Assembly: GCA_038244685.1 (NCBI GenBank) | Contig: JBBRTD010000001.1 | Span: forward strand, 259,569 to 323,568 | From: Minisyncoccia bacterium | GTDB lineage: Bacteria > Patescibacteriota > Minisyncoccia > Phycocordibacterales > UBA9973 | Direction of reading: 5' to 3' | Length of the DNA: 64,000 nt | Shown here: positions 1-64,000 of the stretch, piece by piece | Numbering within the stretch: position 1 is the stretch's first letter | Layout of the letters: every line of letters begins with the position of its first letter | The notes under the pieces: model-generated | What the model was told of the DNA's origin: nothing | The model's input: only the letters and a program-made list of their open reading frames with translations | Database searches by the model: none | Made by a program: the position numbers and the translations under genes

Positions 1-1893
1 ACAAATACAAACCCTGATGCACTAGATGAATTAAATAAAATAAAAGATGAGTCGTCATGGGGAAGACTTGTAAATAATGAAAATATTTGGAGAAGTATTT
101 ATATGAGCGCTGGGTATGGAGCTCGAGGTGCAACTCATGCAACTTTAGGATTTTTTGCTGCACCATTAGTATCAGGGGTGGTTGGGGGAATCAGAGCAAG
201 AAGAAAAGCTAATGAAAATATAAATAAAGCTTTTAGCGAGGGAACAAAAGAAGAAACTTTTCTAGAAAGGAAAGAGAACGGCAAGAGTGGTATTTTTGAA
301 AACAAAAATTTAAATCAAGGAATAGTCTCAAGTATTTTTTCTGGTAAAAAAGTTAACACCAAAGAAGTGGCGGCTTTTGTGGACGCAGATAGCCAAAAAC
401 AAAGAATCAATAATCTTATAAATAAAATTAACAGTACAGAAAATGGCAAAGAGAAAACATTATTATTGTCACAGCTTTTAGCTCGTATAGAATATATTGA
501 ATTAAAACAACAACAAGGGCTAATAAATTACGGGAACAAAAACCCGATTGGTAAAAATTATGAGTTATTTAAATCTCTAAGTGAAGCCTATGTCGTCTCC
601 GCAAGTATAAGTAATTTAGGACTAGAAATGACCAAGGGAATGAAGGATGATATCCTAGAAAGAGAAACTTTAATTAAAAGTGTTATGGCTAAAAATGAAG
701 CCGCTTTCGGAAAAGGAATCGCTCAATATAAAAACGAAGAAATGTTACGAGGGGCGGCAGTAGCAGGAGGCTTCGCTATTCTAGGTGGCCTTATTCGAGG
801 CATAATACAACACGATGACATTCCAAACGGAGTTCACTCTAATAATGAAATATCAGCAGACAGACAACACCAAATAAATGAAGCTTTGATAAAAGGACAT
901 GATACTCCCTTGGTAAAGCATTTAAATATTGAAGCAATAGCCGACCATGGACAAGGAGCTATTTCAACATTAAGAGAACTTCAAAGAAACCTGAGAGCTG
1001 AATATGGCACTAATTTAGAAAGTGCACCCACAAGTGTAAAACATATTTTAAATACAGACCCTCACAAGCTAGCCCAAGAGTATGGCATGTATAAACCAGG
1101 CAGTGACGCCGAAAGCGCCTTCATTAAATCTGGTTCATCTTTCAAGGTAGATGGCAATGGTAATGTAACTTATCATGAAGTTGGAGGTCACAATGATATT
1201 GTGCTTGAAAAAGGAAATGAGATAAAAGTAAATACAGCCTATGAAGGAAGAATGGCAGATACAGATCACTCTGGTTTAAAAACAGAAACAAATAATATAG
1301 GAGAATCATCTGAATTGTACAAAGTTCCTCCCCAGGTGAGTCCACTAACCGGGGAATTAGCTGGAACTCAAACAGAAGTAACAAATTTAATTGATAATCC
1401 TTATAAAGTTCCAACACAGGTAAGTCCTTTAATTGATGATTCGGTGGGACAACAAAATACAACTACAAATGCAATTGATAACCAATATAAAGTTCCAACA
1501 CAAATAAGTCCTTTGGTGGACGAAGAAAAAGTAATTAATTCTCCCGTTAAAAATTTAGAATCTTCATCACTGGGAACAGATTTTGCTCGTGAAATAAAAA
1601 TTAATTCTGAAGAAAATTTAAAACATATTTTCCCGACAGAAAAATTAATGGAAACTTATGATTATATTAAATCCAATGTTTCTGCTGAAAAATTAATTGC
1701 ATTAAGCAGAGGTGAGGGAGTAGCAGATGCATACAAACCGCTTGTCGCTTATATCGATAAATTGAAAGATGTTTCTGGTTTTAAGCCAATCGGAAAGTCA
1801 TTAATAAATGAAGCAGAATCAATCTCAGACTATATTTTGAGGGCCTCGAAAAAGGCAGCAGAAATGGGAAGATTAGATGAGATTAAATTTTAA
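1..1893 (+). CDS. Hypothetical protein, 5'-truncated at the window edge. Frame 1 is open from position 1 with no stop before the annotated ATG at 103. Contains three tandem YKVP(T/P)QVSPL repeats of about 30 aa.
   Basis: Translation of 1..102 in the same frame as the 103..1893 ORF has no stop codon. The repeat peptides are visible in the translation. No recognisable catalytic motif. Confidence 0.6.
   Translation, partial: TNTNPDALDELNKIKDESSWGRLVNNENIWRSIYMSAGYGARGATHATLGFFAAPLVSGVVGGIRARRKANENINKAFSEGTKEETFLERKENGKSGIFENKNLNQGIVSSIFSGKKVNTKEVAAFVDADSQKQRINNLINKINSTENGKEKTLLLSQLLARIEYIELKQQQGLINYGNKNPIGKNYELFKSLSEAYVVSASISNLGLEMTKGMKDDILERETLIKSVMAKNEAAFGKGIAQYKNEEMLRGAAVAGGFAILGGLIRGIIQHDDIPNGVHSNNEISADRQHQINEALIKGHDTPLVKHLNIEAIADHGQGAISTLRELQRNLRAEYGTNLESAPTSVKHILNTDPHKLAQEYGMYKPGSDAESAFIKSGSSFKVDGNGNVTYHEVGGHNDIVLEKGNEIKVNTAYEGRMADTDHSGLKTETNNIGESSELYKVPPQVSPLTGELAGTQTEVTNLIDNPYKVPTQVSPLIDDSVGQQNTTTNAIDNQYKVPTQISPLVDEEKVINSPVKNLESSSLGTDFAREIKINSEENLKHIFPTEKLMETYDYIKSNVSAEKLIALSRGEGVADAYKPLVAYIDKLKDVSGFKPIGKSLINEAESISDYILRASKKAAEMGRLDEIKF
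1318..1520 (+). repeat. In-frame tandem repeats (3 x about 90 nt) encoding YKVPxQVSPL(I/T/V)D... units within the first ORF.
   Basis: Repeated peptide units seen directly in the translation. Confidence 0.6.
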
Positions 1894-1937
1894 TTTCTGT
1901 TAAGTGAAAAATTAAATAAAATGTTACAATAGGAGTC

Positions 1938-3869
1938 ATGCAATATATTGATTCATTAAATGACAAACAAAAAGAGGCAGTCCTTTATACAGAGGGGCCT
2001 CTTTTGATAGTAGCGGGTGCGGGTGCAGGTAAAACAAAAACAATAACACACCGAATAATACACTTAATCCACGAGGGTATTGATCCATCGACTATTTTAG
2101 CTGTTACCTTTACCAACAAAGCAGCGAAAGAAATGCGGGATAGAGTAATGTCACTACTTGAAGATAAAATACATGGAATAGTTTCTCCAATTAAAAGCGG
2201 AGGTGTCCCTTTTATTTCTACTTTTCACTCATTAGGGGTTCATATTATAAAAGAAAATGCTCATCTTATAGGACTCACAAAACACTTCTCGATAATAGAT
2301 GAGAGCGATGCAATTTCAATTATAAAGGATGTTATGAGAGAGCATGATATAGATCCAAAGCAGCACGAGCCACGTAAAATAAAAAGTATGATATCCAAAG
2401 CCAAGGGTGATTTTATTCAATTAGAAAGTTATCGAGCAGGAGTCACTAATAGCCTTCAGAGTATTGTGGCTCTTATTTGGGGTGGCTACGAAGCCAGACT
2501 TAAAAAAGAAAAAGGGTTAGATTTTGATGATTTGCTGTTAGAGTCAGTTTTAATTTTGCGTAAATTTCCGGAAGTAAAAAATAAATATCAAGAAAAGTGG
2601 CAATATGTTCATATTGATGAGTATCAAGATACAAATGAAGTTCAATATGAAATGACAAAACTTTTAGTCGGAAAAAAAGAAAATATTTGCGTCGTCGGAG
2701 ATACCGATCAAAATATTTACAGTTGGAGAGGAGCTAATATAAAAAACATGCTTCATTTCGAAAAAGATTACCCAAGTGTAAAAATAGTTATGCTTGAACA
2801 AAATTATCGTTCGACCGGTAATATTATTGAAGCGGCAAATAGTGTCATTGAAAAAAATCAATATCGAGTTCCCAAAACTTTATTTACAAAAAATATTAAT
2901 GGCGAACAAATAGTTGTTTGTGAAGCTTATGATGAAGTAAGTGAAGCTCAATTTGTGGCTAGCGAAATTGATGAATTACTAAAAGAAAATAAACCAGAAC
3001 ATATCGCGATTCTATATCGTGCAAACTTTCAATCAAGAGTTTTGGAAGAATCCTTGCTTAATAAACAAATTCCTTATCAAGTTTTAGGCATTAAATTTTT
3101 TGATCGTCGAGAAATTAAAGACATAATATCTTATATAAAAGCTAGCTTAAATAAAGAAAGCCTCTCTGATGTCAAAAGAATTATAAATACACCAGCTCGT
3201 GGAATTGGAAAGGTAACCCTAACTAAACTTTTTGCTGGTCAATTTACAGACTTACCTGCAAGCATGCAAGGAAAAATTAATTTATTTTATGTTCTCCTTG
3301 AAGACATTCATTTATATATAGATACACATAAACCATCAGAAGTTATTAAATATATAATTGAACGAAGTGGATTGGAAAAAGATTTATCTAACAGTACAAA
3401 TGAAGATTTAGAAAAACTAGAAAACATGAAAGAGCTTGTGACTTTGTGTATTAAGTATGATGAAGAAGAAGATGGAATCGAAAAATTACTGGAAGATGCT
3501 TCACTTTGTAGCGACCAGGATAGTTTAATAAATAAAGAAAAAACTGGCGGGGTTAGACTTATGACAGTTCATGCATCCAAGGGATTAGAATTTAAATATG
3601 TTTTTGTAACAGGTCTTGAACAAGATCTTTTTCCTCATGCAAGGGCCGGAAAGGGAACCAAAGAAGACAAAGAAGAAGAGAGAAGACTTTTCTATGTAGC
3701 GCTAACAAGAGCAGAAAAAAAATTATACTTAACTTATGCATCATTGCGAACAATATTTGGAATGAAACAAGTAAATACTCCAAGTGAATTTATTTATGAT
3801 ATTCCAGTTCACTTAACAGAATTTAGACAAAGTAGCTCAAGAAACGGAGATAAAATAGTTTACTTGTAA
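1938..3869 (+). CDS. uvrD: Superfamily 1 DNA helicase of the UvrD/PcrA/Rep type.
   Basis: Walker A GAGAGKTKT near the N-terminus, then VTFTNKAAKEMRDR and DEYQDT motifs. Length 643 aa fits the family. Confidence 0.9.
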   Translation: MQYIDSLNDKQKEAVLYTEGPLLIVAGAGAGKTKTITHRIIHLIHEGIDPSTILAVTFTNKAAKEMRDRVMSLLEDKIHGIVSPIKSGGVPFISTFHSLGVHIIKENAHLIGLTKHFSIIDESDAISIIKDVMREHDIDPKQHEPRKIKSMISKAKGDFIQLESYRAGVTNSLQSIVALIWGGYEARLKKEKGLDFDDLLLESVLILRKFPEVKNKYQEKWQYVHIDEYQDTNEVQYEMTKLLVGKKENICVVGDTDQNIYSWRGANIKNMLHFEKDYPSVKIVMLEQNYRSTGNIIEAANSVIEKNQYRVPKTLFTKNINGEQIVVCEAYDEVSEAQFVASEIDELLKENKPEHIAILYRANFQSRVLEESLLNKQIPYQVLGIKFFDRREIKDIISYIKASLNKESLSDVKRIINTPARGIGKVTLTKLFAGQFTDLPASMQGKINLFYVLLEDIHLYIDTHKPSEVIKYIIERSGLEKDLSNSTNEDLEKLENMKELVTLCIKYDEEEDGIEKLLEDASLCSDQDSLINKEKTGGVRLMTVHASKGLEFKYVFVTGLEQDLFPHARAGKGTKEDKEEERRLFYVALTRAEKKLYLTYASLRTIFGMKQVNTPSEFIYDIPVHLTEFRQSSSRNGDKIVYL

Positions 3870-3914
3870 AACAGACGTTGGACGTCTATAACAAATAGAT
3901 GCTACTATACACAT

Positions 3915-4718
3915 ATGATTTACAAAGCTAAAAAATCGATGGGGCAAAATTTCCTAAAATCAGCTGAAGCTCTTCGAAAGATGTGTGAAGCAGGGGAGGT
4001 AAATGATACTGACACTATAATAGAGATCGGTCCAGGAAAGGGGGCTTTAACCGAAAAACTCCTAGAAAAAGCCAAATTAGTCATTGCTGTTGAAAAAGAC
4101 CGGGATTTAATGGATATTCTGTTGGAAAAATTTGAAAATGAGATAAAAATTGGTAAATTAGTGCTACTAAATGAGAACATTTTGTATTTTGACCCGATAA
4201 AATATGGTCTAAATGAGGGTGAATATAAAATAATCGCTAATATTCCATACAATATAACAGGTGCCATCATTAAAAGATTCTTATCTGAGGTAAATAAACC
4301 AAAGATTATGACCCTTTTGGTTCAAAAAGAGGTAGCAGAACGCATTGTTGCCCGCGATAAAAAAGAAAGTATTCTATCTTTAAGCGTCAGAGCCTATGGA
4401 ACACCACACTATATAATGAAAGTTCACAAAAGATTTTTTTCGCCATCTCCTAAGGTAGACTCAGCTATTATTTCTATAAACAATATTTCAAACAACTTTT
4501 TTATTGACAAAAAGGCAGAAGATTCATTTTTTAAACTCATAAAAGCTGCTTTTGCTCACAAAAGAAAAGTTTTGCGTAAAAATTTAGAAGAAATAGCTCC
4601 TATCACAATTATTGATGAAATGTATGAAAATCTAAAAATAGACTCTAAAATACGAGCAGAAGATTTATCTTTTTCGGTTTGGTTTAAAATGCTAGAATTT
4701 TTTAGTATAAAAATCTAG
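3915..4718 (+). CDS. rsmA: 16S rRNA (adenine1518/1519-N6) dimethyltransferase RsmA/KsgA.
   Basis: GQNFL motif near the N-terminus and SAM-binding IEIGPGKGALT. Length 267 aa. Confidence 0.9.
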   Translation: MIYKAKKSMGQNFLKSAEALRKMCEAGEVNDTDTIIEIGPGKGALTEKLLEKAKLVIAVEKDRDLMDILLEKFENEIKIGKLVLLNENILYFDPIKYGLNEGEYKIIANIPYNITGAIIKRFLSEVNKPKIMTLLVQKEVAERIVARDKKESILSLSVRAYGTPHYIMKVHKRFFSPSPKVDSAIISINNISNNFFIDKKAEDSFFKLIKAAFAHKRKVLRKNLEEIAPITIIDEMYENLKIDSKIRAEDLSFSVWFKMLEFFSIKI

Positions 4719-4752
4719 TAAGTTTTCTTATTTGGTTGTATAATAAATAGAT

Positions 4753-5250
4753 ATGAAACATTTATTTGCCATCTCTGCTATCTTTTTCAGTATAATGCTA
4801 TCATTGTTCAGTTTTAATATTGCTGATGCAAGTATTACAAACAAATTAACTAAATCATTTGGAGGAAAAATTTTGATAACACCAATTCCTGGTGTTATCT
4901 GTATTGGTGTGGGACAAGCCGTATATATGAATAGTAATATAGGCGGAGCTATTAATGCAGCCAAAAGTGCAACGTCTTCAGCTACTGGTGGAGAAAAAGC
5001 TTTATCTGTATTGGGGGGTATTTATGGAATGATACCTACATATACAACAAATCCATTAAGAAAGCCTATAATAAGTAGGTTTATTCTTGGAACAGAGAAA
5101 TTAATTCCTGACTTTAAAACATGTAAGATCGGTAATATTCCAATACCCGTACTTAGAACAACAAGCAATTACGGTATTTCATCTCCAACCCCCACCCCAA
5201 ATACGAATACAGGAATAATTAGTGGCCAATCAGTTATTAATAATGAATAA
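4753..5250 (+). CDS. Small secreted or membrane protein with a signal peptide and Gly-rich hydrophobic segments; possible pilin-like subunit.
   Basis: N-terminal signal peptide (MKHLFAISAIFFSIMLSLFSFNIADA). TGnTATAAT box at 4737..4744, 8 nt before the ATG. Confidence 0.5.
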   Translation: MKHLFAISAIFFSIMLSLFSFNIADASITNKLTKSFGGKILITPIPGVICIGVGQAVYMNSNIGGAINAAKSATSSATGGEKALSVLGGIYGMIPTYTTNPLRKPIISRFILGTEKLIPDFKTCKIGNIPIPVLRTTSNYGISSPTPTPNTNTGIISGQSVINNE

Positions 5251-6106
5251 ATATCTTCCTAGTAAACAATTTATTGCTCGACTAATAATAATACTAATTG
5301 TTGTTATTTTTATTTGGGGTTTATATCAAATTCCTAAATTATTTAGAAAAAATAAAAATACATCTCAAAACCCAACAACACTACTTGTTAAAGATTTAAT
5401 TCAAAAAGATAGTAATGATAATGGTATTGCTGATTGGGAAGAGGGATTATGGGGTCTTAATCCGGAGAAAGATGGAGCTTCAAATAAAGAATTTATTTTG
5501 GCTAAACGTTTAGCATTAGCAAAAGATAATGCCTCAGCTGTTGATGGAGGAGGAGCAGATTCATCAGAAAATGACGCACTTTCAAGAGAAGTGTTTGCTC
5601 TTATCTTATCCCTTCAACAGTCAGGCAGTTTAAATTCTGAATCAATGAAATCAATTTCTGAATCTGTCGGTCAAAATATTGTTCCCAATGACATCGCAGA
5701 CATTTACACAAAAAATATGGTTAAGATTGGGGGAACTGAAGCCGAATATTATATAGCCTTTAAAAATCTAGTAGAAAAATACCAAGACAAAGGTATGGGT
5801 AGCGAACTTAGTTTTGTGGCTCAAGGGCTCGAAAATAAAGACCCCCAAGCTTTATATGCAGCCAAAACAGTTGCTGTTTTTTATAGAGAGTTTGGCCAAG
5901 CATTAATAAAAACACCAAGTCCTCTGACTCTTGCTTCAACCAATCTTAGCCTTGCTAATAATTATGAAAAGGTAGCGCAAACAATAGAAGGATTTTCAAA
6001 CGTATTAAATGACCAGATAACAGGAATGAGATCTTTGATTAATTATAAAAAATATAGCGATAAGATAGTTGCTGACATAACAAAACTTTCAGACAATTTA
6101 AAATAA
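5243..6106 (+). CDS. Membrane-anchored hypothetical protein with an N-terminal transmembrane helix. The start is moved to the internal ATG that overlaps the upstream stop codon.
   Basis: ATGAATAA start/stop overlap at 5243..5250. Hydrophobic segment LIIILIVVIFIWGLY. Confidence 0.5.
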   Translation: MNKYLPSKQFIARLIIILIVVIFIWGLYQIPKLFRKNKNTSQNPTTLLVKDLIQKDSNDNGIADWEEGLWGLNPEKDGASNKEFILAKRLALAKDNASAVDGGGADSSENDALSREVFALILSLQQSGSLNSESMKSISESVGQNIVPNDIADIYTKNMVKIGGTEAEYYIAFKNLVEKYQDKGMGSELSFVAQGLENKDPQALYAAKTVAVFYREFGQALIKTPSPLTLASTNLSLANNYEKVAQTIEGFSNVLNDQITGMRSLINYKKYSDKIVADITKLSDNLK

Positions 6107-6132
6107 GTGATATAATAAAATAGTAAATTAAT

Positions 6133-8295
6133 ATGAAAGACCCAATCATAAAAAGAACAATCTCAGGAATTATTATATTAGCATTTTTCTCTTCGTCTAT
6201 ATTAATACCATCGAATGCCGTTGCTGCAACCAAGGGTTTAAATTGGAATAATCCAAACCAGGGGAATGCTTTTAAATTAGACGCTTCGACTCTTTTGAAT
6301 GCTAATAATTTAATGGCCGTTGTTGGATGTACTGGTATTGTAGATACAGCAACAGATGCCGCGATGAGATTGGTCAGTAAGGTTACCACAAAAGTATTAA
6401 ATAAATTAATTGGGGGGGGAGAGGTTTCTGTAACTGATTCTCAATTAGCTTCACAACAAAAAATTAGTGACAAAAGACAAGCCTGTTTTGATGGACTTGC
6501 ATACGCTCTTGCAAAACAACAATTAGTCAGCATGACAAAATCAACTATGAATTGGGTTAATAGTGGATTTAACGGCGACCCAATGTATGTCAGAGACATA
6601 AATTCACTAACAAATAGTATTGAGGGTAAAATATTAGAAAAAGAAGTTAATTTGTTTAAAAATTCTCCAAATGGATCTGGAGATTACCCTTATGGTAGAA
6701 ACTTTGCTCTATCTCAGATAAGTTCTTTTAGACTTGGACAAAATCCAAACAACGCTCTCAAACAAAATCTTTCAAATTATTTATCAGGGGATACAGGTAG
6801 TGGTAGATATGTAGAAAGCTATACAAACAATTTCTCAATGGGTGGGTGGAATGGATGGTTAGCCTTTACTCAGATGCCACAGAATAATCCTCTTGGTTTC
6901 GACATGATTGCCAGTCAAAAACTTGCCGACAGTCAAAAAAAAGAAGTAACAAATACAAAAACGGAAGTAGCTAGAAATGGTGGAATGCTTGATCAAAAGA
7001 AATGTGTTCTCTGGAATATGATAGATGATGCAACTGGTGAATACATAATGGAGGATGTCTACAATGAAGATGGAGTTACCTCTGTAATATCAACAACCAC
7101 TAACCCTATGCCAGAAGACGAATGTGTTAATTATGAGACAGTCACTCCAGGTAGTTTAATAAAAGATAAAGTTTCAAAGTATCTTAATTCAGGAGAAACA
7201 CAACTTGAACTTGCCGATTCTTTAAATGAAGTTTTATATTCTATCTTTGGTAACCTTATATCAAAATTCCAACAAAATGGTCTTTCAAGTCTGTCATCAA
7301 ATACAACTGATTTTTCTAATGTCTCTGATGGTATTGGTTCAAATAAAATAGTTGATGCAAATGGAAAATATATTACGAGTGGAAATGATGGAGGAGTTGA
7401 CCCTAGTTCAAACTTTGATATTACTTCCGATCTAGGAAGCGGTAGTACTACATGTTTAAATGATCAACCAAATGGAATAGGTGCGGATAAAAATACTTGC
7501 GGAATAATTGAAACCCAACAAAAATATATCGCAACTGTTAAAAACCTATTTCCTCCGCTTGAAAAAGTTATGCTAAAGCTAGGGGAGCTTGATTATTGTA
7601 TACCAGGGCCAAATCCAAATTGGCAAGAAAACTCTACAAATGCTGCAAATGCTTACACAAATTGGCTAAATAGTATTGCTGTGGTTGGTTCTTCGTCTGG
7701 ATTTTTAGGCTCAAGTAATTACACAATTACCATACCTGACATTAATTCAGCAGCTTCTCAAAATTATATAAATAGTATAGATAATAACCTTACTTATTGG
7801 AAAGATCTTCAAAGTAGCTGGTATTTCAATTTAGGATTTGGAGATCTAACTGCTGGAGTTTCATCAAGCGCCCAAGATAGAATTACCAATAGAGTTGAGC
7901 CAAGAATGGCCGAATTAGAAACAGCCGAAGCTGAATATAAAGTTACAGCAGATGCCCGTTATGGTTTTAAGAGTTCTATGCAAACTGAATTTCTGAACAA
8001 TGGAACAGCTACTATGACTGAAAATTCAGACTATTTAGCAATGGCGCAAACAGGATTAAACATTACAAAAGATATATCTTCTTATGCCGAAAGTATTGGT
8101 GATATGACAACAACTTACCAGAGTCGAATAATAGAAACAACAGCCAATATATACAAACTCAAAAAATTAAAAGAGAAGATAGATATCATTGTTACCAGGG
8201 CTCAAAAACTTAGAGATGAAACAAGAGCTTCAAGTGGAGCACCTGCTATAACTAGGGTATGTCTTGCAAATGAAAAAACAACAATTACTCAATAA
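6133..8295 (+). CDS. Large secreted hypothetical protein (720 aa) with a signal peptide.
   Basis: Signal-peptide-like N-terminus. TGATATAAT box at 6109..6116. No recognisable enzymatic motif. Confidence 0.6.
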   Translation: MKDPIIKRTISGIIILAFFSSSILIPSNAVAATKGLNWNNPNQGNAFKLDASTLLNANNLMAVVGCTGIVDTATDAAMRLVSKVTTKVLNKLIGGGEVSVTDSQLASQQKISDKRQACFDGLAYALAKQQLVSMTKSTMNWVNSGFNGDPMYVRDINSLTNSIEGKILEKEVNLFKNSPNGSGDYPYGRNFALSQISSFRLGQNPNNALKQNLSNYLSGDTGSGRYVESYTNNFSMGGWNGWLAFTQMPQNNPLGFDMIASQKLADSQKKEVTNTKTEVARNGGMLDQKKCVLWNMIDDATGEYIMEDVYNEDGVTSVISTTTNPMPEDECVNYETVTPGSLIKDKVSKYLNSGETQLELADSLNEVLYSIFGNLISKFQQNGLSSLSSNTTDFSNVSDGIGSNKIVDANGKYITSGNDGGVDPSSNFDITSDLGSGSTTCLNDQPNGIGADKNTCGIIETQQKYIATVKNLFPPLEKVMLKLGELDYCIPGPNPNWQENSTNAANAYTNWLNSIAVVGSSSGFLGSSNYTITIPDINSAASQNYINSIDNNLTYWKDLQSSWYFNLGFGDLTAGVSSSAQDRITNRVEPRMAELETAEAEYKVTADARYGFKSSMQTEFLNNGTATMTENSDYLAMAQTGLNITKDISSYAESIGDMTTTYQSRIIETTANIYKLKKLKEKIDIIVTRAQKLRDETRASSGAPAITRVCLANEKTTITQ

Positions 8296-8300
8296 TATTT

Positions 8301-9794
8301 ATGGAAAATAATAACCCTAAAAAAAGTAAAGCATTCATAATAACTTTTATAATAATATTGATACTTTTAATATTAGGTTATTATCTATTCAGTAATCGAG
8401 ATCAAATATTTGGAACTAAGGGAACTTTATCTGTAAGTAAAATATTTTCTCCACTCTTAGGTTCTTCTAAGAAAACTGATGTAAAAGTTATTGATGAAAA
8501 CAAAGATGGAGTAAATGTTACCCCTACGGTTGAAACAAAAATAACAGGGGTGATTATAACTGATGCCGATGGTAATAAAATTATAGTAGGCGAAGCAGGA
8601 GAAATAATTAAAAAAGGAGATGTGTTATATATCTCAGGATTTAATGCAAGTAAAAATCCAATTATAATGAAAGCTATCGCAAGCGACAAAGCGAAGTCTC
8701 TTGTTTTCGGAGTGGCTGGCCAAGATATAAATAAAGGGGAAACAGGAAATGTAATAATAAGTGGAGTTTTAAATGGAGTTCCTACTAATAAAAAAGAGGT
8801 AACACTATGGGCCATTAATAATTCACTATATTTAAGCGATAAGGTTTACGGCGCAATGACAAAAAATTCACCAGTTGCCCCATCTTCTAAAGTTTTAGTT
8901 GGTAGCGTTCTAAAGATTGATAAACTTAACGGATCTATTCAAATAGGAAACTTAGCAAGTAATTTAAATATAAACAGTACCCAAGTTACAAATTTAAATA
9001 AATTAAATGGAGAACTATTAAATGGAGCGACAACCGACATGAGAGACTATTGGAGTTCAGTCTTTGGTGTAAATTCATATACTGGTGGTGTCCCTGATTT
9101 TTCATATACTAATCCTCCATTTAATCCAATCGCTGTTCCAATTAACCCAAATAATCCAACAAACCCAAACACACCAACGAATCCAAATATTAATCCAAAT
9201 AATATTTGCCAAAACAGTGCAACAAATTATCCTATTTGTACGACTATTAATGGCAAATGTATTAATGGAGCGACAAACCCAGGGGTCTGTACAAATTCTA
9301 TACAAAATAAATGTACAAATGGTGCAACTAATTATCCAACGTGTACCACAAAGGGAGGTGTTTGCGTTAATCGTGCTACAAATCCCGACCTATGTACAAT
9401 TACCCCAGGTGAAATAACAGACACTGGAACAATTACAGAAAGTATGTGTCCTGTTGATGATCCGCTTTCTAATTACTTTACAGATCAAGACAAAATTGAT
9501 TTAGAAAATTATCTTCGACAGTTCTATCTTATCGCTCCAACCATAAAAACAGGGGATTCTATTAAGATTGCCGAGAATGAAATACTTGACAATAACTCTT
9601 TCATTGGCCAGCTTGATCAATTAATTAAAGACTGCAATGAGCAGAAAAGCAAAGCTTCATATACAGGTCCCCAAGAAATAATTAGTAATCCTTATTACCA
9701 AGGCCCTGTTGATAGTAATGCATATATCAGTAGTCAGCCAGTAAAATCAACACAACCATTTAGCATATTAGAAAAATTGTTAAATATTTGGTAA
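8301..9794 (+). CDS. Membrane-anchored extracellular protein with a Pro/Asn-rich linker and about five Cys-bracketed C-x-NGATN-x(2-3)-C-T repeats.
   Basis: N-terminal transmembrane helix. NPNNPTNPNTPTNPNINPNN linker. Repeats CQNSATNYPICTT, CINGATNPGVCTN, CTNGATNYPTCTT and CVNRATNPDLCT at nt 9205..9400. Confidence 0.6.
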   Translation: MENNNPKKSKAFIITFIIILILLILGYYLFSNRDQIFGTKGTLSVSKIFSPLLGSSKKTDVKVIDENKDGVNVTPTVETKITGVIITDADGNKIIVGEAGEIIKKGDVLYISGFNASKNPIIMKAIASDKAKSLVFGVAGQDINKGETGNVIISGVLNGVPTNKKEVTLWAINNSLYLSDKVYGAMTKNSPVAPSSKVLVGSVLKIDKLNGSIQIGNLASNLNINSTQVTNLNKLNGELLNGATTDMRDYWSSVFGVNSYTGGVPDFSYTNPPFNPIAVPINPNNPTNPNTPTNPNINPNNICQNSATNYPICTTINGKCINGATNPGVCTNSIQNKCTNGATNYPTCTTKGGVCVNRATNPDLCTITPGEITDTGTITESMCPVDDPLSNYFTDQDKIDLENYLRQFYLIAPTIKTGDSIKIAENEILDNNSFIGQLDQLIKDCNEQKSKASYTGPQEIISNPYYQGPVDSNAYISSQPVKSTQPFSILEKLLNIW

Positions 9795-9857
9795 TTGTTA
9801 AATTAAATAAAGAATTAATAGAGATTTTGGCGAAAAGTTTGGTATAATAAAAATAGT

Positions 9858-12800
9858 GTGAAAAAAGTTTTATCTTATATATTAATATCTTTTGTAGTAT
9901 TCGTGAATCTCTTCGCGCCTATTGGGGTTGCATTTGATAAAAACAACATAGAAATTAATAAAAGTGTTGTTAGCGCTGCTGCTTATAATGTAAAACTTCA
10001 AGTTGAAGTCTTAACAAATAGCTCATACTTGGAAGTAAAAGCAAAAGTACTCGATAGTTCTAGTTTATTATCCTTTACTCCAGAGACAGGCTCGCTTTCT
10101 ACCTTCTTTGTTGAAGCTATTCTTACAAACAGTGATGGAACTTCTAATAATGATGCAAAGAAAGGGTTAATGTCCCAAGATAAAAATGGCATAGTCAGTT
10201 TTAATTTTGAAGGATTAAAGCCAGACACCTCATATAATGTTTTAGTAAATTTAATTGAATCAATAAACGGTTCAAATGGCTCAACCTTTGGGTCAGTTAG
10301 TTCATCAACCGATAATATCATCAAATTCGAGGAAGTTAAGGGAGTAAAAACTTTAGTAAAAGAACAAATCTCATCTGTTTCTCAGTCGGTTATTAGTTTA
10401 GATGCCGAAAAAAAACAGCCCGTTTCTTCTAAGAAATTACCAGCCTGTAGTATGAATCCTCTTTCTTTAAGTGAAGGAACTTTTGTTGGTTGTATTTCTC
10501 AGGCCTTCTATTACGTACTATTTGTACCAACTTCTTATTTATTTGCTCTAGCTGGTACATTTTTTGACTACACTTTTGCTTACTCTGTTCAAGACTCTTC
10601 TTATCGATCAGCCTTCGTTGTTCAGGGATGGGGACTTGTCCGCGATTTCTGTAATATTTTCTTTATTTTCGTAATGCTTTATATAGCTATCGGAACCATA
10701 CTAAGTCTTCATAATTTTAAAACAAAAGAAACAATTATTAATGTTGTTATCATTGGTCTTTTTATAAACTTTAGTCTTTTTGCTACACAGGTAATTATCG
10801 ATGCATCAAATATTACGGCCCGAGTATTTTATAATTCTGATTCAATAAAAATAACAGAAAAGGGGGCCAATGGTGTGACAGAAGCTACCACTAAGGTTGG
10901 AGATGGGGGAATAATACCACTATCAGCAGCTTTGGTTAATAAAGTTAATCCTCAAAATTTGATCACTCGTTCTGGCGAGATAAATAATATTCCAGACAAA
11001 GGAGGAGTTACTTCAGGATCAACAGGAGAAGATAATGCCAATATGGATGCTGGAACATTTATATTAATCATTGTCATGGCCTCCGCCATAAATATAATTG
11101 GCCTTAGTGTCTTTATGACTGTCGGATTACTCTTTGTTGCTCGTGTGATAGGTCTTTGGCTTGCTATGATTATGGCACCACTCGCATTCTTTACTTATAT
11201 ACTACCTCAACTTGAAGGCATTAAAATGATTGGTTGGAAAAATTGGTGGCCGGATACTCTTAAGCTTGCATTCTTAGCACCTGTATTTATTTTCTTCATG
11301 TATTTAATTCTGAAGTTTTTACAGATGGATTTAATTTCCGATCCAATGAATAAAACTATAGCCGCCGACGGATTAGGATTCTTTGTTGCCACAATTATAC
11401 CTTTCGCATTTATCATGATTTTAATGATGAAAGCAAAAAAAATAGCCGCTGACATGGCAGGTGAGATGGGAACCGCTGTCACAAAGATAGGGGCAATTGC
11501 TGGTGGTCTTGCTCTTGGTGCCGCATCAGGAGGTGCCGCTGTAGTAATGAGAGGTACCGTTGGAAGACTTGGTAGTTCTATTGCAAACTCAGAGAGACTA
11601 AAGAGTGCTGAATCAAAGGGTGTCTTTGGTGCTAAATTATTAAGAAACTTCGGAAAGACAGCCGGTAGTGGAAGTATGGATATTCGTGGAGTAAAAATTG
11701 CAGGTAAAGGTCTAGCTGATACAGGATTAAAGAATCTAGGTAAAGCAAAAGAGGGTGGATTCACAAAACTAAGAGCAGATAAAACAGCAGAAAGACAAAA
11801 GAGAGCAAAAGAATTAGAACTTGGAGAAGATTCAAAACTAAGTCTAGATCTAAAAGCAAAAGAAACACAACTCAAAGATCTTCAAAATGATAATGCTCAT
11901 GATCTTGAAAGAATTGAAGCAACTATAACAACAAAGAGACAAGCTTCTGAAGACGCAAACAGACTCTTATTAACAGATCCTAAAAATAATGTATTAATTG
12001 AATCTGCAAAAAGAGCAGCTAAAGAATTAGAAGATATAAAACAAGAAAAAACAGCAATAAGAACTGGTGGTCCAAAGAAAGATCATCACGGGAATATAAT
12101 TAAAAATCCAGATGGAAGTGTAGTTTACAATACAACAAATGGTAAAATTAGTATGACAGAAGTAACTGGATCCCAAAAAGCATCCACAGAGGCACAAAAG
12201 ATGTTGTCTGAACAACAAAAGAAAGTTAATGATGTTAAAACCTCGGCTGCTTCTAATCCAGATGTTGTCAGCGCTACAAACAAAAAGGCAAAAGCTGATT
12301 CTGATTTAATAAACGCTAACAATGCTCTTCTAACAGCTAAATCAAAACCAGGATTTATAATAGGTTCTGACGCAGCTCTTGTTTCTGCTGTTAATGATGC
12401 AAAAGCTGCTGCTGCTGAAGCAGAAAAGGAACTCATAAAATCAACAGATGAAGTTAAAAACCAAATAATCGCAGCTGAAGCAGAATTAAAAACAATTGAA
12501 AAGATTGCAACAGATGCTTCAGTTAAAGCCGCAGCAGACATTGCTGCATCAGCAAATGGAACAGGTAAATCAATGAATGAATTACAATTTAATGAAATTC
12601 CAGATGCTCATAACGAAGTGGCTCATGAAAATAATGCTCGTAAAAGAAATTATGCTACATACTTATCAAGTAACTCAAATAAAGTTATAAACTTCATTCA
12701 AAGTGGGGGACAGCATAGCTCCCTTGGTGCTGATGAAGCTGCATATAGAATAAGAATGAATGCAAAAATAGAGAGTAGCGGAGGAGGACATGCAGCACCA

Positions 12801-12890
12801 GCAGCAGCAGCTCATGCAGCACCTAAACCAGCACCAGCAGCCGCTCATGCAGCACCAGCAGCCGCAGCCGGAGGGGGAGGACATCATTAA
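9858..12890 (+). CDS. VirB6/TrbL-like polytopic membrane protein of a type IV secretion system. It has an N-terminal secreted domain and a long C-terminal coiled-coil plus Ala/His/Pro low-complexity tail. GTG start.
   Basis: Signal peptide, then about 190 aa of soluble sequence, then 6-8 hydrophobic helices over aa 200-520. Sits two genes upstream of VirB3-like and VirB4 genes. Tail ...HAAPAAAAHAAPKPAPAAAHAAPAAAAGGGGHH. TATAAT at 9843..9848, 9 nt before the GTG. Confidence 0.5.
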   Translation: MKKVLSYILISFVVFVNLFAPIGVAFDKNNIEINKSVVSAAAYNVKLQVEVLTNSSYLEVKAKVLDSSSLLSFTPETGSLSTFFVEAILTNSDGTSNNDAKKGLMSQDKNGIVSFNFEGLKPDTSYNVLVNLIESINGSNGSTFGSVSSSTDNIIKFEEVKGVKTLVKEQISSVSQSVISLDAEKKQPVSSKKLPACSMNPLSLSEGTFVGCISQAFYYVLFVPTSYLFALAGTFFDYTFAYSVQDSSYRSAFVVQGWGLVRDFCNIFFIFVMLYIAIGTILSLHNFKTKETIINVVIIGLFINFSLFATQVIIDASNITARVFYNSDSIKITEKGANGVTEATTKVGDGGIIPLSAALVNKVNPQNLITRSGEINNIPDKGGVTSGSTGEDNANMDAGTFILIIVMASAINIIGLSVFMTVGLLFVARVIGLWLAMIMAPLAFFTYILPQLEGIKMIGWKNWWPDTLKLAFLAPVFIFFMYLILKFLQMDLISDPMNKTIAADGLGFFVATIIPFAFIMILMMKAKKIAADMAGEMGTAVTKIGAIAGGLALGAASGGAAVVMRGTVGRLGSSIANSERLKSAESKGVFGAKLLRNFGKTAGSGSMDIRGVKIAGKGLADTGLKNLGKAKEGGFTKLRADKTAERQKRAKELELGEDSKLSLDLKAKETQLKDLQNDNAHDLERIEATITTKRQASEDANRLLLTDPKNNVLIESAKRAAKELEDIKQEKTAIRTGGPKKDHHGNIIKNPDGSVVYNTTNGKISMTEVTGSQKASTEAQKMLSEQQKKVNDVKTSAASNPDVVSATNKKAKADSDLINANNALLTAKSKPGFIIGSDAALVSAVNDAKAAAAEAEKELIKSTDEVKNQIIAAEAELKTIEKIATDASVKAAADIAASANGTGKSMNELQFNEIPDAHNEVAHENNARKRNYATYLSSNSNKVINFIQSGGQHSSLGADEAAYRIRMNAKIESSGGGHAAPAAAAHAAPKPAPAAAHAAPAAAAGGGGHH

Positions 12891-12898
12891 AAAAACAT

Positions 12899-13306
12899 AT
12901 GACTGAAAATTTAAAACAACAACTTAATGAAGAAATAGCAAAACTGCCCAGAGAAAAGCAGGAGGCTCTTCTTGCTTTTGATTGGATTAAAGGCATAGAA
13001 GAAGTTGGAAAAAGCTTTTCACTTACTGATGATGAAATAAACGATCTTCAGCTGGAGACTGGTTTAATCTTGGTTGGACTTGTTGATTTAAATTTGTATG
13101 CAATGAATATTGAAAACAATATTGGTATGAGCAAGAGCGATTCAGAAAAGATAGCTAAGGCTATTTTTGAAAAAGTGTTTACGCCTATAGCCAATAAAAT
13201 GGAGATATCAATAAAAAGCAAATTAGGATCAAGAAACCCAAGTTGGGATGAGAGAATTAACTTTATCGTTTCAGGAGGAGATTATTCTAGTTTTATAGAA
13301 AAATAA
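12899..13306 (+). CDS. Hypothetical cytoplasmic protein carrying one copy of a roughly 55-aa motif also found twice in the next gene.
   Basis: Motif LQLETGLILVGLVDLNLYAM...IFEKVF, compared with LDIETELLLCGLINTESYPK...IFKKMQ and ILEDITTKIMAGLITPSQYE...IFEVNE in the following ORF. Confidence 0.5.
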   Translation: MTENLKQQLNEEIAKLPREKQEALLAFDWIKGIEEVGKSFSLTDDEINDLQLETGLILVGLVDLNLYAMNIENNIGMSKSDSEKIAKAIFEKVFTPIANKMEISIKSKLGSRNPSWDERINFIVSGGDYSSFIEK

Positions 13307-13307
13307 A

Positions 13308-14558
13308 ATGGACAATACAACAGACTTATTACAATTTAAGATATCAAAAGCCAAAGACGAACTACCAGAAATAAGTAGGGTTGTTGTTGATTCTGTAAAT
13401 TGGAAAGAAATTATTCTAGGAATGAATAATAAATATAACTCTGAACAATTAGAATATTTAGACATTGAAACAGAATTACTTTTATGTGGACTTATCAACA
13501 CAGAAAGTTATCCCAAAGAGTTAGAAACTCGAATGAAAATATCTAAAAATGAAGTTAATCTATTGTTAAATGAATTAGATAGACTCATCTTCAAGAAAAT
13601 GCAGGAAGAAGTTGAAGACAAAATAAATAAAGAAGAAAAGATTTTATACAGCAAGAAGCCACTTATTCTTGATCCTCATTTTGTGAATATGCCCAAAGAT
13701 ATCCAAGAGGCGATTGCTGATTCAGACTGGAAAGAGAAGATATACAATCTAGCTGATAAATATAAAATTAATATTGAACAGACAGGAATACTTGAAGATA
13801 TTACTACAAAAATCATGGCCGGTTTAATTACTCCCAGCCAATATGAAGACGAAGTAAGGTCTAAAATAATTCTTCCAGAGGGTAAAACAAGAGATCTTAT
13901 TTTTGAAGTTAATGAGAGTGTCTTAGTAAAAATTAAAGAGATTCTTAAAAGCAAAAAGGAAGAGGTAAAGGAAGCCTTAGTTCCACTTCCTCCATATGTA
14001 GCAAAAAAAGAAGATGCAGTACCACTTCCACCACCTGCTTATAAAAAAGAAATTGTAATAGAAAAAGTAGAGGCTTCAAAAGAAATAATTGTTAATAAAG
14101 AAGTTAATAATTTAATAAGTATCAACACAGAAAGAGAATCACTAGAATCGGAAATTAGTAATTTAACTAAATCAATTAAGCCAAGCGTAGGGAATGATAT
14201 ATATAAAGAGCATGGGATAGAAATTCTTTCAGAGGATGAAGTTCCTAGCCCTAAAGCTCCAATAATTAAAGAAATAGAAAAAGTTGAATACAGAGAGGAG
14301 ATACCAACAATAGAGAAAGTAGAAACTATTACCCCCGTAACAAATAATGTTAAAAGTGATCCGGTTGAGATACCAGAAGTTAAGGTTAACAATTTTGATC
14401 AATCAAATATCATAGCCAATAAATTATTCAACAAAACAGCAAGTCAAAATATCGTCACTGATTATTCTATACCCAAGATGAATACCCAAGCTCAGCCGTT
14501 TATACCACAAGGTGGTGCTCCAACAAAACCTCATGATCCTTATCACGAAGCTATCTAA
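13308..14558 (+). CDS. Acidic Glu/Lys-rich hypothetical protein with two copies of the shared roughly 55-aa motif and a Pro-rich C-terminal half.
   Basis: Repeated motif seen in the translation. No transmembrane segment. Confidence 0.55.
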   Translation: MDNTTDLLQFKISKAKDELPEISRVVVDSVNWKEIILGMNNKYNSEQLEYLDIETELLLCGLINTESYPKELETRMKISKNEVNLLLNELDRLIFKKMQEEVEDKINKEEKILYSKKPLILDPHFVNMPKDIQEAIADSDWKEKIYNLADKYKINIEQTGILEDITTKIMAGLITPSQYEDEVRSKIILPEGKTRDLIFEVNESVLVKIKEILKSKKEEVKEALVPLPPYVAKKEDAVPLPPPAYKKEIVIEKVEASKEIIVNKEVNNLISINTERESLESEISNLTKSIKPSVGNDIYKEHGIEILSEDEVPSPKAPIIKEIEKVEYREEIPTIEKVETITPVTNNVKSDPVEIPEVKVNNFDQSNIIANKLFNKTASQNIVTDYSIPKMNTQAQPFIPQGGAPTKPHDPYHEAI

Positions 14559-14577
14559 TAATAATTAAAAAATAAAA

Positions 14578-14988
14578 ATGCAATTTAAAGTCCCACAATT
14601 TATAGACATAGAAGATAAGATTTTCGGACCTTTCACTTTTCACCAATTTGCTTACTTGATTGGTGGGGGAGGAATAGTCTTTGTTATATATAAAATACTT
14701 GGCTTTTGGTTAGGACTTATATTTATACTACCAATGGCAGGTCTTACTATTAGTCTTGTTTTTGTAAAAATAAACGGTAAACCTTTTGTTTATTATTTAG
14801 AAGCTGGTTTTAATTATTTTATAAATAGTAAGCTTTATATCTGGAAACAAAGATTAGTAAAAAAAGGTGACGCACAAGAAGAAGATATTCAAATTACATC
14901 AACCGTGTCAAAAGTGCCAATGGTTTCGGACAGTAAACTTAAGGATTTATCGTGGAGTCTTGATGTTCAAGACAGAAATAATCAATAA
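14578..14988 (+). CDS. Small two-helix membrane protein, VirB3-like by size, topology and position directly upstream of VirB4.
   Basis: 136 aa, two hydrophobic helices (LIGGGGIVFVIYKILGFWLGLIFILPMAGLTISLVFV). Gene order fits VirB3-VirB4. Confidence 0.45.
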   Translation: MQFKVPQFIDIEDKIFGPFTFHQFAYLIGGGGIVFVIYKILGFWLGLIFILPMAGLTISLVFVKINGKPFVYYLEAGFNYFINSKLYIWKQRLVKKGDAQEEDIQITSTVSKVPMVSDSKLKDLSWSLDVQDRNNQ

Positions 14989-15029
14989 TATTGATTATAG
15001 ATTTTTAAAAAATTATTAATTTAGTTTAG

Positions 15030-15040
15030 TGTGATATAAT
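15030..15040 (+). promoter_or_regulatory. Extended -10 promoter element (TGaTATAAT) 13 nt upstream of the VirB4 N-domain ATG. Predicts a leaderless or near-leaderless transcript.
   Basis: Sequence gtgatataat at 15031..15040. Confidence 0.4.
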
Positions 15041-15053
15041 ATTAATATAAATT

Positions 15054-15707
15054 ATGGCAATTGACGCAAGAGCAGCACAAGAGTTTGTACCAATAAAAGA
15101 GGTTCGTAATGGAATCGTCGTACTTAAAGACGGGGGACTTAGAGCAATCTTAATTGCTTCTTCCATTAATCTTTCCCTTAAATCTTCTGACGAACAAATT
15201 GCTATTATAAATCAATTTCAATCATTCCTAAATGGTTTAGATTTTCCGACGCAGATAGTAATACAATCAAGACGCTTAGATATCAGACCTTATTTATTAA
15301 TGTTAGAAAACCGCCTAAAAGAACAAACTGAGCCATTACTAAAGATACAGACTAAAGAGTACATCGAATTTATAAGATCTTTTACTGATGAAGTAAATAT
15401 CATGACGAAAACTTTCTTTGTTGTTGTTCCTTATAGTGCCAGTATTATAAAATCAAAAAATGGAATGATAGATAGTCTTTTAGGTGGAGGCGCTCCTAAA
15501 AAACAAGTTGAGGATACCAAAAAAGCCATGGATTTAGCTTCTTTTGAAGAAAAACGTAGCCAACTTGAGCAGAGAACAAACGTTATTATAAGCGGACTAA
15601 GTGGAATAGGAATAAGAAGTAGTCAGCTTAAAACTGATGAAGTTGTAGAACTTTTTTATAAGACATTCAATCCTGGAGATATTAGTCAGGGTATTAAATT
15701 ACAATAA
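15054..15707 (+). CDS. virB4: VirB4/TrbE/CagE N-terminal domain encoded as a separate ORF. Split gene or frameshift.
   Basis: The pattern FVPIKEVRNGIVVLKDGGLRAILIASSINLSLKSSDEQ...QIVIQSRRLDI matches the VirB4 N-terminal region. It ends 5 nt before the ATPase ORF in a different frame. Confidence 0.55.
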   Translation: MAIDARAAQEFVPIKEVRNGIVVLKDGGLRAILIASSINLSLKSSDEQIAIINQFQSFLNGLDFPTQIVIQSRRLDIRPYLLMLENRLKEQTEPLLKIQTKEYIEFIRSFTDEVNIMTKTFFVVVPYSASIIKSKNGMIDSLLGGGAPKKQVEDTKKAMDLASFEEKRSQLEQRTNVIISGLSGIGIRSSQLKTDEVVELFYKTFNPGDISQGIKLQ

Positions 15708-15712
15708 TTTTT

Positions 15713-17551
15713 ATGGGAATATTTTCATCATTATTTAAAAAAAGCGGGGGAAACGTTGCAGACCAAAGAAGTGCTGTCATGCCTGTTTTACCTACCGAAA
15801 TATACAAAGCCGCAACTCTTGAACTTCAAGACGTTATCGCTCCATCAGCTCTTCAGATAACACCTAGAGCCATAAACTTAGGGGATAAGATAGCTAGAAC
15901 TTTCTTCGTTATATCATACCCTAGATATCTTACAGATAATTGGTTTTCTCCAATTGTGAATTTAGATAAAGTTTTCGACGTTTCTATTTTTATTCACCCC
16001 ATTGAAACAGCCGATGTTTTAAGATCTTTCCAGAAAAAAGTAGCTGAGGTTCAGAGTCAGATATCTATTCGTGAATCAAAAGGTCTTGTTCGTGACCCAA
16101 TGTTAGACACTGCCTACCAAGACCTAGAAGGTCTTCGTGATAACTTAATGCAAGCCCAAGAAAAAATGTTTGACGTTGGATTATATATTACGGTATATGC
16201 TGATAATGAAAATGATTTATTTAAAATAGAAAGTGAAGTTAAATCATTACTTGATTCTAAGCTTGTTTACCTAAAGCCAGCCTTATTCCAACAAAATGAA
16301 GGGTTTAAAAGTGTTATTCCACTTGGCATGGACATACTTGGTATTCACCAAAAGTTAAATACTGAACCACTTTCAAGTATTTTTCCATTCGTTTCTTTTG
16401 ACTTAACATCAGATAAGGGTATTTTATATGGAGTAAATAGACACAATTCAAGTCTTATTATTTTCGATAGATTCTCTCTTCCAAACTATAATTCTATAAC
16501 CTTCGCAACGGCAGGAGCTGGAAAATCATATGCCACAAAACTTGAAATCATAAGAACGTTAATGTTCGATACAGAAGTAATAGTTATTGACCCTGAACGT
16601 GAGTATGAATATTTAGCTGAAGCTATTGGTGGTAGATATTTTAATATATCTCTTTCTTCTGATCACCATATAAATCCTTTTGATTTACCAATTCCAAGCA
16701 AAGATGAAACAGCTGCTGATGTTTTGCGTTCAAATACAATAAACCTGGTTGGATTATTTAGAATAATGCTAGGAGGTCTTACTCCAGAAGAGGATTCAAT
16801 AATAGACAGAGCAATTACTGAGACTTATGCTTTGAAAGATATTACAGCTGACTCAAATTTTGCCAATATTGAACCACCACTTCTAACAGACTTTGAAGTT
16901 GTATTGGCTGGTATGGAAGGAAGTAATTCTTTAATACAACGTTTAACTAAATATACACATGGATCTTGGTCTTCTTTTATAAACAGACCCTCCAATGTCG
17001 ACATTAACCGTAAATTCGTAGTTTTCTCTGTCCGAGATATGGAAGACGAACTAAAACCAGTAGCCATGTATATAGTTACTCACTTTATATGGAATGCGGT
17101 TCGTAAAAATCTAAAAAAGAGACTTCTGGTTGTTGATGAGGCTTGGTGGATGATGAAATCAGAAGATACTGCCTCTTTCTTGTATTCTATTGCTAAAAGA
17201 GGACGTAAATACTATTTAGGGCTTGCTACCATTACTCAGGACGTAGGAGACTTTATGAAAAGCCCATATGGTATTCCAATAGTAACAAACTCATCTATTC
17301 AGCTTTTGCTTAAACAATCTCCCGCAACCATAGATGTCCTCCAAAAAACCTTTAATTTAACTGATGAGGAAAAATATCTACTCCTTGAGGCAAATGTTGG
17401 AGAGGGAATATTCTTTGCAGGACTAAAGCACGTGGCAGTTAAGACAATTGCTTCATATACAGAAGATCAAATCATTACATCTGATCCATCACAAATCCTT
17501 GCAATCAAGAAGGCCAAGGATGAATTAGATACTTCCATTAATCCACAATAG
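15713..17551 (+). CDS. virB4: VirB4-family type IV secretion ATPase, C-terminal NTPase part.
   Basis: Walker A FATAGAGKSYATK and Walker B LLVVDEAWWMM. Architecture typical of the TraC/VirB4/AAA_10 family. Confidence 0.85.
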   Translation: MGIFSSLFKKSGGNVADQRSAVMPVLPTEIYKAATLELQDVIAPSALQITPRAINLGDKIARTFFVISYPRYLTDNWFSPIVNLDKVFDVSIFIHPIETADVLRSFQKKVAEVQSQISIRESKGLVRDPMLDTAYQDLEGLRDNLMQAQEKMFDVGLYITVYADNENDLFKIESEVKSLLDSKLVYLKPALFQQNEGFKSVIPLGMDILGIHQKLNTEPLSSIFPFVSFDLTSDKGILYGVNRHNSSLIIFDRFSLPNYNSITFATAGAGKSYATKLEIIRTLMFDTEVIVIDPEREYEYLAEAIGGRYFNISLSSDHHINPFDLPIPSKDETAADVLRSNTINLVGLFRIMLGGLTPEEDSIIDRAITETYALKDITADSNFANIEPPLLTDFEVVLAGMEGSNSLIQRLTKYTHGSWSSFINRPSNVDINRKFVVFSVRDMEDELKPVAMYIVTHFIWNAVRKNLKKRLLVVDEAWWMMKSEDTASFLYSIAKRGRKYYLGLATITQDVGDFMKSPYGIPIVTNSSIQLLLKQSPATIDVLQKTFNLTDEEKYLLLEANVGEGIFFAGLKHVAVKTIASYTEDQIITSDPSQILAIKKAKDELDTSINPQ

Positions 17552-17560
17552 TTTCCATTA

Positions 17561-17598
17561 CAACTGATTAATTTAAAAAATTAATCAGTTGTTTCGTT
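17561..17598 (+). terminator. Rho-independent terminator after VirB4.
   Basis: Inverted repeat caactgattaa / ttaatcagttg followed by a T-rich tract. Confidence 0.7.
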
Positions 17599-17623
17599 GT
17601 CTAATCTATCGTATAATATAGAA

Positions 17624-18622
17624 GTGAAATATTCTCTTAAAAAAATCTTGTCCGTTACTATATTCGTTTTATTAAGTATTTTTTTTGTATCGAAATATTC
17701 TAGTGCAGCAATTGAAATTCCTATTCAGGATAGTGATATTAGCGTAGAAACAATACCAGAAAACCCAGAGCCCTACCAAGATGTAACAATAAAGATTAGT
17801 AGTTATGCAACCGATTTAAATAAAGCTAAGATTGATTGGCAAAATAATTCGAAACTTATTTTATCCGGAATTGGCAAAACAAGCTATTCCTTTAAAGCAC
17901 TTGGCCCAAATAGTGCCTTAATTTTTAATATTGCAATAACACCAGAAGGTTCTATAAATAAAATAAACAAACAAGTCGCAATAAAACCATCAGAAATTGA
18001 TCTTTTATGGGAAGCGGTAGATGGATATACTCCACTTTTTTATAAAGGTAAGTCTTTTGTATCAGCCGAAGGTATAGTCAAAGTTGTAGGTATTCCAAAT
18101 ACAAATACCATTAAATCAGGGAAGGGTAGTATGTCTTACTCTTGGAAATCTAAAGATAGTAATGTTGCAGGAGCTTCTGGTTACAACAAAGACTCTTATG
18201 TTTTTAAAAATAATGAACTAAATAGCCAAGAAGAAATTACAGTTACGGCTTCTTCGGTTGATGGACAATATGATGCTACTAAAAAAATAATAATTCCCAT
18301 AATTTCACCTAAAATTATTTTTTATAAAAAATCTCCCGCTGATGGTATTTTATACAACAAGGCTTTGATAGATGACACCTTTGTTGAAGAGAATGAAATT
18401 ACAGTAGTAGCAGAACCATACTTTTTGGCATTAAAAAACAAAGAAAATGCTTTTACTTATAATTGGAAAATAAACGGTGAGGGTATTACTACTCCTACAA
18501 AGAAAACAGAATTAACAATCCGACCATCTGCCCGCGGGGGATATGCCACAATAAGTATTGTCATGGAAGATTTAAAATCATTCTTCCAGAAAGTCACCGG
18601 TCAATTAAAATTAACTCTATAA
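17624..18622 (+). CDS. Secreted hypothetical protein. Start reassigned to the GTG preceding a canonical signal peptide (MKYSLKKILSVTIFVLLSIFFVSKYSSA).
   Basis: TATAAT at 17613..17618, 5 nt before the GTG. Signal peptide. The ORF-track start at 17597 is a TTG lying inside the terminator. Confidence 0.55.
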   Translation: MKYSLKKILSVTIFVLLSIFFVSKYSSAAIEIPIQDSDISVETIPENPEPYQDVTIKISSYATDLNKAKIDWQNNSKLILSGIGKTSYSFKALGPNSALIFNIAITPEGSINKINKQVAIKPSEIDLLWEAVDGYTPLFYKGKSFVSAEGIVKVVGIPNTNTIKSGKGSMSYSWKSKDSNVAGASGYNKDSYVFKNNELNSQEEITVTASSVDGQYDATKKIIIPIISPKIIFYKKSPADGILYNKALIDDTFVEENEITVVAEPYFLALKNKENAFTYNWKINGEGITTPTKKTELTIRPSARGGYATISIVMEDLKSFFQKVTGQLKLTL

Positions 18623-18626
18623 AAAA

Positions 18627-20297
18627 ATGTCTAGAAAATCATTCATTAAAATAAGTTTAACCTTTGTAATAATTTTTAGTATTTTTTCTCTATTTCTAAA
18701 AACAACAAATGCGGCGGCTAAATATTTTTATTGGTTTATGGACGGTAACAATAAAATAGAATTAGGTGACGACAAAAAAGGGACTGGTTTTGATACTAAG
18801 GCTGCATGTGAAATACTTTTAAAAACCGTTGGGGCTGGTTTAACGAAAAGTCCGTCTTGTTATACAGGAGAGTTGGCAAAAGTAACGAGTATATCTCCAG
18901 CTATTGGAAAACCAGGTGATCTTGTCACGATAAGCGGAGATGGATTTAATTTTATTAAAAGCATCTCTTTTAATGGCGTAATTGCAGAGAAAGATGGAAT
19001 TATCTCAAGCACCCAAACAAAAATAATGGTTATAGTGCCATCGGGAGCGACTACTGGTGCTGTTACAATAACTACAACATATCGTGGAATAGCCAAAACT
19101 CCGGTTTTTACAATTAATACCGCTGGTTTATCCTGGTGGTTTACAAATGAAACAAAACAAGTTGTCGGAACTAAGGGAGTTCATGGTTTTCCGGGTTTTA
19201 CAACAAAAGAACTGTGCGAAACGGCTAAAATTCCATATAAAAGTAATATAACGAGTTCAGTTAGTGAATGTTTCCAAAAAACCGATGATGATATAAATAA
19301 ATTAATTGTTGCAGAACAAGAAGCTTCAAAAATATTTACAGATGAAGTTATAAATAAAGACGAGGCTGTTTCAGTAAAACCTCAAATAAATGCAGCCGAA
19401 AATAAAACAATTTATAAAATGCTTGCGCCAATTGGAAAAATAACTTGTATGGATTCAAGTGGAAAAGATAAAAATTGTATTGGAAATAATATAGGGGACT
19501 ACTTAAATGTAATTTTTAAAATTGCGATTGGCCTCTGCGCTGCTTTAGCAGTTATCATGCTTATAATTAGCGGTATTACATATATGGGAAATGAATCAGT
19601 CTTTGGAAAAACGGAAGCTAAGAGTAAAATGTTTTCTGCTATTCTTGGTTTAATTATTGCCCTAGGCTCATATGCATTACTTAATACCATTAATCCAGAC
19701 CTAACAGGAGTAAAAGGGCTTAATGTTAGTGCGGCTGAAATTCAAATATCTTCAGATGAAACTTCGACTGGTTCATCTACATCACTATGTTTATCAAGTA
19801 ATCCACCAAATCCTGATAGTGCAACAGGCACGAATATAACACTTAGTAATGAAATGATCAATGAGTATATTCCAGCAAGAAATCAGATCGTTGGATTATC
19901 AACAGGGACAAAATTATTAATAACTGCACAAACAGCAGTTGAGGGTTTTAAAAAGGGAACTAAGTCATACAGGACAAATAATCCTGGTAATATTGGAAAT
20001 ACTGATAATGGTGCGACGGTACCATATGCTTCGCTTGTGGACGGAATAAAAAAGCAACAAAGTATTATAACAAATGTGGCAACTAATAATGCAAAAAGTT
20101 ATAAAATTGGAGGAAAATCAATATGCGCCCTAGGAAGTGAAGTTTATAATGGATCTTTATATCAGTATTTAAGAATATATGCCACAGGCGCAAGAGTTGA
20201 TAATAATTATTTAAATGCTATTATTGGATATTTTAAATCTAATGGAAAAACAATAACAGCAAGAACAACAATTGCAGAGATATATGCTATAAATTAA
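18627..20297 (+). CDS. Secreted protein with an IPT/TIG-like domain, an internal pair of hydrophobic helices, and a C-terminal domain of unknown function.
   Basis: Signal peptide. IPT-like SISPAIGKPGDLVTISGDGF. Helix pair IAIGLCAALAVIMLIISGITY...ILGLIIALGSYALL. Confidence 0.6.
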   Translation: MSRKSFIKISLTFVIIFSIFSLFLKTTNAAAKYFYWFMDGNNKIELGDDKKGTGFDTKAACEILLKTVGAGLTKSPSCYTGELAKVTSISPAIGKPGDLVTISGDGFNFIKSISFNGVIAEKDGIISSTQTKIMVIVPSGATTGAVTITTTYRGIAKTPVFTINTAGLSWWFTNETKQVVGTKGVHGFPGFTTKELCETAKIPYKSNITSSVSECFQKTDDDINKLIVAEQEASKIFTDEVINKDEAVSVKPQINAAENKTIYKMLAPIGKITCMDSSGKDKNCIGNNIGDYLNVIFKIAIGLCAALAVIMLIISGITYMGNESVFGKTEAKSKMFSAILGLIIALGSYALLNTINPDLTGVKGLNVSAAEIQISSDETSTGSSTSLCLSSNPPNPDSATGTNITLSNEMINEYIPARNQIVGLSTGTKLLITAQTAVEGFKKGTKSYRTNNPGNIGNTDNGATVPYASLVDGIKKQQSIITNVATNNAKSYKIGGKSICALGSEVYNGSLYQYLRIYATGARVDNNYLNAIIGYFKSNGKTITARTTIAEIYAIN

Positions 20298-20302
20298 TTA
20301 AT

Positions 20303-21601
20303 ATGCCTCAAAAAACAAAAATCATTTTTATATTAGTCTTTATAAGTGTCGGAGTTATTATGCTCGGTGTGTATTTGTATAATGTCAAAAATAAAATAAA
20401 TACCGATGGAAGTAAAACAAGTCTAGCTCAGAAATTTAATCCTTTTGGAACAAGCTCAAAAAATACAGACATAAAACCCACCACAACAACAGAAACAGAA
20501 AACAATACAACAAATACCGAAGTAAAAGCTGGAAATTTATCTAATTTTACCAAAATAACAGACTTTGCAGTTGCTGGTGCTTCGTTTTTTGAAGACACGA
20601 GACCCCTTCCTCCCAAAGAGGCAGTAGAAGAAGTAGCAATAGTAGGAATCAAAAAAGCGACAAAAACCCCCGCAAAAGCAGAACCTACTTCTGAAATAGT
20701 TCCATCAATCAGATATGTAGAGAAAGCGACCGGCCATGTTTATCAAATGTATTTAGACACAAGAATAATAGGCAAGATATCAAATTCAACAATTCCAGGT
20801 GTCTATGAGACTCTTTTTGATGGCAAAGCAAGCTCAATCATCTATCGATACCCATCATCAGATAATAAATCGATTACGAGCTTCCTAGCGTCTCTTGGAG
20901 GCAAGAGTAGTAACTTCTTGAGTAATGATATTTTAGATATTAGTCTTTCTCCAGATAAAAGTAGTTTCTTTTCAATTATTAAAAATACAAAAGGAGTTAC
21001 AGGAGTTACTAAATCTTTTGATGAAACAAAAACAAATCAAGTTTTCACTTCTTCTTTCTCTGAATGGTTATCTCAATGGGTAACAACTCAAAATGTATTT
21101 TTAACAACCAAACCATCTTATATGGCAGAGGGGAGTGTCTATAGCTTAAATATTAAAAATGGAATCATCTCTAAAATTTTTGGTGGAATACCAGGGCTTA
21201 CAACTCTATCAAATAATGATGGAACCACTATATTGTATGGGGCATCATTAAATACAGGACCAGAGCTAAACATTTTTAATATAAAAGATCATACTTCTGC
21301 TGACTTAGATACTTATGGGTTACCAGAAAAATGTGTTTGGAGTATAGACAATATAAATGTTTACTGTGCTGTTCCAAATACAATAATAGGAACACAATAT
21401 CCTGACTCTTGGTATCAAGGATTAGTATCTTTTGATGATAAATTTATAAAAATAAACACCGCGACCAAAGAAATTACAACCTTGGCTAATTCCTCAAGTG
21501 AAATCCCAGTTGATGGTATTAAATTATTCTTAAGTAAAGCTGAAAATAAACTATTCTTCTTAAATAAAAAGGATTACAGCTTGTGGAGTTTAGACCTTTA
21601 A
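20303..21601 (+). CDS. Membrane-anchored hypothetical protein with an N-terminal transmembrane helix and a beta-rich extracellular part.
   Basis: N-terminal hydrophobic helix. No catalytic motif recognised. Confidence 0.55.
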   Translation: MPQKTKIIFILVFISVGVIMLGVYLYNVKNKINTDGSKTSLAQKFNPFGTSSKNTDIKPTTTTETENNTTNTEVKAGNLSNFTKITDFAVAGASFFEDTRPLPPKEAVEEVAIVGIKKATKTPAKAEPTSEIVPSIRYVEKATGHVYQMYLDTRIIGKISNSTIPGVYETLFDGKASSIIYRYPSSDNKSITSFLASLGGKSSNFLSNDILDISLSPDKSSFFSIIKNTKGVTGVTKSFDETKTNQVFTSSFSEWLSQWVTTQNVFLTTKPSYMAEGSVYSLNIKNGIISKIFGGIPGLTTLSNNDGTTILYGASLNTGPELNIFNIKDHTSADLDTYGLPEKCVWSIDNINVYCAVPNTIIGTQYPDSWYQGLVSFDDKFIKINTATKEITTLANSSSEIPVDGIKLFLSKAENKLFFLNKKDYSLWSLDL

Positions 21602-21610
21602 TAACTTGTA

Positions 21611-21645
21611 AAAAATGCACAACCGTTTGGTTGTGCATTTTTTTA
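21611..21645. terminator. Bidirectional intrinsic terminator between convergent genes.
   Basis: tgcacaacc-gttt-ggttgtgca followed by T8, preceded by an A-tract. Confidence 0.7.
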
Positions 21646-21656
21646 ATTTGTGAATA

Positions 21657-22124
21657 TTAACTATTTATATCTCCGGTATATTTTATAATAACTCTTCTGG
21701 CTGGTCCGTATCCTTCTGATTCAGTCTTAATGTCTGGAATATTTTCTAAAAACATGTGAATAATACGTCTTTCATTGGCTGGCATAGGGTCAATTTCTAT
21801 ATTACTTTTAAAATACTTAGCACGTTCAGCCATCATATGTGCAATATTTTTTAAATTATCAAATCTTTTCTTTTGATAACCGTTTACATCTACAAAAATG
21901 TTAGAAATTTCTTCTTGACCCGATGTTTTTTCGGCAATCTTTCGGACTAAATGGTTTAAAGATCTAAGTGTTTCTCCTTCGCGCCCAATCATGAATCTAG
22001 AATCTGGGGTCTCAATCATGCACCAAAGCATTCCACTTTCAAGTGATATTTCAAGTTTTGAAATAGTACAAGCGGTGTGTGTAAAAATATTTTCAATTAT
22101 TGATTTAAGGATTTCTTGGTCCAT
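21657..22124 (-). CDS. jag: Jag/KhpB-like RNA-binding protein with KH and R3H domains.
   Basis: C-terminal R3H-like GYGPARRVIIKY. Position downstream of yidC in the conserved rpmH-rnpA-yidD-yidC-jag operon. Confidence 0.75.
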   Translation of the reverse strand: MDQEILKSIIENIFTHTACTISKLEISLESGMLWCMIETPDSRFMIGREGETLRSLNHLVRKIAEKTSGQEEISNIFVDVNGYQKKRFDNLKNIAHMMAERAKYFKSNIEIDPMPANERRIIHMFLENIPDIKTESEGYGPARRVIIKYTGDINS

Positions 22125-22130
22125 ATAAAT

Positions 22131-22883
22131 TTATTTATTTTCTAATGTTCTACGGATATACCACTCCTGAACAATAGTAAATATATTACTTGTAACAAAA
22201 TATAGGGCAACCGCGGCGGATATTTGCCAGGATATAAAGGTAATAAAAATTGGCAAAATGTATTTAATATTCATTTGCATACTACTTGAAATTTCATCTT
22301 GAAAAGATTTTGGTTCATTACTTGGAATTTCTTTCACTACTTCTACCTTAGGCTTAACAGGGGAAGCTAAGTAGCCTTGAATAAATTGTGTAATACCAGC
22401 CAGTAGGGCCAGAATAACGCTCTTGCTGCCTATTTCTATAAAGCCCAAGAAATTAGTATGAAGAACTGTCGGCTTAGCTAAGAATGAATAAATAAGGGTT
22501 GGGTCTAATTTTAATCCTTTTAAAAAGACATAGTATAAAGCAATAATTATCGGAAGCTGAATTATAACAACAAGACAACCAGAAAAAGGGTTTGTGCCGT
22601 ATTTTTTATATAATTCAAAGGTTTTTTTGGCTTGTTCTTCCTTGTTAGGAAAATTCTTCTTAATGAGCTTAATTTCTGGCTCCATCTTCTTCATAAGAAT
22701 CTGACTTTTAATAGACTTCTTAGTAAGAGGGTAGAGGATAAATTTAACAACAATGGTTACTACTATAATTGCAAAACCAACATCACCAAAAGTAATATTG
22801 TTAATAGCAAAAATAAGGATATTATAAATTGGCTGATAAAAAATGGTATTCCATAGTGATGACATTGCTCCATTGTATATCAA
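22131..22883 (-). CDS. yidC: YidC/Oxa1-family membrane protein insertase, short form.
   Basis: Polytopic 250-aa membrane protein in conserved operon context. Confidence 0.8.
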   Translation of the reverse strand: MIYNGAMSSLWNTIFYQPIYNILIFAINNITFGDVGFAIIVVTIVVKFILYPLTKKSIKSQILMKKMEPEIKLIKKNFPNKEEQAKKTFELYKKYGTNPFSGCLVVIIQLPIIIALYYVFLKGLKLDPTLIYSFLAKPTVLHTNFLGFIEIGSKSVILALLAGITQFIQGYLASPVKPKVEVVKEIPSNEPKSFQDEISSSMQMNIKYILPIFITFISWQISAAVALYFVTSNIFTIVQEWYIRRTLENK

Positions 22884-22906
22884 AAAAGTATAAAATCCAA
22901 GAAATA

Positions 22907-23113
22907 TTATTTAAGAGGGTCAAAGTGTTCTTTCTGCCAAGGATGACATCTAATTATTCTTTTTAAACCCATAAAAATACCAATAAATGAACCATATTTC
23001 TGTATGGCTTGCTTGGTATATTCTGAACAAGTTGGCAAAAAAACACAAGAATTATGACTTCTGGAAGGTATTTTTTGATATATATCAATAAGTTTAATTA
23101 AAAACCTTTTCAT
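22907..23113 (-). CDS. yidD: Membrane protein insertion efficiency factor YidD.
   Basis: Motif CVFLPTCSEY...RIIRCHPW. Confidence 0.85.
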   Translation of the reverse strand: MKRFLIKLIDIYQKIPSRSHNSCVFLPTCSEYTKQAIQKYGSFIGIFMGLKRIIRCHPWQKEHFDPLK

Positions 23114-23434
23114 TTATATGATTTTAGCTTTTTTTAATAGAAAATCTAAATCTTTTTTTAAATCAGAAAGAGGAACACTTATTGCTTCTTTCTTGTAGAA
23201 GAAAATACCAACATTTATCTTTGGATCATACGAGCGGAGCAAATTATAACCCTTTCTACGAAGGGAATTACGCAAAACAGCTGTTTTGGCTATCTTTTTT
23301 GGGGCAACAAATGAATACTGAGGGTGGTCTTGTTTTTGATAACGCAACACAAAAAACGAGCCAGAAACGATATTTCCTTTGGCCATAAGGTCTTGGAACA
23401 TCTCTTTGGTGACTCGCTTGTTTTTTGAAAGCAT
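23114..23434 (-). CDS. rnpA: RNase P protein component.
   Basis: Basic 106-aa protein between rpmH and yidD. Its stop abuts the yidD start. Confidence 0.8.
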   Translation of the reverse strand: MLSKNKRVTKEMFQDLMAKGNIVSGSFFVLRYQKQDHPQYSFVAPKKIAKTAVLRNSLRRKGYNLLRSYDPKINVGIFFYKKEAISVPLSDLKKDLDFLLKKAKII

Positions 23435-23436
23435 AA

Positions 23437-23577
23437 TTATTTCGCAATTGATACCTTTGCACGTCCTTTTTGACGACGGGCCTGAGTAACCTTTTTACCA
23501 CCTGGGGTTTTTGCGCGAACTAAGAATCCATGAGTTTTAGCTCTTTTTCTCTTATTTGGTTGATATGTTAGAGACAT
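23437..23577 (-). CDS. rpmH: 50S ribosomal protein L34. Not present in the ORF track (46 aa).
   Basis: Minus-strand translation [46 protein letters not shown] matches the L34 consensus. Its stop lies 3 nt from the rnpA start. Confidence 0.85.
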
Positions 23578-23730
23578 ACAGAAAATATATACTAAAATGA
23601 CCAATAAAGCAATATGTTAGGACAATAAGCTTCCCCCGTATAGGAGTTTAAATATATAGACTAACTCATAAATTTATAGCCAAAAACATATACACATGTT
23701 ATTAACAGCTTAATTAAGGTATTAAATTAT

Positions 23731-23756
23731 TGTGTTTTTAAAAACACAGGTATAAT
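23731..23756 (+). promoter_or_regulatory. dnaA promoter: perfect 18-bp palindrome TGTGTTTTTAAAAACACA immediately followed by a TATAAT -10 box. Possible operator.
   Basis: Palindrome at 23731..23748 and TATAAT at 23751..23756. The -10 overlaps the first in-frame ATG (23755). Confidence 0.4.
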
Positions 23757-23763
23757 GGGACTT

Positions 23764-25113
23764 ATGAACACACAAGAACTCTGGGAAAAATGTCTTTCGG
23801 AAGTAGAATTAAGTATATCAAAGGCTAATTTCACAACTTGGTTTAAAAATACATCTATTGTTAAAGAAGAAAGCGGTACTTTATACATTGGAGTTCCAAA
23901 TGAATTTGTAAAAGACTGGCTATATAATAAATTTCATAAATTAATACTAAAAACTCTTATCGGGCACGAAGAGGGTGTTCGTAGTATTGAATACATCATA
24001 CACAAGAATGAAATTGTAAATAAAAGTATTGAAATCTCAAATACAAAACAAATAAGCGCGAATAAAGAATTACCACTAAGTGATCTTTATTTAAACAAAG
24101 AAGACAACCTAAACCCTAAATATAACTTTAATTCTTTTATTGTTGGACCTTTTAATGAATTAGCCTATGCTGTTGCCCAGGCTATTATCACAAACCCCGG
24201 CCAAAATTATAATCCTTTCTTTATTTACGGAGGAACAGGTCTTGGAAAAACACACATGATCCAGGCAATAGGGAATACCATAAAAATAAAACATCCAAAT
24301 AAGAAAATTTATTATGTTTCATTGGAGCGCTTTGCTATTGATTATATAAATTCTATTCAAAATAAAAATCCAAACTCATTTAAAGAAAAATATCGCAAAT
24401 ATGATGTTATTATAATGGACGATATTCAATTTATCTCCGGTAAAGACAAAACACAAGAAGAACTCTTCCATCTCTTCAATACGCTTTATGAAAGCAACAA
24501 ACAAATTATTTTTTCTTCAGATAAACACCCTAACTTTATACAAGGATTAGAAGAAAGATTGCAGTCCCGATTTGCCTCCGGAATGACAGTTCAAATTGTT
24601 GAACCAGATTATGAATCAAGAGTTGCCATTATTAAGGCCAAATTTGAATCAACAAATTCAATAATTGATAATGAAATCGTTTCTTATTTAGCCGAAATAT
24701 TAGAAGGTAATATTCGTGAATTAGAAGGAAGCTTAAATACAATAATTTGTCAGTCCCAACTTAAAAATAAAACGTTATCATTAAATGAAATAAAAATTCT
24801 AATAAAGAACAATATTAAACCTAAAAAAACCGTTGCAATTAAAGATATTGTCTGTATTATTGCAAATCATTATGGTATTTCAGAAGAGGTTATTTATGAA
24901 AAGACACGCCGTAAGGAAATAGTAAAAGCGAGACAAGTGGCAATGTATATACTACGTGAAGATTTTAATATATCTTATCCGTTAATAGGAAGTAAGTTGG
25001 GGGGAAGAGATCACACAACAGCAATACACTCTCATTTAAAAATTAAAGAAGATTTAAAAACAGACCCAGCATTATTACAAGAAATAGAAAAAATAAGAAT
25101 CATGTTTAAATAG
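23764..25113 (+). CDS. dnaA: Chromosomal replication initiator DnaA. Start placed at the second ATG because the first is embedded in the -10 box.
   Basis: N-terminus MNTQELWEKCL...TWFKNTSI matches the DnaA N-domain pattern. Walker A GGTGLGKTH. Helix-turn-helix DnaA-box-binding C-terminus. Confidence 0.9.
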   Translation: MNTQELWEKCLSEVELSISKANFTTWFKNTSIVKEESGTLYIGVPNEFVKDWLYNKFHKLILKTLIGHEEGVRSIEYIIHKNEIVNKSIEISNTKQISANKELPLSDLYLNKEDNLNPKYNFNSFIVGPFNELAYAVAQAIITNPGQNYNPFFIYGGTGLGKTHMIQAIGNTIKIKHPNKKIYYVSLERFAIDYINSIQNKNPNSFKEKYRKYDVIIMDDIQFISGKDKTQEELFHLFNTLYESNKQIIFSSDKHPNFIQGLEERLQSRFASGMTVQIVEPDYESRVAIIKAKFESTNSIIDNEIVSYLAEILEGNIRELEGSLNTIICQSQLKNKTLSLNEIKILIKNNIKPKKTVAIKDIVCIIANHYGISEEVIYEKTRRKEIVKARQVAMYILREDFNISYPLIGSKLGGRDHTTAIHSHLKIKEDLKTDPALLQEIEKIRIMFK

Positions 25114-25330
25114 TTTAATAAGTATGTGTATAAAGTGTGTTTGAAAAAATAAAAAATGTGGAAAACTATAGTTAAAAGAAATAAGTGTTTATTTATTCGA
25201 AAATTATTAAATTTTAAAAAAATAAAAAATGAGAATAACACAATTAAGATAAGGGTTTAAAAGTTATACACATATTCACACCCATAGTAATAGTAATAAA
25301 TTATATTAATAGATTAATTATAAAAACACC
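25114..25330. other. Candidate oriC: an AT-rich dnaA-dnaN intergenic region with three 8/9 matches to the DnaA box.
   Basis: tgtgtataa (25126..25134), tgtggaaaa (25157..25165) and ttatacaca (25264..25272) against the consensus TTATCCACA/TGTGGATAA. A/T homopolymer tracts. Confidence 0.4.
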
Positions 25331-26428
25331 ATGAAGTTAGAATGCTCAATAGAAAAAATTAAAAATGCACTTATGACAGTAGACAGAATAACTGGTAAAA
25401 ATTTAACACTGCCGGTTTTAGGTTCTGTTCTTTGGGTAGCAACAGGAAAAACCTTAAAACTCCGTGCAACTAATTTGAATATTGGAATTGAAATAGAAGT
25501 TCCAGCTAAAATTGAAAAAGAGGGTGTTGTTGCTATAAGGAGTGATATTTTATCGTCTTTGTTTTCTGTCTTGTCTGGAGATTCAATTGTTTCTTTTGAA
25601 TTAATTAATGATAATCTTTCTGTTAAAACAAAATCAAATACTATTATTTTAAAAAGTATTCCAAGTGAAGATTTTCCAACTATTCCAATTGTAGAAGGTG
25701 AAGAATTAATGATTCCAGCAAAAAAATTTCTAGAAGGCATAAAGTCTGTTTATTACAGTGCTTCAATTTCTGAAATTAAACCAGAAATAGGAAGTGTTTA
25801 TATTTATCCAGAAGATGACCTTCTTATTTTTGTTGCTACTGATTCTTTTAGATTGGCAGAGAAAAAAGTTAAGATTAAACAAAAGTTATCTTTTGGAGGA
25901 ATTTTAATTCCATTCAAAAACACAGCAGAAATTATTAAAGTTTTAGATGGCATTGAGGGTGATGTAAAAATAAATCTCCAGAAAAACCAAATATCATTTT
26001 CTACGTCAAATATTTATTTAACATCAAGAATTATAGACGGTTCTTTCCCCGACTATAAACAAATAATACCAAAAACATATACAACCGAAATTACTCTTTT
26101 AAAGCAAGATTTTATTTCATCACTAAAAGTTTCAAACGTTTTTTCTGATAAGTTGAATCAAGTTACTTTTAATATTAAGCCGGGCGAAAGAGTTTTTGAA
26201 ATAGAAGCTAAAAATACCGATGTGGGTGAAAATATTACGCTCATAACAGCGGCTATGACAGGCGAAAGTATTGCTTTAAATTTTAATTATAAATATATTA
26301 TAGATTGTTTTATGTCCATAACTGCCGACTCTCTTGTCCTTCAGTTTAATGGAAGCAATAGACCGATGATAATAAAACCAATAGGGGACTCATCTTTCAT
26401 GTATTTAGTTATGCCTATGAATAGATAA
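25331..26428 (+). CDS. dnaN: DNA polymerase III beta sliding clamp.
   Basis: 365 aa immediately downstream of dnaA. Three-domain clamp-like N-terminus. Confidence 0.9.
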   Translation: MKLECSIEKIKNALMTVDRITGKNLTLPVLGSVLWVATGKTLKLRATNLNIGIEIEVPAKIEKEGVVAIRSDILSSLFSVLSGDSIVSFELINDNLSVKTKSNTIILKSIPSEDFPTIPIVEGEELMIPAKKFLEGIKSVYYSASISEIKPEIGSVYIYPEDDLLIFVATDSFRLAEKKVKIKQKLSFGGILIPFKNTAEIIKVLDGIEGDVKINLQKNQISFSTSNIYLTSRIIDGSFPDYKQIIPKTYTTEITLLKQDFISSLKVSNVFSDKLNQVTFNIKPGERVFEIEAKNTDVGENITLITAAMTGESIALNFNYKYIIDCFMSITADSLVLQFNGSNRPMIIKPIGDSSFMYLVMPMNR

Positions 26429-26429
26429 T

Positions 26430-26693
26430 ATGGATTACAACCAGATTAAGGATTATTTAGATAAGTTTAAATTTCTTCTTTTTTCTAAAGAAGAAATATA
26501 TCAAATAGTTTCTAGTGTTATCGAAGATAATATTTCTATAAAAATTGATATAAAATTTATTCAAATAAAACCTCCTTTTATCTACATAAAAGCCTCACCC
26601 ATTGTTCGTGGTGAAATTTTAATGAAAAAAGATAAAATATTAAAAGATATATTTTTACTGTCTCCTAATTGTAATTTAAAAGATATAAAATAG
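26430..26693 (+). CDS. Small hypothetical protein downstream of dnaN. Possibly a DUF721/DciA-like or S4-like protein, unverified.
   Basis: Position only. No motif recognised. Confidence 0.35.
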   Translation: MDYNQIKDYLDKFKFLLFSKEEIYQIVSSVIEDNISIKIDIKFIQIKPPFIYIKASPIVRGEILMKKDKILKDIFLLSPNCNLKDIK

Positions 26694-29273
26694 TTAGTTC
26701 GATATAGATATATTTAATGTTGCTTCTCCTATTTTACCTGCTGTATCATAACCTAAGATGTGAATAGTGTTTTCGTTTGTTATTCCCGATATTTCTTTTG
26801 GAATAAACGAAACATTAAATGGTGCTGTTTTAAGTGTCTTTAAATAAACATCATTAATATAAATATCTATTTTTTTTATTTGATTTTGACCGAGAGAGTT
26901 AATTACAAAATTAATTCTTTCGGTATTTTTATATACATTGTTTCCAATACCTGAAATTGTAAATTCTGGATTTGATAATACATTTTGATTATTAATTACT
27001 GTTCCACCCTGAGCTATTATATTGGTGTATTTTGAATAATTACTGTTCCACCATTTTTGAACACCATATTCCCAGTTTTTATATTGTGAGTCGTTGGTTT
27101 GTTTGGCTGGTGTCATATTAAGTGGATTACTTTTATCTATCCAGTATAAAATAGTATGAACATTTGTTATTGATACTTCTTTTGTGCTCGTTTCTGTTGG
27201 TAGTCCTGTCATTGGATCGTATGAAGAATTATTTGTTTTTATTGTTTCTCCTCCTTGCCAAAAACCACGCAGAATAGGAGGCAACGAAGAATCAATTGGT
27301 TCTGGCGCCTCAAAGAATTCATTTGGTTTATCTTTTAGTGCTTCGGTCATCACTGCGTTCCAGATGGGGCCAGCAAGGGCTGCACCACCTTTTTTCATTG
27401 GGGTGTTGTCATTGTTACCAACCCAGACTCCAACCGCAACAGAGGGCGTATATCCAATAGTCCAAGCATCCTTATTGTTGTTTGTTGTTCCTGTTTTCAC
27501 CGCTACATTATGTCCTGGAATATTAAGTACGGAATTTGCTCCAAAGGTGGGAGTTCTTGCTTTATCATCAGATAGAATATCAGATAAAATATTTGTAGTA
27601 TTAGGATTTAAAACAGGATAAGATTTATCTTCATACTTTTCAAGGACATCTTTATTGGCATTTTCAACAGAAATGATACCTTGATATGGATGACGAATAC
27701 CACTTGCTGCAAAGACTCCATAAGCTGAAGTCATTTCAAGAAGAGTTGTTTCACCACCTCCGATAACAAGAGACAAACCATATCTTGTTGGGTCTGTTAA
27801 TGTTGTTATTCCTAAATCGCTTGCCATTTTAATTGAATCTTTAATTCCAACTAAATACAAAAGTTTAACAGCCACTATGTTAATGGATTGAGCTAAGGCT
27901 TCTTTCAATGTCATCGGACCTCTATATTTACCATCATAATCGTCAGGTGTATAGCATGTGGCTCCCTTACTTCCTGGTAATGGATAGCCGTTAGGATCAC
28001 ACGATGCATTAAATTCTGTTTTTACATCGAAGAGTGTTGTATCGGCTGTGTATCCTTTTTCAAAGGCACTAGCATAAACTATTGGTTTGAAAGAAGAACC
28101 AGGCTGTCTTTGTGCTGTTGTGACGTTAAAATTTCCATCAACAGTTTTATCAAAATAATTTCTAGAACCAACCATCGCTAAAATTTGACCAGTCTTAGGA
28201 TCAATAACAACGATTCCTGTGTTTTTGCCATTCCAAGATTTTTCATTTTCCTTTCCTTTTTCTAGGGCAACAGCTTCGGCTTTCTTTTGTAAATTATAAT
28301 CAAGGGTTGTTACAATGTTTAGACCACCATCTTCCAGGGCGTTTATTCCATAGCGTTTTTCCAAATAATCTTTAATAAAAAAGACAAAGTGTGGGGCAGA
28401 AATGTTCATTGGCCTCTCTGGCATAAAAACAACAACTTCTGCTTTTGCTATGTTGTATGTATTTTCATCTATGAATTTCAAATCTAGCATTCTTTTTAAT
28501 ACTAAATTTTTTCTCTCATCTAATTTGTCTTTATTTTTTCTATAAGGAGAGTAATATGTCGGCCCATTTGGAATTGCTGCCAAGTAAGCAGATTCAGCCA
28601 AGGTTAAATTCATGGGTTCTTTATTAAAAAATGCTTTTGATGCTTCTTCTATACCATAAATATTTCCACCGTAAGGTGCTTCATTTAAATACAAAGCAAG
28701 AATATTATCTTTGCTCATAATTTTTTCAAGCTTTATGGCCAAAATCCATTCTTTGATTTTTCGAGCTATCGATCGATCGGAAGTTAGAAGAGTATTTTTT
28801 ATAAGCTGCTGAGTTATGGTTGATCCACCTTGTACTTTTTTCCCGGTTAATTTTGCCCAAACGGTTGCTCTAATTATCGAAGTGATACGAATACCTTTAT
28901 GCTGATAAAATTCACCATCTTCAATTGCAACTGTGGCATTTTTAATACCCGTTCCCATTTCTTCATAGGGGATAATTGTTCTTTTTATATTTTGATGTAT
29001 ATCATAAAGTAAAACTTCACCAGTTCTGTCATATATTTTTGTTGAACTTTCTATTTTTCTTTCCGTGAAAAGTTTAAAGTCCGGTAACTTTAAGGTACTA
29101 ACCCAAACAAGGGCAATTCCTGTAAATATAATTCCAATACCAATAAATAAAAACAATATATTTTTGAACGATTTAAATGTCATAATTGATTTATAAAATT
29201 TAGATGATTTAAAAGACTTAATTAATGCATAAAACTCTGATGATTTGAACGATTTTAATGAATATTTTCTCAT
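26694..29273 (-). CDS. Class A penicillin-binding protein (bifunctional transglycosylase/transpeptidase, PBP1A-like) with an N-terminal KSFKSS repeat tail and a C-terminal extra domain.
   Basis: GT51 motif region RATVWAKLTGKKVQGGSTITQQLIKN. Transpeptidase domain. N-terminal transmembrane helix. Confidence 0.9.
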   Translation of the reverse strand: MRKYSLKSFKSSEFYALIKSFKSSKFYKSIMTFKSFKNILFLFIGIGIIFTGIALVWVSTLKLPDFKLFTERKIESSTKIYDRTGEVLLYDIHQNIKRTIIPYEEMGTGIKNATVAIEDGEFYQHKGIRITSIIRATVWAKLTGKKVQGGSTITQQLIKNTLLTSDRSIARKIKEWILAIKLEKIMSKDNILALYLNEAPYGGNIYGIEEASKAFFNKEPMNLTLAESAYLAAIPNGPTYYSPYRKNKDKLDERKNLVLKRMLDLKFIDENTYNIAKAEVVVFMPERPMNISAPHFVFFIKDYLEKRYGINALEDGGLNIVTTLDYNLQKKAEAVALEKGKENEKSWNGKNTGIVVIDPKTGQILAMVGSRNYFDKTVDGNFNVTTAQRQPGSSFKPIVYASAFEKGYTADTTLFDVKTEFNASCDPNGYPLPGSKGATCYTPDDYDGKYRGPMTLKEALAQSINIVAVKLLYLVGIKDSIKMASDLGITTLTDPTRYGLSLVIGGGETTLLEMTSAYGVFAASGIRHPYQGIISVENANKDVLEKYEDKSYPVLNPNTTNILSDILSDDKARTPTFGANSVLNIPGHNVAVKTGTTNNNKDAWTIGYTPSVAVGVWVGNNDNTPMKKGGAALAGPIWNAVMTEALKDKPNEFFEAPEPIDSSLPPILRGFWQGGETIKTNNSSYDPMTGLPTETSTKEVSITNVHTILYWIDKSNPLNMTPAKQTNDSQYKNWEYGVQKWWNSNYSKYTNIIAQGGTVINNQNVLSNPEFTISGIGNNVYKNTERINFVINSLGQNQIKKIDIYINDVYLKTLKTAPFNVSFIPKEISGITNENTIHILGYDTAGKIGEATLNISISN

Positions 29274-29340
29274 ATATTAATATCATAACACAATAATGCC
29301 ACCTGCGGACAAGGGCTTCTTTTTATGATAAAATACTAGA

Positions 29341-30537
29341 ATGAACAAGATAAATGATGAATTATTAACAAGAGGGATATCTGCTATTTACCCAGCTAAG
29401 GAATTTTTAGAAAGTAAAATAAAAAAAGGAGAAAAGCTAACAATATATCTAGGTATTGATCCAACCGGACCCACTCTTCATCTTGGGCATGCAATTCCAA
29501 TTAAAAAATTAAGCGAATTTCAAAAAGCCGGACACAAAGTAATACTATTGATGGGGGATTTTACTGCTATGATTGGAGACCCTACAGACAAGGGGGCGGC
29601 CAGAAAACAACTTACCCATAAGGAAGTTATGGTTAATTTAAAAAATTATAAGAAGCAAGCTAGCTTTCTGCTTTCATTTAAAGGTAAAAATGCAGCCAAT
29701 ATAATGTTTAATTCAAAATGGCTTGGCAAAATGAATTTTGCTGATGTTATAAACCTTGCTTCAAAAATGACCGTTCAACAAATGTTAGAGCGTGATATGT
29801 TTAAAAAAAGAACAGAGGAAAATAAGCCTATATTTATTCATGAGTTTATGTACCCGCTCATGCAAGCTTATGATAGTGTGGCCATGGATGTAGACGGAGA
29901 GATTGGAGGTAATGACCAGATTTTTAACATGCTTTGTGGTCGTGACTTAATGAAAACACTAAAAGGAAAAGAAAAATTTGTTATAGCCCTAAAGCTTCTC
30001 GAAGATAATAATGGTATAAAAATGGGTAAGTCAGATGGAAATATGTCAGCTCTCTCTGACACCGCCGAACAAATGTTTGGAAGTGTTATGAGTTGGAATG
30101 ACGGTTTACTTCTTTCAAGCTTTGAACTTTGCACAAATATTTCATTAGATGAAATAGAAACTATTAAAAAAGATATAAATACAAATAAGGCTAACTTCCG
30201 CGATTTAAAAATGAAACTCTCTAGAGAAATTGTTGCCATATATCACGGCGATAAAAAAGCTAAAGAAGCAGAAGAAAACTGGATAAATGTTTTTTCGAAG
30301 AAAGAGATACCAACTGATATTGAGGAAATATTAGGGGAAGAGGGGATATTATTGGTAGATATACTTTTAAATAATAAAATTGTTTCCTCAAAAAGCGATT
30401 TTCGTAGGTTGGTAGAAGAAAAAGCAATTACTAATTTGGATACGAACGATAAGATTTCTTCTATTACAGAAATAGCCAAAGAGGGTGTGTATAGAATAGG
30501 AAAGAAAAGATTCTGCAAAATTTCAATTTCTAAATAA
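29341..30537 (+). CDS. tyrS: Tyrosyl-tRNA synthetase.
   Basis: HIGH-type motif GIDPTGPTLHLGH. KMSKS-type motif KMGKS. C-terminal S4-like domain. Confidence 0.85.
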   Translation: MNKINDELLTRGISAIYPAKEFLESKIKKGEKLTIYLGIDPTGPTLHLGHAIPIKKLSEFQKAGHKVILLMGDFTAMIGDPTDKGAARKQLTHKEVMVNLKNYKKQASFLLSFKGKNAANIMFNSKWLGKMNFADVINLASKMTVQQMLERDMFKKRTEENKPIFIHEFMYPLMQAYDSVAMDVDGEIGGNDQIFNMLCGRDLMKTLKGKEKFVIALKLLEDNNGIKMGKSDGNMSALSDTAEQMFGSVMSWNDGLLLSSFELCTNISLDEIETIKKDINTNKANFRDLKMKLSREIVAIYHGDKKAKEAEENWINVFSKKEIPTDIEEILGEEGILLVDILLNNKIVSSKSDFRRLVEEKAITNLDTNDKISSITEIAKEGVYRIGKKRFCKISISK

Positions 30538-30540
30538 ATT

Positions 30541-30591
30541 AAAAAACAGATGTTGTACGTCTACGGGAGACGTTCAACATCTGTTTTTTTT
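30541..30591. terminator. Bidirectional intrinsic terminator with a 16-bp stem (T1 of a two-member family).
   Basis: cagatgttgtacgtct-acggg-agacgttcaacatctg flanked by A6 and T8. Confidence 0.75.
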
Positions 30592-30601
30592 GTATACCAA
30601 T

Positions 30602-30802
30602 TTAATAATCTGAAGATCCATCTAATCCAACAAAGTCGTCTGTTTCTTCTTCGTCTACTTCTTCGTCGGTAATTAACTCATCGTCTAAAATTTCATCATC
30701 TAATGGATCATCAAGGTCATCAGGAGAAATTAATATATCAACTTCTTCATCGCTTACCTCAACTCCGACACTATTTAATTCTTCCTCTTCTTTATAGCTC
30801 AT
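30602..30802 (-). CDS. Small, extremely acidic hypothetical protein (66 aa, roughly half Asp/Glu).
   Basis: MSYKEEEELNSVGVEVSDEEVDILISPDDLDDPLDDEILDDELITDEEVDEEETDDFVGLDGSSDY. Downstream of ruvC on the same strand. Confidence 0.5.
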   Translation of the reverse strand: MSYKEEEELNSVGVEVSDEEVDILISPDDLDDPLDDEILDDELITDEEVDEEETDDFVGLDGSSDY

Positions 30803-30893
30803 AAATTAATATTTAAGATTTAAAAACATATTATAATGACTATTTGTATCAAAATATTATTTTCTTTGCAATAGCTTGGAGCTGTGGAAAACT

Positions 30894-31385
30894 CTATTTA
30901 TATTTAAGGTTAAATTTTTCACAGGCTAAACAGGTAATTCCTATGGCAATTGCGTCTAATTCGTCATCAGAATTGGTTTCTGTTTTTATATCAATTAGCT
31001 TTCTGACCATTGAGATAACCATATCTTTTGTTGATTTGCCGTAGCCCGTAACTGCAATTTTTATTTGGGGCGGGGTGTACTCAAAAACCAGTAAACCATT
31101 CCTTGATGCAGTATAGACCATAACCCCCCTGGCCTCTGAAACACCCATTACTGTTTTTTGATTTGTTGTAAAATATAGCTTTTCGATAGCTAGGGCTTCT
31201 GGTTTGTATTTTTTTATAACCCTTTCTAATTCTTCACCGATTAGGGTCAATCGAGAATGGAAGGGGATTTTTGGAGAGGTTTTAAAACAAGCTGAATACA
31301 CCAAGTCATGCTTTGGTTTTAGTGATTTATCTAATATAGCTATTCCCATTCTTTCAAAGCCGGGATCTATTGCAAGTATTCTCAT
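30894..31385 (-). CDS. ruvC: Holliday junction resolvase RuvC. Start moved to the internal MRILAIDPG.
   Basis: N-terminus MRILAIDPGFERMGIAILD and acidic catalytic residues. Confidence 0.85.
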   Translation of the reverse strand: MRILAIDPGFERMGIAILDKSLKPKHDLVYSACFKTSPKIPFHSRLTLIGEELERVIKKYKPEALAIEKLYFTTNQKTVMGVSEARGVMVYTASRNGLLVFEYTPPQIKIAVTGYGKSTKDMVISMVRKLIDIKTETNSDDELDAIAIGITCLACEKFNLKYK

Positions 31386-31422
31386 TATTTTTTTATTTTC
31401 TGGAGTTAAAATGAAAGAAAAT

Positions 31423-32415
31423 TTATTTCTCAATAAAATCAAAACCTAAATGCTCGTAAGCTTTTTTTGTAACAGTTCTACCACGACTTGTTCTCTCTAA
31501 TAATCCTAATTGTATTAAATATGGTTCAATAACTTCTTCTATTGTGGCCTCTTCTTCACTAGTTGCAGCTGAAACAGTTTTAAGTCCGACAGGTCCACCA
31601 TTAAATTTATTTATTATTATTTCAAGGACACGTCTATCAGAAGAAGTTAATCCGATTTCATCAATCTCAAGAAGGGCCAAAGCGCTCTTAACAGCACCCT
31701 TAGAAAGAGGAATTTTGTTTACTTGAGCGTAGTCGCGACATCGCTTCAAGAAATAGTTTGCCGTACGAGGTGTGAATCTTGCTCTTTTGGCAATCTCATC
31801 AAGGGCATCACTGTCTAATTCAACACCTAGGATATTCGCAGAACGCGAGACAATTTTTTTAATTTCATCATGAGTATAAAATTCAAGTCGAAAAACTCCA
31901 CCCGAAAATCTAGAACGAAGAGGAGAAGACAGAAGAGCAATTCTTGTTGTCGCTGCAATTAAAGTAAAAGGAGGTAATTCTAGCTGTATTGTTCTTGCTG
32001 ATGGACCTTTACCAATAATAATATCCAAGACTCCTGATTCCATAGCAGGGTAGAGAACCTCTTCAACCATTTTATTTAGACGATGAATTTCATCTATGAA
32101 TACAATATCGCCAGGGGCCAAATTTGTAAGAATAGAAGCCAAGTCTCCAACTTTTTCAATCGCAGGACCCGATGTGATTTTTATTTGGCGACGAGTCTCT
32201 TTGGCTATTAAATGAGCCAATGTTGTCTTGCCAAGACCTGGTGGACCATAGAAAAGGATGTGTTCAGCTGGGTGAGATCTCTCTTCAGCGGCAGTTAAAA
32301 GTATTTTTAAATTCGCTTTTATATTTTCTTGGCCAACATAATCATCCCAGATAGTTGGACGTAATGTTTGGTCTAAAAAGCCCTCATCTTTTGTTGTTGT
32401 ATCTTTACTTGACAT
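31423..32415 (-). CDS. ruvB: Holliday junction branch-migration ATPase RuvB.
   Basis: Walker A GPPGLGKTT. RuvB-type AAA+ fold and length (330 aa). Confidence 0.92.
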   Translation of the reverse strand: MSSKDTTTKDEGFLDQTLRPTIWDDYVGQENIKANLKILLTAAEERSHPAEHILFYGPPGLGKTTLAHLIAKETRRQIKITSGPAIEKVGDLASILTNLAPGDIVFIDEIHRLNKMVEEVLYPAMESGVLDIIIGKGPSARTIQLELPPFTLIAATTRIALLSSPLRSRFSGGVFRLEFYTHDEIKKIVSRSANILGVELDSDALDEIAKRARFTPRTANYFLKRCRDYAQVNKIPLSKGAVKSALALLEIDEIGLTSSDRRVLEIIINKFNGGPVGLKTVSAATSEEEATIEEVIEPYLIQLGLLERTSRGRTVTKKAYEHLGFDFIEK

Positions 32416-32646
32416 TATATTTTTAGTATGCTATACTCTCTTTGTAACTTGATATGGTAATTATAGCATTTTTGTGAAGAGGACATAAATCTCTAAGCAA
32501 TCGGCCCCGTGCTCTATATATGTGCATAGGACGTCTTGGTTTATATTTATATTTACTGGGTCTATCCTGTAAGCTTATATTACTTTGTTAGCGCATGCTT
32601 TCAAAGGATTGTTTAGAGATTTATGTTTTTTTCTTTATATTAAAAA

Positions 32647-32765
32647 GGTGTAATAGTTTTATCAGAGGTGCATGCGCAAGGCCGACGGGCCGAGCAATGA
32701 GGAAATTTCTAGCAAGAAATTATCCGGACCCTCTGAGAAAATCTATTACACCTTTTTATTTTATA
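32647..32765. other. Roughly 105-nt imperfect palindromic structured element flanked by A- and T-tracts. Either a complex terminator for pilB or a small RNA.
   Basis: Closing stem GGTGTAATAG/CTATTACACC. Inner stem CAGAGG/CCTCTG. GC-rich core gcgcaaggccgacgggccgagc. T-tract at 32753..32762. Confidence 0.4.
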
Positions 32766-32768
32766 ATC

Positions 32769-34475
32769 TTAATCTTCGTATAAATCTACAACCGAAGCCA
32801 CTTCTTCATAAGAAGTAATACCACGTAATATCTTTAAGATTCCATCCTCTTGAATTGTAAGTGATATTTGAGTTCGAGCTACTTCTTTTATTTCTCTTTC
32901 ACTTGGATTTCTGGTTATAATCTCTTCAATTTTCGCATCATTATAAATTGCTTCAAAGATTCCTATCTGTCCATGATAACCAGTATTATTACATTCTGGA
33001 CATCCAACCGGTTCATACATTTTAAAAGGTATAGTTATATCAATACCATAATCAGCAAAACTCTTGCCGTAAGACTTTGCTTTTTCTATTGAAGAATTTA
33101 TTACCTTCAATTCGTCTTCTTTTATAATTCTTTCTTTTTTACAATGAATACAAAGTCTTCGGACTAATCGCTGAGCAATTGATAGGGCTAAAGCGGAAAC
33201 CAAAATTTTAGGATTAACATCTAAATCAATTAAACGGGGGATTACTCCTGCGGCATTGTTGGTGTGAAGAGTTGAGAAGACTAAGTGACCAGTCAAAGCA
33301 GACTCAACTGCAATTTTGGCTGTTTCGCTGTCTCTTATTTCTCCAACCATGATAACATCTGGATCTTGACGAAGGGCTGAACGTAGACCCTCTAGGAAAG
33401 TATAACCTTTTTCGCTATCTGTTTGAGTTTGAGTAATTCCAGGTAGGTGATATTCAATCGGGTCTTCAATTGTAATAATTTTAATTTCTGTTGAGTAAAT
33501 TTTTTGAAGGAAAGAATAGAGTGTTGTTGTTTTACCGGAACCAGTTGGACCAGTTAAAAGAATAAGACCATTAGGCTTTCTTATTTCTTTCATAAAAATT
33601 TCGTATAATTTTGGCTCAATACCCATATCTTCCAACTTAACTCTTATGGATTTAGGGTTGAGTATTCTCATAACAATAGATTCACCATATGCTCCTGGAA
33701 TAAGAGAGACACGAAGAGAGATTTCATCTTGATCAAGATAAATACTAAAGCGTCCGTCCTGGGCAATAGAACTAGCAGTAATTTTTAAACCAGAGATAAG
33801 TTTAATTCTAGAATTTATAAATTTGTGAGCAGCTGGAGTTATTTCCATAACTTCATGTAATATTCCATCAAGTCTGAAACGTAAACGAACTGTATTTTCT
33901 TCTGGTTCGAAGTGTATATCAGAAGCATTAATAGCGACAGCTCCAGCGATTGCAATCTCTAGTATGTGTGAGGTTGTATGGATATTATCTTTCTCAATGT
34001 CTTGGACGGCCTTTCTAATATCATCAACATTTTTTATATTAACCATTATTTTCTTAAGAGAATCTCCAGAAATGGCAATGCTTCCAGACTTTGATTCTGA
34101 AGCATAAGAAATTTCCTTATATCGATCCCAAGCTTTTTCTAGACTAGACTTAGATGCCATATAAAAATGGGGTATATACTCATGGTCTGTAAAAAACTTA
34201 CGCAAGTTTATTAATTTGTCTGGCTGAGGTGATCGGACAGCAACGTGAATATCTTTTCCAAGAAGTTTAAATGGAGCCACTTCTAATTCTCTTGCTTCTT
34301 TTTCTTGTATCGTGCGAAGAGCATCATTATCTATTGGAATAGAAGAAAGATTAATAGGGGGTACTCCATAACGAACTTGAGCCAAGGCTTCCACTAAATC
34401 TTCCTCTTCCTTCTTTCTTAAATCTAAAAAGTTTTTATTCTGCTTGTCGTCATCAAATTGAATAGTCATATGCAA
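32769..34475 (-). CDS. pilB: Type IV pilus / type II secretion assembly ATPase of the PilB/GspE family.
   Basis: Walker A GPTGSGKTT. C-terminal tetracysteine CxxC...CxxC (CIHC...CPEC). N-terminal GSPII_E_N-like region. Confidence 0.88.
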   Translation of the reverse strand: MHMTIQFDDDKQNKNFLDLRKKEEEDLVEALAQVRYGVPPINLSSIPIDNDALRTIQEKEARELEVAPFKLLGKDIHVAVRSPQPDKLINLRKFFTDHEYIPHFYMASKSSLEKAWDRYKEISYASESKSGSIAISGDSLKKIMVNIKNVDDIRKAVQDIEKDNIHTTSHILEIAIAGAVAINASDIHFEPEENTVRLRFRLDGILHEVMEITPAAHKFINSRIKLISGLKITASSIAQDGRFSIYLDQDEISLRVSLIPGAYGESIVMRILNPKSIRVKLEDMGIEPKLYEIFMKEIRKPNGLILLTGPTGSGKTTTLYSFLQKIYSTEIKIITIEDPIEYHLPGITQTQTDSEKGYTFLEGLRSALRQDPDVIMVGEIRDSETAKIAVESALTGHLVFSTLHTNNAAGVIPRLIDLDVNPKILVSALALSIAQRLVRRLCIHCKKERIIKEDELKVINSSIEKAKSYGKSFADYGIDITIPFKMYEPVGCPECNNTGYHGQIGIFEAIYNDAKIEEIITRNPSEREIKEVARTQISLTIQEDGILKILRGITSYEEVASVVDLYED

Positions 34476-34563
34476 TAATTATATATTATAAGGTTTTTAA
34501 AAGCGAATAATTTAGAAAAATATTTTAATTTTCCGAAATTTTATTATAAATTGGGTCGTATAA

Positions 34564-34681
34564 GGGGTTGACAAATCTTGTTAAATATGCTTTCATATAA
34601 GGGAATGAGTATTTGTGATTACTATATATGCCTCTCAAATCTGGGTGTTATATATAGTAATCACAAATTAAAATTAAAAAC
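34564..34681 (+). promoter_or_regulatory. Promoter (GGGGTTGACAA -35 element) plus 5'UTR hairpin. Copy A of a duplicated regulatory module.
   Basis: TTGACA at 34568..34573. Perfect 15-bp inverted repeat GTGATTACTATATAT/ATATATAGTAATCAC enclosing the loop gcctctcaaatctgggtgtt. Ends in taaaattaaaaa before the ATG. Confidence 0.55.
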
Positions 34682-35287
34682 ATGAAAAATTTAGTTATTT
34701 TAGGAATTGTCCTATTGTTAGGAGTCGTTTATGCATGTAAAACAACACAAGTGGCTCCACCCCAGCAACTTCCAGCACAGCAGTTGGAACAAAAGTTGCC
34801 TGATTTATGGCTTCAGGATACATACTCGGCAATAGACCCGAGTGATCCTGTAACATTCTACAATGAGCATGAGATAATTGTTAGGGCAGAGATCCCTAAA
34901 AAAACGATTATGTTCAAAGATGGGAATACTTATCGGATTGACAGCTCGACTGTTGTTTCGTTTGTAATTCCAGCTATGACGCCAGGAGTTCTCATTAAGG
35001 CAAACAGGACAAAAACCGGTTTAACTGAGATGATTATATCCTTTGACGAGTCTGATCCAAACTACACATGTTCGTTTGTTGTAATGCCAAGTAAGGCATT
35101 TACATTAAACTCAAACATGAAAATTTCTTTTGAAGGTAAAACTTACGCTGTCAAAGCCTCTATTAAGGGAGATGGCTCGGGATTAAACAGATTAAGGTCA
35201 AATTTTTATGATCTAAAACAGCAGAACCAAATTAATGGCTCCGCTGCCGGCAGAAATGCTAGCGGAACCAAAATCATCAGTAAATAA
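34682..35287 (+). CDS. Lipoprotein with a lipobox (VYAC), hypothetical surface protein.
   Basis: Signal peptide ending LLLGVVYAC. Confidence 0.6.
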   Translation: MKNLVILGIVLLLGVVYACKTTQVAPPQQLPAQQLEQKLPDLWLQDTYSAIDPSDPVTFYNEHEIIVRAEIPKKTIMFKDGNTYRIDSSTVVSFVIPAMTPGVLIKANRTKTGLTEMIISFDESDPNYTCSFVVMPSKAFTLNSNMKISFEGKTYAVKASIKGDGSGLNRLRSNFYDLKQQNQINGSAAGRNASGTKIISK

Positions 35288-35317
35288 AACAGAAGTTTTA
35301 TTTAAAATATAAATTAA

Positions 35318-35352
35318 TTCCCTTAACTAATTATGTTAAGGGAATTTTTTTT
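35318..35352 (+). terminator. Intrinsic terminator.
   Basis: ttcccttaac-taattat-gttaagggaa followed by T8. Confidence 0.7.
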
Positions 35353-35499
35353 ATTAAATTATTAATTATAGATTTAATAATCATTTTTATAATTCTAAAA
35401 CCAGTCTTATTTCATAATAATATATCTCAGTATTTCAAAGAAAAATTACATATTAAGCTTTTCGTTTCGTCAAATTAGCCATAAAGGGGAGTCTTTAAT

Positions 35500-35629
35500 G
35501 GGGTTGACAAGAGTGACCAAATATGCTATCATATAGACAAATGTTTTAGTTTTAAGTGTTTTATTTGTTTCTCAAATTTGGGGAGTAAATATAACGCTTA
35601 AAATTAAAAAAACAAAAAAAACGAAAGAT
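35500..35629 (+). promoter_or_regulatory. Promoter plus 5'UTR hairpin. Copy B of the duplicated module.
   Basis: GGGGTTGACAA, then a 17-nt spacer, then TATCAT. 15-nt hairpin arms ttaagtgttttattt/aaatataacgcttaa around the loop gtttctcaaatttggggagt. Ends in ttaaaattaaaaa. Confidence 0.55.
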
Positions 35630-36406
35630 ATGAGAGCATTGGTTATTATTTTTATTTTAACCCTAGGATGGTTAAAATCAAATGGGCAAACTGGACCCGT
35701 ATTCCAGTACACGAATCCTTCGAAGCAAGAGATTTATAGTCTTGCTACAGAAGAAAGCCCAAAAGGCTATGCATTTAGAACTTATCTCTTGGATGTTATT
35801 AATTCTGGTTTAAAAGATACAACATTACGTGTTTCATTAGTAAACATAAATGATGTATTTAATAATTTATACTTCGAAGAGATTTATCTCGAAGAAGGAA
35901 AATATTTAAACTCTGGATATAATCCATCCAAAAGAAAAATGGTTCCAAGTGTAGGACACCAATGGACAGGTTTCGGCTGGGTCTATAAGATTGGAACATT
36001 TTCAATTAAGACTTTAAAAGGGGATTGTGCTAATATTTTAAGCGCAATGCCAGTAAGAAGTTTTGTATTGCAAAGCTCTTTTCCTCCACTACCAAAGAAT
36101 TCGGAGGTAAAAACTGCTTCTTTCAATTTTCCAGAAGATTTAGGTGGTTCTGCTATTGTAACAAAAGAGCAACCAGTACAAAAACCTTGGTCTTATGAGC
36201 CACCAGTTAAACATAAGAAGAAATTCTTCCGTAGAACTGGAGTTGTCATTGGCGGTGTTGTTGTCGGAGTTGGTTTAGGTGGATTAGTTTATGCAATTTT
36301 GCATAAGAAAGGTTCATCTGAACATGGAACAATGTCTGGCGGTAGGCCATTCGTTGACCCGGCAAATGTCACAATCCCTGACCCAGGCGCTGGGAGAGGA
36401 GATTGA
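35630..36406 (+). CDS. Secreted protein with a C-terminal transmembrane anchor (Gly/Val-rich helix), hypothetical surface protein.
   Basis: Signal peptide. C-terminal helix VVIGGVVVGVGLGGLVYAIL followed by basic residues. Confidence 0.6.
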   Translation: MRALVIIFILTLGWLKSNGQTGPVFQYTNPSKQEIYSLATEESPKGYAFRTYLLDVINSGLKDTTLRVSLVNINDVFNNLYFEEIYLEEGKYLNSGYNPSKRKMVPSVGHQWTGFGWVYKIGTFSIKTLKGDCANILSAMPVRSFVLQSSFPPLPKNSEVKTASFNFPEDLGGSAIVTKEQPVQKPWSYEPPVKHKKKFFRRTGVVIGGVVVGVGLGGLVYAILHKKGSSEHGTMSGGRPFVDPANVTIPDPGAGRGD

Positions 36407-36547
36407 TTATCTTTTATTTTTTAAAAATTGCACATTATCTAAATTAAGTAATGGTGAAAAGTTTGCTTGCAAACTTTTCACCACCTCTTTAAGTCTCCAA
36501 CTCTTCGAAGGGTTGAAGGTTTAAAATTGTAACAATTATTAATTATT

Positions 36548-39175
36548 ATGAAAAATTATATGAAAAAAATAATAGTCGGAATATTAACTTTTGTTTTCCT
36601 ATTTACAGGAATCCAGAGTGTATTTGCTTCAGGTCCATTTAATGGACAATCAGGGGATTGTAATCCAGCTATTGGAATAGGTGTTTATCCAACAAACATT
36701 CCAAGAGATAATTATGGATGTTGGTCTGCAACACAGATTTCAGCTCAACCAGGGGATACTATTAACGTTGCTATGTATTACCACAATAATACAAATGCTC
36801 CTCTTAGTAATGTTCGTGGTTCTATTGTTAAGTCATCTTCAGGGCCTGCAACTAACTTTACCTTTACAGGTAGTATGTATTCAGATCAAGGAAGTCAGAC
36901 AATAGGAACAGTAACATTAAGTCTTCCTAGTTCTCAAACTCTTACTTACAGTTCAACTCATTGGATGAAAGACGCTGCTGCTGTTAAGTCAGATACAGAT
37001 ACGAACGTCTTTGTTAATGATGGAGGTCAGATAAGTATAGGTAGTGTTCCAGCAGGTTGGAATGATTATGGAGAATTTTTGGTTGTTTATAAGGTTTCAA
37101 ACAATGTTGCTCCGCAACTTTGTAATGACCCTGCTGCTACGAACTATCACGGAACATTACCTTGTACATATCCCGCACAATTATGTGAAGACCCCGCAGC
37201 TACAAATTACCACGGAACATTACCTTGTACTTACCCAGTTGTTAAACAATGTATAATTTCAAACTTTGCTGCTAATCCAACATCAATAACATCAGGAAAT
37301 GCTTCTACTCTAACTTGGAGTACGACTGACTGTACAAGTGTTACAATTTCAAATCTCGGCTATGCTGTTCCAGTCTCTGGATCACAAGCTATTTATCCTA
37401 CTGTTACAACAAACTATGTCTTAACGGCATATGGAGCTAGCGGTCAACCTCAAACAAGACAGGCCACTGTAACTGTTAATCAAGTTCAAAATAATTGTTC
37501 AATTTCAAACTTCAATGCAAATCCTTCATCTGTAACTTCAGGTAATCCTTCAACTCTATCTTGGAATACAACTGATTGTACAAGTGTCGTTATTTCAAAC
37601 TTAGGTTACAATGTTCCTGTTTCAGGAACGCAAGTTGTTTATCCTACTGTTACTACAACTTATGTATTAACTGCCTACGGCTTAAATGGTCAGACCCAGA
37701 CAAGATCAGCAACTGTATATGTAAACCAAATTCAGAATAACTGTTCAATCTCAAATTTTACAGCAACTCCATATTCTATTACTGAGAATAATTCATCCAC
37801 TTTAACTTGGAATACAAATGATTGTACAAATGTAGTAATTTCAAATCTTGGATATTCTGTTCCAGTTTCTGGATCACAAGTTGTTTATCCTACTGTTACA
37901 ACCACATATGTATTAACTGCAAATGGAATTAACGGTCAGACTCAAACAAGATCAGCGACTGTTTATGTAACCCAGATACAAAACAATATTTGCCGTGATT
38001 ACTCCGCAACAAATTATTTAGGAACATTGCCATGTAGATATCCAGTTGTTCAAAAATGTCAGGATTACTCAGCAACAAACTACTTAGGAACACTACCTTG
38101 TAGATATCCAGTTGTGCAGCAATACTGTCAGGACTACAGTGCTACTAACTACCAGGGAACATTACCATGTAGATACGCTATAGTTCAGACTCAAGTTTGT
38201 CGCGATACAACTGCCAATAATTATCTAGGAAATTTACCTTGTAATTATTACAAAGCTCCAACTGTTTACTTGAATAAAAATGTTGTTACAACTGTAGCCA
38301 CAAATATCACAAGAAACGAAGCTCAGATAAATGGTTACATAACAAATTCAAATTACTATAATTCAAATGTTTACTTTGAATATGGAACAACTGTAAATCT
38401 TGGCTCACGTACAGCTTCAAAGAGTACAAATGGAAATACTAGTTTCAATGAAAGCCTAAGAGGTCTTAGTCCAAATACAATATATTTCTTCCAGGCCGTT
38501 GGAGATGGATCTGATGGTATAGCTAGAGGAAGTATTGAAATATTTAAGACATTAGCAGATGCAACTGTTAAACCAATAATTATTCAAGGTACAACTATTA
38601 TCGGTAATGCTTCTCCTGTAAGACTAACAATTAGTAATAAATACCAATTGATAGGAGCAGGTGACTTAATTGACTATGTTGTTACTTATAAGAATATTGG
38701 TAAAAATAAACTTATAAGACCAATGGTTCAAGTTGTCCTTCCTACAAACGTTACACTTATAAATTCTTCACGTGGAACTTATTCAGTTGATACACATACT
38801 CTATCTGCTCCAATTGAAGATCTAGAGAGTGGTCAAGAGGGAATTATAAACCTACAAGCTAGAGTTGATTCAATACCATTGAATAATTCTCAGATTGTAA
38901 CTACTGCAATTCTTGTTTACACAAATCCAAACGGTGCTCAGGAAAATGCTATGACTTATGTTATAAATATCCCAAAGTTAATCGGAGGAACTGCGACAAC
39001 TCTTGTCACTGATGGTTCTGTTTTAGGAGGCTCAGTTTTATTTGGAGGACTATTCTCAATCGGTCTTCTAGGTTGGTTATTGATACTTCTATTAATAATG
39101 CTTATCGTTTTGATCTCTCGTTCTTTTAATAGAAGAGCTCCAAATGATGTCATTGTTCACAATCAGACACATTAA
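36548..39175 (+). CDS. Large repeat-rich surface protein (875 aa) with a signal peptide and a C-terminal transmembrane anchor; adhesin-like.
   Basis: Three families of tandem repeats, many paired cysteines, and C-terminal helix LFGGLFSIGLLGWLLILLLIMLIVLI. Confidence 0.75.
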   Translation: MKNYMKKIIVGILTFVFLFTGIQSVFASGPFNGQSGDCNPAIGIGVYPTNIPRDNYGCWSATQISAQPGDTINVAMYYHNNTNAPLSNVRGSIVKSSSGPATNFTFTGSMYSDQGSQTIGTVTLSLPSSQTLTYSSTHWMKDAAAVKSDTDTNVFVNDGGQISIGSVPAGWNDYGEFLVVYKVSNNVAPQLCNDPAATNYHGTLPCTYPAQLCEDPAATNYHGTLPCTYPVVKQCIISNFAANPTSITSGNASTLTWSTTDCTSVTISNLGYAVPVSGSQAIYPTVTTNYVLTAYGASGQPQTRQATVTVNQVQNNCSISNFNANPSSVTSGNPSTLSWNTTDCTSVVISNLGYNVPVSGTQVVYPTVTTTYVLTAYGLNGQTQTRSATVYVNQIQNNCSISNFTATPYSITENNSSTLTWNTNDCTNVVISNLGYSVPVSGSQVVYPTVTTTYVLTANGINGQTQTRSATVYVTQIQNNICRDYSATNYLGTLPCRYPVVQKCQDYSATNYLGTLPCRYPVVQQYCQDYSATNYQGTLPCRYAIVQTQVCRDTTANNYLGNLPCNYYKAPTVYLNKNVVTTVATNITRNEAQINGYITNSNYYNSNVYFEYGTTVNLGSRTASKSTNGNTSFNESLRGLSPNTIYFFQAVGDGSDGIARGSIEIFKTLADATVKPIIIQGTTIIGNASPVRLTISNKYQLIGAGDLIDYVVTYKNIGKNKLIRPMVQVVLPTNVTLINSSRGTYSVDTHTLSAPIEDLESGQEGIINLQARVDSIPLNNSQIVTTAILVYTNPNGAQENAMTYVINIPKLIGGTATTLVTDGSVLGGSVLFGGLFSIGLLGWLLILLLIMLIVLISRSFNRRAPNDVIVHNQTH
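37127..38260 (+). repeat. In-frame tandem DNA repeats inside the surface-protein gene: 2 x about 63 nt, 3 x 246 nt (37250, 37496, 37742) and 4 x about 66 nt.
   Basis: Exact 246-nt periodicity of CxISNF...NLGY..PVSG.Q..YPTVTT.YVLTA.G..GQ.QTR.ATV.V.Q.QNN units. The other repeats are DPAATNYHGTLPCTYP and CQDYSATNYLGTLPCRYPVVQ. Confidence 0.75.
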
Positions 39176-39185
39176 TAAGAAATAA

Positions 39186-39228
39186 ATAACACACCCGCCA
39201 CAAAATATGTGGCGGGTGTGTTATTATA
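39186..39228 (+). terminator. Strong intrinsic terminator after the surface-protein gene.
   Basis: ataacacacccgccac-aaaatat-gtggcgggtgtgttat followed by a T-rich tract. Confidence 0.75.
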
Positions 39229-39235
39229 TATGTAT

Positions 39236-39676
39236 ATGGAAAAGGTATTAAATCTAGCCGATATTGGCCAAATTACAAAAGAAATTATCGAAGAAGTAAG
39301 TAAGGGTGATCGCGATCTTGCTACTATTATTACTTTTTCTGGTGAATTAGGAGCAGGTAAAACAACAATAACAAAAGAACTAGCCAAGCAACTTGGCATT
39401 AAAGAGCATGTAGTTTCTCCAACTTTTGTTATTATGAAAATATATAAGACAAAAAATATTAAATTCAAAAATTTAATACATATTGATGCATATAGGTTAG
39501 AAAAGAAAGAAGAGTTACTTTCTCTTGGTTGGGCAGAAATTATTAAAAATAAAGATAATTTAATTATTGTGGACTGGCCAGAAAGAGTATTTGAATGCTT
39601 CCCAAAAGATATTTTTAAGGTAAAACTAGAGCACAAAGACGAGGACACTAGAACTATTAATTTTTGCTATAATTAG
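39236..39676 (+). CDS. tsaE: tRNA threonylcarbamoyladenosine biosynthesis protein TsaE (YjeE-type P-loop). Start moved downstream of the terminator hairpin.
   Basis: P-loop FSGELGAGKTTITKELAKQLG. Length about 146 aa. Confidence 0.75.
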   Translation: MEKVLNLADIGQITKEIIEEVSKGDRDLATIITFSGELGAGKTTITKELAKQLGIKEHVVSPTFVIMKIYKTKNIKFKNLIHIDAYRLEKKEELLSLGWAEIIKNKDNLIIVDWPERVFECFPKDIFKVKLEHKDEDTRTINFCYN

Positions 39677-39678
39677 AT

Positions 39679-42090
39679 ATGGTAAAAAAAAGAGAATTAA
39701 ATAAAAAGCTTGTTTTGCTTGATACACATGCAATAATTCATCGCGCATACCACGCCCTCCCTGAATTTATGAATTCAAAGGGTGAGCCAACTGGAGCTAT
39801 TTATGGACTCGCAACCATGCTTTTTAAGATTATTTCTGAACTTAATCCTGATTATATAATTGCTTGTTATGACTTGCCGAAGAAAACATTTAGACATTTA
39901 GCTTATGATGATTATAAGGCTGGACGGGCCAAAGCTGACGATGCTCTTGTTGTTCAACTTATCCGTTCTCGCGAATTTTTTCAAGCACTCTCAATTCCAA
40001 TGTATGAATGTGAAGGTTTTGAAGCTGATGATTTACTTGGAACCATAACCGAAAAAGTAAAATCAATAAAAGAAATGGAAGTGATTATTGCTTCAGGGGA
40101 TATGGACACCTTACAGTTGGTTGATAAAAACCGAGTAAAAGTTTACACACTAAAGAAAGGTATAAATGATACTATTTTATATAATGAAGAAAAAGTAAAA
40201 GAGCGTTTTGGTTTCGACCCAATTTATCTACCAGACTATAAAGGTCTTCGCGGCGATCCGTCGGACAATATTATCGGTATTAAGGGTATTGGTGAAAAGA
40301 CTGCCACTATCTTAATCTCTAAATATGGAACAATTGAGAAAATGTATAAAGACATAAAGAAAAGTCCTGAAATTTTTAAAGGTCTTGGTATAACAGAGAG
40401 GGTTTTTTCTCTTTTAAAAGAAGGAGAGGATGAGGCTATTTTTTCAAAGACGTTGGCGACAATAAGGCGTGATGCCCCGATTGATTTTAAGTTACCAGGA
40501 AACTGGAAGGAGAATGTTGAAATTAACGATGTTGATTTATTTTTCAAAAAGATGGAATTTAAAAGTTTACAAAATAGATTTTTAAATATATTAGGGAAGG
40601 GGGTTTCAGAAAAAGCTGCTGATAAAAAACAGAAAGAAGAAGATATTTTACAAGGAGAAGATAAAAGTAAAATAACAAAAGCCAAAATTGCTTTTTGGCT
40701 TTTGGATTCAGAAAAGACAAATCCTGATATAAATGAAGTTATTGAATATAAAAATAGTAATTCACTCGATGGGGCCTTGGTAAAAATGGAAGAAGATATA
40801 CAGAAAGAAGACCTTGAGTATGTATATAAAGAAATTGAGCTGCCCATTATTCCCATAGTTGAGCGTATGGAGAAAATTGGTATTAAAATTGATTTAGATT
40901 ATTTCAGTAAAATTTCAAAAGAATATCATTTTGATTTAGAAAAAATTGAGAAAGAGATATGGGCTTACGCTGGAAGGGAGTTCAATATTAATTCACCAAA
41001 GCAATTAGGTGAGATTCTTTTTGATGAAATTAAAATAGGAGAAGTTGATGGTAAATCTCTTGGACTTAAAATGAAAAAGACAAGTGGGGGAGCTCGTTCA
41101 ACTCGCGAAAGTGAACTTGAAAAACTTCGGGATCTTCATCCTATAATAGATAAGATTTTAGAACATAGAGAATTACAAAAGTTACTTTCAACTTATATAG
41201 ATACTATTCCATCTTTGGTTGGAAAAGATGGAAGGCTCCATGCTAGCTTTTTGCAATACGGGACTACGACAGGAAGATTCTCTTCTAACAATCCAAATTT
41301 GCAGAATATACCCATAAAGACAGAACGCGGCAAAAATATAAGAAACGCATTTATTGCTGAAGATGGCTATTTATTAGTTTCATTTGATTATTCTCAGATA
41401 GAACTTCGAATTGCAGCCCTCTTGTCTCAAGATTCATATTTTATTAAAACATTTCAAGAAGGGAAAGATATCCATTCTGCAGTAGCGATGAAAGTTTTTG
41501 GAGTCAAAGAAGGAGATGTAACCGCCGACATGCGTCGTCGAGCTAAGGTCATAAATTTTGGAATTCTTTACGGTATGGGAGTAACTGCCTTAAGTCAAAA
41601 CTTGGGAACAAATAGAAAGGATGCCCAAATATTTTATGATAATTATTTCAATCAATTCCCTACGATTGCAAATTATTTAGAGAGCATTAAAATATTTGCC
41701 AGAGAACATGGTTATACACAAACCCTTTTTAAGCGAAAAAGGTATTTTCCTGCCATTAACTCTTCTCTACCATTTATGAAGGCCATGGCAGAGCGCATGG
41801 CAACAAATGCACCCATTCAAGGGACGGCAACTGCTGATATTATAAAGATAGGAATGAAAAAAGTAGAGGAGGGACTGATTAATTCAGGGATATTAGATGA
41901 TGTCAGAATGGTCTTGCAAGTTCATGATGAATTAGTCTATGAGATTAAAGAAGATAAATTAGAAGTAGCCAAGAGAATCATAGAAAAGGGAATGATAGAG
42001 GCTATTCCAAGGGATTTTATTAAAGAGATGACTCCTGTTCCTCTCGCTGTTAGTTACGGTTTTGGTAAAAATTGGGGTGGATTAAAGTAG
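39679..42090 (+). CDS. polA: DNA polymerase I with 5'-3' exonuclease and family A polymerase domains (803 aa).
   Basis: N-terminal FEN-like domain. Pol A motifs DYSQIELR, KVINFGILYG and QVHDELVYE. Confidence 0.92.
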   Translation: MVKKRELNKKLVLLDTHAIIHRAYHALPEFMNSKGEPTGAIYGLATMLFKIISELNPDYIIACYDLPKKTFRHLAYDDYKAGRAKADDALVVQLIRSREFFQALSIPMYECEGFEADDLLGTITEKVKSIKEMEVIIASGDMDTLQLVDKNRVKVYTLKKGINDTILYNEEKVKERFGFDPIYLPDYKGLRGDPSDNIIGIKGIGEKTATILISKYGTIEKMYKDIKKSPEIFKGLGITERVFSLLKEGEDEAIFSKTLATIRRDAPIDFKLPGNWKENVEINDVDLFFKKMEFKSLQNRFLNILGKGVSEKAADKKQKEEDILQGEDKSKITKAKIAFWLLDSEKTNPDINEVIEYKNSNSLDGALVKMEEDIQKEDLEYVYKEIELPIIPIVERMEKIGIKIDLDYFSKISKEYHFDLEKIEKEIWAYAGREFNINSPKQLGEILFDEIKIGEVDGKSLGLKMKKTSGGARSTRESELEKLRDLHPIIDKILEHRELQKLLSTYIDTIPSLVGKDGRLHASFLQYGTTTGRFSSNNPNLQNIPIKTERGKNIRNAFIAEDGYLLVSFDYSQIELRIAALLSQDSYFIKTFQEGKDIHSAVAMKVFGVKEGDVTADMRRRAKVINFGILYGMGVTALSQNLGTNRKDAQIFYDNYFNQFPTIANYLESIKIFAREHGYTQTLFKRKRYFPAINSSLPFMKAMAERMATNAPIQGTATADIIKIGMKKVEEGLINSGILDDVRMVLQVHDELVYEIKEDKLEVAKRIIEKGMIEAIPRDFIKEMTPVPLAVSYGFGKNWGGLK

Positions 42091-42125
42091 TGGCATAATT
42101 TTATTTCTAGTGATAGGATTAATAT

Positions 42126-42626
42126 ATGGACGAATATAATAAAAATTTAAATATTAAAAACTCATCTAAGTCAGGAATTGTTCATGTTCTTCTTTCTCGG
42201 TCTTATGCAATATACTTCTTTGCTGTTTTATTTGGTGCTATTTTTGACATCGTATTTCATTTTGATATTTTTGGAAATTATATATATCAATATGTTGGAA
42301 TTATAATGATCATATTAGGTTCATTCTTTGTTTACTGGGCACAATCAACAACCAGCCAGCCAAAAAGTGAAATAAATAAAGAAAGAGATACTAATTTCTT
42401 TTTGCGCGGTCCATATAAATATACAAGGAATCCAACAAATTTCGGAGTAGCTTTTATGTCTTTAGGTTTAGGTTTTTTAATAAATTCTCTGTTTTCTGTC
42501 ATATTTATAGTGATAGCGTATCTTATCTCAAAATTAATTTTTATTAAAAAACAGGATTCTATTCTAGAAGAAAGATATGGAAGTGTTTTTGATGATTACA
42601 AAAAGAAAGTTAAAAATTGGCTATGA
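42126..42626 (+). CDS. Membrane methyltransferase-like protein (isoprenylcysteine carboxyl / phospholipid methyltransferase family).
   Basis: Multi-pass membrane protein with motif RGPYKYTRNPTNFG, resembling the family RHP-Y signature. Confidence 0.5.
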   Translation: MDEYNKNLNIKNSSKSGIVHVLLSRSYAIYFFAVLFGAIFDIVFHFDIFGNYIYQYVGIIMIILGSFFVYWAQSTTSQPKSEINKERDTNFFLRGPYKYTRNPTNFGVAFMSLGLGFLINSLFSVIFIVIAYLISKLIFIKKQDSILEERYGSVFDDYKKKVKNWL

Positions 42627-43261
42627 TTCATATCTTGGTTGGAGGGGATACAAAAAATAAAAGTAATTACATAAAAGAGCTCACAGGAAAGAGTGAGTCT
42701 TTTTTTATTCCAACTAATTTATTAACCAAGGATTTGCTAATGAGTTATTCTAGTAATATAAGTTTGTTTGGGGAGTCTCCATTTATTATTGCTGAAAATA
42801 TTTTAAATGATGATAATTTAATTTTCTTACAAGAAGAATTAAATTCGTTAAAAGATTCAGAAACAATTTTTATTATAAAAGAAGATAAAATGTCTGTTCC
42901 TCTTCAGAAGAAGTACAAGAATTATGGTAATATAAAAATTTTTGAAGAAAAGAAGATAATACCAATATCTAAATTTAATATCTTTAGCTTAACAGATGCT
43001 TATTCCAATCGTGATAAAATTAAAACCTGGATTATTTTTAATAATGCTATTTTATCTGGCTTAGAGCCTGAAGCGATTGCCGGAGTTTTATTTTGGAAAA
43101 TAAAAACCATGATATTAAACGGAAGCCGTAGCTTTAATAAGGAAGAACTTAAATCTCAATCAAGCCATATTGTCTCTTTATATCATAAGGCCCACAGAGG
43201 AGAGTCCGACTTTGCTATTTCCCTAGAGCAGTTTATTCTCTCATCTTTGTCTTCTCGTTAA
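42617..43261 (+). CDS. Hypothetical protein. Weak resemblance to short DNA polymerase III delta (HolA)-like proteins, unverified.
   Basis: Overlaps the upstream gene by 10 nt. No firm motif. Confidence 0.4.
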   Translation: MAMIHILVGGDTKNKSNYIKELTGKSESFFIPTNLLTKDLLMSYSSNISLFGESPFIIAENILNDDNLIFLQEELNSLKDSETIFIIKEDKMSVPLQKKYKNYGNIKIFEEKKIIPISKFNIFSLTDAYSNRDKIKTWIIFNNAILSGLEPEAIAGVLFWKIKTMILNGSRSFNKEELKSQSSHIVSLYHKAHRGESDFAISLEQFILSSLSSR

Positions 43262-43279
43262 AAATGGTATAATAAAAAA

Positions 43280-43537
43280 ATGGAATCAATTTTGAAATCA
43301 GAAATTTTTTTCTTCATTAGCTCTGTTTCCGTAATTTTAATTACAGTTATTTTTATTATTGTAGGTTTTTATTTGATAAAGATAATGAAAAATTTTTCCG
43401 AAATATCGGAGAAAATTAAAGATACAGTAAATGGAGCCACTTCTTCACTTGAGGAAGTAGGGGAGAATATAAAAGAAAGTTTGATTTTTCGCTTCTTTTT
43501 TGGCAAGAAAAGAAGGAGCAAAGAAAGTAAGAAATAA
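43280..43537 (+). CDS. Small membrane protein, hypothetical.
   Basis: One hydrophobic helix. TATAAT at 43268..43273, 6 nt before the ATG. Confidence 0.4.
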   Translation: MESILKSEIFFFISSVSVILITVIFIIVGFYLIKIMKNFSEISEKIKDTVNGATSSLEEVGENIKESLIFRFFFGKKRRSKESKK

Positions 43538-43566
43538 TTATTAATAAATTTTAACACATAAATTAT

Positions 43567-43935
43567 ATGGCAAAGATAAACAAAAAAGGTTTAAGTGGAG
43601 GGGAGGTTGTAGGGATAGGAGCCACAGTTGCGGCCTTAGGAGCTGCTGCTTATATTCTTTTTGGACCAGAAGGAAAGAAGAATAAAAAGGTAATTCGTGG
43701 ATGGGCAGTTAAAATGAAGGGAGAAATAATTGAGAAATTAGAAGAAGTAAAAGAAATTTCTGAACCAGTCTACCAAAATATAATAGACAAAGTTTCAGAA
43801 AAATACGCAAAGGTTAAAAAAGTTGACCCTAAAGAATTAGAAGTTGCTATTTTGGATGTTAAGAAGCATTGGAAAACAATGATGAAAGATGCAAAACCAA
43901 AGAAAAAAGCAAAAGTAGTAAAAGCTAAAAAATAA
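43567..43935 (+). CDS. Lys-rich hypothetical protein with an N-terminal hydrophobic segment.
   Basis: Complete ORF followed by a strong terminator. Confidence 0.45.
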   Translation: MAKINKKGLSGGEVVGIGATVAALGAAAYILFGPEGKKNKKVIRGWAVKMKGEIIEKLEEVKEISEPVYQNIIDKVSEKYAKVKKVDPKELEVAILDVKKHWKTMMKDAKPKKKAKVVKAKK

Positions 43936-43946
43936 ACTCAATATAA

Positions 43947-43981
43947 AAACCCCTACCGATGTACATCGGTAGGGGTTTTTA
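43947..43981 (+). terminator. Intrinsic terminator.
   Basis: acccctaccgatg-tac-atcggtaggggt followed by T5. Confidence 0.75.
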
Positions 43982-44407
43982 CGAGCTTTTTCGCTTTCAA
44001 AGGCCAAACTTTTGCGGACCAAAAGAAAAGGCCTAGGAGTCATTTCTTTATTATCTTTTGAAGATAAAGGAGTGGCTCCTGGGCCTTTTGGCTTTTAGGA
44101 ACGAAAGAACTCATTAAACACTTTTATAAATAATCGTGTTTAGTAAAAATGAACTAATCAATATTATAATTATTACTATATTCTCTTCTCTATCAAGAAA
44201 AAATAATACAATTAATAACTTAGGTACTATTATACACTAAATTTCCAGAATTCAAAATATTTTATAGGGAAAATTCTATATATTGATTTTATCTGATAAA
44301 TATGGTACTTTTGTGTATAGTCATTAGCGTTAGTATAATACCTTTCGTATTTCAGTTATAGTGTTTTCAGCTGAATGTTAAGAGAGTATAGTTTAATAAT
44401 AAAATAT

Positions 44408-44480
44408 CCCCTCGTAGCTCAGTCGGTAGAGCAGCTCCCTTTTAAGGAGATGGTCGTAGGTTCGATTCCTACCGAGGGGA
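44408..44480 (+). tRNA. tRNA-Lys (anticodon TTT).
   Basis: Hand-folded cloverleaf: acceptor CCCCTCG/CGAGGGG, anticodon loop CTTTTAA, T-arm GTAGG-TTCGATT-CCTAC. CCA is not encoded. Confidence 0.85.
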
Positions 44481-44482
44481 CA

Positions 44483-44959
44483 ATGAAGAAATCTATTGTT
44501 TCAGTTCTCATTCTTCCCGATATACGCTCGGCACTAAATGTCGGAGCGATTTTTCGTACAGCCGATGCTGTTGGTATAAATAAAATTTATCTTATTGGTT
44601 GTACCCCAAGACCGACAGATCAATTCGGACGTATTCAAAAGGATATAAGTAAAAGTGCCCTTGGAGCTGAGACTTGGATACCTTGGGAATATAAAGAAAA
44701 ACTACTTCCTTTAATAAAAACCTTAAAGAAACAGGGCTATGAAGTCGTGGCCCTTGAGCAAGATATAAACTCGATTGATTATCGTAAATATAAAAAACCA
44801 GAGAAACTGGCCTTTATTTTAGGTCCTGAAGTTACAGGTCTTGATAAAAAAATCCTTAAAAATTGTGACAAAATAGTCGAGATACCAATGTATGGCAGAA
44901 AAGAATCCTTAAATGTTTCAGTAGCTTGCGGTATTTCTTTATTTAGGATACTAAGATAG
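44483..44959 (+). CDS. SpoU/TrmH-family RNA 2'-O-methyltransferase. The ORF-track N-terminal extension across the tRNA is rejected.
   Basis: SpoU motifs NVGAIFRTADAVGI, GPEVTGLD and IPMYGRKESLNVSVACGISLF. Confidence 0.75.
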   Translation: MKKSIVSVLILPDIRSALNVGAIFRTADAVGINKIYLIGCTPRPTDQFGRIQKDISKSALGAETWIPWEYKEKLLPLIKTLKKQGYEVVALEQDINSIDYRKYKKPEKLAFILGPEVTGLDKKILKNCDKIVEIPMYGRKESLNVSVACGISLFRILR

Positions 44960-44963
44960 TAGA

Positions 44964-45164
44964 TTATTGTATTAATACTGATTGTCCTTTTATGAAAGGC
45001 TTGTCAGTATTTTCTGTTTTTGGCTTACCACTCAGAACCCAAATTACAAAAAGAACAATAACAAATATTATAATTTCAACTCCGAAACTTACTTCACCCC
45101 CGCTCTTTTTCTTGGTCTCAGTTTTCTTTTTTTCTACTTTTTTATCTTTTGGTTTTTCTGCCAT
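44964..45164 (-). CDS. Small Lys-rich single-helix membrane protein, hypothetical. May be co-transcribed downstream of mutM.
   Basis: 66-aa ORF with one hydrophobic helix, 27 nt after the mutM stop on the same strand. Confidence 0.35.
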   Translation of the reverse strand: MAEKPKDKKVEKKKTETKKKSGGEVSFGVEIIIFVIVLFVIWVLSGKPKTENTDKPFIKGQSVLIQ

Positions 45165-45190
45165 ATTTTATGCTCGCTTACTAGCGGCGA

Positions 45191-46120
45191 TTAATTGAAT
45201 AATTTTTGATGTGTATTACAGAAGTGTGCACTGCGCCCATCTAATACTTTTCTTATTATAACACCCCGACAGCCTCTCTTACTACAAGCTTCTCCTTTTT
45301 TACGGTATACATTATGATGGTTTTGGAAATTTCCTTTGGCGCCATCTATATTTCTATAGTCAGACATCGAGTCACCACCAAAATCTATTCCTTTATTTAA
45401 AATATCCTTCATTTCTTTATACAATAGAGATAGAATTTTACTCGTGATTTTAGAAGGTTTTGATTCTGGACTAATTCCGGCTAGCCATAGCATTTCATCA
45501 GAATATATATTCCCGATACCTGCAATGATAGATTGATCCATAAGGACAGTTTTTATATTTTTATTGGGTCTTAATAAAAGCTGATTTTTAAATTTTTCAA
45601 AAGTGAAATTTTTTTCCAACGGTTCATTTCCAAGATTTTTTAGATGAATAGTTTCATTCATACTTTCCGAGTTAAGAAGTGTTATCTTGCCAAACTTACG
45701 AGAGTCACAAAAAGCCATGGACTTGCCATTTGAAAGAGAAAAAAGGACATGGATAAATCGATTATAAGGGTCATGAAGTTCCTTCCTTTCTTTAATATCA
45801 GGAATCCATTTATTCTCCTTTTTATTGTAGTTATAATAGCCAACAATAATATGGCCCGTCATTTTTAAGTGAATGAGGATAGTCTTTTGGTTTGAGAGAT
45901 TTATTAATATATTTTTAGCTCTTCTTTCTACACTTAAAACTTTTGAATTTTTTATATCGTTTCTAAATTTTTTGAAAAATAATGCATCTTTAACTGTATT
46001 TTTAAATTGTTTTATTGGATTTTCTTTTGAAATATCAGTCCAGACATCTAGGAAGGAGAGTCCTTTCAGGGCAACATTTAATCCGTTGACTGTAGTTGTG
46101 ACTTCTGGTAATTCAGGCAT
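45191..46120 (-). CDS. mutM: Formamidopyrimidine-DNA glycosylase (Fpg/MutM/Nei family).
   Basis: N-terminus MPELPEV and C-terminal zinc finger C..C...C..C. Confidence 0.88.
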   Translation of the reverse strand: MPELPEVTTTVNGLNVALKGLSFLDVWTDISKENPIKQFKNTVKDALFFKKFRNDIKNSKVLSVERRAKNILINLSNQKTILIHLKMTGHIIVGYYNYNKKENKWIPDIKERKELHDPYNRFIHVLFSLSNGKSMAFCDSRKFGKITLLNSESMNETIHLKNLGNEPLEKNFTFEKFKNQLLLRPNKNIKTVLMDQSIIAGIGNIYSDEMLWLAGISPESKPSKITSKILSLLYKEMKDILNKGIDFGGDSMSDYRNIDGAKGNFQNHHNVYRKKGEACSKRGCRGVIIRKVLDGRSAHFCNTHQKLFN

Positions 46121-46121
46121 A

Positions 46122-46700
46122 TTATCTTCCTCCTAAAATTTTAAGGGCTTCTTTTATTCGAGCATTGGTTCCTATAAGTTCACTTGGTACTTTATTTAAT
46201 GCGTCGCGGGCTTCATTTTGGGAATACCCCAAAGACTTAAGAGCTTCCAAGATATCTCCTTCTTCTCTCAATGTACTTGGAGTATCATTACTGTCTTTGT
46301 AATTTTTTAATTTATCTCGAAGTTCAATTATAATCTTTTCGGCTGTTTTTTTACCAATACCAGAAACCTTATTTAGATAACTAACATCCCCAGTCGCGAC
46401 GGCTCTTTTAATCGTATTAATTGGAGCCAGAGCAATAATACCAAGAGCAGATCTTGGTCCAATACCTGAAACGTCTAAAAGTAGTTCAAAGAAAGACAAA
46501 GCTTCTGTGTTTGAAAAGCCATATAAATCTATTGAATTTTCTCGAACAGCTGTGTAGATGAATAAAGATATTTCATCTCCTTCTTTATTATTTAATCTTA
46601 CATCTTCGGTTACGGATACTTTATATCCGATATCTCCGGTATTTATAATTATGAATTTATCTGTTGAGTATATAATTTCTCCTTTTAAATAGGCTATCAT
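46122..46700 (-). CDS. ruvA: Holliday junction DNA helicase subunit RuvA.
   Basis: N-terminus MIAYLKGEI. HhH motifs GIGKKTAEKII. Length 192 aa. Confidence 0.88.
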   Translation of the reverse strand: MIAYLKGEIIYSTDKFIIINTGDIGYKVSVTEDVRLNNKEGDEISLFIYTAVRENSIDLYGFSNTEALSFFELLLDVSGIGPRSALGIIALAPINTIKRAVATGDVSYLNKVSGIGKKTAEKIIIELRDKLKNYKDSNDTPSTLREEGDILEALKSLGYSQNEARDALNKVPSELIGTNARIKEALKILGGR

Positions 46701-46846
46701 ATGCTTATTATACTTTTTTTATGCAAAATATACAGCCATTTACTTTTTATGGTTTTTCTGTTAATATGCGTGTATTCGATTTTGCTGGTGTCTCGGCTTA
46801 ATTTGAATCAAACAAATTAAATTAATAATTAATAATTATAGATATT

Positions 46847-47101
46847 ATGCCAATTACAAAATCAGCAAAAAAGGCCCTAAAGGGATCTCTCGTTAAAAAG
46901 GCCATGAATGATCGCAATAAAAAAGCCATCAAAGAATCCATCAAAAACATAGAGAAACTTGTTAAGGAAAAGAAAAAGGATGAAGCAAAGAAGCTTCTAC
47001 CAGTTGCTTACAGTGCTATCGATAAGGCTTGCAAGAAAGGAGTTTTAAAGAAAAATACAGCTTCTCGCAGAAAGGCTTTATTATCAAGAATGACAAAATA
47101 A
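46847..47101 (+). CDS. rpsT: 30S ribosomal protein S20.
   Basis: MPITKSAKKALKGS...NTASRRKALLSRMTK basic pattern typical of S20. Length 84 aa. Confidence 0.8.
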   Translation: MPITKSAKKALKGSLVKKAMNDRNKKAIKESIKNIEKLVKEKKKDEAKKLLPVAYSAIDKACKKGVLKKNTASRRKALLSRMTK

Positions 47102-47106
47102 AAGTT

Positions 47107-47140
47107 TAAAGCGGTCCAACGAAAGTTGGACCGCTTTTGC
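47107..47140 (+). terminator. Intrinsic terminator after rpsT.
   Basis: aagcggtccaac-gaaa-gttggaccgctt followed by ttgc. Confidence 0.7.
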
Positions 47141-47160
47141 TATAAAGGTATAATATAAAA

Positions 47161-47427
47161 ATGAAAAATATATATTTTTTTTATGGGACAGAATGTCCTC
47201 ATTGTATCGTAATGGAAAAATTAATTGATAGACTTATTAAAGAAGGTCTTAATATTAAAAAAATGGAAGTTTGGCATAATACCTTAAATGAAGATTTGAT
47301 GGTTAATTTAGACAAAGGAGATGATGTGTGCGGGGGAGTACCATTTTGTTTAAACGAAGATAGTGGTAAGAGTATTTGCGGTGAGGCTAGTTATCAAGAA
47401 TTGAAAGATTGGGCCGAAGGTAAGTAA
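47161..47427 (+). CDS. Glutaredoxin-like / thioredoxin-fold protein with a CPHC active site.
   Basis: YGTECPHC motif near the N-terminus. TATAAT at 47149..47154, 6 nt before the ATG. Confidence 0.6.
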   Translation: MKNIYFFYGTECPHCIVMEKLIDRLIKEGLNIKKMEVWHNTLNEDLMVNLDKGDDVCGGVPFCLNEDSGKSICGEASYQELKDWAEGK

Positions 47428-47430
47428 GTA

Positions 47431-47483
47431 AAAAAACAGAGGTTGTACGTCTAAGGGAGACGTCCAACCTCTGTTTTTGTTTT
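47431..47483. terminator. Bidirectional intrinsic terminator with a 16-bp stem (T2, paralog of the 30541 terminator).
   Basis: cagaggttgtacgtct-aaggg-agacgtccaacctctg flanked by A7 and T5gT4. Confidence 0.75.
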
Positions 47484-47489
47484 ACTAAA

Positions 47490-47801
47490 TTATTGTACCG
47501 GAGCTATTGGAGTATCGGGATTTACTTTAACAGTAACTTCACCAAAACCTTTTTGTGTATTTCCTTCAAATCTATCAAAATTTGAATTTCTCATTCCTCT
47601 TTCAAATCTATTATCTCTAAACTCAGATTTTATTTCTCCCCATTGTGTTCCTAGACAAAATGCAATTATAATTAATATTATTACGGCAATTCTTTTAAGC
47701 ATGTGACACTTTCTCCAATTATGACAACAATTAGCCATTCCATGTTCACATTTAATTCCTTCTTTGTTTTCACAACAACCCTCCTTTTTTTCATTTTCCA
47801 T
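47490..47801 (-). CDS. Membrane-anchored protein with an N-terminal cytoplasmic Cys/His-rich putative metal-binding segment.
   Basis: GCCENKEGIKCEHGMANCCHNWRKCH followed by a transmembrane helix IAVIILIIIAFCLG. Confidence 0.5.
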   Translation of the reverse strand: MENEKKEGCCENKEGIKCEHGMANCCHNWRKCHMLKRIAVIILIIIAFCLGTQWGEIKSEFRDNRFERGMRNSNFDRFEGNTQKGFGEVTVKVNPDTPIAPVQ

Positions 47802-47878
47802 TTTTTACTAATATCATGCAAGCATGATGTAATTATTTACTAATACGCGACATTCTTTGTATTATATCACATGGCTAT

Positions 47879-48424
47879 TTAATAAGTTTTATTAGCCAAC
47901 GCATAGTTTTTACCATAAAAAGTATAAGCGCCATTTACCCCTAAGCCATTGCAAGTTTTTTGAATAAAATCAACATCACTTATTGTTGGTTTTTCCTTAG
48001 TGCAAGAAATAGAATACATTTCATCGTCTTCACATAAGTAAATCATATAACCAAGATGATAATCAGGACCATCGTCAACTATTGGTTTGGAAAGATATCC
48101 CTTTTCTGACAAGACTCTCGTCATTGCCTTCGGATAATCTGTCCCATTTTCATATCCTAAATAGCCGTCCCCGTGGCCGAGCCAGCCTGTGCCACTAATT
48201 CTATAAGTTCCATAATCAAGATAGTACATTTCTAGGGCTATTTGGATACTATTTAAATCTGACATTCTTCGCGCGTCGCGGGCTTTGGCTCTCGCACTAT
48301 TTAAACTAGCCAAAACTACACTAGAGAGTATACCAATGATAGAGATAACAACTAAGAGTTCTATCAGAGTAAAACCCCTAGAAAAAATCGATTTTATGTT
48401 TCTGAACTGATAAATTTTTTTCAT
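47879..48424 (-). CDS. Type IV pilin / pseudopilin with a prepilin-peptidase-type N-terminus.
   Basis: Leader MKKIYQFRNIKSIFSRG, then FTLIELLVVISIIGIL with Glu at +5. Confidence 0.85.
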   Translation of the reverse strand: MKKIYQFRNIKSIFSRGFTLIELLVVISIIGILSSVVLASLNSARAKARDARRMSDLNSIQIALEMYYLDYGTYRISGTGWLGHGDGYLGYENGTDYPKAMTRVLSEKGYLSKPIVDDGPDYHLGYMIYLCEDDEMYSISCTKEKPTISDVDFIQKTCNGLGVNGAYTFYGKNYALANKTY

Positions 48425-48488
48425 AATTTCAGTACCTTAGACTCAATTTTTATAACTTATTTCATTATATCATCGCATTTTTGGAGCC

Positions 48489-48527
48489 ACAATAGAAAAA
48501 GCCAGATAAATCTGGCTTTTTCTATTG
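48489..48527 (-). terminator. Hairpin terminator downstream of the minus-strand tRNA-Arg.
   Basis: aatagaaaaagccagat-aaa-tctggctttttctatt. Confidence 0.6.
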
Positions 48528-48599
48528 TGGTCCTGGCAGGAATCGAACCTGCATCGCAACTTCCGCAAAGTTGCGTCCTATCCATTGAACGACAGGACC
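48528..48599 (-). tRNA. tRNA-Arg with apparent anticodon GCG (isotype call tentative).
   Basis: Hand-folded: acceptor GGTCCTG/CAGGACC, anticodon stem CAACT/AGTTG, loop TTGCGGA, T-arm GCAGG-TTCGATT-CCTGC. Confidence 0.65.
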
Positions 48600-48643
48600 A
48601 TATACACGGTATAAATTTACACTATTATATGTGTATTAGCAAG

Positions 48644-49114
48644 CTAAAATCCCAACTTCTCCATAAACTTCATAGATTTTGATTCCTCAAGCTCTATGTT
48701 TGGTATTACCTTAAGTAATGATTCTTTGATATCATCCATCAAATTAATAGGGAAAGGAATAGTATAGACAGGGAGAAAGTATTTATCTATTTCTATTAAT
48801 AAGACAGAAACACTTTCTTCTTTTTTAATATTGAACCCTTTTATATTTTTCCATTCATATTTATTTTTACCTAGTGTTAAACCACTTGTTTCAATTGAGA
48901 AGTTAACATCTTCTGGTTGACGGAGGCTGAAGAATACAAGAGAGCAACCAGATATAAAAATAAAAATAGCAAAAAGATAATTACTAAACCACAAAGCGAT
49001 TCCAAATGCGATAACCGATATTAGTCCTATTGCCCAGATAAAGTCTATACTTTTCTCTTCGTGTTTATATTCTGGGGCAGACCATTCTATTTTTTTTATT
49101 GTTATTTCTTCCAT
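48644..49114 (-). CDS. Membrane protein, hypothetical (two N-terminal helices plus a soluble domain).
   Basis: Complete 156-aa ORF. No motif recognised. Confidence 0.45.
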   Translation of the reverse strand: MEEITIKKIEWSAPEYKHEEKSIDFIWAIGLISVIAFGIALWFSNYLFAIFIFISGCSLVFFSLRQPEDVNFSIETSGLTLGKNKYEWKNIKGFNIKKEESVSVLLIEIDKYFLPVYTIPFPINLMDDIKESLLKVIPNIELEESKSMKFMEKLGF

Positions 49115-49139
49115 ATATGGATTGTATCATTTAATTTTT

Positions 49140-50297
49140 TTATTTTCTATTCTTAGACAAAGATGCTACCGCTTTATAGACAGCTAAGCGTGCTTTCTTG
49201 TCAAACATATTGGGTATTACGTTTTCTTTATTTGGATTTTTAACAATATTTGCTAAAGCAATGGCAATAGTTATAAATATTTTATTTTCAAATTGCGGAA
49301 TTTTAAAATCAAGCATTGCTTTGAAAGCGTTAGGAAATACAAGTGAATTATTTATTTGATTTGGGTAGTCAGATCTTCCTGTTGCTACAATAAAGGCACC
49401 GGCCTTGATAGCTTCCTCTGGCATTATTTCTGGGGTAGGATTTGCCAAGGTAAAGATTATGGGTTTATTGGCCATGCTTTTAATCATATCTTCTGTTAGG
49501 GTTTTAGGCTTTGATAACCCAATAAAAACATTAGCATCAATTAAGGCATCAGATAAGACACCCGCTTTTTCTTTTATTGTGCTTCCAAGGAGTAATTCTT
49601 TTTTTTCTTTATTTAAATCTTTTCGGCCTTTATATATTATGCCTTTGCTGTCGCAGAATATTGTATTTGTGATTCCATAAGAATGGAGGAGTCTTCCTGT
49701 GGCAACTCCGGCGGCTCCAACTCCCGCGATTACCACTTTAACATTTTCCTTTTTTAACTTAGCTAATTTTAACGAATTTATAAGCGCAGCAAGTGTAACC
49801 GTCGCTGCTCCCCATTGATCATCGTGCATAACTGGAATATCTAATTCCTTGCGGAGTCTCTCTTCGATCTCAAAACATCTTGGAGCTGAAATATCTTCTA
49901 AATTTATTCCACCAAAAACAGGAGCAATTTGTTTAACCGCTTTTATAATTTCTTCTGTATCTTGTGTGTCTAAGCAAATAGGGAAGGCGTCCACTCCACC
50001 AAAATCTTTAAAGATGGCAGCCTTACCCTCCATAACAGGAATTGCAGCTAGTGGCCCTAAATTACCAAGTCCTAAGATAGCAGAGCCATCAGTTACAATA
50101 GCTACTGTATTTTTTTTAATTGTATAAGATCTTGCAAGTTTTAAATCTTTGGCGATAGCAAGACAGACACCAGCTACTCCGGGAGTATAGGCAAGTGATA
50201 AATCTTTTTTATTTTTAAGTGAAACCTTACTTGTAACTTCTAATTTACCGCCGTGTTTTTTATGTAATTTTATTGATTCTTCGTATATTTTAATCAT
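49140..50297 (-). CDS. NAD(P)-dependent malic enzyme, short form.
   Basis: SLAYTPGVAGVC and Rossmann VVIAGVGAAGVATGRLL. 385 aa. Confidence 0.85.
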   Translation of the reverse strand: MIKIYEESIKLHKKHGGKLEVTSKVSLKNKKDLSLAYTPGVAGVCLAIAKDLKLARSYTIKKNTVAIVTDGSAILGLGNLGPLAAIPVMEGKAAIFKDFGGVDAFPICLDTQDTEEIIKAVKQIAPVFGGINLEDISAPRCFEIEERLRKELDIPVMHDDQWGAATVTLAALINSLKLAKLKKENVKVVIAGVGAAGVATGRLLHSYGITNTIFCDSKGIIYKGRKDLNKEKKELLLGSTIKEKAGVLSDALIDANVFIGLSKPKTLTEDMIKSMANKPIIFTLANPTPEIMPEEAIKAGAFIVATGRSDYPNQINNSLVFPNAFKAMLDFKIPQFENKIFITIAIALANIVKNPNKENVIPNMFDKKARLAVYKAVASLSKNRK

Positions 50298-50339
50298 ATA
50301 TGTATTATACCAAAAAATAAAATAATCGGCATAAGCCGA

Positions 50340-50834
50340 TTATTTTATTGATTTTTTAATTTTTTCTGATAAGTCTTTGAGTTTTATAGGGTCGGCCATC
50401 GGTCCACCGGCAGACGAAAGATATCCTTCGTATTTATCAAACCAGACATCTTCGTGCGATAAAGCTTGCTCCCATCCACCTTTTAATTTTTCTGTTCCAT
50501 GCATTGGAATGAGTTTCACATGAGCATGATTAATTCCTAGTCCTTCGATGATTATTCCCACACGGCCAACATCAGAATAATAATTTTCTAGAGCTTGAGC
50601 AACCTTTTTAGAAGCAATAACAAGGTCACCGAGTGTTTCATCTGGTATTTGAAGGGGGTCACTTTCGAAATGTTTTTTTGGTATCACACAAGAAAAGCCT
50701 TCGGTATTTGGATCAATAGCAAGAAATGCTATATGTTTCTCGTCTTGCCAAAAAATAGTTGACTGGATTGTTCCTTTTACTATCTCACAAAAAATACATT
50801 TATTGTCTTTTGTTTTTGCGTCATATTTAGCCAT
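50340..50834 (-). CDS. HIT-family hydrolase.
   Basis: N-terminal CIFCEIVKG and histidine cluster GINHAHVKLIPMHG. Confidence 0.7.
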   Translation of the reverse strand: MAKYDAKTKDNKCIFCEIVKGTIQSTIFWQDEKHIAFLAIDPNTEGFSCVIPKKHFESDPLQIPDETLGDLVIASKKVAQALENYYSDVGRVGIIIEGLGINHAHVKLIPMHGTEKLKGGWEQALSHEDVWFDKYEGYLSSAGGPMADPIKLKDLSEKIKKSIK

Positions 50835-50930
50835 CTTTTAATTATAACACGGCACTGGTTTATTTATTAAATTTTTATACAACGCACATATGAAAAAATC
50901 TCAACAATCGTTGAGATTTTTTCATATGTG

Positions 50931-51017
50931 CGGAAGGGGGGAGATTCGAACTCCCGAGGAGCTTTCACCCCTGACAGTTTTCAAGACTGTTCCTTTCAAC
51001 CACTCAGGCACCCTTCC
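50931..51017 (-). tRNA. tRNA-Ser (anticodon TGA) with a long variable arm.
   Basis: Hand-folded: GGAAGGG acceptor, anticodon stem ACAGT/ACTGT, loop CTTGAAA, long variable arm, T-arm GGGAG-TTCGAAT-CTCCC. Followed on the minus strand by a 23-bp perfect palindrome (50886..50932). Confidence 0.85.
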
Positions 51018-51070
51018 GCCTACAACATTACATTATTTTCATCTTTTTTTCAAGTTTTGGTATATAAAGC

Positions 51071-51096
51071 AAAAAAGACCCCGGAGGGTCTTTTTA
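51071..51096. terminator. Short bidirectional terminator hairpin.
   Basis: aaaaaagaccc-cgga-gggtcttttt. Confidence 0.55.
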
Positions 51097-51321
51097 TAAT
51101 TTTGATTTAAAAGTTTTCAAAAAGTCACTAGGTTTTTTCTTTGCGATATAAAAAATATAAAAAATATCTAATATTGCAAAAGTATTTAAGATCATAAGAG
51201 CTATGAACCATTTTTTGTGATTATTTTTAGAAGCAGTCCAGAGTGAGTATCCCTTCCAAGGCAATACCCAAAGCATTGCAATAATAAAAACCCAAGCATT
51301 AATTTGAATATATTGATCCAT
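51094..51321 (-). CDS. Small two-helix membrane protein, hypothetical.
   Basis: ORF only. Confidence 0.3.
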   Translation of the reverse strand: MDQYIQINAWVFIIAMLWVLPWKGYSLWTASKNNHKKWFIALMILNTFAILDIFYIFYIAKKKPSDFLKTFKSKL

Positions 51322-51374
51322 AAGTAAATAATAACAGTAATAACATTTTATCGCAATTATGATAAGCTGTATTT

Positions 51375-51800
51375 ATGAGATATTTAGGAATTGATTATGG
51401 GGCTAAAAGAGTTGGTCTAGCTATTTCGGATGAAAATTCCACTCTGGCTTTTCCTTATAAAATAATTTTAAATAATATGGAGCTAGTTGATAATGTGCAC
51501 AATATTTGTGGTATAGAAGAAATAGGAGCAATTGTTTTAGGGGAGTCACATGATCTTTCTGGAAATCCAAATAAGATAATGGGGAGTATTGAAGAGTTTA
51601 AAAGAAACTTAGAAGCCGAACTAGACCTGCCTGTTTATTTTCAAAAAGAGTTCATGACAACAGTTGAGGCTCGAGGGAGAGCGGGTAAGGAAATTAATAA
51701 TGCCAAGAAGATTGGTAAGGGTACGCAGAAAAGGACCGATGATTCAGCAGCAGCCATCATACTTGGAAGGTTTTTAGATAAAAAAAATAATTTAAATTAA
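51375..51800 (+). CDS. ruvX: YqgF/RuvX putative pre-16S rRNA nuclease (Holliday junction resolvase-like).
   Basis: N-terminus MRYLGIDYGAKRVGLAISD. Confidence 0.85.
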   Translation: MRYLGIDYGAKRVGLAISDENSTLAFPYKIILNNMELVDNVHNICGIEEIGAIVLGESHDLSGNPNKIMGSIEEFKRNLEAELDLPVYFQKEFMTTVEARGRAGKEINNAKKIGKGTQKRTDDSAAAIILGRFLDKKNNLN

Positions 51801-51804
51801 AAAA

Positions 51805-52158
51805 ATGGAATACATATCATACGAAGAATTTAAAAAGATGGACATAAGACTAGGAACTATCAGAGAGATTGAGCCAGTTCCAGAAACAGACAAACTTTTG
51901 CGTTGCCAGATAGATTTTAATGAAGTAGATTCTGATGGAAATAAAAAACTCCGCCAGATTATTTCTGGCATACATGAATATTATCCTGATTATAGTGTTC
52001 TTATTGGTAAGCAAGTTTTATATATAGTAAACCTTACCCCCAGAACCATAAAAGGTTTTGAGAGCAATGGAATGCTTATGGCGGTTGATGGTCTTGATGG
52101 TAATCCAGTATTTTTAACTCCAGAAGTCGAAGTCGGAGTTGGTAGTAAGGTCCGTTAA
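51805..52158 (+). CDS. tRNA-binding domain protein (CsaA / EMAP-II / MetRS C-terminal-like OB fold).
   Basis: MDIRLGTIREIEPVPETDKLLRCQIDF pattern of the tRNA-binding (Myf) domain. Confidence 0.7.
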   Translation: MEYISYEEFKKMDIRLGTIREIEPVPETDKLLRCQIDFNEVDSDGNKKLRQIISGIHEYYPDYSVLIGKQVLYIVNLTPRTIKGFESNGMLMAVDGLDGNPVFLTPEVEVGVGSKVR

Positions 52159-52162
52159 TAAT

Positions 52163-52759
52163 ATGCTTGATCCAATCTTTCTTATTCAAACAGTTGGTCT
52201 CATCGGGATCATCTTTATAATTTTTGCTGAGACTGGATTATTTTTCGGTTTCTTTTTTCCAGGGGATTCATTGCTTTTTACCGCTGGAATTTTGGCTTCA
52301 CAAGGGATTTTTAATATTTATGAGATTATAATTTTTTGTACAGTGGCTGCCATATTAGGGGATAGTCTTGGTTATTGGTCTGGAAAGAAATACGGACGAA
52401 AGCTTTTTGAACGTGATGCCGGCTTCTTTTTTAAAAAGAAGCGTATTGAAGATGCCGAAAAATTTTATGCACGTCATGGAAAATATACAATAATAATTGC
52501 TCGTTTTGTTCCAATCATTCGAACCTTCGCTCCAATTGTTGCTGGAATCGGCAGTATGCGTTATTCCACCTTTATTTCTTATAATATTTTTGGGGGGATT
52601 ATTTGGGTTTCAGGGTTGTCATTTTTGGGATACTTTTTAGGGGGTATGATTTCTAATCCTGATAAATATATTCTTCCGTTGGCTCTTCTTATAATTTTTA
52701 TTTCTATTATTCCAATAATTTTTAAAATTATTAGAGAGAAATATAAAAAAACAGAATAG
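52163..52759 (+). CDS. DedA/SNARE-associated family membrane protein. Start moved to the ATG 5 nt after the upstream stop.
   Basis: DedA motif GFFFPGDSLLFTAGILAS. Confidence 0.8.
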   Translation: MLDPIFLIQTVGLIGIIFIIFAETGLFFGFFFPGDSLLFTAGILASQGIFNIYEIIIFCTVAAILGDSLGYWSGKKYGRKLFERDAGFFFKKKRIEDAEKFYARHGKYTIIIARFVPIIRTFAPIVAGIGSMRYSTFISYNIFGGIIWVSGLSFLGYFLGGMISNPDKYILPLALLIIFISIIPIIFKIIREKYKKTE

Positions 52760-52801
52760 TCTCTTTTATATCGCCAAATAGTAAGGTATAATAATGTAAC
52801 A

Positions 52802-54424
52802 ATGAAAAAGTTATATAACTATTATTTTCCAACTCCCACATACTTAGCTATGAATTCTTTTGCGATTGATATCTCTGATCAGTCCATTAAATATGGAGAA
52901 TTAACGGCCACTCCTTTGGGTCTTAGATTAGGTCATTTTGGAAAAGAGAAAATTCCAACTGGAGTGGTTGTTTCTGGAAAAATAGAAGACCAAGAACAAT
53001 TGGTAAATATTTTAAAAAAACTCAAGAAGAAGGAAAATCTTAATTTTGTTAGAGTTTCACTCCCCGAAGAACAAATGTATTTATTCACTCTATCTTTACC
53101 CAAGGTAAATGAAAGAGAATTAAGGGATATAATTTTACTTCAAATAGAAGAGCATATTCCTCTTAAGGCTGTGGATACTATATTTGAGTATGATATCATT
53201 TCGAGCTCTCCTAATAATATATTGGTTGAAGTTTCTGCTATTGCAAAATATACGATTGATGCCTATCTGTCGTCTTTTAAGAATGCTGGACTTACGGTTC
53301 TTTCTTTTGAGCTCGAGGCTCAGGCTATTGCTAGAGCGGTAATTTCTTCAGAGGATAAGGGGCCGGTAATGATAGTTGATTTTGGAGACACTCGAACAGG
53401 GGTCTCTATTGTTCATGATGGAAAGGTTTTCTTTACGACGACACTTGATATGGGAGGAATTAATTTAACTAGTATGATAGCGAAGAACTTTTCACTTTCT
53501 TTGGACAAAGCCGAAGAGATGAAGCGTTCTTATGGTCTTGATGGGATATCAAACATTGAAGATATTTTTCCGGTTATTTTAAATGGGATATCGGTATTAA
53601 GAGATGAGTTGAATAAGCAATATCAATATTGGAAAAGTCATGACAATTGGGGAATTAGTCATGATCAAATAAATCGAATTATTCTCTGCGGAGGGGATTC
53701 AAATTTAACAGGACTGTCTGAATACCTTGAGGCTAGTATGAAAATAAAGGTAGATCATGCAAATGCCTGGATAAATATTTCAGATATGAAGATATCAATT
53801 CCCAACATGTCGTTTGAAGAATCTCTTGGTTATGCTACGGTTCTTGGTCTAGCTCTCGGAGGTTTTTCTTATAGTACTAGCCCTGTGATAAATGTTTTAC
53901 CAAGAGAAGAAAAAGTACTTTTAAATAAAGAATATTGGAAAAGACTTATCGTTATCTTTTTAATTCTTTGTTCTCTTGTTGTTGCTATATTTACTATTTT
54001 GCTTGTTCCGTCGTACTTCTTCTCGATGTCGAAACAGTCCATCGTAGAGAATAGACTAGAAGAACTTAATTCGAATGATAAAAATTTGCCTAGTCAAAAT
54101 CTAGACACAACGATTAACGATATTAATACCAAATTGAATTTATTGTCATCGGTTAAAGCTAGATATTCAATTTCAGACGATGTTCTGGGTACCATCCTTT
54201 CTTCTAAACCAGATGGAATTACTTTTTCACAGTTACTTTTAAATCAAATGAAAGATAATAGTTTGGCGCTAGAAATTCATGGTCTTGCTCGTGACAGAAC
54301 AGCTTTACGTAATTTTAAGTCTATTATTGATCTTAATCCAAAAGTTGCATCTTCTAACTTGCCAATATCAAATTTCTTGGAAAAATCTGATATTAATTTT
54401 ACTATTTCAATAGTAATGAAATAA
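52802..54424 (+). CDS. pilM: Type IV pilus assembly protein PilM (actin-like ATPase) fused to a PilN-like transmembrane plus periplasmic domain.
   Basis: FtsA/PilM-like N-terminal roughly 350 aa, transmembrane helix near aa 385, PilN-like C-terminus. TATAAT at 52787..52792. Confidence 0.7.
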   Translation: MKKLYNYYFPTPTYLAMNSFAIDISDQSIKYGELTATPLGLRLGHFGKEKIPTGVVVSGKIEDQEQLVNILKKLKKKENLNFVRVSLPEEQMYLFTLSLPKVNERELRDIILLQIEEHIPLKAVDTIFEYDIISSSPNNILVEVSAIAKYTIDAYLSSFKNAGLTVLSFELEAQAIARAVISSEDKGPVMIVDFGDTRTGVSIVHDGKVFFTTTLDMGGINLTSMIAKNFSLSLDKAEEMKRSYGLDGISNIEDIFPVILNGISVLRDELNKQYQYWKSHDNWGISHDQINRIILCGGDSNLTGLSEYLEASMKIKVDHANAWINISDMKISIPNMSFEESLGYATVLGLALGGFSYSTSPVINVLPREEKVLLNKEYWKRLIVIFLILCSLVVAIFTILLVPSYFFSMSKQSIVENRLEELNSNDKNLPSQNLDTTINDINTKLNLLSSVKARYSISDDVLGTILSSKPDGITFSQLLLNQMKDNSLALEIHGLARDRTALRNFKSIIDLNPKVASSNLPISNFLEKSDINFTISIVMK

Positions 54425-54425
54425 T

Positions 54426-54992
54426 ATGAAAAAAAGTCATACAAATTTAATACTCATAATTAGCACCATCTTATTTATTTTTACCATTGGTTCTTTTGTT
54501 TTTTTCTTTACTGTTATTAAAAACAAAAATAGGCATATATCTGCGGTCTCTATTGCTTTAGGGAAAAAGACCTCTGAACAAATTAATGTAAATAATCTTG
54601 ATAATAAAATAATTGAACTCGGAAATATACAGAAAAGGATTAGTGGTTATTTTATTAACACTTCAGCTATTGATACTTTTGTTGAATATCTAGAAGGTAT
54701 TGGTCTTAGTAATAATGTTGATCTGTCAGTTAAGAGTGTTGATACTCCCAAAAATGAGAAGAATAGAATATTCGTCACCATAAACATGAAAGGAAGTTTC
54801 TCGAATTTAATGAGAGTAATATCTATCTTGGAAAATGCACCATATAATATAATTATAAACTCTACATATTTAAATAAAGAGACATTAATTTCTACTGATA
54901 CAAACAACACTCCCATAAAAGGGAAAGATATCCCTAAGGAAGATAAATCTTATTGGATTGCCAATGTAACATTCGGTATTTTAAATTTATAA
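54426..54992 (+). CDS. PilO-like bitopic membrane protein (N-terminal helix plus periplasmic domain).
   Basis: Topology and position after pilM/N. Confidence 0.45.
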   Translation: MKKSHTNLILIISTILFIFTIGSFVFFFTVIKNKNRHISAVSIALGKKTSEQINVNNLDNKIIELGNIQKRISGYFINTSAIDTFVEYLEGIGLSNNVDLSVKSVDTPKNEKNRIFVTINMKGSFSNLMRVISILENAPYNIIINSTYLNKETLISTDTNNTPIKGKDIPKEDKSYWIANVTFGILNL

Positions 54993-54995
54993 TAT

Positions 54996-55313
54996 ATGAA
55001 TAATTTTTTATTAAAAATTAAAAACACACTTAAGGCTATTGATGATTTTTTTAAGATTAATCCTCATAAACAATGGGTCTTTTTATTGTATATATTTTTT
55101 ATTTCTATTTCTATTTTAACTTTATTTAGTTTTTATTTTCTATATGAAATAAAGAATGAAAAAATATTTCAAGTTAAAGTTGAACAAGAAGGGAAGCAAT
55201 CTTTACTGAAGGAGGATTTACTAAAAAGAACCATAGACCTATTTGATAAGAAGGCTCAAAAAGAAGCAGAGATAAAAAATAATTTATCTACTTATAGGGA
55301 CCCAAGTTTATAA
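54996..55313 (+). CDS. Small bitopic membrane protein, hypothetical pilus-biogenesis accessory.
   Basis: ORF with one helix, in the operon after the pilO-like gene. Confidence 0.35.
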   Translation: MNNFLLKIKNTLKAIDDFFKINPHKQWVFLLYIFFISISILTLFSFYFLYEIKNEKIFQVKVEQEGKQSLLKEDLLKRTIDLFDKKAQKEAEIKNNLSTYRDPSL

Positions 55314-55316
55314 TAT

Positions 55317-55391
55317 TGGTGCCCTCGGCAGGAATCGAACCTGCAATAACGGCTTAGAAGTCCGCAGTTATATCCATTTAACTACAAGGGC
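55317..55391 (-). tRNA. tRNA-Arg (anticodon TCT). CCA encoded.
   Basis: Hand-folded: acceptor GCCCTTG/CGAGGGC, anticodon loop CTTCTAA with one non-canonical pair in the anticodon stem, T-arm GCAGG-TTCGATT-CCTGC. Confidence 0.65.
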
Positions 55392-55399
55392 AAAACTAG

Positions 55400-55472
55400 T
55401 GCGCGATGAGGGACTTGAACCCCCGACCTTCTCAGTGTAAATGAGTTGCTCTACCAACTGAGCTAATCGCGC
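55400..55472 (-). tRNA. tRNA-Val (anticodon TAC).
   Basis: Hand-folded: GCGCGAT acceptor, D-arm GCTC/GAGC, anticodon loop TTTACAC, T-loop TTCAAGT. Confidence 0.85.
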
Positions 55473-55571
55473 ATATATTATACAACATATCTAATATCCA
55501 TTATATTCGGACATTTATTGGCTAATTGAATAATAGCATATTTTTAATATATTTCAACTATATGCTAGTAT

Positions 55572-56366
55572 GTGGGTATGAAGCTAAAAATCCTTTTTGA
55601 AGATAAGAATATGCTAGTCGTAGACAAGCCAGCAGGTATTGCCGTACATGCTGATGCTCGAACAAAAGATAAAGACATAACAATGGCTGATCTTATATTG
55701 GATTATGATAAAAAACTTGAAAAAGTTGGGGAACCTATGGTTATAGAATTTGGGGGAAAAGAAATAAAGATTAAGCGTCCAGGTATTGTTCATCGACTCG
55801 ACAGAGAAACATCTGGAGTTTTGCTTGTTGCTCGTAATCAAAAAACTTTTCTTTTTTTAAAAGAGCAATTCCAAAATCATACAATAAAGAAGGTTTACCG
55901 AGCTTTTGTGTATGGTTTTGTCTCTGATCCTAAGGCATCACTTGCTACAGGAAAGAGGGGGGTCATTAATGCTTCTATTGGACGTTCACCCATAGATATT
56001 CGAATGTGGACAGCTGGCCGTGGAGCGAGAGAACCACTTCGTACAGCTATGACTGAATACGTAGTTTTAAATAGATTTTCCGATAATAATATAGAAGGTA
56101 TAAATCAAGATAATAAATTCTCTTACATTGAAGCATACCCAAAGACTGGGCGTACTCACCAGATTCGAGTTCATATGAGATACATTAATCATCCTGTTGT
56201 TTCTGATCCACTTTACAGAGGAACAAAAGAATTAGCTCTCGGAATGAAGCGTCTTGCATTGCATTCATATTCAATAACCTTCAGAACTCCAAATGGCGAG
56301 ATGAAAACAGTTGAATCTCCGCTACCTTCCGATTTTAAAAAAGTAATAAAAACATATCTTGCTTAA
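55572..56366 (+). CDS. RluA-family 23S rRNA pseudouridine synthase (RluD/RluC-like, no S4 domain).
   Basis: Catalytic motif HRLDRETSGVLLVA. Confidence 0.85.
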   Translation: MGMKLKILFEDKNMLVVDKPAGIAVHADARTKDKDITMADLILDYDKKLEKVGEPMVIEFGGKEIKIKRPGIVHRLDRETSGVLLVARNQKTFLFLKEQFQNHTIKKVYRAFVYGFVSDPKASLATGKRGVINASIGRSPIDIRMWTAGRGAREPLRTAMTEYVVLNRFSDNNIEGINQDNKFSYIEAYPKTGRTHQIRVHMRYINHPVVSDPLYRGTKELALGMKRLALHSYSITFRTPNGEMKTVESPLPSDFKKVIKTYLA

Positions 56367-56394
56367 AATAGGCATATATGATAAAGTAGAACCC

Positions 56395-56790
56395 ATGGAA
56401 ATAACGAAAGTACAATTTACACCAGTAGAGCAAGTTTCTCGCAAAACCCTTGATTTTAAAGCAGGAGATACTGTTCGTGTGTGGAGTAAAATTATGGAAA
56501 AAGGAAAAGTTCGTCTTCAGGCTTTTGAAGGACTAGTTTTGTCACGCAAGCATGGAACAGAGTCAGGAGCTACTTTTACTGTTCGCAAGGTATCATTAAG
56601 TGTTGGAGTTGAACGTATTTTTCCTCTCTATTCTCCTAACATTGATAAAATAGAAGTCTTGAGAAAATCAAAGACTCGCCGAAATAAATTATATTATATT
56701 CGTACAAAGGCAGTTAAGGAAGTTAAGAAAAGACTAAAGAGTGTTACCATCTCAAGAGAAGAGAAACCTACAGAAGAGAAAACAGCATAA
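56395..56790 (+). CDS. rplS: 50S ribosomal protein L19. Start moved to the internal MEITKVQ.
   Basis: RLQAFEGLVL...ATFTVRKVS.GVGVERIFPLYSPNIDKIEV matches the L19 consensus. Confidence 0.85.
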   Translation: MEITKVQFTPVEQVSRKTLDFKAGDTVRVWSKIMEKGKVRLQAFEGLVLSRKHGTESGATFTVRKVSLSVGVERIFPLYSPNIDKIEVLRKSKTRRNKLYYIRTKAVKEVKKRLKSVTISREEKPTEEKTA

Positions 56791-56802
56791 TAAACAAATA
56801 AA

Positions 56803-56848
56803 AAATAGAGGTTAGAAATCTATCATAGATATCTAACCTCTATTTTTT
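56803..56848 (+). terminator. Intrinsic terminator after rplS.
   Basis: 19-bp near-perfect inverted repeat atagaggttagaaatctat / atagatatctaacctctat followed by T6. Confidence 0.7.
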
Positions 56849-56893
56849 ATTGAAAAAAATACAAGAATTAGTTATACTCGATATGTTTACAAT

Positions 56894-56977
56894 GCGCGGG
56901 TGTTGAAACTGGTAGACAAGCATCCTTGAGGTGGATGTGCCCTTACGGGTGTGGAGGTTCAAGTCCTCTCCCGCGCA
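56894..56977 (+). tRNA. tRNA-Leu (anticodon GAG) with a long variable arm.
   Basis: Hand-folded: GCGCGGG acceptor, anticodon stem CATCC/GGATG, loop TTGAGGT, variable arm, T-loop TTCAAGT. CCA not encoded. Confidence 0.85.
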
Positions 56978-57165
56978 CAATAAGAAAAACCTTTTTAAAA
57001 AGGTTTTTCTTATTGTGCGCGGAATGAAGAACCTACGTTCTTCATGTGAGAGGAATTGAAAACCTTGAGTATATTTTCTTAAATTTAATAATTTTAGAAA
57101 ATACGAAAGGTATACTGGTCATGTAATGACCAAGAAGCGTACTCGCGTTCCTCTCCCGCGCACAA
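56978..57165 (+). repeat. tRNA-linked roughly 188-nt structured element (copy 1). It ends with a direct 17-nt copy of the tRNA-Leu 3' end.
   Basis: Hairpin aagaaaaacc-ttttt-aaaaaggtttttctt. Inverted tRNA-end copy attgtgcgcgg. Hairpins at 57024..57045, 57073..57102 and 57117..57131. gtactcgcg at 57139..57147. ttcctctcccgcgcacaa at 57148..57165. Confidence 0.5.
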
Positions 57166-57193
57166 AGTTAGAGATATAAGATATAATAGGAGC

Positions 57194-57766
57194 ATGATTG
57201 CCATTTTAATTAATTTATTTTACTTAATAGTATTTTTGGTTTTTTTTATTGTTCTCATTTTATTATTTTTCTGGATGTGGAGCGCAATTAAGGCTAAAGT
57301 TCCATTTGTTCCAGTTTCTAATAATATTTTAAAAGATATAAAGGAAGCCCTTCAGCTTAAAGAGGGCAGTGTTGTTTATGATTTAGGTTGTGGTGATGGC
57401 AGAGTACTTTTTTATCTTTACAAAAATAACCCAAATCTAAAATACATTGGGGTGGAAAATAGCCCCTTTCCATATTTTTTGGCTTATATACTTAATTATT
57501 TTCATAAGAAAAGATATAAAAGTAATATTGAAATTATAAAAGGAGATTTTTTTAATATAGATTTATCAAATGCGACTCATGTTTTCACATATCTTTATCC
57601 AAACATTATGGATGATTTAATGCCTAAACTTAGCAAAGAGCTTAACCCAGGAACCCGCCTTGTTTCGGTTTCTTTTCATTTTACAAATAAACGCGAGATA
57701 AAAGAGATAGATTTAAAGAGAGGAAAATATAAACTTTCGCAAAAAATATATGTTTATGATTTTTAA
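57194..57766 (+). CDS. Class I SAM-dependent methyltransferase with an N-terminal transmembrane helix.
   Basis: Motif I VYDLGCGDGRV. Confidence 0.6.
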   Translation: MIAILINLFYLIVFLVFFIVLILLFFWMWSAIKAKVPFVPVSNNILKDIKEALQLKEGSVVYDLGCGDGRVLFYLYKNNPNLKYIGVENSPFPYFLAYILNYFHKKRYKSNIEIIKGDFFNIDLSNATHVFTYLYPNIMDDLMPKLSKELNPGTRLVSVSFHFTNKREIKEIDLKRGKYKLSQKIYVYDF

Positions 57767-57847
57767 AAGAGTAGTTTTGAATAATTGATAAATATTATTT
57801 AAGTGCGTAGTTTACTACATAAGAAATCGGTAGTATAATAGCCATGT

Positions 57848-60274
57848 ATGATAACTCCAGATTTAATTGAGTATATAAAAACACAACTAAATAAAAATAT
57901 TTCGAAGGATTTAATTATTCAACGTTTAGAAGAAGCCGGTTGGCGGATGGAAGATATAGAAGAGGGTATTACTGAGGCATCTCCAGCTAAGGTAGAAATT
58001 AAGGTTGCGCCTGTTCAAGAAGAAAAGATTGTTATCGTTGATAATTATAAAGAAACACCTCTAGTAAAAGAAGAAATTATTAAAAAAACAGAAGAGCCAA
58101 CTGAACCCTTAGAGATTAAAAAGGCGGTTGATCCGTACAGAGAATTACCAGATGGAACTGAACCTGTTGTCGCAAAAGAGGAAGTAAAAAGTACCCCAAC
58201 GAGTAGCTTGGATTTATTGAAAATTTGGGTTCCGACAACGATTAAACCAAAGAATGAAGAAATAAAGATAGAGCCAGAGGTAAAGATTGAAGCAGAAGTT
58301 AAAAAAGAGCCAGAAATAAAACCTGAAATAAAAATAGAGCCAGAAGCAGAAATAGAATATATTGGCGAACCAGAAAAAACAGAAGCAACTCCTTCTTTGT
58401 CTGAAATGGGGTCACAAAATCAAATACAAATTGAATCAACTAAAACAGAAGTTGGAAGTGAAGCAATTTCGAGTATTCCAATCATAGAATTAAATAAGTT
58501 AAATTTGCCTATTATTGAAAATAAACAGCCAGATGCTTCGCTTATCTCTGCTTTTAATCCGATGTTGAGTGGAGACACATCTTCTCTTTCATCAGAAATT
58601 AAACAACCAGAAGAAAAAACAATCGTTGATGATTTCATACCAACAATAAATAAAAGTCCTTTTTCTAAGCCGATTGCACAAACAATACTAGAACCTCAAA
58701 AATTACAACCGATTAAGAGTAATATAGTTCAGAATGGAATGTCGGATATTTTACCTAGGAATGCAATGATTTCATCATATTCCCAGGCATTATTGTCTTC
58801 AACTAAAGAGAAAGAAGAGATAGTTTCATCTCTTCCCAAAAAACATAAATTTCTAAAATTTGTAGTTATTTTATTTGTTATAAGTCTTATTAGTGGTATG
58901 ATTTTTGCTTTTGTAGAGGGCTATCTAAAAATTCCTGGTTCTAATTTTAGTTTTTCTGTTGTTAAAAAAGACCCCCAAGCAGTAATGATGGAAGCACCTT
59001 TTTCTATCTCCAAATTAAAATCTTATAAAGTAGAAACAAATATAAATATTTCATCTCCGTCTCTTTCTAATATTAGCATTGGTCTATCTAGCGGAAAGGT
59101 GGTTGATTCTGCCGACCGAGACTCTGTCTCTATTATAGCTAAGGGCTCAGCTAATCATGTTGACGATAAGCTACTTTTTGATTATTTATTAAATTTCAAA
59201 AGTTCTATTTTGAAAAATGAGATTATTAGTAATTGGAAATATGATGGGTCAGATTTGCATGTAAGCGTTCCTGATACAAGCGAGATTTTTAAGAAAGATG
59301 CACCGAAGCCTACCATCATATCCATGAAGCCTAATGATATTGGTTTAATAGAAGGGGAATTATCTCCATCACTTCAAAATATAATAAAGAAGATAGATAT
59401 TTATAATATTCTTTCGAATGACGTTCCACTGTATGTTAAAAATGAAACATCTTCAATTTTAAAAGAATTTATTACAGGCCTTCAGTATACTGAAAAAGGA
59501 GAAGAGAGTATTCATGGAGTTGATACTTACCATTATGAGATGTCGACCGACCGTCAATCAACAAAGAAATTATTGAGTTCATTAGTAGATCTTTTTGTTA
59601 TGGAATTACCAGCAGATCAGAAGAAAAATTTAGACGAAGCACTTGGAGCTTCTGCCTTTAGTTCATTTGATGTATGGGTTGGGAAAAATGATGATAATCT
59701 TTATCAAATAAAATTTACTTTGAATGCACCTTTGTCTAAAGTTTTAGGATTAAATGATAGTGGAATTGCAGGGAATGAAGTTAAGTTAGATTGGACTACA
59801 ACTTACTATGATTTAAATGTAGACAATAAAATTGTCATGCCGGACGAGCAAGTAAATATGCAAGGTTTTATAAAAAATATTAGAGATATAAAAATTAAAA
59901 ATACTATTTCTGCTTTTAAGCCTCAGGCTAATTCATTAAGAAACGCAATAGGTTCTTATGGTAATAGATCAAATCCTGCTGGAAGTTGTACTAATCCAAA
60001 TCCTGGCTCGTTATTCTCTCCACAGGGTCACCCAAGGAGTGCAGAGGGGGCAATTAGTTCTATCTCAAGCTCAATGATTGCTTTATTGTCAGAAACAAAC
60101 GGAGCTGGTTCTTGCTATTCCACTTCAGGAGCATGGGCCTTGTCTGCTCCTCTTGCTACAAGTTCAGATTCTTTAGTCCCTAATCCAAATGATGTTAATT
60201 ATTTCTATTGCACCGACAGTAGTGGAAATACAAAAACTCTTTCTGCTCCGATAACAGGAGTAGAGTGTAAATAA
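57848..60274 (+). CDS. Large bitopic membrane protein: cytoplasmic N-terminal about 330 aa with (E/K)P(E/I)(V/I)K repeats, one central transmembrane helix, and an extracellular C-terminal about 450 aa.
   Basis: Central helix FLKFVVILFVISLISGMIFAFV. TATAAT at 57834..57839, 8 nt before the ATG. Confidence 0.6.
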   Translation: MITPDLIEYIKTQLNKNISKDLIIQRLEEAGWRMEDIEEGITEASPAKVEIKVAPVQEEKIVIVDNYKETPLVKEEIIKKTEEPTEPLEIKKAVDPYRELPDGTEPVVAKEEVKSTPTSSLDLLKIWVPTTIKPKNEEIKIEPEVKIEAEVKKEPEIKPEIKIEPEAEIEYIGEPEKTEATPSLSEMGSQNQIQIESTKTEVGSEAISSIPIIELNKLNLPIIENKQPDASLISAFNPMLSGDTSSLSSEIKQPEEKTIVDDFIPTINKSPFSKPIAQTILEPQKLQPIKSNIVQNGMSDILPRNAMISSYSQALLSSTKEKEEIVSSLPKKHKFLKFVVILFVISLISGMIFAFVEGYLKIPGSNFSFSVVKKDPQAVMMEAPFSISKLKSYKVETNINISSPSLSNISIGLSSGKVVDSADRDSVSIIAKGSANHVDDKLLFDYLLNFKSSILKNEIISNWKYDGSDLHVSVPDTSEIFKKDAPKPTIISMKPNDIGLIEGELSPSLQNIIKKIDIYNILSNDVPLYVKNETSSILKEFITGLQYTEKGEESIHGVDTYHYEMSTDRQSTKKLLSSLVDLFVMELPADQKKNLDEALGASAFSSFDVWVGKNDDNLYQIKFTLNAPLSKVLGLNDSGIAGNEVKLDWTTTYYDLNVDNKIVMPDEQVNMQGFIKNIRDIKIKNTISAFKPQANSLRNAIGSYGNRSNPAGSCTNPNPGSLFSPQGHPRSAEGAISSISSSMIALLSETNGAGSCYSTSGAWALSAPLATSSDSLVPNPNDVNYFYCTDSSGNTKTLSAPITGVECK

Positions 60275-60275
60275 T

Positions 60276-60695
60276 ATGCAAATTATATTTATTATTTCTA
60301 TTTGTCTTTTTAGTCTTTTGGGCTTCTTTATTTCGAGGTATATTTATCAAAACAAAAAGTTAAACAAGAAAGTTATATGCCCAAATAAGTCAAAATGCGA
60401 TCGGGTTATTTATTCTTCATATTCGAAAATATTTGGTTTGGGAGTAGAGCAAATAGGGATGGTGTACTATGCTTTTATTGGTTTTGCTTTTGGTTTCGCT
60501 TACGTCTTCAGCCTCTATAATTTTGGAATTAAATTTATTCTATTTGGAATAACTATTTGTGCTTTGTTATTTTCTATATATCTTATTACGGTTCAAGTCT
60601 TAATTATAGAAAAAATATGCATGTGGTGTTTAATGTCATCCATTATATCTTTTGCTATATTTGTTTTGGCCTATTTTTACACATTTGCAATATAA
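60276..60695 (+). CDS. VKOR-like (vitamin K epoxide reductase family) membrane thiol oxidoreductase.
   Basis: Loop cysteines C-x6-C (CPNKSKC), then ...SKIFGLGVEQIGMVYYAF. CxxC (CMWC) in a C-terminal transmembrane helix. Confidence 0.6.
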   Translation: MQIIFIISICLFSLLGFFISRYIYQNKKLNKKVICPNKSKCDRVIYSSYSKIFGLGVEQIGMVYYAFIGFAFGFAYVFSLYNFGIKFILFGITICALLFSIYLITVQVLIIEKICMWCLMSSIISFAIFVLAYFYTFAI

Positions 60696-60772
60696 TATTT
60701 ATACCTAGATTTTTTAAGCATTTTCTGGTATAAATGGTTAGTTACTATTATTTAAGGTAATAGTATAGATAT

Positions 60773-60848
60773 GGTGCTTATAGTGTAATGGTTAGCACTA
60801 GAGTTTGTGGAACTCTCGGTCTGGGTTCAAATCCCAGTAGGCACCCCA
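60773..60848 (+). tRNA. tRNA-His (anticodon GTG) with the G-1 nucleotide and CCA encoded.
   Basis: Hand-folded: G-1, then GTGCTTA acceptor, anticodon stem AGAGT/ACTCT, loop TTGTGGA, T-arm CTGGG-TTCAAAT-CCCAG, discriminator C, then CCA. Confidence 0.88.
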
Positions 60849-61034
60849 TAACAAAAACCCCTGAAAAGGGTTGTTTTTGTTTTGGGGTGCCCAAGCAAAT
60901 GAACTGCTTCATTTGCGTCTGGGGATTTGAAGACCTTGAACTTGGATTTTGAAACTCTGTTTCAAAATCCGTGAAAGGTGTACAGATTCTGTAAGAATCA
61001 AAAAGTGTACTCGCGGTCCCAGTAGACACAACCC
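60849..61034 (+). repeat. tRNA-linked roughly 186-nt structured element (copy 2), homologous to the one after tRNA-Leu. It ends with a degenerate copy of the tRNA-His 3' end.
   Basis: Hairpin caaaaaccc-ctgaaaa-gggttgttttt. Inverted tRNA-end copy ttttggggtgcc. Hairpins at 60895..60916, 60944..60970 and about 60983..60999. gtactcgcg at 61007..61015. gtcccagtagacacaaccc at 61016..61034. Confidence 0.5.
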
Positions 61035-61098
61035 TTGATTTGTTATATTTTAGTTGTATTATTAAATTATTAATATTTATAATATATATATCTAACTT

Positions 61099-62739
61099 AT
61101 GAAAAAATACGCGGTGTTCTTGCTCTTGGCCTTTTTGGTTACTCCTTCTTTCGCTAAGGCTTCAGTTTTGTATAGTCAGTCAATTACACTATCTCCTGGT
61201 TGGAATACTATATCTACCCCAAAGGTTTTAGAGTCACATGTTTTTTCAGCAGCAGAAACTTCAAATAATTTTGATATTTATACTCTTAATTCTTCAAAAC
61301 CTTCTGGCTGGGCTACTCTTGCTGATTTAAACCAAACAGAATTTACTCCACTCTTTGGGTATTTTATAAATAATAAAACAGGAGTAACTCAAACTTTAAC
61401 TTTTAATTATAAAAATGTTTCTATTGGGGAGCAGTTTTTTAGTAGAATATTTCCAACCTCTGGTTGGTACTCTTTTGGTATAGCGAATTCTACCTATGCT
61501 AAAAATTTGAATAGTGACAATACTGATATAAATAACCCAGACAATATATTAAATTCACTTATTGATTCATCTGTTCATTATGGAGATGTCGTTGATTTTA
61601 CCGATGCAAGTTATTTAACAAACAAAGACTCTGTTGCTGTAATTAGTCCCTGGAAAGATGCAGTTAGATCTGCCAGTATAGCTAATAATACTGAAGTGAA
61701 TACATTAAATGATTTTCGTGAGTTAAAAGGTTATGCCATTTATATAAAAGATGCGAATACAGAATATAGTGGTTTTCAAAATACTACAATTTTTCAATGT
61801 TCTGATGGAATAGACAATGATGGAGATGGCTCTATTGATATGATCGATATTGGTTGCAATAGTAATGTAGACAATTTAGAGTATAATCTTCCTGTTGCTC
61901 TTACTGTATCAAAGGAGACTTCAAGTCCTATTGCTCAAACAGTTAAAGTTTCAAATACAGCTTCAACATCAGATATTCCTATGCTTGTATTCAAGCTTAA
62001 AAACACAGGTGCTGACATGACATTTGATGCTATGTCTTTCAAGGTTGATGCTTCAACAAGTCCATTAGCTATGATCGGTGAACTTACATTGAAAGAAGGT
62101 GGAAACACTGTTGCAACATGGACACCAACATCAGCAACAACAGGCCCACAAACAGTAACATTTAATCTTGATAATACGTATAAGATTCCAGAAGACTCAA
62201 CGAAAATTTTCACAGTTGTAGCTAAGATCAACGATATTGATAACTTTACAGCTGGAACATTGGATGTTTCGTATCTTTCTGCTTCATATGAAATTACAAA
62301 TACAAAAACTATTTTAGCTTCAGTATCAGGTTCAGCAGTAGGTGAGACTCAGACATTCTTTAGTACAGGAGCCGCTGTAAAGTTTGTTTCTGAAGCTTAC
62401 ACAGCCGCTGTTTCTGGAACAAGTCCTACAGAAGGTTCTATCGCTATTACTTTCACAGTTGAAGCTGTTGGAGATAATGACGTAGTAATCAAAGAAAACG
62501 GTTCTAACGTTCTTAATACATTAGTATTAGGTGCTGGAGTGGATACACAAAATACTCTTAACACTATTGTTACAGAGTCAGGCGTATCAGCACTAGCTGG
62601 TAACTTCACTGTTTCATCAGGTGACGTAAAGACATTTACAGTTACACGAAGATTTAGTTATGCTCCAGGATTCGTTATATTAACACTTAACAGTGTTGCA
62701 GGATCAACAGTTTCAAACGTTAAAACAGCTGCTCATTAA
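61099..62739 (+). CDS. Secreted hypothetical protein (546 aa), beta-rich and Thr/Ser-rich.
   Basis: Signal peptide MKKYAVFLLLAFLVTPSFAKA. Confidence 0.6.
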   Translation: MKKYAVFLLLAFLVTPSFAKASVLYSQSITLSPGWNTISTPKVLESHVFSAAETSNNFDIYTLNSSKPSGWATLADLNQTEFTPLFGYFINNKTGVTQTLTFNYKNVSIGEQFFSRIFPTSGWYSFGIANSTYAKNLNSDNTDINNPDNILNSLIDSSVHYGDVVDFTDASYLTNKDSVAVISPWKDAVRSASIANNTEVNTLNDFRELKGYAIYIKDANTEYSGFQNTTIFQCSDGIDNDGDGSIDMIDIGCNSNVDNLEYNLPVALTVSKETSSPIAQTVKVSNTASTSDIPMLVFKLKNTGADMTFDAMSFKVDASTSPLAMIGELTLKEGGNTVATWTPTSATTGPQTVTFNLDNTYKIPEDSTKIFTVVAKINDIDNFTAGTLDVSYLSASYEITNTKTILASVSGSAVGETQTFFSTGAAVKFVSEAYTAAVSGTSPTEGSIAITFTVEAVGDNDVVIKENGSNVLNTLVLGAGVDTQNTLNTIVTESGVSALAGNFTVSSGDVKTFTVTRRFSYAPGFVILTLNSVAGSTVSNVKTAAH

Positions 62740-62750
62740 TTATAATTTAT

Positions 62751-63593
62751 ATGAAAAAAAATTTATTTATTTTTATCACTTTAATAATATTCCTATTCCC
62801 ATTGATATCTTTTGCTTCTGCAATTCCTAAATTTCCAATGGCATTTTATGGAAATGTTACGATAAATGGAGTAAAAGCTCCAGAGGGGACAGTTATTAAA
62901 GCATATTATGGGCCTATTTTAGCAGGACAATCTACTGTTGATAGTTCCGGTGCTTATGGTTATGTTTCATCAATCGCCAAGAAACTTCTTGTTAGTGAAG
63001 GAGACGGAATTATTACTTTTAAGTTTCAGTTAGCATCAATTTTATCGGGAGTAGAAAGTACTGGCACTACAACTATTTCTTTTCCTGGTTTTGGAGAAGG
63101 AGTAACAATAAATAAAGATTTAGCTTTTACCTACACTATTGTTTCTAGTGGAGGAGGTGGTGGTGGGGGAGGTAGCAACTCTTCTTCTTCAACAACAATA
63201 CCAATAATAAAACCTATTATTTCCATAACTCCTACTGCTTCATCTATACTTGGTTGTGAAAATAGAACAAGTGGATTTAGTTTTATTAATGGTCAATCTT
63301 GCCTAAAAAATGTAGTTTCAGATATAAATCAAGTTACAGATTTACCAGTTACCCCCTTATCAAATTTAGAAGCTTCAACATATAATCTTGGCACAAAAAT
63401 TTTAAAAAATGGAAGTAGAGGTGAAGCAGTTAAAGAGTTACAAAGATTTTTAAATGATACCTTAAAGTTAGGATTAGTTCTTGATGGAAAACTTGGACCT
63501 AAAACAATAGCAGTAATAAAACAATGGCAAAAAAATAAAGGTTTAGTTCCTGACGGTTTAATTGGACCCAAAACCAAAGCATTAATGAGATAA
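62751..63593 (+). CDS. Secreted protein with a poly-Gly/Ser linker and a C-terminal peptidoglycan-binding domain (PG_binding_1-like).
   Basis: Signal peptide. GGGGGGGGSNSSSS linker. C-terminus GSRGEAVKELQRFLN...LDGKLGPKTIAVIKQWQKNKGLVPDGLIGPKT. Confidence 0.7.
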   Translation: MKKNLFIFITLIIFLFPLISFASAIPKFPMAFYGNVTINGVKAPEGTVIKAYYGPILAGQSTVDSSGAYGYVSSIAKKLLVSEGDGIITFKFQLASILSGVESTGTTTISFPGFGEGVTINKDLAFTYTIVSSGGGGGGGGSNSSSSTTIPIIKPIISITPTASSILGCENRTSGFSFINGQSCLKNVVSDINQVTDLPVTPLSNLEASTYNLGTKILKNGSRGEAVKELQRFLNDTLKLGLVLDGKLGPKTIAVIKQWQKNKGLVPDGLIGPKTKALMR

Positions 63594-63672
63594 TCAATAA
63601 TTTTTTAAAGATTCCTAAATTGACTAATATTTGGCGTATCCAAGATTAATTTATCTCTGATATAATAGATAT

Positions 63673-64000
63673 ATGTCAGACTTTAAAATCAATAAAATTA
63701 AAGGTCCAAATAACAGCGAAGTTTCTTTCTGTCCGGAAAGAGGGGGAATTGTCACTTCTCTTAAGCTGAAAGGTAAAGAAATATTTTATTTCGACAAGGA
63801 AACATTTCAAGACAAGGGCGAAAGCGTCCGCGGTGGAATTCCTATTCTTTTCCCAAATATGGGAGAGCTTAAAGAAGAATCAATTTATCCAAACTTAAAA
63901 AGACATGGTTTTGCTAGAAACTTAACTTGGAATACAGAAGAAATAGATAAAGGATTTAAAGAAATTTTACTTTCAAATAAAGAGACAAGAAAAATATATC
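63673..64000 (+). CDS. Aldose 1-epimerase-like protein, 3'-truncated at the window edge.
   Basis: Motif GGIPILFPN resembling the mutarotase-family signature. The ORF runs off the end of the window. Confidence 0.45.
   Translation, partial: MSDFKINKIKGPNNSEVSFCPERGGIVTSLKLKGKEIFYFDKETFQDKGESVRGGIPILFPNMGELKEESIYPNLKRHGFARNLTWNTEEIDKGFKEILLSNKETRKIY

Follow-up and report, generated by a model that had tools for sequence, protein, structure and literature searches.

What kind of apparatus is encoded by the run of plus-strand genes located between rsmA and the dnaA region of this genome, and does it belong to a mobile element or to the core chromosome? Positions 5222–21601 of the window (the whole stretch of 64,000 nucleotides that was analyzed) hold an uninterrupted run of 12 co-directional ORFs with gaps of −29 to 65 nt. 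The preliminary description was right about the consecutive plus-strand genes, while its count of about fifteen has to be lowered to 12, or to 13 if the non-conserved ORF 4753–5250 is included. Its housekeeping brackets were borne out, with uvrD and rsmA on the left and, on the right, Jag(R3H)-YidC-YidD-RnpA-RpmH on the minus strand followed by DnaA-DnaN. GC content, described as lacking an obvious discontinuity, is indeed 0.31–0.38 through the cluster region vs 0.26–0.36 elsewhere, and the sole bump (0.379 at 11–13 kb) corresponds to the tail of g5 (1010 aa), which is rich in Ala. A strong hairpin after the last stop (Table 1) delimits the cluster at its 3' end. Not two but four of the proteins are devoid of hydrophobic segments (g6, g7 and both VirB4 parts), which corrects the statement that all except two are exported or membrane-bound.

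Table 1. Genes and other features of the cluster, with positions in the window.
Feature	Description	Position	Strand	Basis
g2	294 aa, one N-terminal TM helix and helical ectodomain, DSNDNG...EE motif	5222..6106	+	TM segment 17–35
g3	720-aa secreted protein, conserved Cys pair	6133..8295	+	N-terminal signal-like segment 9–27
g4	497-aa TM-anchored protein	8301..9794	+	TM 12–30; four repeats read from translation
g5	1010-aa 'extended VirB6/TrbL-like' protein (probable)	9858..12890	+	Hydrophobic segments; weak convergent similarity
g6	135-aa cytoplasmic protein, one copy of ~100-aa domain	12899..13306	+	No TM segment
g7	416-aa cytoplasmic protein, two g6-domain copies and Pro/Glu/Lys-rich tail	13308..14558	+	No TM segment
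g8	VirB3/PrgI-family two-helix membrane protein	14578..14988	+	Pfam PrgI; TM 24–42, 45–63
g9	TrsD/TraD-like protein, 217 aa	15054..15707	+	NCBIfam profiles, family HMM; separate ORF
g10	VirB4 ATPase, MPF_FATA / CD1110 type, 612 aa	15713..17551	+	NCBIfam conju_CD1110, Pfam P-loop_TraG
g11	341-aa TM-anchored or secreted beta-rich protein, possibly Ig-like repeats	17597..18622	+	Hydrophobic segment 13–31
g12	556-aa modular protein (predicted)	18627..20297	+	Pilin hairpin and peptidoglycan glycosidase domain
g13	432-aa TM-anchored protein, Thr-rich linker and possibly TolB-like beta-propeller	20303..21601	+	TM 7–25
Hairpin	Terminator-like, 15 bp stem	21610..21643		After last stop; between convergent g13 and jag

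The most strongly matched component is g10, which scored above the curated cut-off of 325 bits against the NCBIfam profile conju_CD1110 ('VirB4-like conjugal transfer ATPase, CD1110 family'; E = 1.9e-111, 373.7 bits) and also matched Pfam P-loop_TraG (1.5e-24) and AAA_10. Key residues of its Walker A (ATAGAGKS, 265–272) and Walker B (LLVVDE, 471–476) motifs are invariant in 81 of 81 sequences. No match to FtsK or VirD4 families was obtained in the family profile search. CedB similarity was limited to the P-loop (2.3e-6, far under its cut-off), and identity to plasmid VirB4s did not exceed 37%. The preceding ORF, g9, matched the NCBIfam profiles VirB4_plasma (positions 105–233; 1.4e-10), TrsD (6e-8) and CD1110 VirB4 (3.5e-5), every one under its curated cut-off. 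Its family HMM matched a 274-aa Pontibacillus ORF that stands by itself (7.5e-38) and, in C. perfringens, the N-terminal end of a VirB4 that is not split (3e-6), and one g9 orthologue carries Pfam TraC-like PF26593. The CD1110 profile is tiled by g9 (positions 2–120) and g10 (183–732). Judged by these alignments, g9 is the predicted equivalent of the N-terminal domain of an unsplit VirB4. A TAA stop parts the two ORFs, and in 78 of 78 related loci holding both parts a stop occurs shortly past the g9-matching part of the first ORF, with frame and spacer varying. The data thus show a VirB4 motor encoded as two polypeptides, TrsD-like g9 and ATPase g10; VirB4 had been correctly named but taken for a single gene (15054–17551).

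The VirB3-like identity proposed for g8 was confirmed by two hydrophobic helices and a PrgI match above the Pfam cut-off (1.7e-7; 32.1 bits, cut-off 27; TcpE 2.5e-5); g8 was found in 75 of 80 loci with 40–79% identity. For g5, likewise proposed to be VirB6/TrbL-like, the profiles gave no backing, as there was no direct match in Pfam, NCBIfam or PDB profile searches. The protein begins with a signal peptide and a ~190-aa ectodomain of Ig/FN3-like type, continues with about six TM helices and ends in a cytoplasmic tail of ~440 aa, hydrophilic and rich in Ala, Lys and Glu. Weak evidence nevertheless converges on the proposed family: (i) a precomputed Pfam TrbL_3 (PF19590) match in 7 among 120 listed homologues, flagged weak on the one checked; (ii) pSK41 TrsL (TrbL family) as top match of the g5 family HMM among 471 reference ORFs (E = 2.5e-4; hhalign probability 58%, E = 1e-4); (iii) R388 TrwI/VirB6 (8rt9_F) as top Foldseek PDB match of an AF2 core model (pLDDT 76), with a non-significant E of 0.5 and a probability of 0.63. 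Although each signal singly falls below every conventional significance threshold, g5 is probably an extended VirB6/TrbL.

In g12, a signal peptide is followed by Cys-containing repeats with an IPT/TIG domain, a VirB2-like pilin hairpin (~285–355) and a lysozyme-like (GH73-like) domain (~395–556) with E439 as putative catalytic residue. The pilin match of g12 itself lies under the Pfam and NCBIfam cut-offs, which only orthologues pass. The domain analysis shows g12 to be a predicted pilin-like two-helix protein with an extracytoplasmic C-terminal peptidoglycan glycosidase of lysozyme fold. Among syntenic pilin genes the C-terminal wall-cleaving domains are swapped (NlpC/P60, VanY, YkuD, M15_4, SLT, SLT_2, GH73-like). 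This fusion of a pilin-like subunit to interchangeable cell-wall-cutting enzymes is the less familiar feature of the system; swapped hydrolase domains on the pilin gene were not found in Wang 2023 (PMC10633639) or Quinonero-Coronel 2025 (PMC12102498). The pilin-hydrolase fusion had been overlooked in the preliminary description, whose remark that core parts are few was too modest: a TrsD-like protein, a VirB2-like pilin hairpin and a VirB1-type hydrolase have to be added.

Seven further conserved or semi-conserved envelope or cytoplasmic proteins are of unrecognized family. Six of them (g2, g3, g4, g6, g7 and g11) had no match in Pfam, NCBIfam, PHROG or PDB profile searches and no matching ORF in four reference Gram-positive T4SS loci, in line with the view that the apparatus is built largely from lineage-specific proteins. 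PDB profile searches returned only coiled-coil noise for g3 and sub-threshold Ig-like matches (Hoc, decoration proteins; E of at least 0.24) for g11; Phage_cement_2 and head-decoration matches of g4 in Pfam/PHROG searches were sub-threshold. At the same position, g2 occurs in 35 of 80 loci, many of which are truncated upstream; its public gene call begins at ATG 5243 (287 aa). Orthologues of g3 are present in 49 loci (24–44% identity). The g4 protein, with its repeats of the form C-x-N-G-A-T-N-P-x-C-T, was found in just 9 of 80 loci and is an accessory gene of patchy distribution. The g6 domain aligned to two regions of g7 (hhalign probabilities 99.8% and 99.7%), and self-comparison of g7 revealed an internal repeat (10–111 vs 119–222; 98.7%). 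g11, present in 76 of 80 loci, sits in the TrsF/TraF slot. The seventh protein, g13 (66 loci), gave a weak TolB-like signal only: the 12 best PDB matches of its family profile were all TolB (E = 0.018–0.21), and its C-terminal part is possibly a TolB-like beta-propeller.

Relaxase, T4CP, VirB11, VirB9/10 and integrase families, noted as missing from the 16 kb of the cluster, were also absent from all scanned ORFs of at least ~100 aa across the 64 kb, out of a contig of 327 kb; no VirB8-like part was detected in the window, and a VirD4-like gene may be encoded elsewhere in the genome. We infer the following mechanism. A g9/g10 hexamer would dock on a membrane platform of g8 and g5 and use ATP to extract g12 and other envelope subunits and build from them a channel or short pilus that crosses the symbiont wall. 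The hydrolase head of g12 might make local openings in the peptidoglycan of the symbiont itself and, in our opinion, of the host too. With their Ig-like and propeller ectodomains, g5, g11, g12 and g13 could hold the contact, and the assembled structure would then link symbiont and host cell as a conduit that depends on contact. Because T4CP and relaxase are absent from the window and these organisms rely on host-derived building blocks, we incline to a role in taking up macromolecules or metabolites from the host rather than in T4CP-dependent export of effectors. A review (PMC12857230) speculates that a pilus might serve as a conduit for uptake, and a 2026 preprint describes tubular structures where parasite and host meet and reports that host RNA is acquired (10.64898/2026.06.21.733656).

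Export of protein effectors or toxins into the host is a less likely but serious alternative; its coupling protein would be encoded at another site or be dispensed with, as in Bordetella Ptl or Brucella VirB. Such exporters without T4CP exist, VirD4-like matches are located far from virB4 in most Patescibacteria genomes (PMC12102498), and Wang et al. suggest that the T4SS of S. epibionticum 'may instead export proteins' (PMC10633639). The cytoplasmic repeat proteins g6 and g7, encoded between VirB6 and VirB3, could be adaptors or substrates. However, no candidate effector or immunity pair was recognized, the 64 kb window is free of T4CP, and in S. epibionticum the distal t4cp is non-essential whereas the T4SS is essential.

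Still less probable is a device for adhesion or wall remodelling only, i.e. a VirB4-assembled fibre or wall-spanning scaffold that attaches the cell or maintains its own envelope without passing a substrate. It would account for the majority of proteins being ectodomains (Ig/TIG-like, propeller-like) and peptidoglycan enzymes, for the YkuD domain of some g12 orthologues, which cross-links rather than lyses, and for the setting among housekeeping genes. Yet for adhesion the genome has type IV pili at its disposal (PilB, PilM, N_methyl pilin), and a strongly conserved VirB3, VirB4 and VirB6 translocon core is hard to square with a mere anchor.

As to mobility, the gene order between rsmA and jag/dnaA is repeated in about 80 Paceibacteria species representatives, with g10 identities of 76–94% across 80 species. 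Median identity was 79.9% for g10 and 64.7% for DnaA, g10 being higher in 53 of 53 loci, a comparison that is biased because the loci were chosen by similarity to g10. Given the order and dnaA-side position kept in about 80 species and the conservation of VirB4 above that of DnaA, the cluster is core genome and not a mobile element, as had been suspected. A conjugative element, or an integrative one domesticated recently, with relaxase and T4CP beyond the window is a highly improbable reading: the parts of the cluster are homologous to Gram-positive conjugation genes and a minority of Patescibacteria bear relaxases, but these amount to 109 in 103 of 3,035 genomes with only 15 near virB4 (PMC12102498), and the cluster occupies the same chromosomal slot throughout, with a VirB4 more conserved than DnaA and no integrase, GC shift or repeat boundary seen.

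Among conjugation systems, the cluster resembles the trs/tra operon of pSK41/pGO1 (MPF_FATA, pGO1 subclass), with which the pIP501 tra operon is grouped. VirB4 is split there into TrsD and TrsE, the order g8-g9-g10-g11-g12 parallels trsC-trsD-trsE-trsF-trsG (VirB3-TrsD-VirB4-membrane protein-wall hydrolase), and TrsL is the best reference match of the g5 family. In contrast, pSK41 possesses a relaxase, a T4CP (TrsK), topoisomerase, SSB and a TrsH/VirB8-like protein, none of which is found here, and it encodes the pilin-like TrsB and the hydrolase TrsG in small genes of their own, unlike the fused g12. Within the plasmid collection, the closest relatives outside the CPR include, along with Streptomyces and Embleya matches, a locus on the Pontibacillus sp. 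ALD_SL1 megaplasmid (NZ_CP062975, 351–361 kb). Besides the TrsD-like ORF mentioned above it encodes a 621-aa VirB4 (34% identity), a PrgI-like ORF, a pair of Mbov_0395 pilin-like genes and a large endopeptidase acting on peptidoglycan; it has no relaxase within 15 kb and is part of a replicon typed as non-mobilizable. Similarity of its 779-aa membrane protein to g5 was not detectable, and the locus differs in its stand-alone pilins and in its setting, next to flagellar genes of a Firmicute of normal size. The DNA importers ComB of Helicobacter pylori and Ced of archaea are chromosomal, VirB4-dependent and devoid of relaxase and T4CP; they serve as a working analogy only, no specific homology beyond the P-loop having been seen. 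In S. epibionticum, ComEC-dependent transformation is separable from T4SS essentiality.

The closest counterpart is the Patescibacteria (CPR) T4SS clade, a lineage derived from the MPF_FATA conjugation machinery of monoderms. We consider it very likely that the cluster represents this known chromosomal, non-conjugative lineage, located beside oriC in a Nomurabacteria-like genome of the Paceibacteria. Shared traits are a VirB4 of MPF_FATA descent with an adjoining TrsD homologue, PrgI/VirB3, VirB6-like and VirB2-like (PF18895) parts, and the missing relaxase; VirB8- and VirD4-like genes are absent from the window. The system has already been published, relaxase deficiency and dnaA proximity included, and the parallel drawn to episymbiotic small-genome bacteria was well founded. 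Quinonero-Coronel et al. (2025; PMC12102498) described it in Paceibacteria as chromosomal, without relaxase and near dnaA, dnaN, rnpA, ksgA and rpmH, as is the case here. Wang et al. (2023; PMC10633639) found the T4SS essential for epibiotic growth of the Saccharibacterium S. epibionticum, which has no recognizable coupling or relaxase protein; essentiality is known for a Saccharibacterium only. In Saccharibacteria (comparison locus SEML1_0006-0019 of S. epibionticum), arrays of small stand-alone pilins are accompanied, downstream of virB4, by peptidase and lysozyme genes that are separate, whereas the present cluster holds a single pilin-like gene fused to a hydrolase and to N-terminal Ig-like domains.

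The cluster at 5222-21601 consists of twelve ORFs in the same direction (g2 to g13), which fill the whole interval with intergenic gaps of -29 to 65 nt; the about fifteen genes of the preliminary description were an over-count. Gene g1, which overlaps the cluster start and codes for a small secreted protein, is present in only one of 80 related loci and was therefore not counted as part of the system. A hairpin with a 15-bp stem lies 3' of the last stop codon, at the junction between the cluster and jag, which converges on it. All stop codons in the cluster are ordinary, and the genetic code is thus the standard one. A promoter scan returned no more sites than were found in shuffled sequence. 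Hydrophobicity analysis indicated an N-terminal signal or anchor in g1-g5 and g11-g13, two helices in g8 and about six transmembrane (TM) helices in g5; no hydrophobic segment was detected in g6, g7, g9 and g10. The earlier statement that all products except the two encoded at 12899..14558 are exported or membrane proteins is therefore right for these two (g6 and g7) but overlooked g9 and g10. The housekeeping genes on both sides are those named before (rsmA on the left, jag-yidC-rnpA-rpmH-dnaA on the right), with yidD in addition.

Positions of the genes and other features discussed in the text (window coordinates unless a related locus is named)
Feature	Position	Strand	Assignment or remark
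596-aa protein	103-1893		upstream of uvrD
UvrD	1938-3869		upstream flank
RsmA	3915-4718		upstream flank
g1	4753-5250		small secreted protein
g2	5222-6106	+	N-terminal signal or anchor
g3	6133-8295	+	N-terminal signal or anchor
g4	8301-9794	+	Cys-rich motifs
g5	9858-12890	+	probable VirB6
g6	12899-13306	+	one copy of ~100-aa domain
g7	13308-14558	+	two copies of ~100-aa domain
g8	14578-14988	+	PrgI/VirB3
g9	15054-15707	+	TrsD-like part of VirB4
g10	15713-17551	+	VirB4 ATPase
g11	17597-18622	+	N-terminal signal or anchor
g12	18627-20297	+	pilin-like hairpin and hydrolase-like tail
g13	20303-21601	+	likely beta-propeller
Hairpin	21610-21643		15-bp stem
Jag	21657-22124	-	downstream flank
YidC	22131-22883	-	downstream flank
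YidD	22907-23113	-	downstream flank
RnpA	23114-23434	-	downstream flank
RpmH	23437-23577	-	downstream flank
DnaA	23755-25113	+	downstream flank
DnaN		+	follows DnaA
PilB-type T2SSE ATPase	32769-34475	-	type IV pilus
875-aa protein	36548-39175		DUF11
194-aa ORF	44375-44959		overlaps tRNA-Lys on same strand
tRNA-Lys	44408-44481
Pilin	47879-48424	-	N-terminal methylation motif
PilM	52802-54424	+	type IV pilus
808-aa protein	57848-60274		weak SCO4651-lipoprotein match
546-aa protein	61099-62739		acidic double-disulfide repeat
280-aa protein	62751-63593		C-terminal PG_binding_1
g12 slot, closest relative	L001:12954-14426
g12 slot, related locus	L012:3479-5203
g12 slot, related locus	L004:11873-13714
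g12 slot, related locus	L007:12872-14278
g12 slot, related locus	L016:12844-14211
g12 slot, related locus	L032:12882-13979

The cluster encodes a VirB4-family ATPase in which both Walker motifs (A and B) are intact, the criterion by which the T4SS superfamily is defined. The g10 product (612 aa) reached 373.7 bits (cut-off 325; profile positions 183-732) with the NCBIfam model 'VirB4-like conjugal transfer ATPase, CD1110 family' (conju_CD1110), and its other NCBIfam matches were to VirB4, TraC or TrbE models and, weakly, to CedB, CedD and one SCO6880-family model. In Pfam it matched P-loop_TraG (1.5e-24) and AAA_10. In 81 of 81 family sequences, the key residues are unchanged in both Walker A (ATAGAGKS, 265-272) and Walker B (LLVVDE, 471-476). 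As the CD1110 cut-off was passed and no FtsK or VirD4 model was among the NCBIfam matches, the possibility raised beforehand that this ATPase is of the FtsK or TraG-coupling type does not hold.

The VirB4 reported at 15054-17551 was correctly identified as to family, yet it is not a single gene: g9 (217 aa) ends at a TAA stop, and g10 follows after a gap of 5 nt. Wherever both VirB4 parts occur among the related loci (78 of 78), the g9 stop is present, and the frames of g9 and g10 are sometimes the same and sometimes different; hence, this is a real two-gene arrangement. An assembly error, pseudogene or frameshift was ruled out on the same grounds, and so was an alternative genetic code (UGA recoding), the codon being TAA and the g9 end being kept in 78/78 loci. 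The spacer between the two genes mostly measures 0 to ~150 nt. It extends over 420-500 bp from g9 stop to g10 start in three loci (L039, L057 and L072) and over 670 nt in L036, where the VirB3-like and TrsD-like genes (g8-g9, about 9234-9870) are inverted relative to g10. Hence, VirB4 does not require translational coupling of its two parts. The g9 product matched, each time below the curated cut-off, (i) positions 2-120 of the CD1110 profile; (ii) the VirB4 of a Mycoplasma ICE, in its N-terminal region; (iii) the TrsD/TraD family (6e-8). The g9-family HMM in turn recognised an unsplit VirB4 of Clostridium perfringens at its N-terminus (3e-6), and also a 274-aa ORF that stands by itself upstream of a Pontibacillus VirB4 (7.5e-38). 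Given this resemblance to VirB4 N-termini and to TrsD, g9 and g10 are regarded as one VirB4, split in the manner of TrsD-TrsE of pSK41/pGO1. A predicted TrsD-like separate ORF upstream of virB4, a feature of the pGO1-like subclass of MPF_FATA (the monoderm T4SS class), is thus present.

Directly upstream of the VirB4 genes, g8 codes for the VirB3-like small membrane partner that is a further T4SS criterion. Its two TM helices and a Pfam PrgI score of 32.1 bits (cut-off 27) bear out the earlier assignment of a VirB3-like two-helix protein at 14578..14988.

The assignment of g5 as VirB6/TrbL-like is less direct. Neither the protein nor its TM core matched any model in Pfam or NCBIfam, a 55-sequence profile searched against PDB sequences gave only low-complexity coiled-coil matches from the tail, and alignment of the family with pCF10 PrgH (hhalign) gave no match. 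Precomputed Pfam TrbL_3 (PF19590) matches are on record for seven of the 120 listed g5 homologues (marked weak on the one that was checked); when such homologues were rescanned with Pfam, no match was obtained at E <= 1. Searched against all 471 ORFs from four Gram-positive loci that served as T4SS references, the g5-family HMM matched TrsL of pSK41 best (E 2.5e-4), which is annotated as a member of the TrbL family. In hhalign the g5 family and TrsL aligned over 85 columns (prob 58%, E 1e-4), which cover the most conserved TM segment, RVIGLWLAMILAPLAFF...WW. An AlphaFold model of the g5 core (pLDDT 76, pTM 0.71) retrieved R388 TrwI/VirB6 (8rt9_F) as the top Foldseek match in the PDB (prob 0.63, E 0.5), all others having prob <= 0.11. 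In addition, g5 lies upstream of the VirB3 and VirB4 genes, with g6 and g7 alone in between, and its architecture is that of the 'extended VirB6' of a 2025 FEMS review (PMC12857230), with at least five TM helices and large hydrophilic domains. Since four independent weak signals agree and direct searches fail, homology of g5 to VirB6 is considered probable rather than demonstrated.

The g12 product, placed among the unknowns in the preliminary description, contains two recognisable parts. Residues ~285-355 form a two-helix hairpin which matched Pfam T4SS_pilin (PF18895; 3.5e-4, 21.0 bits, below the 26.6 cut-off), TrbC/VirB2 (7.9e-3, below cut-off) and the NCBIfam 'Mbov_0395 pilin-like conjugal transfer protein' (1.1e-5, 25 bits, below the cut-off of 40). 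Six of ten syntenic orthologues tested exceed the Pfam T4SS_pilin cut-off, and in the Pontibacillus locus the g12 HMM recognised two genes that are annotated as pilin-like (7e-11 and 2e-5). Judged by these matches, g12 provides the VirB2-like pilin (PF18895) near virB4 that is a criterion of the Patescibacteria clade. The C-terminal 170 residues had no Pfam match and no phmmer match in the PDB. Sequence relatives of this tail are ~200-aa proteins, several of them fused to PG_binding_1, PG_binding_3 or SH3; likenesses to lytic transglycosylases, g-type lysozyme and phage tail lysins were also listed. The four top Foldseek matches of the tail were GH73 enzymes, none of them significant. A glutamate, E439 in g12, is invariant in 55 sequences and located at a helix end, where the catalytic acid is expected. 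The cluster accordingly includes the VirB1-type wall hydrolase that counts as an MPF_FATA criterion, and with pilin hairpin and hydrolase tail in g12, VirB2-like and VirB1-like parts are joined in one polypeptide. On account of the signal peptide and of the positive charge on the loop that joins the two helices, we infer that the N-terminal Ig/TIG part and the hydrolase both face outward. No second copy of the pilin core or of the hydrolase tail was found in the window, and the tail is not related to the PG_binding_1 protein at its right end.

Among relatives the pilin core was kept in all 69 syntenic g12 orthologues (35-81% identity), with N-terminal heads of 37 to 487 aa, variable in their Ig-like domains, and with tails that fall into 18 BLAST clusters; heads and tails vary even between close relatives. 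Tail domains were assigned on representatives of the clusters and then counted by loci: NlpC/P60 (16 loci), VanY (8), YkuD (5), the GH73-like fold of the window (4), Peptidase_M15_4 (3), SLT_2 (3) and SLT (1); three further clusters of 11, 3 and 2 loci had no Pfam match. At least seven peptidoglycan-active tail families hence occur behind one conserved hairpin. The single SLT tail occupies the slot of the GH73-like domain in the closest relative, L001, whose VirB4 is 94% identical. Likewise, 47 of the 120 best g12 homologues in the protein database pair T4SS_pilin with VanY, SLT, SLT_2, YkuD or NlpC/P60. This modularity resembles that of phage tail lysins, in which domain swapping tracks host range, and by analogy it suggests that the g12 tail may have a host-directed role. 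That the pilin-like subunit is itself the wall-breaching tool, such that a polymerised fibre would display enzymes tuned to the wall chemistry of the host, we consider unlikely; if it were so, tail swapping would track host range. A term search of PMC12102498, PMC10633639 and PMC12857230 found no mention of a pilin-hydrolase fusion, which is not proof of novelty.

For g1-g4, g6, g7, g11 and g13, Pfam, NCBIfam and PHROGs gave nothing usable. The families of g2, g3, g4, g6, g7, g11 and g13 matched no ORF of pSK41, pCF10, the C. perfringens plasmid or the Pontibacillus locus, in line with the earlier view that the apparatus is built largely from lineage-specific proteins. A cytoplasmic domain of ~100 aa occurs once in g6 and twice in g7 (hhalign 98.7-99.8%); searches of Pfam, NCBIfam, PHROGs and the reference T4SS loci gave no match to it. 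The g6 gene was detected in 28 and g7 in 41 of the 80 related loci, both between the VirB6-like and VirB3-like genes. In g4, a Cys-rich motif, C-x-N-G-A-T-N-(Y)-P-x-C-T, occurs four times in tandem (residues ~305-365) behind a Pro/Asn-rich stretch. As it was detected in nine of 80 related loci, g4 is taken as an accessory, fast-evolving surface protein of the cluster. The 12 best PDB matches of the g13 family profile were all TolB (weak, E 0.018-0.21), and its product is likely, though unproven, to be a membrane-anchored beta-propeller. PDB profiles gave only sub-threshold Ig-like matches for g11 and coiled-coil noise alone for g3. A VirB8-like protein (bitopic, with the NTF2 fold; PrgL, TraM, TraH, TcpC), a further MPF_FATA criterion, was not found, and no family HMM of the cluster matched TrsH or another reference ORF. 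A VirB8 at fold level is possible among g2, g3, g11 and g13, although the profiles of g11 and g13 hint at Ig-like and TolB-like folds rather than at VirB8.

When each GTDB species was represented by one genome, at least 591 loci with a g10 relative were found, the best 80 of which were analysed. All of these are from Paceibacteria, Nomurabacteria or other Patescibacteria MAGs, including RAAC4_OD1_1, with 76-94% identity to g10, compared with 27-37% for the best plasmid VirB4s; this is indirect evidence that g10 may fall in the monophyletic Patescibacteria VirB4 clade of PMC12102498. Apart from occasional local rearrangements, they share the order (uvrD-rsmA)-g2-g3-(g4)-g5-(g6-g7)-g8-g9-g10-g11-g12-g13, after which come jag-yidC-rnpA in opposite orientation and dnaA-dnaN. 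Relative to the window, the median identity was 79.9% for g10, 61.6% for g9, 51.4% for g8, 64.7% for DnaA and 56.4% for DnaN. Identity of g10 exceeded that of DnaA in 53 of 53 loci, and the VirB4 motor thus evolves more slowly than DnaA, in a set of loci whose choice by g10 similarity inflates the g10 values somewhat. Pfam and NCBIfam searches of the ORFs of at least ~100 aa throughout the 64 kb detected no relaxase, coupling protein, VirB11, VirB9/10 or integrase, so that the absence noted before for the cluster extends to the whole scanned window; the other ORFs scanned comprise housekeeping and type IV pilus genes only. Neither the relaxase (MOB) nor the type IV coupling protein (T4CP; VirD4 or TcpA) that define a conjugative element were found within the window, a distal T4CP copy being possible. 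GC content is flat (0.31-0.38 in the cluster versus 0.26-0.36 elsewhere), as had been remarked. The locus is chromosomal, relaxase-free and near dnaA/dnaN/rnpA/ksgA/rpmH, the criterion of a Paceibacteria T4SS. A degenerate mobile element was rejected, because the same chromosomal slot is occupied in ~80 species and neither an integrase or excision module nor a compositional break is present in the window. The cluster belongs to the core genome, as proposed at the outset and now backed by the synteny comparison.

Type IV pilus genes are scattered over the window; on the basis of the PilB-type ATPase, the methylation-motif pilin and PilM, a separate type IV pilus system exists alongside the T4SS. 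Five further proteins are apparently surface-located or secreted, namely those of 875, 808, 546, 280 and 596 aa, the last of which had no matches. The 194-aa ORF overlapping tRNA-Lys is probably not a gene.

By analogy with VirB/Trs systems, the g9/g10 ATPase would dock on g8 and g5 at the membrane, extract g12, the pilin-like subunit, together with the associated ectodomain proteins, and assemble them into a channel or fibre that spans the wall, while the g12 hydrolase head would open peptidoglycan. As to the direction of transport, we lean tentatively towards uptake from the host, because the window is devoid of T4CP and relaxase, as are the import systems ComB and Ced, and because these organisms depend on host-derived building blocks. 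Export of effectors appears somewhat doubtful, and a role in adhesion or remodelling only is improbable. The modular pilin-hydrolase fusion offers a testable handle on wall passage and may bear on host range.

Among the nearest non-CPR relatives of g9/g10 is a T4SS-like cluster without relaxase on the Pontibacillus sp. ALD_SL1 megaplasmid NZ_CP062975.1 (351-361 kb; L083:10489-20042). It has its own split VirB4 (274 + 621 aa), two Mbov_0395 pilin-like genes, a PrgI-like ORF and a 1050-aa DD-metalloendopeptidase, and is located directly beside a flagellar operon on a Firmicute replicon typed as non-mobilizable. Streptomyces and Embleya matches (34-37% identity) may resemble this locus.

The T4SS of Patescibacteria is regarded as central to the life of these ultra-small, biosynthetically poor bacteria on other cells. 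[quoted passage not shown] In a set of 3,035 Patescibacteria genomes, Quinonero-Coronel et al. 2025 (PMC12102498) found VirB4 in 2,417, nearly all copies forming one clade nested in MPF_FATA. TrsD was the most abundant accessory component, usually beside virB4; PrgI/VirB3, VirB6 and VirB2-like pilins (PF18895) were found, VirB8 was scarce, VirB1 homologues were associated with virB4 mainly in Paceibacteria, and 109 relaxases were present in 103 genomes. In Paceibacteria, virB4 was near dnaA, dnaN, rnpA, ksgA and rpmH. By Tn-seq, Wang et al. 2023 (PMC10633639) found the homologous cluster of Southlakia epibionticum, for which they noted unusual pilins and a lack of coupling and relaxase proteins, to be essential for epibiotic growth. 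The FEMS review (PMC12857230) puts forward, as speculation, a conduit made up of T4SS and pilus that serves uptake from the host, and a 2026 preprint (10.64898/2026.06.21.733656) describes tubular structures at the parasite-host interface and feeding on host RNA. The likeness to systems reported for episymbiotic small-genome bacteria that the preliminary description had drawn is therefore apt: system and context are the same as in PMC12102498. Its observation was real, if partly mis-described, and its reading as a chromosomal, non-conjugative VirB4 apparatus is supported. Finding and interpretation coincide with published knowledge, and the window presents, rather than a new system, a clean, fully syntenic Paceibacteria example of an already known kind, annotated part by part.

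Follow-up and report, generated by a model that had tools for sequence, protein, structure and literature searches.

Two adjoining genes for cell-envelope proteins (A and B) in an uncultivated, ultra-small, Paceibacteria-like CPR bacterium each lie behind a strong promoter that is followed by a long hairpin. The locus raises the question of whether this shared arrangement is a functional element and, if so, at which level it acts. We analysed it in a 64-kb stretch of the genome (hereafter, the window) and in related metagenomic contigs. Our best reading is that the two leaders carry a new cis-acting, 5′-terminal hairpin that acts after transcription and matches no described RNA family; most likely it governs either the lifetime or the use of the two messages.

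Genes A and B and their neighbourhood

Gene A (34682..35287, + strand) encodes a predicted lipoprotein of 201 amino acids that belongs to no Pfam family. Its lipobox cysteine (Cys19) is invariant among homologues, and its predicted structure is a poor model (pLDDT 42). Gene B (35630..36406, + strand) encodes a protein of 258 amino acids with a signal peptide, an ectodomain that is hypervariable from strain to strain, a C-terminal transmembrane helix and a Gly/Pro-rich tail. The original prediction that both genes encode exported proteins is borne out by the invariant cysteine of A and by the predicted signal peptide and transmembrane helix of B. The two proteins show no detectable similarity (E = 0.64), and we rejected their paralogy, that is, a tandem gene duplication, as the source of the twin modules. 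A search of a collection of genome contigs with protein A returned one weak, irrelevant match only.

An intrinsic terminator with a 12-bp stem and a T-run (35316..35354, + strand), which is kept in relatives, follows gene A. Because this canonical terminator lies between them, A and B are separate transcription units. Two further hairpins lie 3′ of gene B (36450-36485 and 36488-36525, + strand) and are conserved in the related locus L014; we infer that this pair (36450..36525) is likely the end of transcription unit B. The genes of the neighbourhood are those for RuvC, RuvB, PilB, A, B, a DUF11 protein, TsaE and PolA, and the order RuvC-RuvB-PilB, A, B, DUF11 is conserved around the copies of the element. 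The element always stands beside the divergent pilB, the type IV pilus ATPase gene, or one gene off.

Promoters and predicted transcript starts

The duplicated promoter and hairpin module that had been noticed upstream of the two genes is real, and both copies have TTGACA, 17 nt and T(T/A)TCAT with a TG extension. Promoter A (34564..34596, + strand) consists of a G-run, a -35 box TTGACA (34568-34573), a 17-nt spacer with the TG at 34588-34589, and a -10 box TTTCAT (34591-34596). Promoter B (35500..35532, + strand) has the same layout, with a G-run, TTGACA at 35504-35509, a 17-nt spacer, TG at 35524-35525 and TATCAT at 35527-35532, and gives the region's highest match to a sigma-70-like promoter (11/12). 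The sequence GGGGTTGACAA occupies 34564-34574 in copy A and 35500-35510 in copy B, and the spacer ends in AAATATGC in both copies, immediately before the -10 box. The whole modules span 34564-34681 and 35500-35629, and the copies are 936 bp apart. All related copies keep the -35 box, the -10 box and the invariant 17-nt spacing; the TG-extended -10 box is also common elsewhere in the genome.

The 11-mer alone does not rise above chance in the window (2 found against 0.67 expected, with 14/100 shuffles reaching 2), and the same holds for the 11-mer and the 12-mer, each taken alone, in a window-wide search at 1-2 mismatches. The extended promoter pattern exceeds chance, with 2 found against 0.13 expected (1/100 shuffles). 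Weaker matches to AAATATGCTWTCATATA proved to be ordinary promoters, such as those upstream of the tRNAs at 55527-55543.

Beyond the features recognized earlier, a conserved AAUG follows each promoter. It lies at 34604..34607 in copy A, with the ATG 8 nt past the -10 box, and at 35540..35543 in copy B, with the ATG at 35541-35543 at the same distance (both + strand). Among the 23 copies collected from related contigs, 20 have the ATG, exactly 8 nt past the -10 box (7 in one copy); L014A and L017A have ATA instead, and L025A has ATTG. Most genes of the window look leaderless, with a -10 box that precedes the start codon by 5-9 nt, and the geometry of the AAUG relative to the -10 box is that of these many genes. 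On this basis the transcript is predicted to start at or just before the AAUG, which in copy A is the predicted 5′ end. The leaders of A and B, about 80-90 nt, are the only long ones among such genes.

Architecture of the leader hairpins

Each of the two modules holds a hairpin of 25-30 bp. Leader hairpin A (34611..34668, + strand; -27.5 kcal/mol) comprises 19 perfect pairs, an internal soft zone, an apical helix and the loop AAUC. The arms, described earlier as 15 nt long, extend to the full 19 pairs (34611-34629 with 34650-34668), and the apical helix consists of C34634-G34645, U.G, C-G and A-U. Leader hairpin B (35544..35609, + strand) has approximately 30 pairs including several G.U, an apical helix CUCA/UGGG at 35571-35582 and the loop AAUU; its folding energy is -26.7 kcal/mol on the + strand versus -12.3 on the - strand. 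Both fold better than all shuffled sequences (0/200 as good; z of -6.1 for A and -5.7 for B). In the original prediction, a 20-nt loop presented the conserved motif. That region itself folds: the "loop motif" CTCAAATYTGGG is the conserved apical helix (C-G, U.G, C-G, A-U) with the variable tetraloop that closes it, so that the motif is an apical stem CUCA/UGGG around a 4-nt loop. It reads CTCAAATCTGGG at 34634-34645 in A and CTCAAATTTGGG at 35571-35582 in B.

With a covariance model of the element, A scores 75.4 bits and B 79.4 bits (E about 1e-13), and nothing in the rest of the 64-kb window exceeds 18 bits. Switching the speed filters off yielded no extra copies in the window beyond these two. 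Long perfect hairpins are otherwise common in this genome as terminators, and many perfect ones of 18-27 bp are present.

The translation initiation regions between hairpin and start codon (34669..34681 in A and 35610..35629 in B, + strand) are A-rich and lack a Shine-Dalgarno (SD) sequence. The A-rich tail that had been counted as part of the module is thus present in both copies. It is not specific to the module, however, since such an A-rich, SD-less context is generic for the genome and usual before the start codons of its internal genes.

Conservation, covariation and strand preference

We found 23 copies of the element in 13 metagenomic contigs, always upstream of A or B orthologues, so the module is conserved in relatives and is not a recent functionless duplication. 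The related contigs come from humic lakes (Trout Bog and samples of the Grosse Fuchskuhle type). The wider regulon that had been suggested did not materialize: the 64-kb window contains exactly two copies, no related locus has more than two, and each stands before a member of the same two gene families. The copies group by gene, A with A and B with B. The complete difference between the hairpin arms of the two copies, which had been taken together with the conserved motif as a hallmark of a structured element, holds only in the lineage of the window; more distant relatives have similar stems in A and B.

Hairpin-bearing A orthologues diverge down to 61% protein identity to the window, and B orthologues down to 44% or less. 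Between the window and L014, the B leader can be aligned, whereas the B ectodomain cannot. One lineage (L004-L006) has lost the hairpin in front of gene A, and a relocated A homologue in L023 (36% identity to the window) lacks it. This natural loss, together with the absence in L023, argues that the element is modulatory and not essential. As judged from these comparisons, the element is conserved over long evolutionary time.

The covariation alignment contains 22 sequences and 27 pairs (a version with 15 sequences had been made earlier). In it, 91.7% of the paired cells can pair, compared with 73% in shuffles and 39-50% when the partners are slid. Compensatory changes on both sides occur at 17/27 pairs, and the covariation score is 0.534 versus 0.20, with 0/500 shuffles as high. 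The compensatory pairing above controls that generally marks a conserved structured RNA is therefore present. The + strand is the more stable one in 22/23 copies (mean -26.9 versus -19.0 kcal/mol), and because of this preference we favour an RNA over a DNA operator. The strong covariation, the conserved wobbles and the strand preference sustain the proposal of a structured regulatory element acting as RNA, and we consider it very probable that the element has been selected as an RNA structure of the 5′ leader.

The duplex is 24-36 pairs long across all 23 copies, beyond the approximately 20 bp of an RNase III substrate. The stem begins 2-9 nt past the AAUG, which itself lies 7-8 nt past the -10 box. 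Within the apical helix, the pair C34-G67 of the alignment is kept in 22/22 sequences and the U.G in 18/22. A second wobble, G.U, is kept in 17/22. The U.G is replaced by U-A in three of the 22 sequences (L021A and L023B were seen directly) and by C-G in one. U-A and A-U swap freely in the lower stem, whereas the orientation of the apical helix never flips, and this difference argues for sequence-specific recognition of the apex. Wobbles and mismatches cluster 4-8 bp below the loop, with conserved pairs on either side. The true loops, of 3 to about 30 nt, are free in both sequence and length, and the distance from one arm to the other differs between copies by as much as about 25 nt.

Comparison with known RNA families

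At gathering thresholds, Rfam 15 matches only tRNAs in the window and nothing over 34400-35750. A permissive local scan of Rfam returned microRNA-precursor hairpin models only, the best at 26.8 bits against a cut-off of 95. Our search of the literature on CPR leader RNAs and on leaderless translation in Patescibacteria found nothing specific.

Several classes were considered and set aside. A riboswitch does not fit a single hairpin whose loops range from 3 to about 30 nt and for which no alternative pairing to the region of the start was seen. A mobile repeat of the MITE or REP type does not fit two copies per 64 kb that are always syntenic. Mimicry of an SD sequence by the 3′ arm (GGGGAG and the like) was rejected, as the GGAG core occurs in few copies and the segment, which is base-paired, lies 30-60 nt away from the start codon. 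Pairing between the 5′ AAAUGU and the 3′ arm, as an alternative fold, is not conserved and is absent in copy A of the window.

A hairpin that may control mRNA lifetime

Our preferred reading, which we hold tentatively at a probability of roughly 0.45, is that the hairpin controls mRNA lifetime; for it we infer the transcript start, the stabilising effect and a trans-acting factor. A and B would each be transcribed as a unit of its own from a promoter of the sigma-70 type that is close to consensus and has an extended -10 box, and each mRNA would carry, within about 2-9 nt of its very 5′ end, a 24-36-bp hairpin, followed by an A-rich unstructured stretch and the start codon. The 5′-terminal duplex would hide the single-stranded end from the 5′-to-3′ exonuclease RNase J, and the same duplex would also block any 5′ pyrophosphohydrolase, of which none is documented in CPR. 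Both envelope-protein messages would thereby accumulate. The invariant apical helix, the second G.U and the soft zone beneath them probably form a recognition site, either for RNase III or for an RNA-binding protein, and the trans-acting factor would tune the A and B messages together.

CPR genomes retain RNase J, RNase III and PNPase (PMC12641178), and hairpins at the 5′ end, ribosome-binding sites or bound proteins stabilise mRNAs against RNase J, RppH and RNase E (reviewed in PMC3997798). The leaders of ompA and papA in E. coli and of aprE in B. subtilis (references in PMC3997798) combine a hairpin at the extreme 5′ end with a monocistronic message for a surface or secreted protein, the arrangement that is predicted here. 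They share with our element a strong promoter and, after the hairpin, a single-stranded region for ribosome loading, and by analogy protection from 5′-end decay is to be expected here. Their hairpins measure only about 5-12 bp and work without a specific sequence. Unlike them, the present one has 24-36 bp and an invariant, wobble-bearing apex, and it occurs as a conserved pair on adjacent genes in a CPR lineage.

Some observations do not sit easily with control of mRNA lifetime. A start at the first A of the AAUG would leave 4-9 nt unpaired, perhaps enough for enzymes that depend on the 5′ end, and the hairpin has been lost naturally in L004-L006 (gene A) and is lacking in the L023 A homologue. 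Because known 5′ stabilisers are much shorter and require no conserved sequence, stabilisation alone leaves the invariant apex unexplained. Moreover, the length of the stem says little about any particular nuclease, because long perfect hairpins are common here as terminators.

Possible recognition by a regulator or by RNase III

Another explanation is a dedicated RNA-binding regulator. The hairpin would then be its operator. By reading the apical helix, the protein would switch both envelope proteins together at the level of translation or stability, perhaps in coordination with the neighbouring gene for the type IV pilus ATPase. We regard this as unlikely, and it is compatible with control of mRNA lifetime rather than exclusive of it. 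The apex is invariant in sequence and never flipped while the lower stem covaries, the A and B copies have shared it since before these lineages split, and pilB is always adjoining or one gene off. On the other hand, the neighbourhood contains no conserved candidate for the regulator gene, and the change of U.G to U-A in 3/22 copies indicates that the wobble is not strictly required. Leaders that recruit a factor are known from surface-structure operons, namely HK022 put, the EAR element and the leader hairpins bound by LoaP. The element resembles these as a promoter-proximal structured RNA with sequence-specific features that occurs twice before envelope-related genes. Those elements serve long operons with internal terminators, whereas each unit here has one short gene, and the neighbourhood showed neither a NusG paralogue nor another partner.

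A more doubtful explanation takes the hairpin for a processing site of RNase III. The cut, with its place set by the soft zone and the wobbles, would strip the 5′ triphosphate end and trigger or delay the decay of both messages. The duplex has at least 24 bp, over two helical turns, in 23/23 copies despite the turnover of its sequence, and the cluster of wobbles and mismatches 4-8 bp below the loop, flanked by conserved pairs, is consistent with such a site. Long, nearly perfect duplexes with a local imperfect zone also characterize the 5′ leaders of rnc, pnp, phage T7 R1.1 and lambda N, which are processed by RNase III. The genes downstream of our element are not for RNA metabolism, and the autoregulatory logic of such leaders is therefore missing. 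RNase III is kept in at least 90% of CPR genomes (PMC12641178), but this genome tolerates many perfect terminator hairpins of 18-27 bp, so long duplexes are not special in it.

The AUG at the predicted 5′ end

The conserved AUG invites another explanation, which we consider improbable: it would be a leaderless start at which a 70S ribosome loads and translates a mini-ORF of 2-26 codons, and then either shields the 5′ end or is transferred over or through the hairpin and re-initiates at the SD-less main start. The fixed distance of 8 nt past the -10 box in 20/23 copies is the geometry of leaderless genes, and the main starts lack an SD sequence. The mini-ORF has 2-5 codons in 8/12 B copies (2 codons in five copies), and its stop lies at the foot of the stem in several, L014B and L021B (4 codons) among them. 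Copy B of the window has the mini-ORF AUG UUU UAG, which ends at the hairpin foot; that of copy A has 26 codons, and its stop overlaps the main start (ATGA). Against these points, three copies (L014A, L017A and L025A) have no ATG, the length, frame and end point of the mini-ORF are not conserved, and its peptides show no visible selection. Internal genes in this genome moreover usually have A-rich, SD-less starts, which makes a special loading route unnecessary.

A bolder version, marginally less probable again, is a hand-over device made up of the 5′ AUG, its mini-ORF of two to a few codons and the long hairpin, in a bacterium whose translation mostly begins on leaderless messages. A 70S ribosome would load at the 5′ AUG, terminate at the hairpin foot and pass over the hairpin to the SD-less main start. 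If true, it would be a bacterial analogue of the ribosome shunting on a short upstream ORF plus hairpin that is found in plant pararetroviruses, and it would also couple 5′-end protection to translation. To our knowledge, ribosome shunting is undescribed in bacteria. In mycobacteria, leaderless short ORFs are reported before leadered genes (PMC4633059). Our element is like these systems in its AUG at the predicted 5′ end, its very short ORF that reaches the stem base in most B copies, its unstructured landing region and its SD-less start; this is a resemblance only. Unlike in either, the mini-ORF is absent in 3/23 copies and variable elsewhere.

Readings at the level of DNA or transcription

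That an inverted repeat spans about +10 to +75 relative to a strong promoter might suggest a DNA operator or cruciform bound by a dimeric repressor, as the original prediction had allowed. We find this very improbable, because the half-sites are asymmetric (CUCA/UGGG with the conserved U.G) and, as CTCA/TGGG, are non-complementary in 19/22 aligned copies (18 with U.G and 1 with C-G). The G.U pairs spoil the palindrome, one strand folds better in 22/23 copies, and the stem sequence is replaced while the pairing stays. A symmetric site with fixed spacing is not what we observed, as the distance between arms changes by as much as about 25 nt.

Equally improbable is attenuation or termination of transcription within the leader, which the stable hairpin between promoter and gene might suggest. 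The search for terminators did not flag the leader hairpins. No U-run follows the hairpin on either strand (the + strand is A-rich there), whereas the real terminators of this organism do have T-runs, and the copies share no alternative antiterminator pairing.

A recent local duplication or chance similarity without function, to which two copies only 936 bp apart could have pointed, is already refuted by the comparative sequence data, given that both copies are in place in 13 contigs with compensatory changes while the proteins have diverged (61% for A, 44% or less for B) and that conservation is higher in the B leader than in the B coding sequence.

Significance for CPR biology

Gene regulation in CPR bacteria, whose members have not yet been grown alone, is almost unknown. 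The strongly covarying RNA element described here is tied to two envelope proteins that adjoin a type IV pilus ATPase gene, and the hypervariable ectodomain of protein B is of the kind expected at an interface with a host or with phages. The element offers an experimental handle on how a mostly leaderless genome treats its rare leadered, highly expressed genes. Any factor found to bind the invariant apex would rank among the first post-transcriptional regulators to be defined in CPR.

Genes A and B and their surroundings

The window (33% G+C) contains two copies of a module comprising a strong promoter, an AAUG and a long hairpin ahead of an A-rich run: copy A lies upstream of gene A (34682–35287, plus strand) and copy B upstream of gene B (35630–36406, plus strand). 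Gene A encodes a predicted lipoprotein of 201 amino acids with an invariant lipobox cysteine, and gene B a 258-residue protein with a signal peptide, an ectodomain and a C-terminal transmembrane helix. Neither protein matched a Pfam family, and no similarity between them was detectable. The ruvC and ruvB genes and a PilB-type type IV pilus ATPase gene are located upstream of gene A on the opposite strand. Because a canonical terminator with a T-run (hairpin at 35316–35346) separates genes A and B, they constitute two transcription units.

The AlphaFold model of the protein B ectodomain is confident (pLDDT >90 over residues 21–140), and no fold match for the protein B model was found in the PDB. 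The ectodomain DNA in central gene B (~35690–36100) cannot be aligned with that of the closely related metagenomic locus L014, whereas the leader, signal peptide, C-terminal anchor and adjacent gene A are all alignable; protein identities are 44% for B and 83% for A. From this divergence, the ectodomain appears to be a surface domain that is hypervariable. Two neighbouring hairpins between gene B and a gene for an 875-residue DUF11 protein (36450–36525) are conserved in L014. Just a weak T-run lies 3′ of the first, and the pair may be either the terminator of unit B or part of the DUF11 gene leader.

Promoters and predicted transcript start

The elements listed in the original prediction were all located where expected in both copies. 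The copy A promoter consists of GGGG and TTGACA (34564–34573, plus strand), a 17-nt spacer ending in AAATATGC, and TTTCAT (34591–34596). Copy B (35500–35532, plus strand) has the same arrangement with TATCAT as the −10 element, and was the top sigma-70-like site of the region in a promoter scan (11 of 12 positions matching, plus a TG extension). The pattern TTGACA-N12-16-TGNTWTNAT occurs twice in the 64 kb, both times at a module promoter, against 0.13 occurrences expected. The A-rich tail, originally counted as part of the module, is the usual context before start codons throughout the genome.

An SD-like (ribosome-binding) tetramer was found in 9 of the 53 ORFs in the window, and ~17 of the 53 are preceded by a −10-like box, in many cases TGnTATAAT, located 5–9 nt before the start codon. 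Examples of leaderless-looking starts are 4753, 9858, 39679, 49140 (minus strand), 50340 (minus strand), 57194 and 57848. A −10 box just before the start codon is a signature of leaderless transcription in "group C" genomes (PMC6028130), and many first genes in this genome appear, from their sequence, to be on leaderless mRNAs. Genes A and B are exceptional, with leaders of ~80–90 nt. The conserved AAUG follows the −10 box by 8 nt (7 nt in one copy), which is the start position of the leaderless-looking genes, and the hairpin starts 2–9 nt further on. Based on these positions, the hairpin is predicted to be the 5′-terminal structure of both mRNAs: the transcript would begin near the AAUG, and the hairpin would be followed by an unstructured A-rich region and the start codon.

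Hairpin architecture

The hairpins of copy A (−27.5 kcal/mol, z −6.1) and copy B (−26.7 kcal/mol, z −5.7) were each matched in stability by 0 of 200 shuffles. The predicted 15-nt arms are present but belong to longer stems, with 19 perfect pairs in copy A and ~30 pairs in copy B. The supposed 20-nt loop is itself folded, as the conserved CTCAAATYTGGG forms an apical helix (CUCA/UGGG) closing a 4-nt loop. The consensus hairpin of a 22-sequence alignment comprises 27 pairs, of which the four apical ones are C-G (22/22), U·G (18/22), C-G (20/22) and A-U (21/22). The apical helix is invariant in sequence and orientation, unlike the lower stem, in which U-A, A-U and G-C are freely swapped; in the window lineage, copy A has acquired an entirely different lower stem while retaining pairing. 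Under the apical helix comes a three-pair soft zone with many wobbles and mismatches, and beneath this zone a further conserved G·U (17/22). The loops measure 3 to ~30 nt and show no sequence conservation.

The B copies with enlarged loops (L004 3185–3283, L015 3273–3355 (minus strand), L017 849–935 (minus strand), L019 1724–1816, L021 2596–2679 and L025 4900–4984, all related loci) carry an additional GAGA or GAGG directly 3′ of UCUCA (e.g. UCUCAuuuuuGAGA...GGGAAA). The 5′ UCUC is therefore able to pair locally or with the distal GGGA, and an alternative apex is possible in these copies.

Other hairpins occur in the window. Two near-identical 21–22-bp palindromic terminator-like hairpins at unrelated sites (30541–30589 and 47432–47478; AAAAACAGAKGTTGTACGTCT / AGACGTYCAACMTCTGTTTTT) are a small repeat family. 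Long perfect hairpins with arms of 19–26 bp and loops of 0–14 nt (48487–48530, 50883–50932, 56971–57022 and 60840–60891) begin inside or exactly at the 3′ end of a tRNA gene, so that the acceptor 3′ end belongs to the stem. Many more intergenic hairpins of 18–27 bp end in an A-run and a T-run and look like bidirectional terminators. The last ~17 nt (TCCTCTCCCGCGCACAA) of a tRNA-Leu(GAG) gene, found by ARAGORN at 56894–56978 and missing from the Rfam gathering-threshold list, recur ~185 nt downstream (57150–57166) and may be an integration-site remnant.

Evidence for a selected RNA structure

We put at about 0.9 the probability that the hairpin is an RNA structure under selection in the 5′ leader. 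In the 22-sequence alignment, 91.7% of cells are paired, compared with 73% after shuffling and 39–50% with the partners slid. Compensatory changes occur at 17 of the 27 pairs, and the covariation score (0.534 versus 0.20) was reached by 0 of 500 shuffles. The plus-strand fold is the more stable in 22 of 23 copies (means of −26.9 versus −19.0 kcal/mol). The original prediction had allowed for an RNA element or a DNA operator; covariation, plus-strand bias and conserved wobble pairs are consistent with an RNA co-transcribed with the genes and speak against an operator. The hairpin lacks a downstream U-run on both strands and is therefore not a terminator, which contradicts a transcription attenuator. 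No Rfam family matched the hairpins.

Distribution in relatives

Homologues of protein A (61–85% identity) and protein B (34–59%) were traced to metagenomic contigs, and six more loci came from a pattern scan of such contigs. Source names of the gene B homologues point to Candidatus Paceibacterota / Nomurabacteria, and the lineage would accordingly belong to the Candidate Phyla Radiation (CPR). Synteny is conserved in the order RuvC-RuvB-PilB / A / B / DUF11 protein. Trained on 15 hairpin copies, a covariance model found exactly two matches in the window, whether or not filters were applied, and at most two at each related locus. Conservation in related genomes, proposed originally as a check, was borne out by a total of 23 copies, each preceding an A or B orthologue, on 13 distinct contigs. 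Across contigs, the copies sort by type, A with A and B with B; this makes the duplication an old one, of which both members were retained. This grouping rules out recent duplication or gene-conversion homogenisation, and the old, retained copies in relatives also contradict chance.

In L004–L006, gene A lacks the hairpin and retains the promoter TTGACA-17-TATGAT, with a leader of only 33 nt (L004 2336–2435). In L023 (1941–2292), an A homologue (36% identity) without a hairpin is relocated between ruvB and pilB. In a lineage with a GTGATTA-type stem, a second small hairpin 3′ of copy A presents a strong SD (AAGGAGG) ahead of the start codon (L014 ~1600–1628; downstream of L016 1332, minus strand; L021 ~1754–1785); this segment has been lost from window copy A. 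A MITE-like insert of ~120–135 nt, bounded by terminal inverted repeats (CCCGTTAGA...TCTAACGGG), immediately precedes the module promoter in two distinct lineages: it separates pilB from copy A in L011 (3718–3850) and L012, and pilB from copy B in L023 (4718–4840).

Possible function of the leader

CPR genomes still encode RNase J, RNase III and PNPase (PMC12641178), and RNase J, RppH and RNase E require single-stranded 5′ ends (PMC3997798), which favours a 5′-end-protecting leader. We infer such control of mRNA stability tentatively, at slightly less than even odds. The 5′ end may have 4–9 unpaired nucleotides, the hairpin has been naturally lost in one lineage, and it is unusually long and sequence-constrained compared with known 5′ stabilisers, all of which count against protection. 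The many long perfect terminator hairpins in the genome also count against it, as they weaken any argument from stem length alone. The invariant apex would be recognised by either RNase III or an RNA-binding protein; processing by RNase III or binding of a dedicated regulator would refine the stability reading rather than oppose it. In a more unusual and less likely reading, the 5′ AUG would be a leaderless start opening a mini-ORF, and a ribosome would load at the 5′ end and shield it or be handed over to the main start. Mini-ORFs of 2–5 codons are present in 8 of 12 B copies, several stopping at the stem foot (the 2-codon ones, L014B and L021B), and in window copy A the stop overlaps the main start. 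However, the ATG is missing in three copies, and ORF length and frame are variable.

The element is a hitherto undescribed RNA motif belonging to a familiar general class, the 5′-leader stem-loop; within what could be surveyed, it occurs only at two neighbouring genes of a Paceibacteria-like lineage. On the stability reading, the leader hairpin would protect the 5′ end and thereby raise and coordinate the expression of two envelope proteins.

Follow-up and report, generated by a model that had tools for sequence, protein, structure and literature searches.

Short structured elements that immediately follow tRNA and tmRNA genes of Patescibacteria

Our analysis revealed a large, previously undescribed family of elements located directly after tRNA and tmRNA genes of Patescibacteria. 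In the window, meaning the whole 64-kb stretch of DNA that was analysed, the family has only two copies, after tRNA-Leu and tRNA-His, both found where the first-pass annotation had placed them. The key peculiarity of the family, missed by that annotation, is that a scaffold common to the loci carries three interleaved segments matched to the adjoining tRNA, on both strands.

Architecture of the two copies

Each copy in the family is made up of five parts: the antisense of tRNA nt 54-76 and of the trailer, cut by the hairpin HP1 exactly at the T-stem/acceptor junction, a conserved core (P2/HP2, GAAAGGTGTAC, HP3), tRNA nt 56-59, the hairpin HP4 (GCG-UACU-CGC) and a direct copy of tRNA nt 60-76. 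The Leu copy comprises the following features:

56894..56977, + strand: tRNA-Leu(GAG) (ARAGORN; Rfam tRNA, 45.7 bits; sequence)
56958-56964, 56965-56969, 56970-56976 and 56977, + strand: its T-loop, T-stem 3′ strand, acceptor 3′ strand and discriminator
56971..57022, + strand: helix A, a 52-nt perfect palindrome with an A/T-rich hairpin at the tip, in which anti-trailer and anti-acceptor (57012-57022) are the pairing partners of tRNA nt 67-76 plus trailer
57024..57045, + strand: HP1, ATGAAGAAC-CTAC-GTTCTTCAT, between anti-nt 66 and anti-nt 65
57048..57060, + strand: anti-T-stem GAGAGGA and antisense T-loop ATTGAA, 5′ strand of the closing stem P1
57061..57115, + strand: core, with HP2 at 57070-57103 and the conserved block GAAAGGTATAC at 57105-57115
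57062-57066 with 57107-57111, + strand: P2 (ACCTT with AAGGT), then the GAG/CGA tandem G.A motif
57117..57131, + strand: HP3, GGTCAT-GTA-ATGACC (family loop CUGUAAG)
57132..57147, + strand: J3/4 (AAGAA), HP4 (GCG-TACT-CGC, 57137-57146) and G
57149..57165, + strand: direct repeat TCCTCTCCCGCGCACAA, which matches 56964-56980 exactly and thereby repeats nt 60-76 of tRNA-Leu; the 3′ strand of P1 consists of its first 6 to 7 nt

The corresponding features of the His copy are:

60774..60848, + strand: tRNA-His(GTG), CCA encoded (ARAGORN, sequence, Rfam tRNA)
60826-60832, 60833-60837 and 60838-60844, + strand: its T-loop, T-stem 3′ strand and acceptor 3′ strand
60840..60891, + strand: helix A, formed by the tRNA 3′ end and trailer with TGGGGTGCC (60883-60891) as the anti-acceptor, and with a terminator-like hairpin at the tip (60856-60872)
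60895..60916, + strand: HP1, GCAAATGAA-CTGC-TTCATTTGC, a 22-mer identical in copies at Gln, Ser and His tRNAs in other genomes
60919..60931, + strand: anti-T-stem CTGGGGA and antisense T-loop TTTGAA
60932..60983, + strand: core, with HP2 inside P2 and the conserved block GAAAGGTGTAC at 60973-60983
60933-60937 with 60975-60979, + strand: P2 (ACCTT with AAGGT)
60985..60999, + strand: HP3, GATTC-TGTAA-GAATC
61000..61016, + strand: J3/4 (AAAAA), HP4 (GTG-TACT-CGC, 61005-61014, one U.G pair) and GG
61017..61034, + strand: direct copy of tRNA-His from nt 60, with TCCCAGTAG intact and the acceptor part decayed (ACACAACCC), in agreement with the family-wide pattern

The perfect 26-bp arms previously described at tRNA-Leu correspond to the palindrome of helix A, and the direct tRNA-end copy at Leu, the three hairpins and the conserved blocks, as sequence, are likewise present. 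The inverted tRNA copy also exists, but instead of about 11 nt it spans about 23 nt, from nt 76 back to nt 54, taking in the T-stem and T-loop, and HP1 splits it exactly between nt 66′ and 65′. The direct copy is real, but starts at T-loop nt 60, with the copy of nt 56-59 preceding it across HP4. Two blocks had been taken for single-stranded: GAAAGGTRTAC is indeed conserved, but its AAGGU pairs with ACCUU as P2 beneath hairpin 2, and GTACTCGCG contains the small hairpin HP4, for which compensatory variants AUG-UACU-CAU occur.

The motif GAAAGGTRTAC-N(10-24)-GTACTCGCG occurs twice in the window (57105-57147 and 60973-61015) and in none of 100 shuffles of it. The two copies share 78% column identity in a pairwise alignment, and both fold far more stably than their shuffled versions (Leu, z = -9.5; His, z = -4.1).

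Covariation and extent of the family

Two motif scans gave at least 148 contigs with the element, all from Patescibacteria where named, holding about 197 copies among the matches listed; these follow tRNAs of about 30 anticodons as well as tmRNA, always on the same strand. The loci comprise 28 from genomes, all Patescibacteria, and at least 120 from metagenomes. A same-strand tRNA lies within 400 nt upstream for 135 of the 197 nhmmer hits among the matches listed (about 30 anticodons), while in L130 and L125 the element directly follows a tmRNA, confirmed by Rfam. Elements are about 135-190 nt long. The search of Rfam and for further copies proposed in the first-pass annotation yielded many copies and an empty Rfam result, and the phage, plasmid and viral collections and the literature searched likewise held no match to the element.

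The proposed covariation of the stems is strongly borne out. Across 111 distinct copies, 95.4% of cells are paired, and compensatory (double) changes occur in 39 of 42 pairs, including all nine pairs of HP1 and 5 to 6 of the 6 pairs of HP3; in HP4, GC/AU alternate 84/19 and CG/UA 65/33. In 75 distinct loci, helix A begins with nt 66 and its acceptor part is 96% Watson-Crick, and the anti-T-loop (block A) tracks the T-loop sequence of each neighbouring tRNA. One scaffold (HP1 100% identical, core 93-97%) adjoins tRNAs for Gln, Ser, His, Val and Leu. With about 93% Watson-Crick pairs and just 2.4% G.U, the stems would suit DNA hairpins; the excess of G.U over A.C (90 vs 53) and the better folding of the + strand, seen for 27 of 28 copies, are equally compatible with RNA. 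For helix A, the + strand is the more stable one at 65 of 75 loci. The tandem G.A motif exists on the + strand only, and the unpaired blocks are invariant, as is typical of RNA tertiary or protein contacts.

Insertion sites, arrays and genomic context

The tRNA is left intact by the element, and at the far end stands a direct repeat that extends from nt 60 to nt 76 or up to 3 nt beyond. In roughly one copy in four, the match is unbroken as far as this end point. Identity of this repeat to the tRNA is 92% at nt 60-65 vs 65% at nt 66-73, while the anti-acceptor is still 96% Watson-Crick to the functional tRNA end. At the orthologous tRNA-Leu site, recognised by one and the same methyltransferase gene downstream, L014 and L028 lack the element, as do L061, L079 and L143, whereas the window, L002, L017 and L021 have it, with differing HP2 alleles. 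L050 and L085, which are 97% identical, carry one and three units, respectively, at the same tRNA-Gln, each bounded by TCCTAGTCTCCCAGC. Tandem arrays are common, and most distal copies are truncated at the 5′ side with HP3, HP4 and the repeat retained. Core types A, A′, B and C are mixed within single arrays, all matched to one tRNA, their varied interior and common ends being reminiscent of families of non-autonomous transposons. Accessory genes (PRTase, ATP-grasp, CYTH, Imm26-like) also lie between elements, with remnants of HP4 plus repeat at their right ends. In L013, a large-serine-recombinase island occupies the same nt 59/60 boundary of tRNA-Tyr, which shows that integrating DNA makes use of this boundary in these genomes. 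The element at the orthologous tRNA-His locus retains 80-86% nucleotide identity, compared to 67-75% for flanking coding DNA, and shows compensatory changes in situ.

No ORF was found within the element and no recombinase in its flanks, in line with the earlier remark that an integrase is missing. Clustering of neighbours around the copies gave housekeeping genes only and no reverse transcriptase near any copy, and the search for a helper enzyme, an excised form or an autonomous relative, viral, phage and plasmid collections included, found none.

Origin and possible mode of propagation

We tentatively favour the reading that the two window copies are members of a small, ORF-less, non-autonomous mobile family specific for tRNA/tmRNA 3′ ends in Patescibacteria. 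The interpretation given by the first-pass annotation is partly supported. Of its three explanations, a miniature, non-autonomous tRNA-targeting family fits best, the support being copies that number in the hundreds and follow many tRNAs as well as tmRNA, the filled and empty sites, strain copy-number differences, arrays and lack of a nearby integrase. Arrays of mixed subtypes with the same ends, 5′-truncated older copies and the decaying acceptor half of the repeat also point to a non-autonomous mobile element acting in trans. According to such a model, recombination would take place at the T-loop/T-stem boundary (nt 59/60), and the functional tRNA 3′ end would then come from the element, as would the trailer and, where the lineage is A+T-rich, the terminator. 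The native 3′ end would be displaced downstream as the direct repeat, whose acceptor half then decays, while the T-stem half may be kept since it pairs with the anti-T-stem of the element in P1. The active form could be a folded single strand of + polarity, DNA or RNA, in which the antisense arm pairs with tRNA-end sequences into a duplex replica of the target, with HP1 and HP4 sticking out from opposite strands 6 bp apart. The core (P2/HP2, GAAAGGUGUAC, HP3, HP4) would be the cis-acting site for a putative enzyme encoded elsewhere in the genome. Arrays could arise by repeated insertion or unequal exchange between repeats, and the tRNA-matched arms by templating from the adjacent tRNA, at insertion or later via quasi-palindrome correction. 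However, strain copy-number differences could also stem from ordinary unequal exchange between repeats. If each element bears its own tRNA-specific arms, every pairing of a core type with a tRNA would require a lineage of its own, which counts against mobility, and we know of no recombination mechanism that rewrites interleaved arms. Conservation with compensatory change at the His locus is a functional-RNA pattern, unexpected for inert non-autonomous copies.

The deep conservation at that locus makes a serious rival of the possibility, in our view somewhat less likely, that the element is a 3′ external-spacer RNA, a structured non-coding product of the tRNA transcript which is not itself mobile. 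Small RNAs from tRNA 3′ spacers, such as 3′ETS-leuZ of E. coli, are an established category. Such an RNA would be made by read-through or terminator-less transcription, its antisense arm would pair with its own tRNA 3′ strand (helix A) or the downstream copy (P1), the core would bind a protein or act on tRNA maturation, turnover or quality control, and copies would arise by local duplication. The covariation noted in the first-pass annotation, which offered a cotranscribed small RNA as one reading, has been borne out, and the constant orientation, invariant unpaired blocks, + strand G.A motif, + strand stability and G.U excess agree with it. Some lineages have no terminator separating tRNA from element, and in L028 and L002 the element lies between two tRNAs of one operon; in such cases it must be transcribed. 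On the other hand, a canonical terminator intervenes in most A+T-rich lineages, neither a conserved promoter on either strand nor a terminator after the element was found, and the acceptor strand of the co-made tRNA would be tied up in helix A. Furthermore, the element is dispensable, as orthologous sites can be empty, G.U pairs are few, and the truncated, mixed-type arrays with decaying acceptor copies resemble selfish DNA; nor is it a cis-regulator, since the downstream gene is randomly oriented (75 co-directional vs 50 convergent).

An RNA-mediated, SINE-like retroelement appears improbable. Its intermediate would be a read-through transcript of tRNA, element and repeat; once annealed at a nick in the tRNA gene, the 3′ tRNA-end copy of this transcript would start target-primed reverse transcription, with the reverse transcriptase provided in trans. 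Site-specific non-LTR elements (R1/R2) use co-transcribed target sequence, and this likeness, together with reliance on the tRNA promoter in the same orientation, a 3′-terminal sequence equal to the target, predominantly 5′-truncated distal copies and the lack of an ORF, speaks for such an origin. Yet the reverse transcriptase is missing near all copies, read-through is limited by the upstream terminator, the mature tRNA is not the primer as the antisense arm is complementary to the genomic trailer and not to CCA, arm retargeting is left unexplained here too, and group II introns are absent from Patescibacteria (PMC13011429). A specialised terminator or 3′-processing module alone, for instance an extended RNase III or RNase Z hairpin, is very improbable. 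A terminator does lie within helix A at many loci, and in the window tRNA-Arg and tRNA-Ser, both without the element, likewise have terminator stems that overlap the tRNA end by a few nt. However, the conserved, covarying core of about 100 nt and the direct repeat beyond the terminator are needless for termination, many tRNAs, orthologous ones included, lack the element, and the units form arrays. Least credible of all is the alternative named in the first-pass annotation, in which unrelated prophages or islands once inserted at tRNA-Leu and tRNA-His and left att sites that have since decayed. Directly repeated tRNA 3′ ends are the textbook mark of att sites and genuine islands integrate at these tRNAs, as in L013, but a single conserved scaffold with compensatory changes in about 200 copies among the matches listed, in many genomes and at many tRNAs, resembles none of the phage, plasmid or viral records, and the conserved, covarying core rules such remnants out. 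Most likely, the family represents a novel type of either small mobile element or tRNA-linked RNA.

Copies in the window and fold of the element

Two copies of the element, a folded unit of about 135-190 nt, are present in the window directly 3' of two tRNA genes:

tRNA-Leu(GAG), 56894-56977, located by ARAGORN and Rfam and followed by the Leu copy
tRNA-His(GTG), 60774-60848, located by ARAGORN and Rfam and followed by the His copy

The stretches following these genes show 78% column identity in a pairwise alignment, and the motif GAAAGGTRTAC-N(10-24)-GTACTCGCG was found in the window only at 57105-57147 and 60973-61015, and in 0 of 100 dinucleotide-preserving shuffles. Single-strand folding z-scores of the two copies were -9.5 and -4.1, and the covariance model recovered just these two in the 64-kb window. 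The flanking genes are of housekeeping type (RluA-type pseudouridine synthase, ribosomal protein L19, methyltransferase, VKOR, PilM), the elements being followed downstream by the methyltransferase and by a secreted protein of unknown type.

The first-pass annotation had divided both copies into five parts, namely an A/T-tract hairpin, an inverted copy of the tRNA end, three further hairpins, conserved single-stranded blocks and a direct copy of the tRNA end, and all of them are present in the window copies. The inverted copy, described as about 11 nt long, extends over about 23 nt and is interrupted by hairpin 1, while GTACTCGCG, taken for a single-stranded block, belongs to a small hairpin, HP4. 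Hairpin 2 stands as described, with an additional stem, P2 (ACCUU/AAGGU), underneath, and the direct copy likewise, except that it starts at T-loop nt 60 (numbering according to tRNA positions). The tRNA end is indeed included in a palindrome, but terminator stems that take in a few nt of it are likewise present at the element-free tRNA-Arg(gcg) and tRNA-Ser(tga) of the window. At these two genes (48527-48599 and 50930-51017, both on the minus strand), bidirectional terminators comprise 5-6 nt of the tRNA 3' end, and the TGTGGcTCC closing the terminator copy of tRNA-Arg(gcg) may be a remnant anti-acceptor of a lost element. At tRNA-Lys(ttt), the ATG of an ORF lies 3 nt past the tRNA (44481-44500), with no spacer or terminator, and its product by eye resembles a SpoU-type RNA methyltransferase.

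In the 5' to 3' direction along the tRNA strand, the element is composed of the following parts:

Part 1, helix A: tRNA nt 66-76 and trailer paired to their antisense copy, beginning exactly at nt 66, 20-28 bp
Part 2, HP1: hairpin with the loop frequently AACUGCUU
Part 3: T-stem 3' strand and T-loop in antisense, tracking the T-loop of each neighbouring tRNA (AATCGAA vs TTCGATT; ATTTGAA vs TTCAAAT)
Part 4, P2 and HP2: RACCUU(GAG)-HP2-(CGA)AAGGU, with a tandem G.A motif
Part 5: GUAC, between HP2/P2 and HP3
Part 6, HP3: hairpin with the loop CUGUAAG
Part 7: copy of tRNA nt 56-59, between HP3 and HP4
Part 8, HP4: AAGCGUACUCGCGG
Part 9: direct tRNA copy from nt 60 onward

Helix A is capped by a canonical terminator where the genome is A+T-rich and by a mere loop of 10-19 nt in GC-richer genomes, and HP4 terminates in ...GTACTCGCGG before the nt 60 copy. 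The antisense arm pairs with the direct copy to form stem P1, a duplex replica of nt 56-76 of the tRNA gene, from whose opposite strands HP1 (at nt 65/66) and HP4 (at nt 59/60) branch off. The consensus, about 135 nt long, has a multi-branched fold.

The covariation of stems that had been noticed between the two window copies is a property of the family. In 111 distinct copies aligned to the model, standard pairing was found in 95.4% of cells, compared with 66.6% in shuffles and 33-45% with slid partners, and changes on both sides occurred in 39 of the 42 pairs. Covariation extends over the whole of HP1, HP2 and HP3 and is also seen in HP4 (GC/AU 84/19; CG/UA 65/33). Since HP1-HP4 are independent of the tRNA-derived arms, their covariation is no by-product of tRNA copying; compensatory base changes that keep helices, a generic mark of structured RNA under purifying selection, are present here. 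In folding, the plus strand was more stable in 27 of 28 cores and in 65 of 75 helix A regions, and G.U exceeded A.C outside P1 (90 vs 53), with G.U constituting just 2.4% of pairs. Such a strand signal is modest and fits a single strand of plus polarity, RNA and DNA alike.

Distribution, turnover and gene neighbourhoods

Further copies 3' of tRNAs, as looked for on the basis of the first-pass annotation, were revealed by motif and profile searches as a large family in Patescibacteria. Among species-representative genomes, the 3' motif yielded 28 loci, all in Patescibacteria (Paceibacteria, Nomurabacteria and relatives) and all directly 3' of a tRNA, and a looser motif scan of metagenome contigs added at least 120 loci. 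An nhmmer profile applied to the 149 sequences collected, these metagenome loci included, gave 197 matches, 135 of which have a tRNA on the same strand no more than 400 nt upstream; these tRNAs represent about 30 anticodons and 15 or more amino-acid identities. The other matches lie at contig ends, in second array copies, beside tRNA 3' fragments or after tmRNA, the tmRNA immediately upstream of the element being confirmed by Rfam in two contigs (L130 and L125). In Rfam 15, searched at E values up to 1, the window region matched only tRNA and chance miRNA palindromes and no further family, and core types B and C and the other loci tested had no match. The literature searched, exact motif strings included, held no relevant description of the element. 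Whichever reading of its nature holds, the family is absent from the databases and papers searched.

In regard to gain and loss, comparison of related genomes showed presence/absence polymorphism. The orthologous tRNA-Leu-methyltransferase site is empty in five contigs (L014, L028, L061, L079, L143) and filled in the window and in three others (L002, L017, L021), with HP2 alleles differing among the four. Likewise, two contigs 97% identical to each other, L050 and L085, hold one and three units, respectively, at the same tRNA-Gln, each unit delimited by TCCTAGTCTCCCAGC and the third unit of L085 having a core type unlike the others. Arrays are frequent, and their distal units are mostly 5'-truncated, with HP3, HP4 and the repeat retained. 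At least four core types share the left arm and the right end and differ in the interior:

Core type A, one of the at least four types
Core type A', GACUUUUCG...CGAAAAGUAC
Core type B, AGACGGAG...CGAGUCGGGGUCG...GUGACC
Core type C, AAAACUUUUUGACGAAAAAGUUUUAGUCGAGGUC

One array can hold several core types, every one of them matched to the tRNA of that array. Conversely, one scaffold was found beside tRNA-Gln, -Ser, -His, -Val and -Leu across genomes, with HP1 identical over 22-24 nt, the core 93-97% identical, and the interleaved arms tRNA-specific.

Furthermore, several loci have two elements at one tRNA with a single accessory gene in between, in a layout resembling cassette arrays. About five such element-gene-element arrays were found, with no integrase seen in the loci examined. 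The genes encode a phosphoribosyltransferase, an ATP-grasp enzyme, a weak Imm26-like protein and a CYTH protein, and the loci with sandwiched genes are L037:7971-8765, L015:255-1205 (the same in L036), L006:6774-7280 and L083:255-785. HP4 and repeat remnants are visible at the right ends of the sandwiched genes, and the pair of elements flanking the L037 gene shares 99% identity, with different terminator loops. The element itself contains no ORF, neighbour clustering over all loci gave no linked enzyme but syntenic housekeeping genes alone, and no recombinase family was enriched within 3 kb of the element in 148 loci.

One contig, L013, carries an island of about 6 kb (334-6650) integrated in tRNA-Tyr, which encodes a 504-aa large serine recombinase with Resolvase and Recombinase domains (388-1902, minus strand) as well as TraD/VirD4-like ATPases. 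The island repeat, TCCTACCCGGCGCAC, begins at the T-loop nt 59/60 boundary, as in the small elements, and the displaced tRNA fragment and the small element have been pushed 6 kb downstream by the island. Use of nt 59/60 of tRNA-Tyr by the island shows that DNA does integrate at this position in these organisms.

Several neighbouring sequences were observed as well. Three contigs (L072:230-330, L140 and L109) have in common, upstream of their elements, a conserved stretch of about 90 nt (GTCGCGTCGnTTTGATAnACTTAAA...) that takes the place of the tRNA body and is followed directly by a tRNA-Gln 3' fragment and the element. No Rfam family matches this stretch, which probably marks where a different integrated element ends. 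The short contig L140 also contains a SAM riboswitch (Rfam RF00162, 54 bits) at 43-152 on the minus strand, and a free-standing LAGLIDADG-like ORF (L028:1808-2485, plus strand), with homologues in three loci, adjoins an empty tRNA-Leu site.

Possible origins of the element

The tRNA-derived parts do not persist equally. In the terminal direct copy, nt 60-65 show 92% identity to the tRNA and are perfect in 50 of 72 copies, while nt 66-73 show 65% identity, being perfect in 21 of 72 and declining towards chance in the remainder; the anti-acceptor is 96% Watson-Crick against the working tRNA end. Perfect direct repeats stop at the tRNA end plus 0-3 nt, a limit reached in about a quarter of the family copies, and the Leu copy has a perfect 17-nt repeat of the tRNA 3' segment with the tRNA intact. 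In L002, the tRNA acceptor is altered at two base pairs and the antisense arm and distal copy retain the older sequence, resulting in two U.G pairs within helix A, while in L014 the anti-T-stem matches the present tRNA and the distal copy retains the allele of other genera. Taken together, these identities and the two loci indicate that the maintained helices are helix A, formed with the working tRNA end, and P1, formed with the distal T-stem part.

Our preferred reading, held tentatively, is that the element could well be a non-autonomous mobile element which targets the region from nt 59/60 to the 3'-end of tRNA and tmRNA genes. Upon insertion, the element would supply a replacement tRNA 3' end and trailer, and the native tRNA end would remain as the distal repeat. 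The working form would be a folded single strand with arms replicating the target, and a helper enzyme would act in trans. The match of the arms to each tRNA could be accounted for by a separate specialised lineage for each combination of core type and tRNA, or by the neighbouring tRNA templating the arms during or after insertion, in the latter case possibly by template-switch correction of quasi-palindromes. Writing of arms from the neighbouring tRNA is the more economical of the two, and we know of no mechanism that writes such arms. A proposal which we consider rather doubtful is self-retargeting, where the tRNA next to the element would serve, upon every insertion or later, as template for the anti-acceptor, the anti-T-arm and the sense nt 56-76, three segments that alternate with constant hairpins, and the folded strand would recognise both target strands via the replica duplex. 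If true, a handful of scaffolds could colonise any gene ending in a T-arm and acceptor, through an insertion or templated-correction mechanism without known precedent.

Alternatively, the element might be a functional RNA cotranscribed with the tRNA, which is conceivable yet on balance unlikely. At the orthologous tRNA-His locus, elements are 80-86% identical whereas the flanking coding DNA is 67-75% identical, and HP1 and HP2 show compensatory differences between genomes. In two contigs the element lies between tRNA-Val and tRNA-Arg(tct) of one operon (L028:197-352, type A without HP4; L002:3701-3798, type B), a spacing which in the window is only 7 nt (55391-55399) and contains no element, and in GC-richer lineages no terminator stands ahead of it. 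Judging by this arrangement, copies inside tRNA operons or without a preceding terminator would have to be transcribed. On the other hand, a good terminator precedes most A+T-rich copies, neither a promoter nor a downstream terminator is conserved, and the acceptor strand of the cotranscribed tRNA would itself be tied up in helix A. The orientation of downstream genes is random (75 co-directional vs 50 convergent), which speaks against the functional RNA and led to rejection of a cis-regulator of the downstream gene. A terminator or processing module alone is very unlikely. The terminator form (G+C-rich hairpin and U tract), seen in many loci including the His copy, is confined to the helix A tip and does not cover the core, and it is absent from the Leu copy and from GC-richer lineages. 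An RNA-mediated, SINE-like element is improbable, and a primer-binding site for mature tRNA was rejected since the antisense arm is complementary to the genomic trailer and not to CCA. Viral contigs, GenBank phages and PLSDB plasmids contained nothing similar, so a phage or plasmid origin was rejected; that the copies are scars of prophage att sites is hardly credible.

Several other candidates were likewise rejected. A minus-strand RNA gene sharing a bidirectional terminator conflicts with the greater stability of the plus strand in 27 of 28 copies, with the tandem G.A motifs and G.U excess, both on the plus strand, and with the lack of promoter-like conservation downstream in the sequences compared. 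A minus-strand small protein (window 60778-61029, 83 aa; similar in L037) conflicts with hairpin length changes that are not multiples of three and with covarying stems. Antisense ORFs of 76-83 aa over the element (window 60778-61029, L037:7470-7700 and L037:8767-9012, all on the minus strand) are almost certainly spurious, and gene callers are likely to label them hypothetical proteins. Known ribozyme, T-box, tmRNA-like and Y-RNA-like families gave no Rfam match, and by eye the hammerhead core is absent. A simple tandem-inversion duplication of the tRNA end is at odds with a direct repeat that ends with the tRNA and with a foreign conserved core at the junction.

Relation to known systems and significance

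The element resembles several systems, but it lacks the features by which integrative elements, MITEs, attC sites, omega RNAs and any Rfam family are defined. tRNA-targeting integrative elements of the tyrosine or serine recombinase type have a direct tRNA 3' repeat at both ends, leave the tRNA intact, carry or adjoin a recombinase and excise as a circle, and their integrase-less derivatives include cis-mobilisable elements, att-flanked remnants and tycheposon-type arrays. Shared with them are the 3' part of a tRNA or tmRNA gene as target, the intact tRNA, the direct 3'-end repeat, tandem accretion at one tRNA and presence/absence polymorphism. Unlike them, the element is about 135-190 nt long without integrase or any gene, represents a conserved folded scaffold with covarying hairpins, adds an antisense target copy interleaved with these hairpins, and serves about 30 different tRNAs with a single scaffold; no recombinase was found in or beside it, in line with the missing ORF, the housekeeping flanks and the 148 loci without enrichment.

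Integron attC sites are imperfect hairpins of 57-141 nt with R''/R' core sites (RYYYAAC...GTTRRRY), in ORF-alternating arrays next to intI. As in attC and the CTXphi (+)ssDNA attP hairpin, structure is conserved over sequence, stems are almost purely Watson-Crick, an internal arm pairs with the recombination-junction sequence and the fold imitates a duplex target; arrays in which single accessory genes alternate with elements recall those of attC. However, the element consensus lacks the RYYYAAC/GTTRRRY core sites, no IntI was seen in the loci examined, Xer is not known to take part, a tRNA gene serves as partner site, the conserved unpaired blocks are large, and of the target only the nt 56-76 side is copied in the fold. 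MITEs have terminal inverted repeats common to all copies and a short target-site duplication of fixed length at unrelated sites. Like MITEs and REPIN/RAYT palindromic repeats, the element is short, ORF-less, highly structured and present in many copies, with subfamilies sharing ends and differing in the middle, and trans mobilisation is proposed for it. It differs in having no family-wide terminal inverted repeats, its ends being an antisense tRNA arm and HP4, in having target-derived arms, in having no fixed-length duplication of arbitrary targets, the flanking repeat always being a tRNA end, and in being strictly located at tRNA/tmRNA 3' ends instead of dispersed.

TnpB/IscB omega RNAs are encoded at the end of IS200/605-type elements, next to tnpB or iscB. 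The element is similar to them in its structured scaffold of about 130 nt, followed by about 16 nt identical to the target, which like a guide would update with the insertion site. Yet no TnpB, IscB or TnpA lies beside any copy, no Rfam match exists, a guide matching the upstream tRNA, which stays intact, would target its own locus, and the antisense arm has no counterpart. Retron msr-msd RNAs have a reverse transcriptase gene immediately 3'; in the window this place is taken by the methyltransferase and secreted protein genes, and neighbours vary across loci. With neither reverse transcriptase nor TnpB nearby, group II intron, retron and omega RNA were all rejected; in Patescibacteria, TnpB-like genes are present and group II introns absent (PMC13011429). 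tRNA 3' external-transcribed-spacer sRNAs and tRNA-like mimics (3'ETS-leuZ, YrlA-type modules) share with the element the location in a tRNA 3' spacer, but the element is dispensable and forms arrays. As in such mimics, a hairpin occupies the D/anticodon-arm branch position and P1 repeats the 3' strand of the T-stem, sometimes that of the acceptor too; unlike in them, the acceptor half is decayed in most copies, and in place of the tRNA 5' strand there is an antisense copy that extends through T-loop and trailer.

Patescibacteria (CPR) represent a large share of bacterial diversity. Non-coding DNA is very scarce in their tiny genomes, and in spite of this a conserved element follows many of their tRNA/tmRNA genes. 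In genome annotation, the element accounts for spurious ORF calls in antisense and for fragments of tRNA ends 3' of tRNA genes, and marks sites of accessory-gene accumulation in these genomes. If it is an RNA, it would be a new tRNA-linked class able to base-pair with its own tRNA along the acceptor/T-arm strand. Should it be mobile, it would represent a new class of tRNA-targeting element whose target recognition looks base-pair programmable on both strands, and arms that follow the target would be of interest for mobile-element biology and possibly for tool design.
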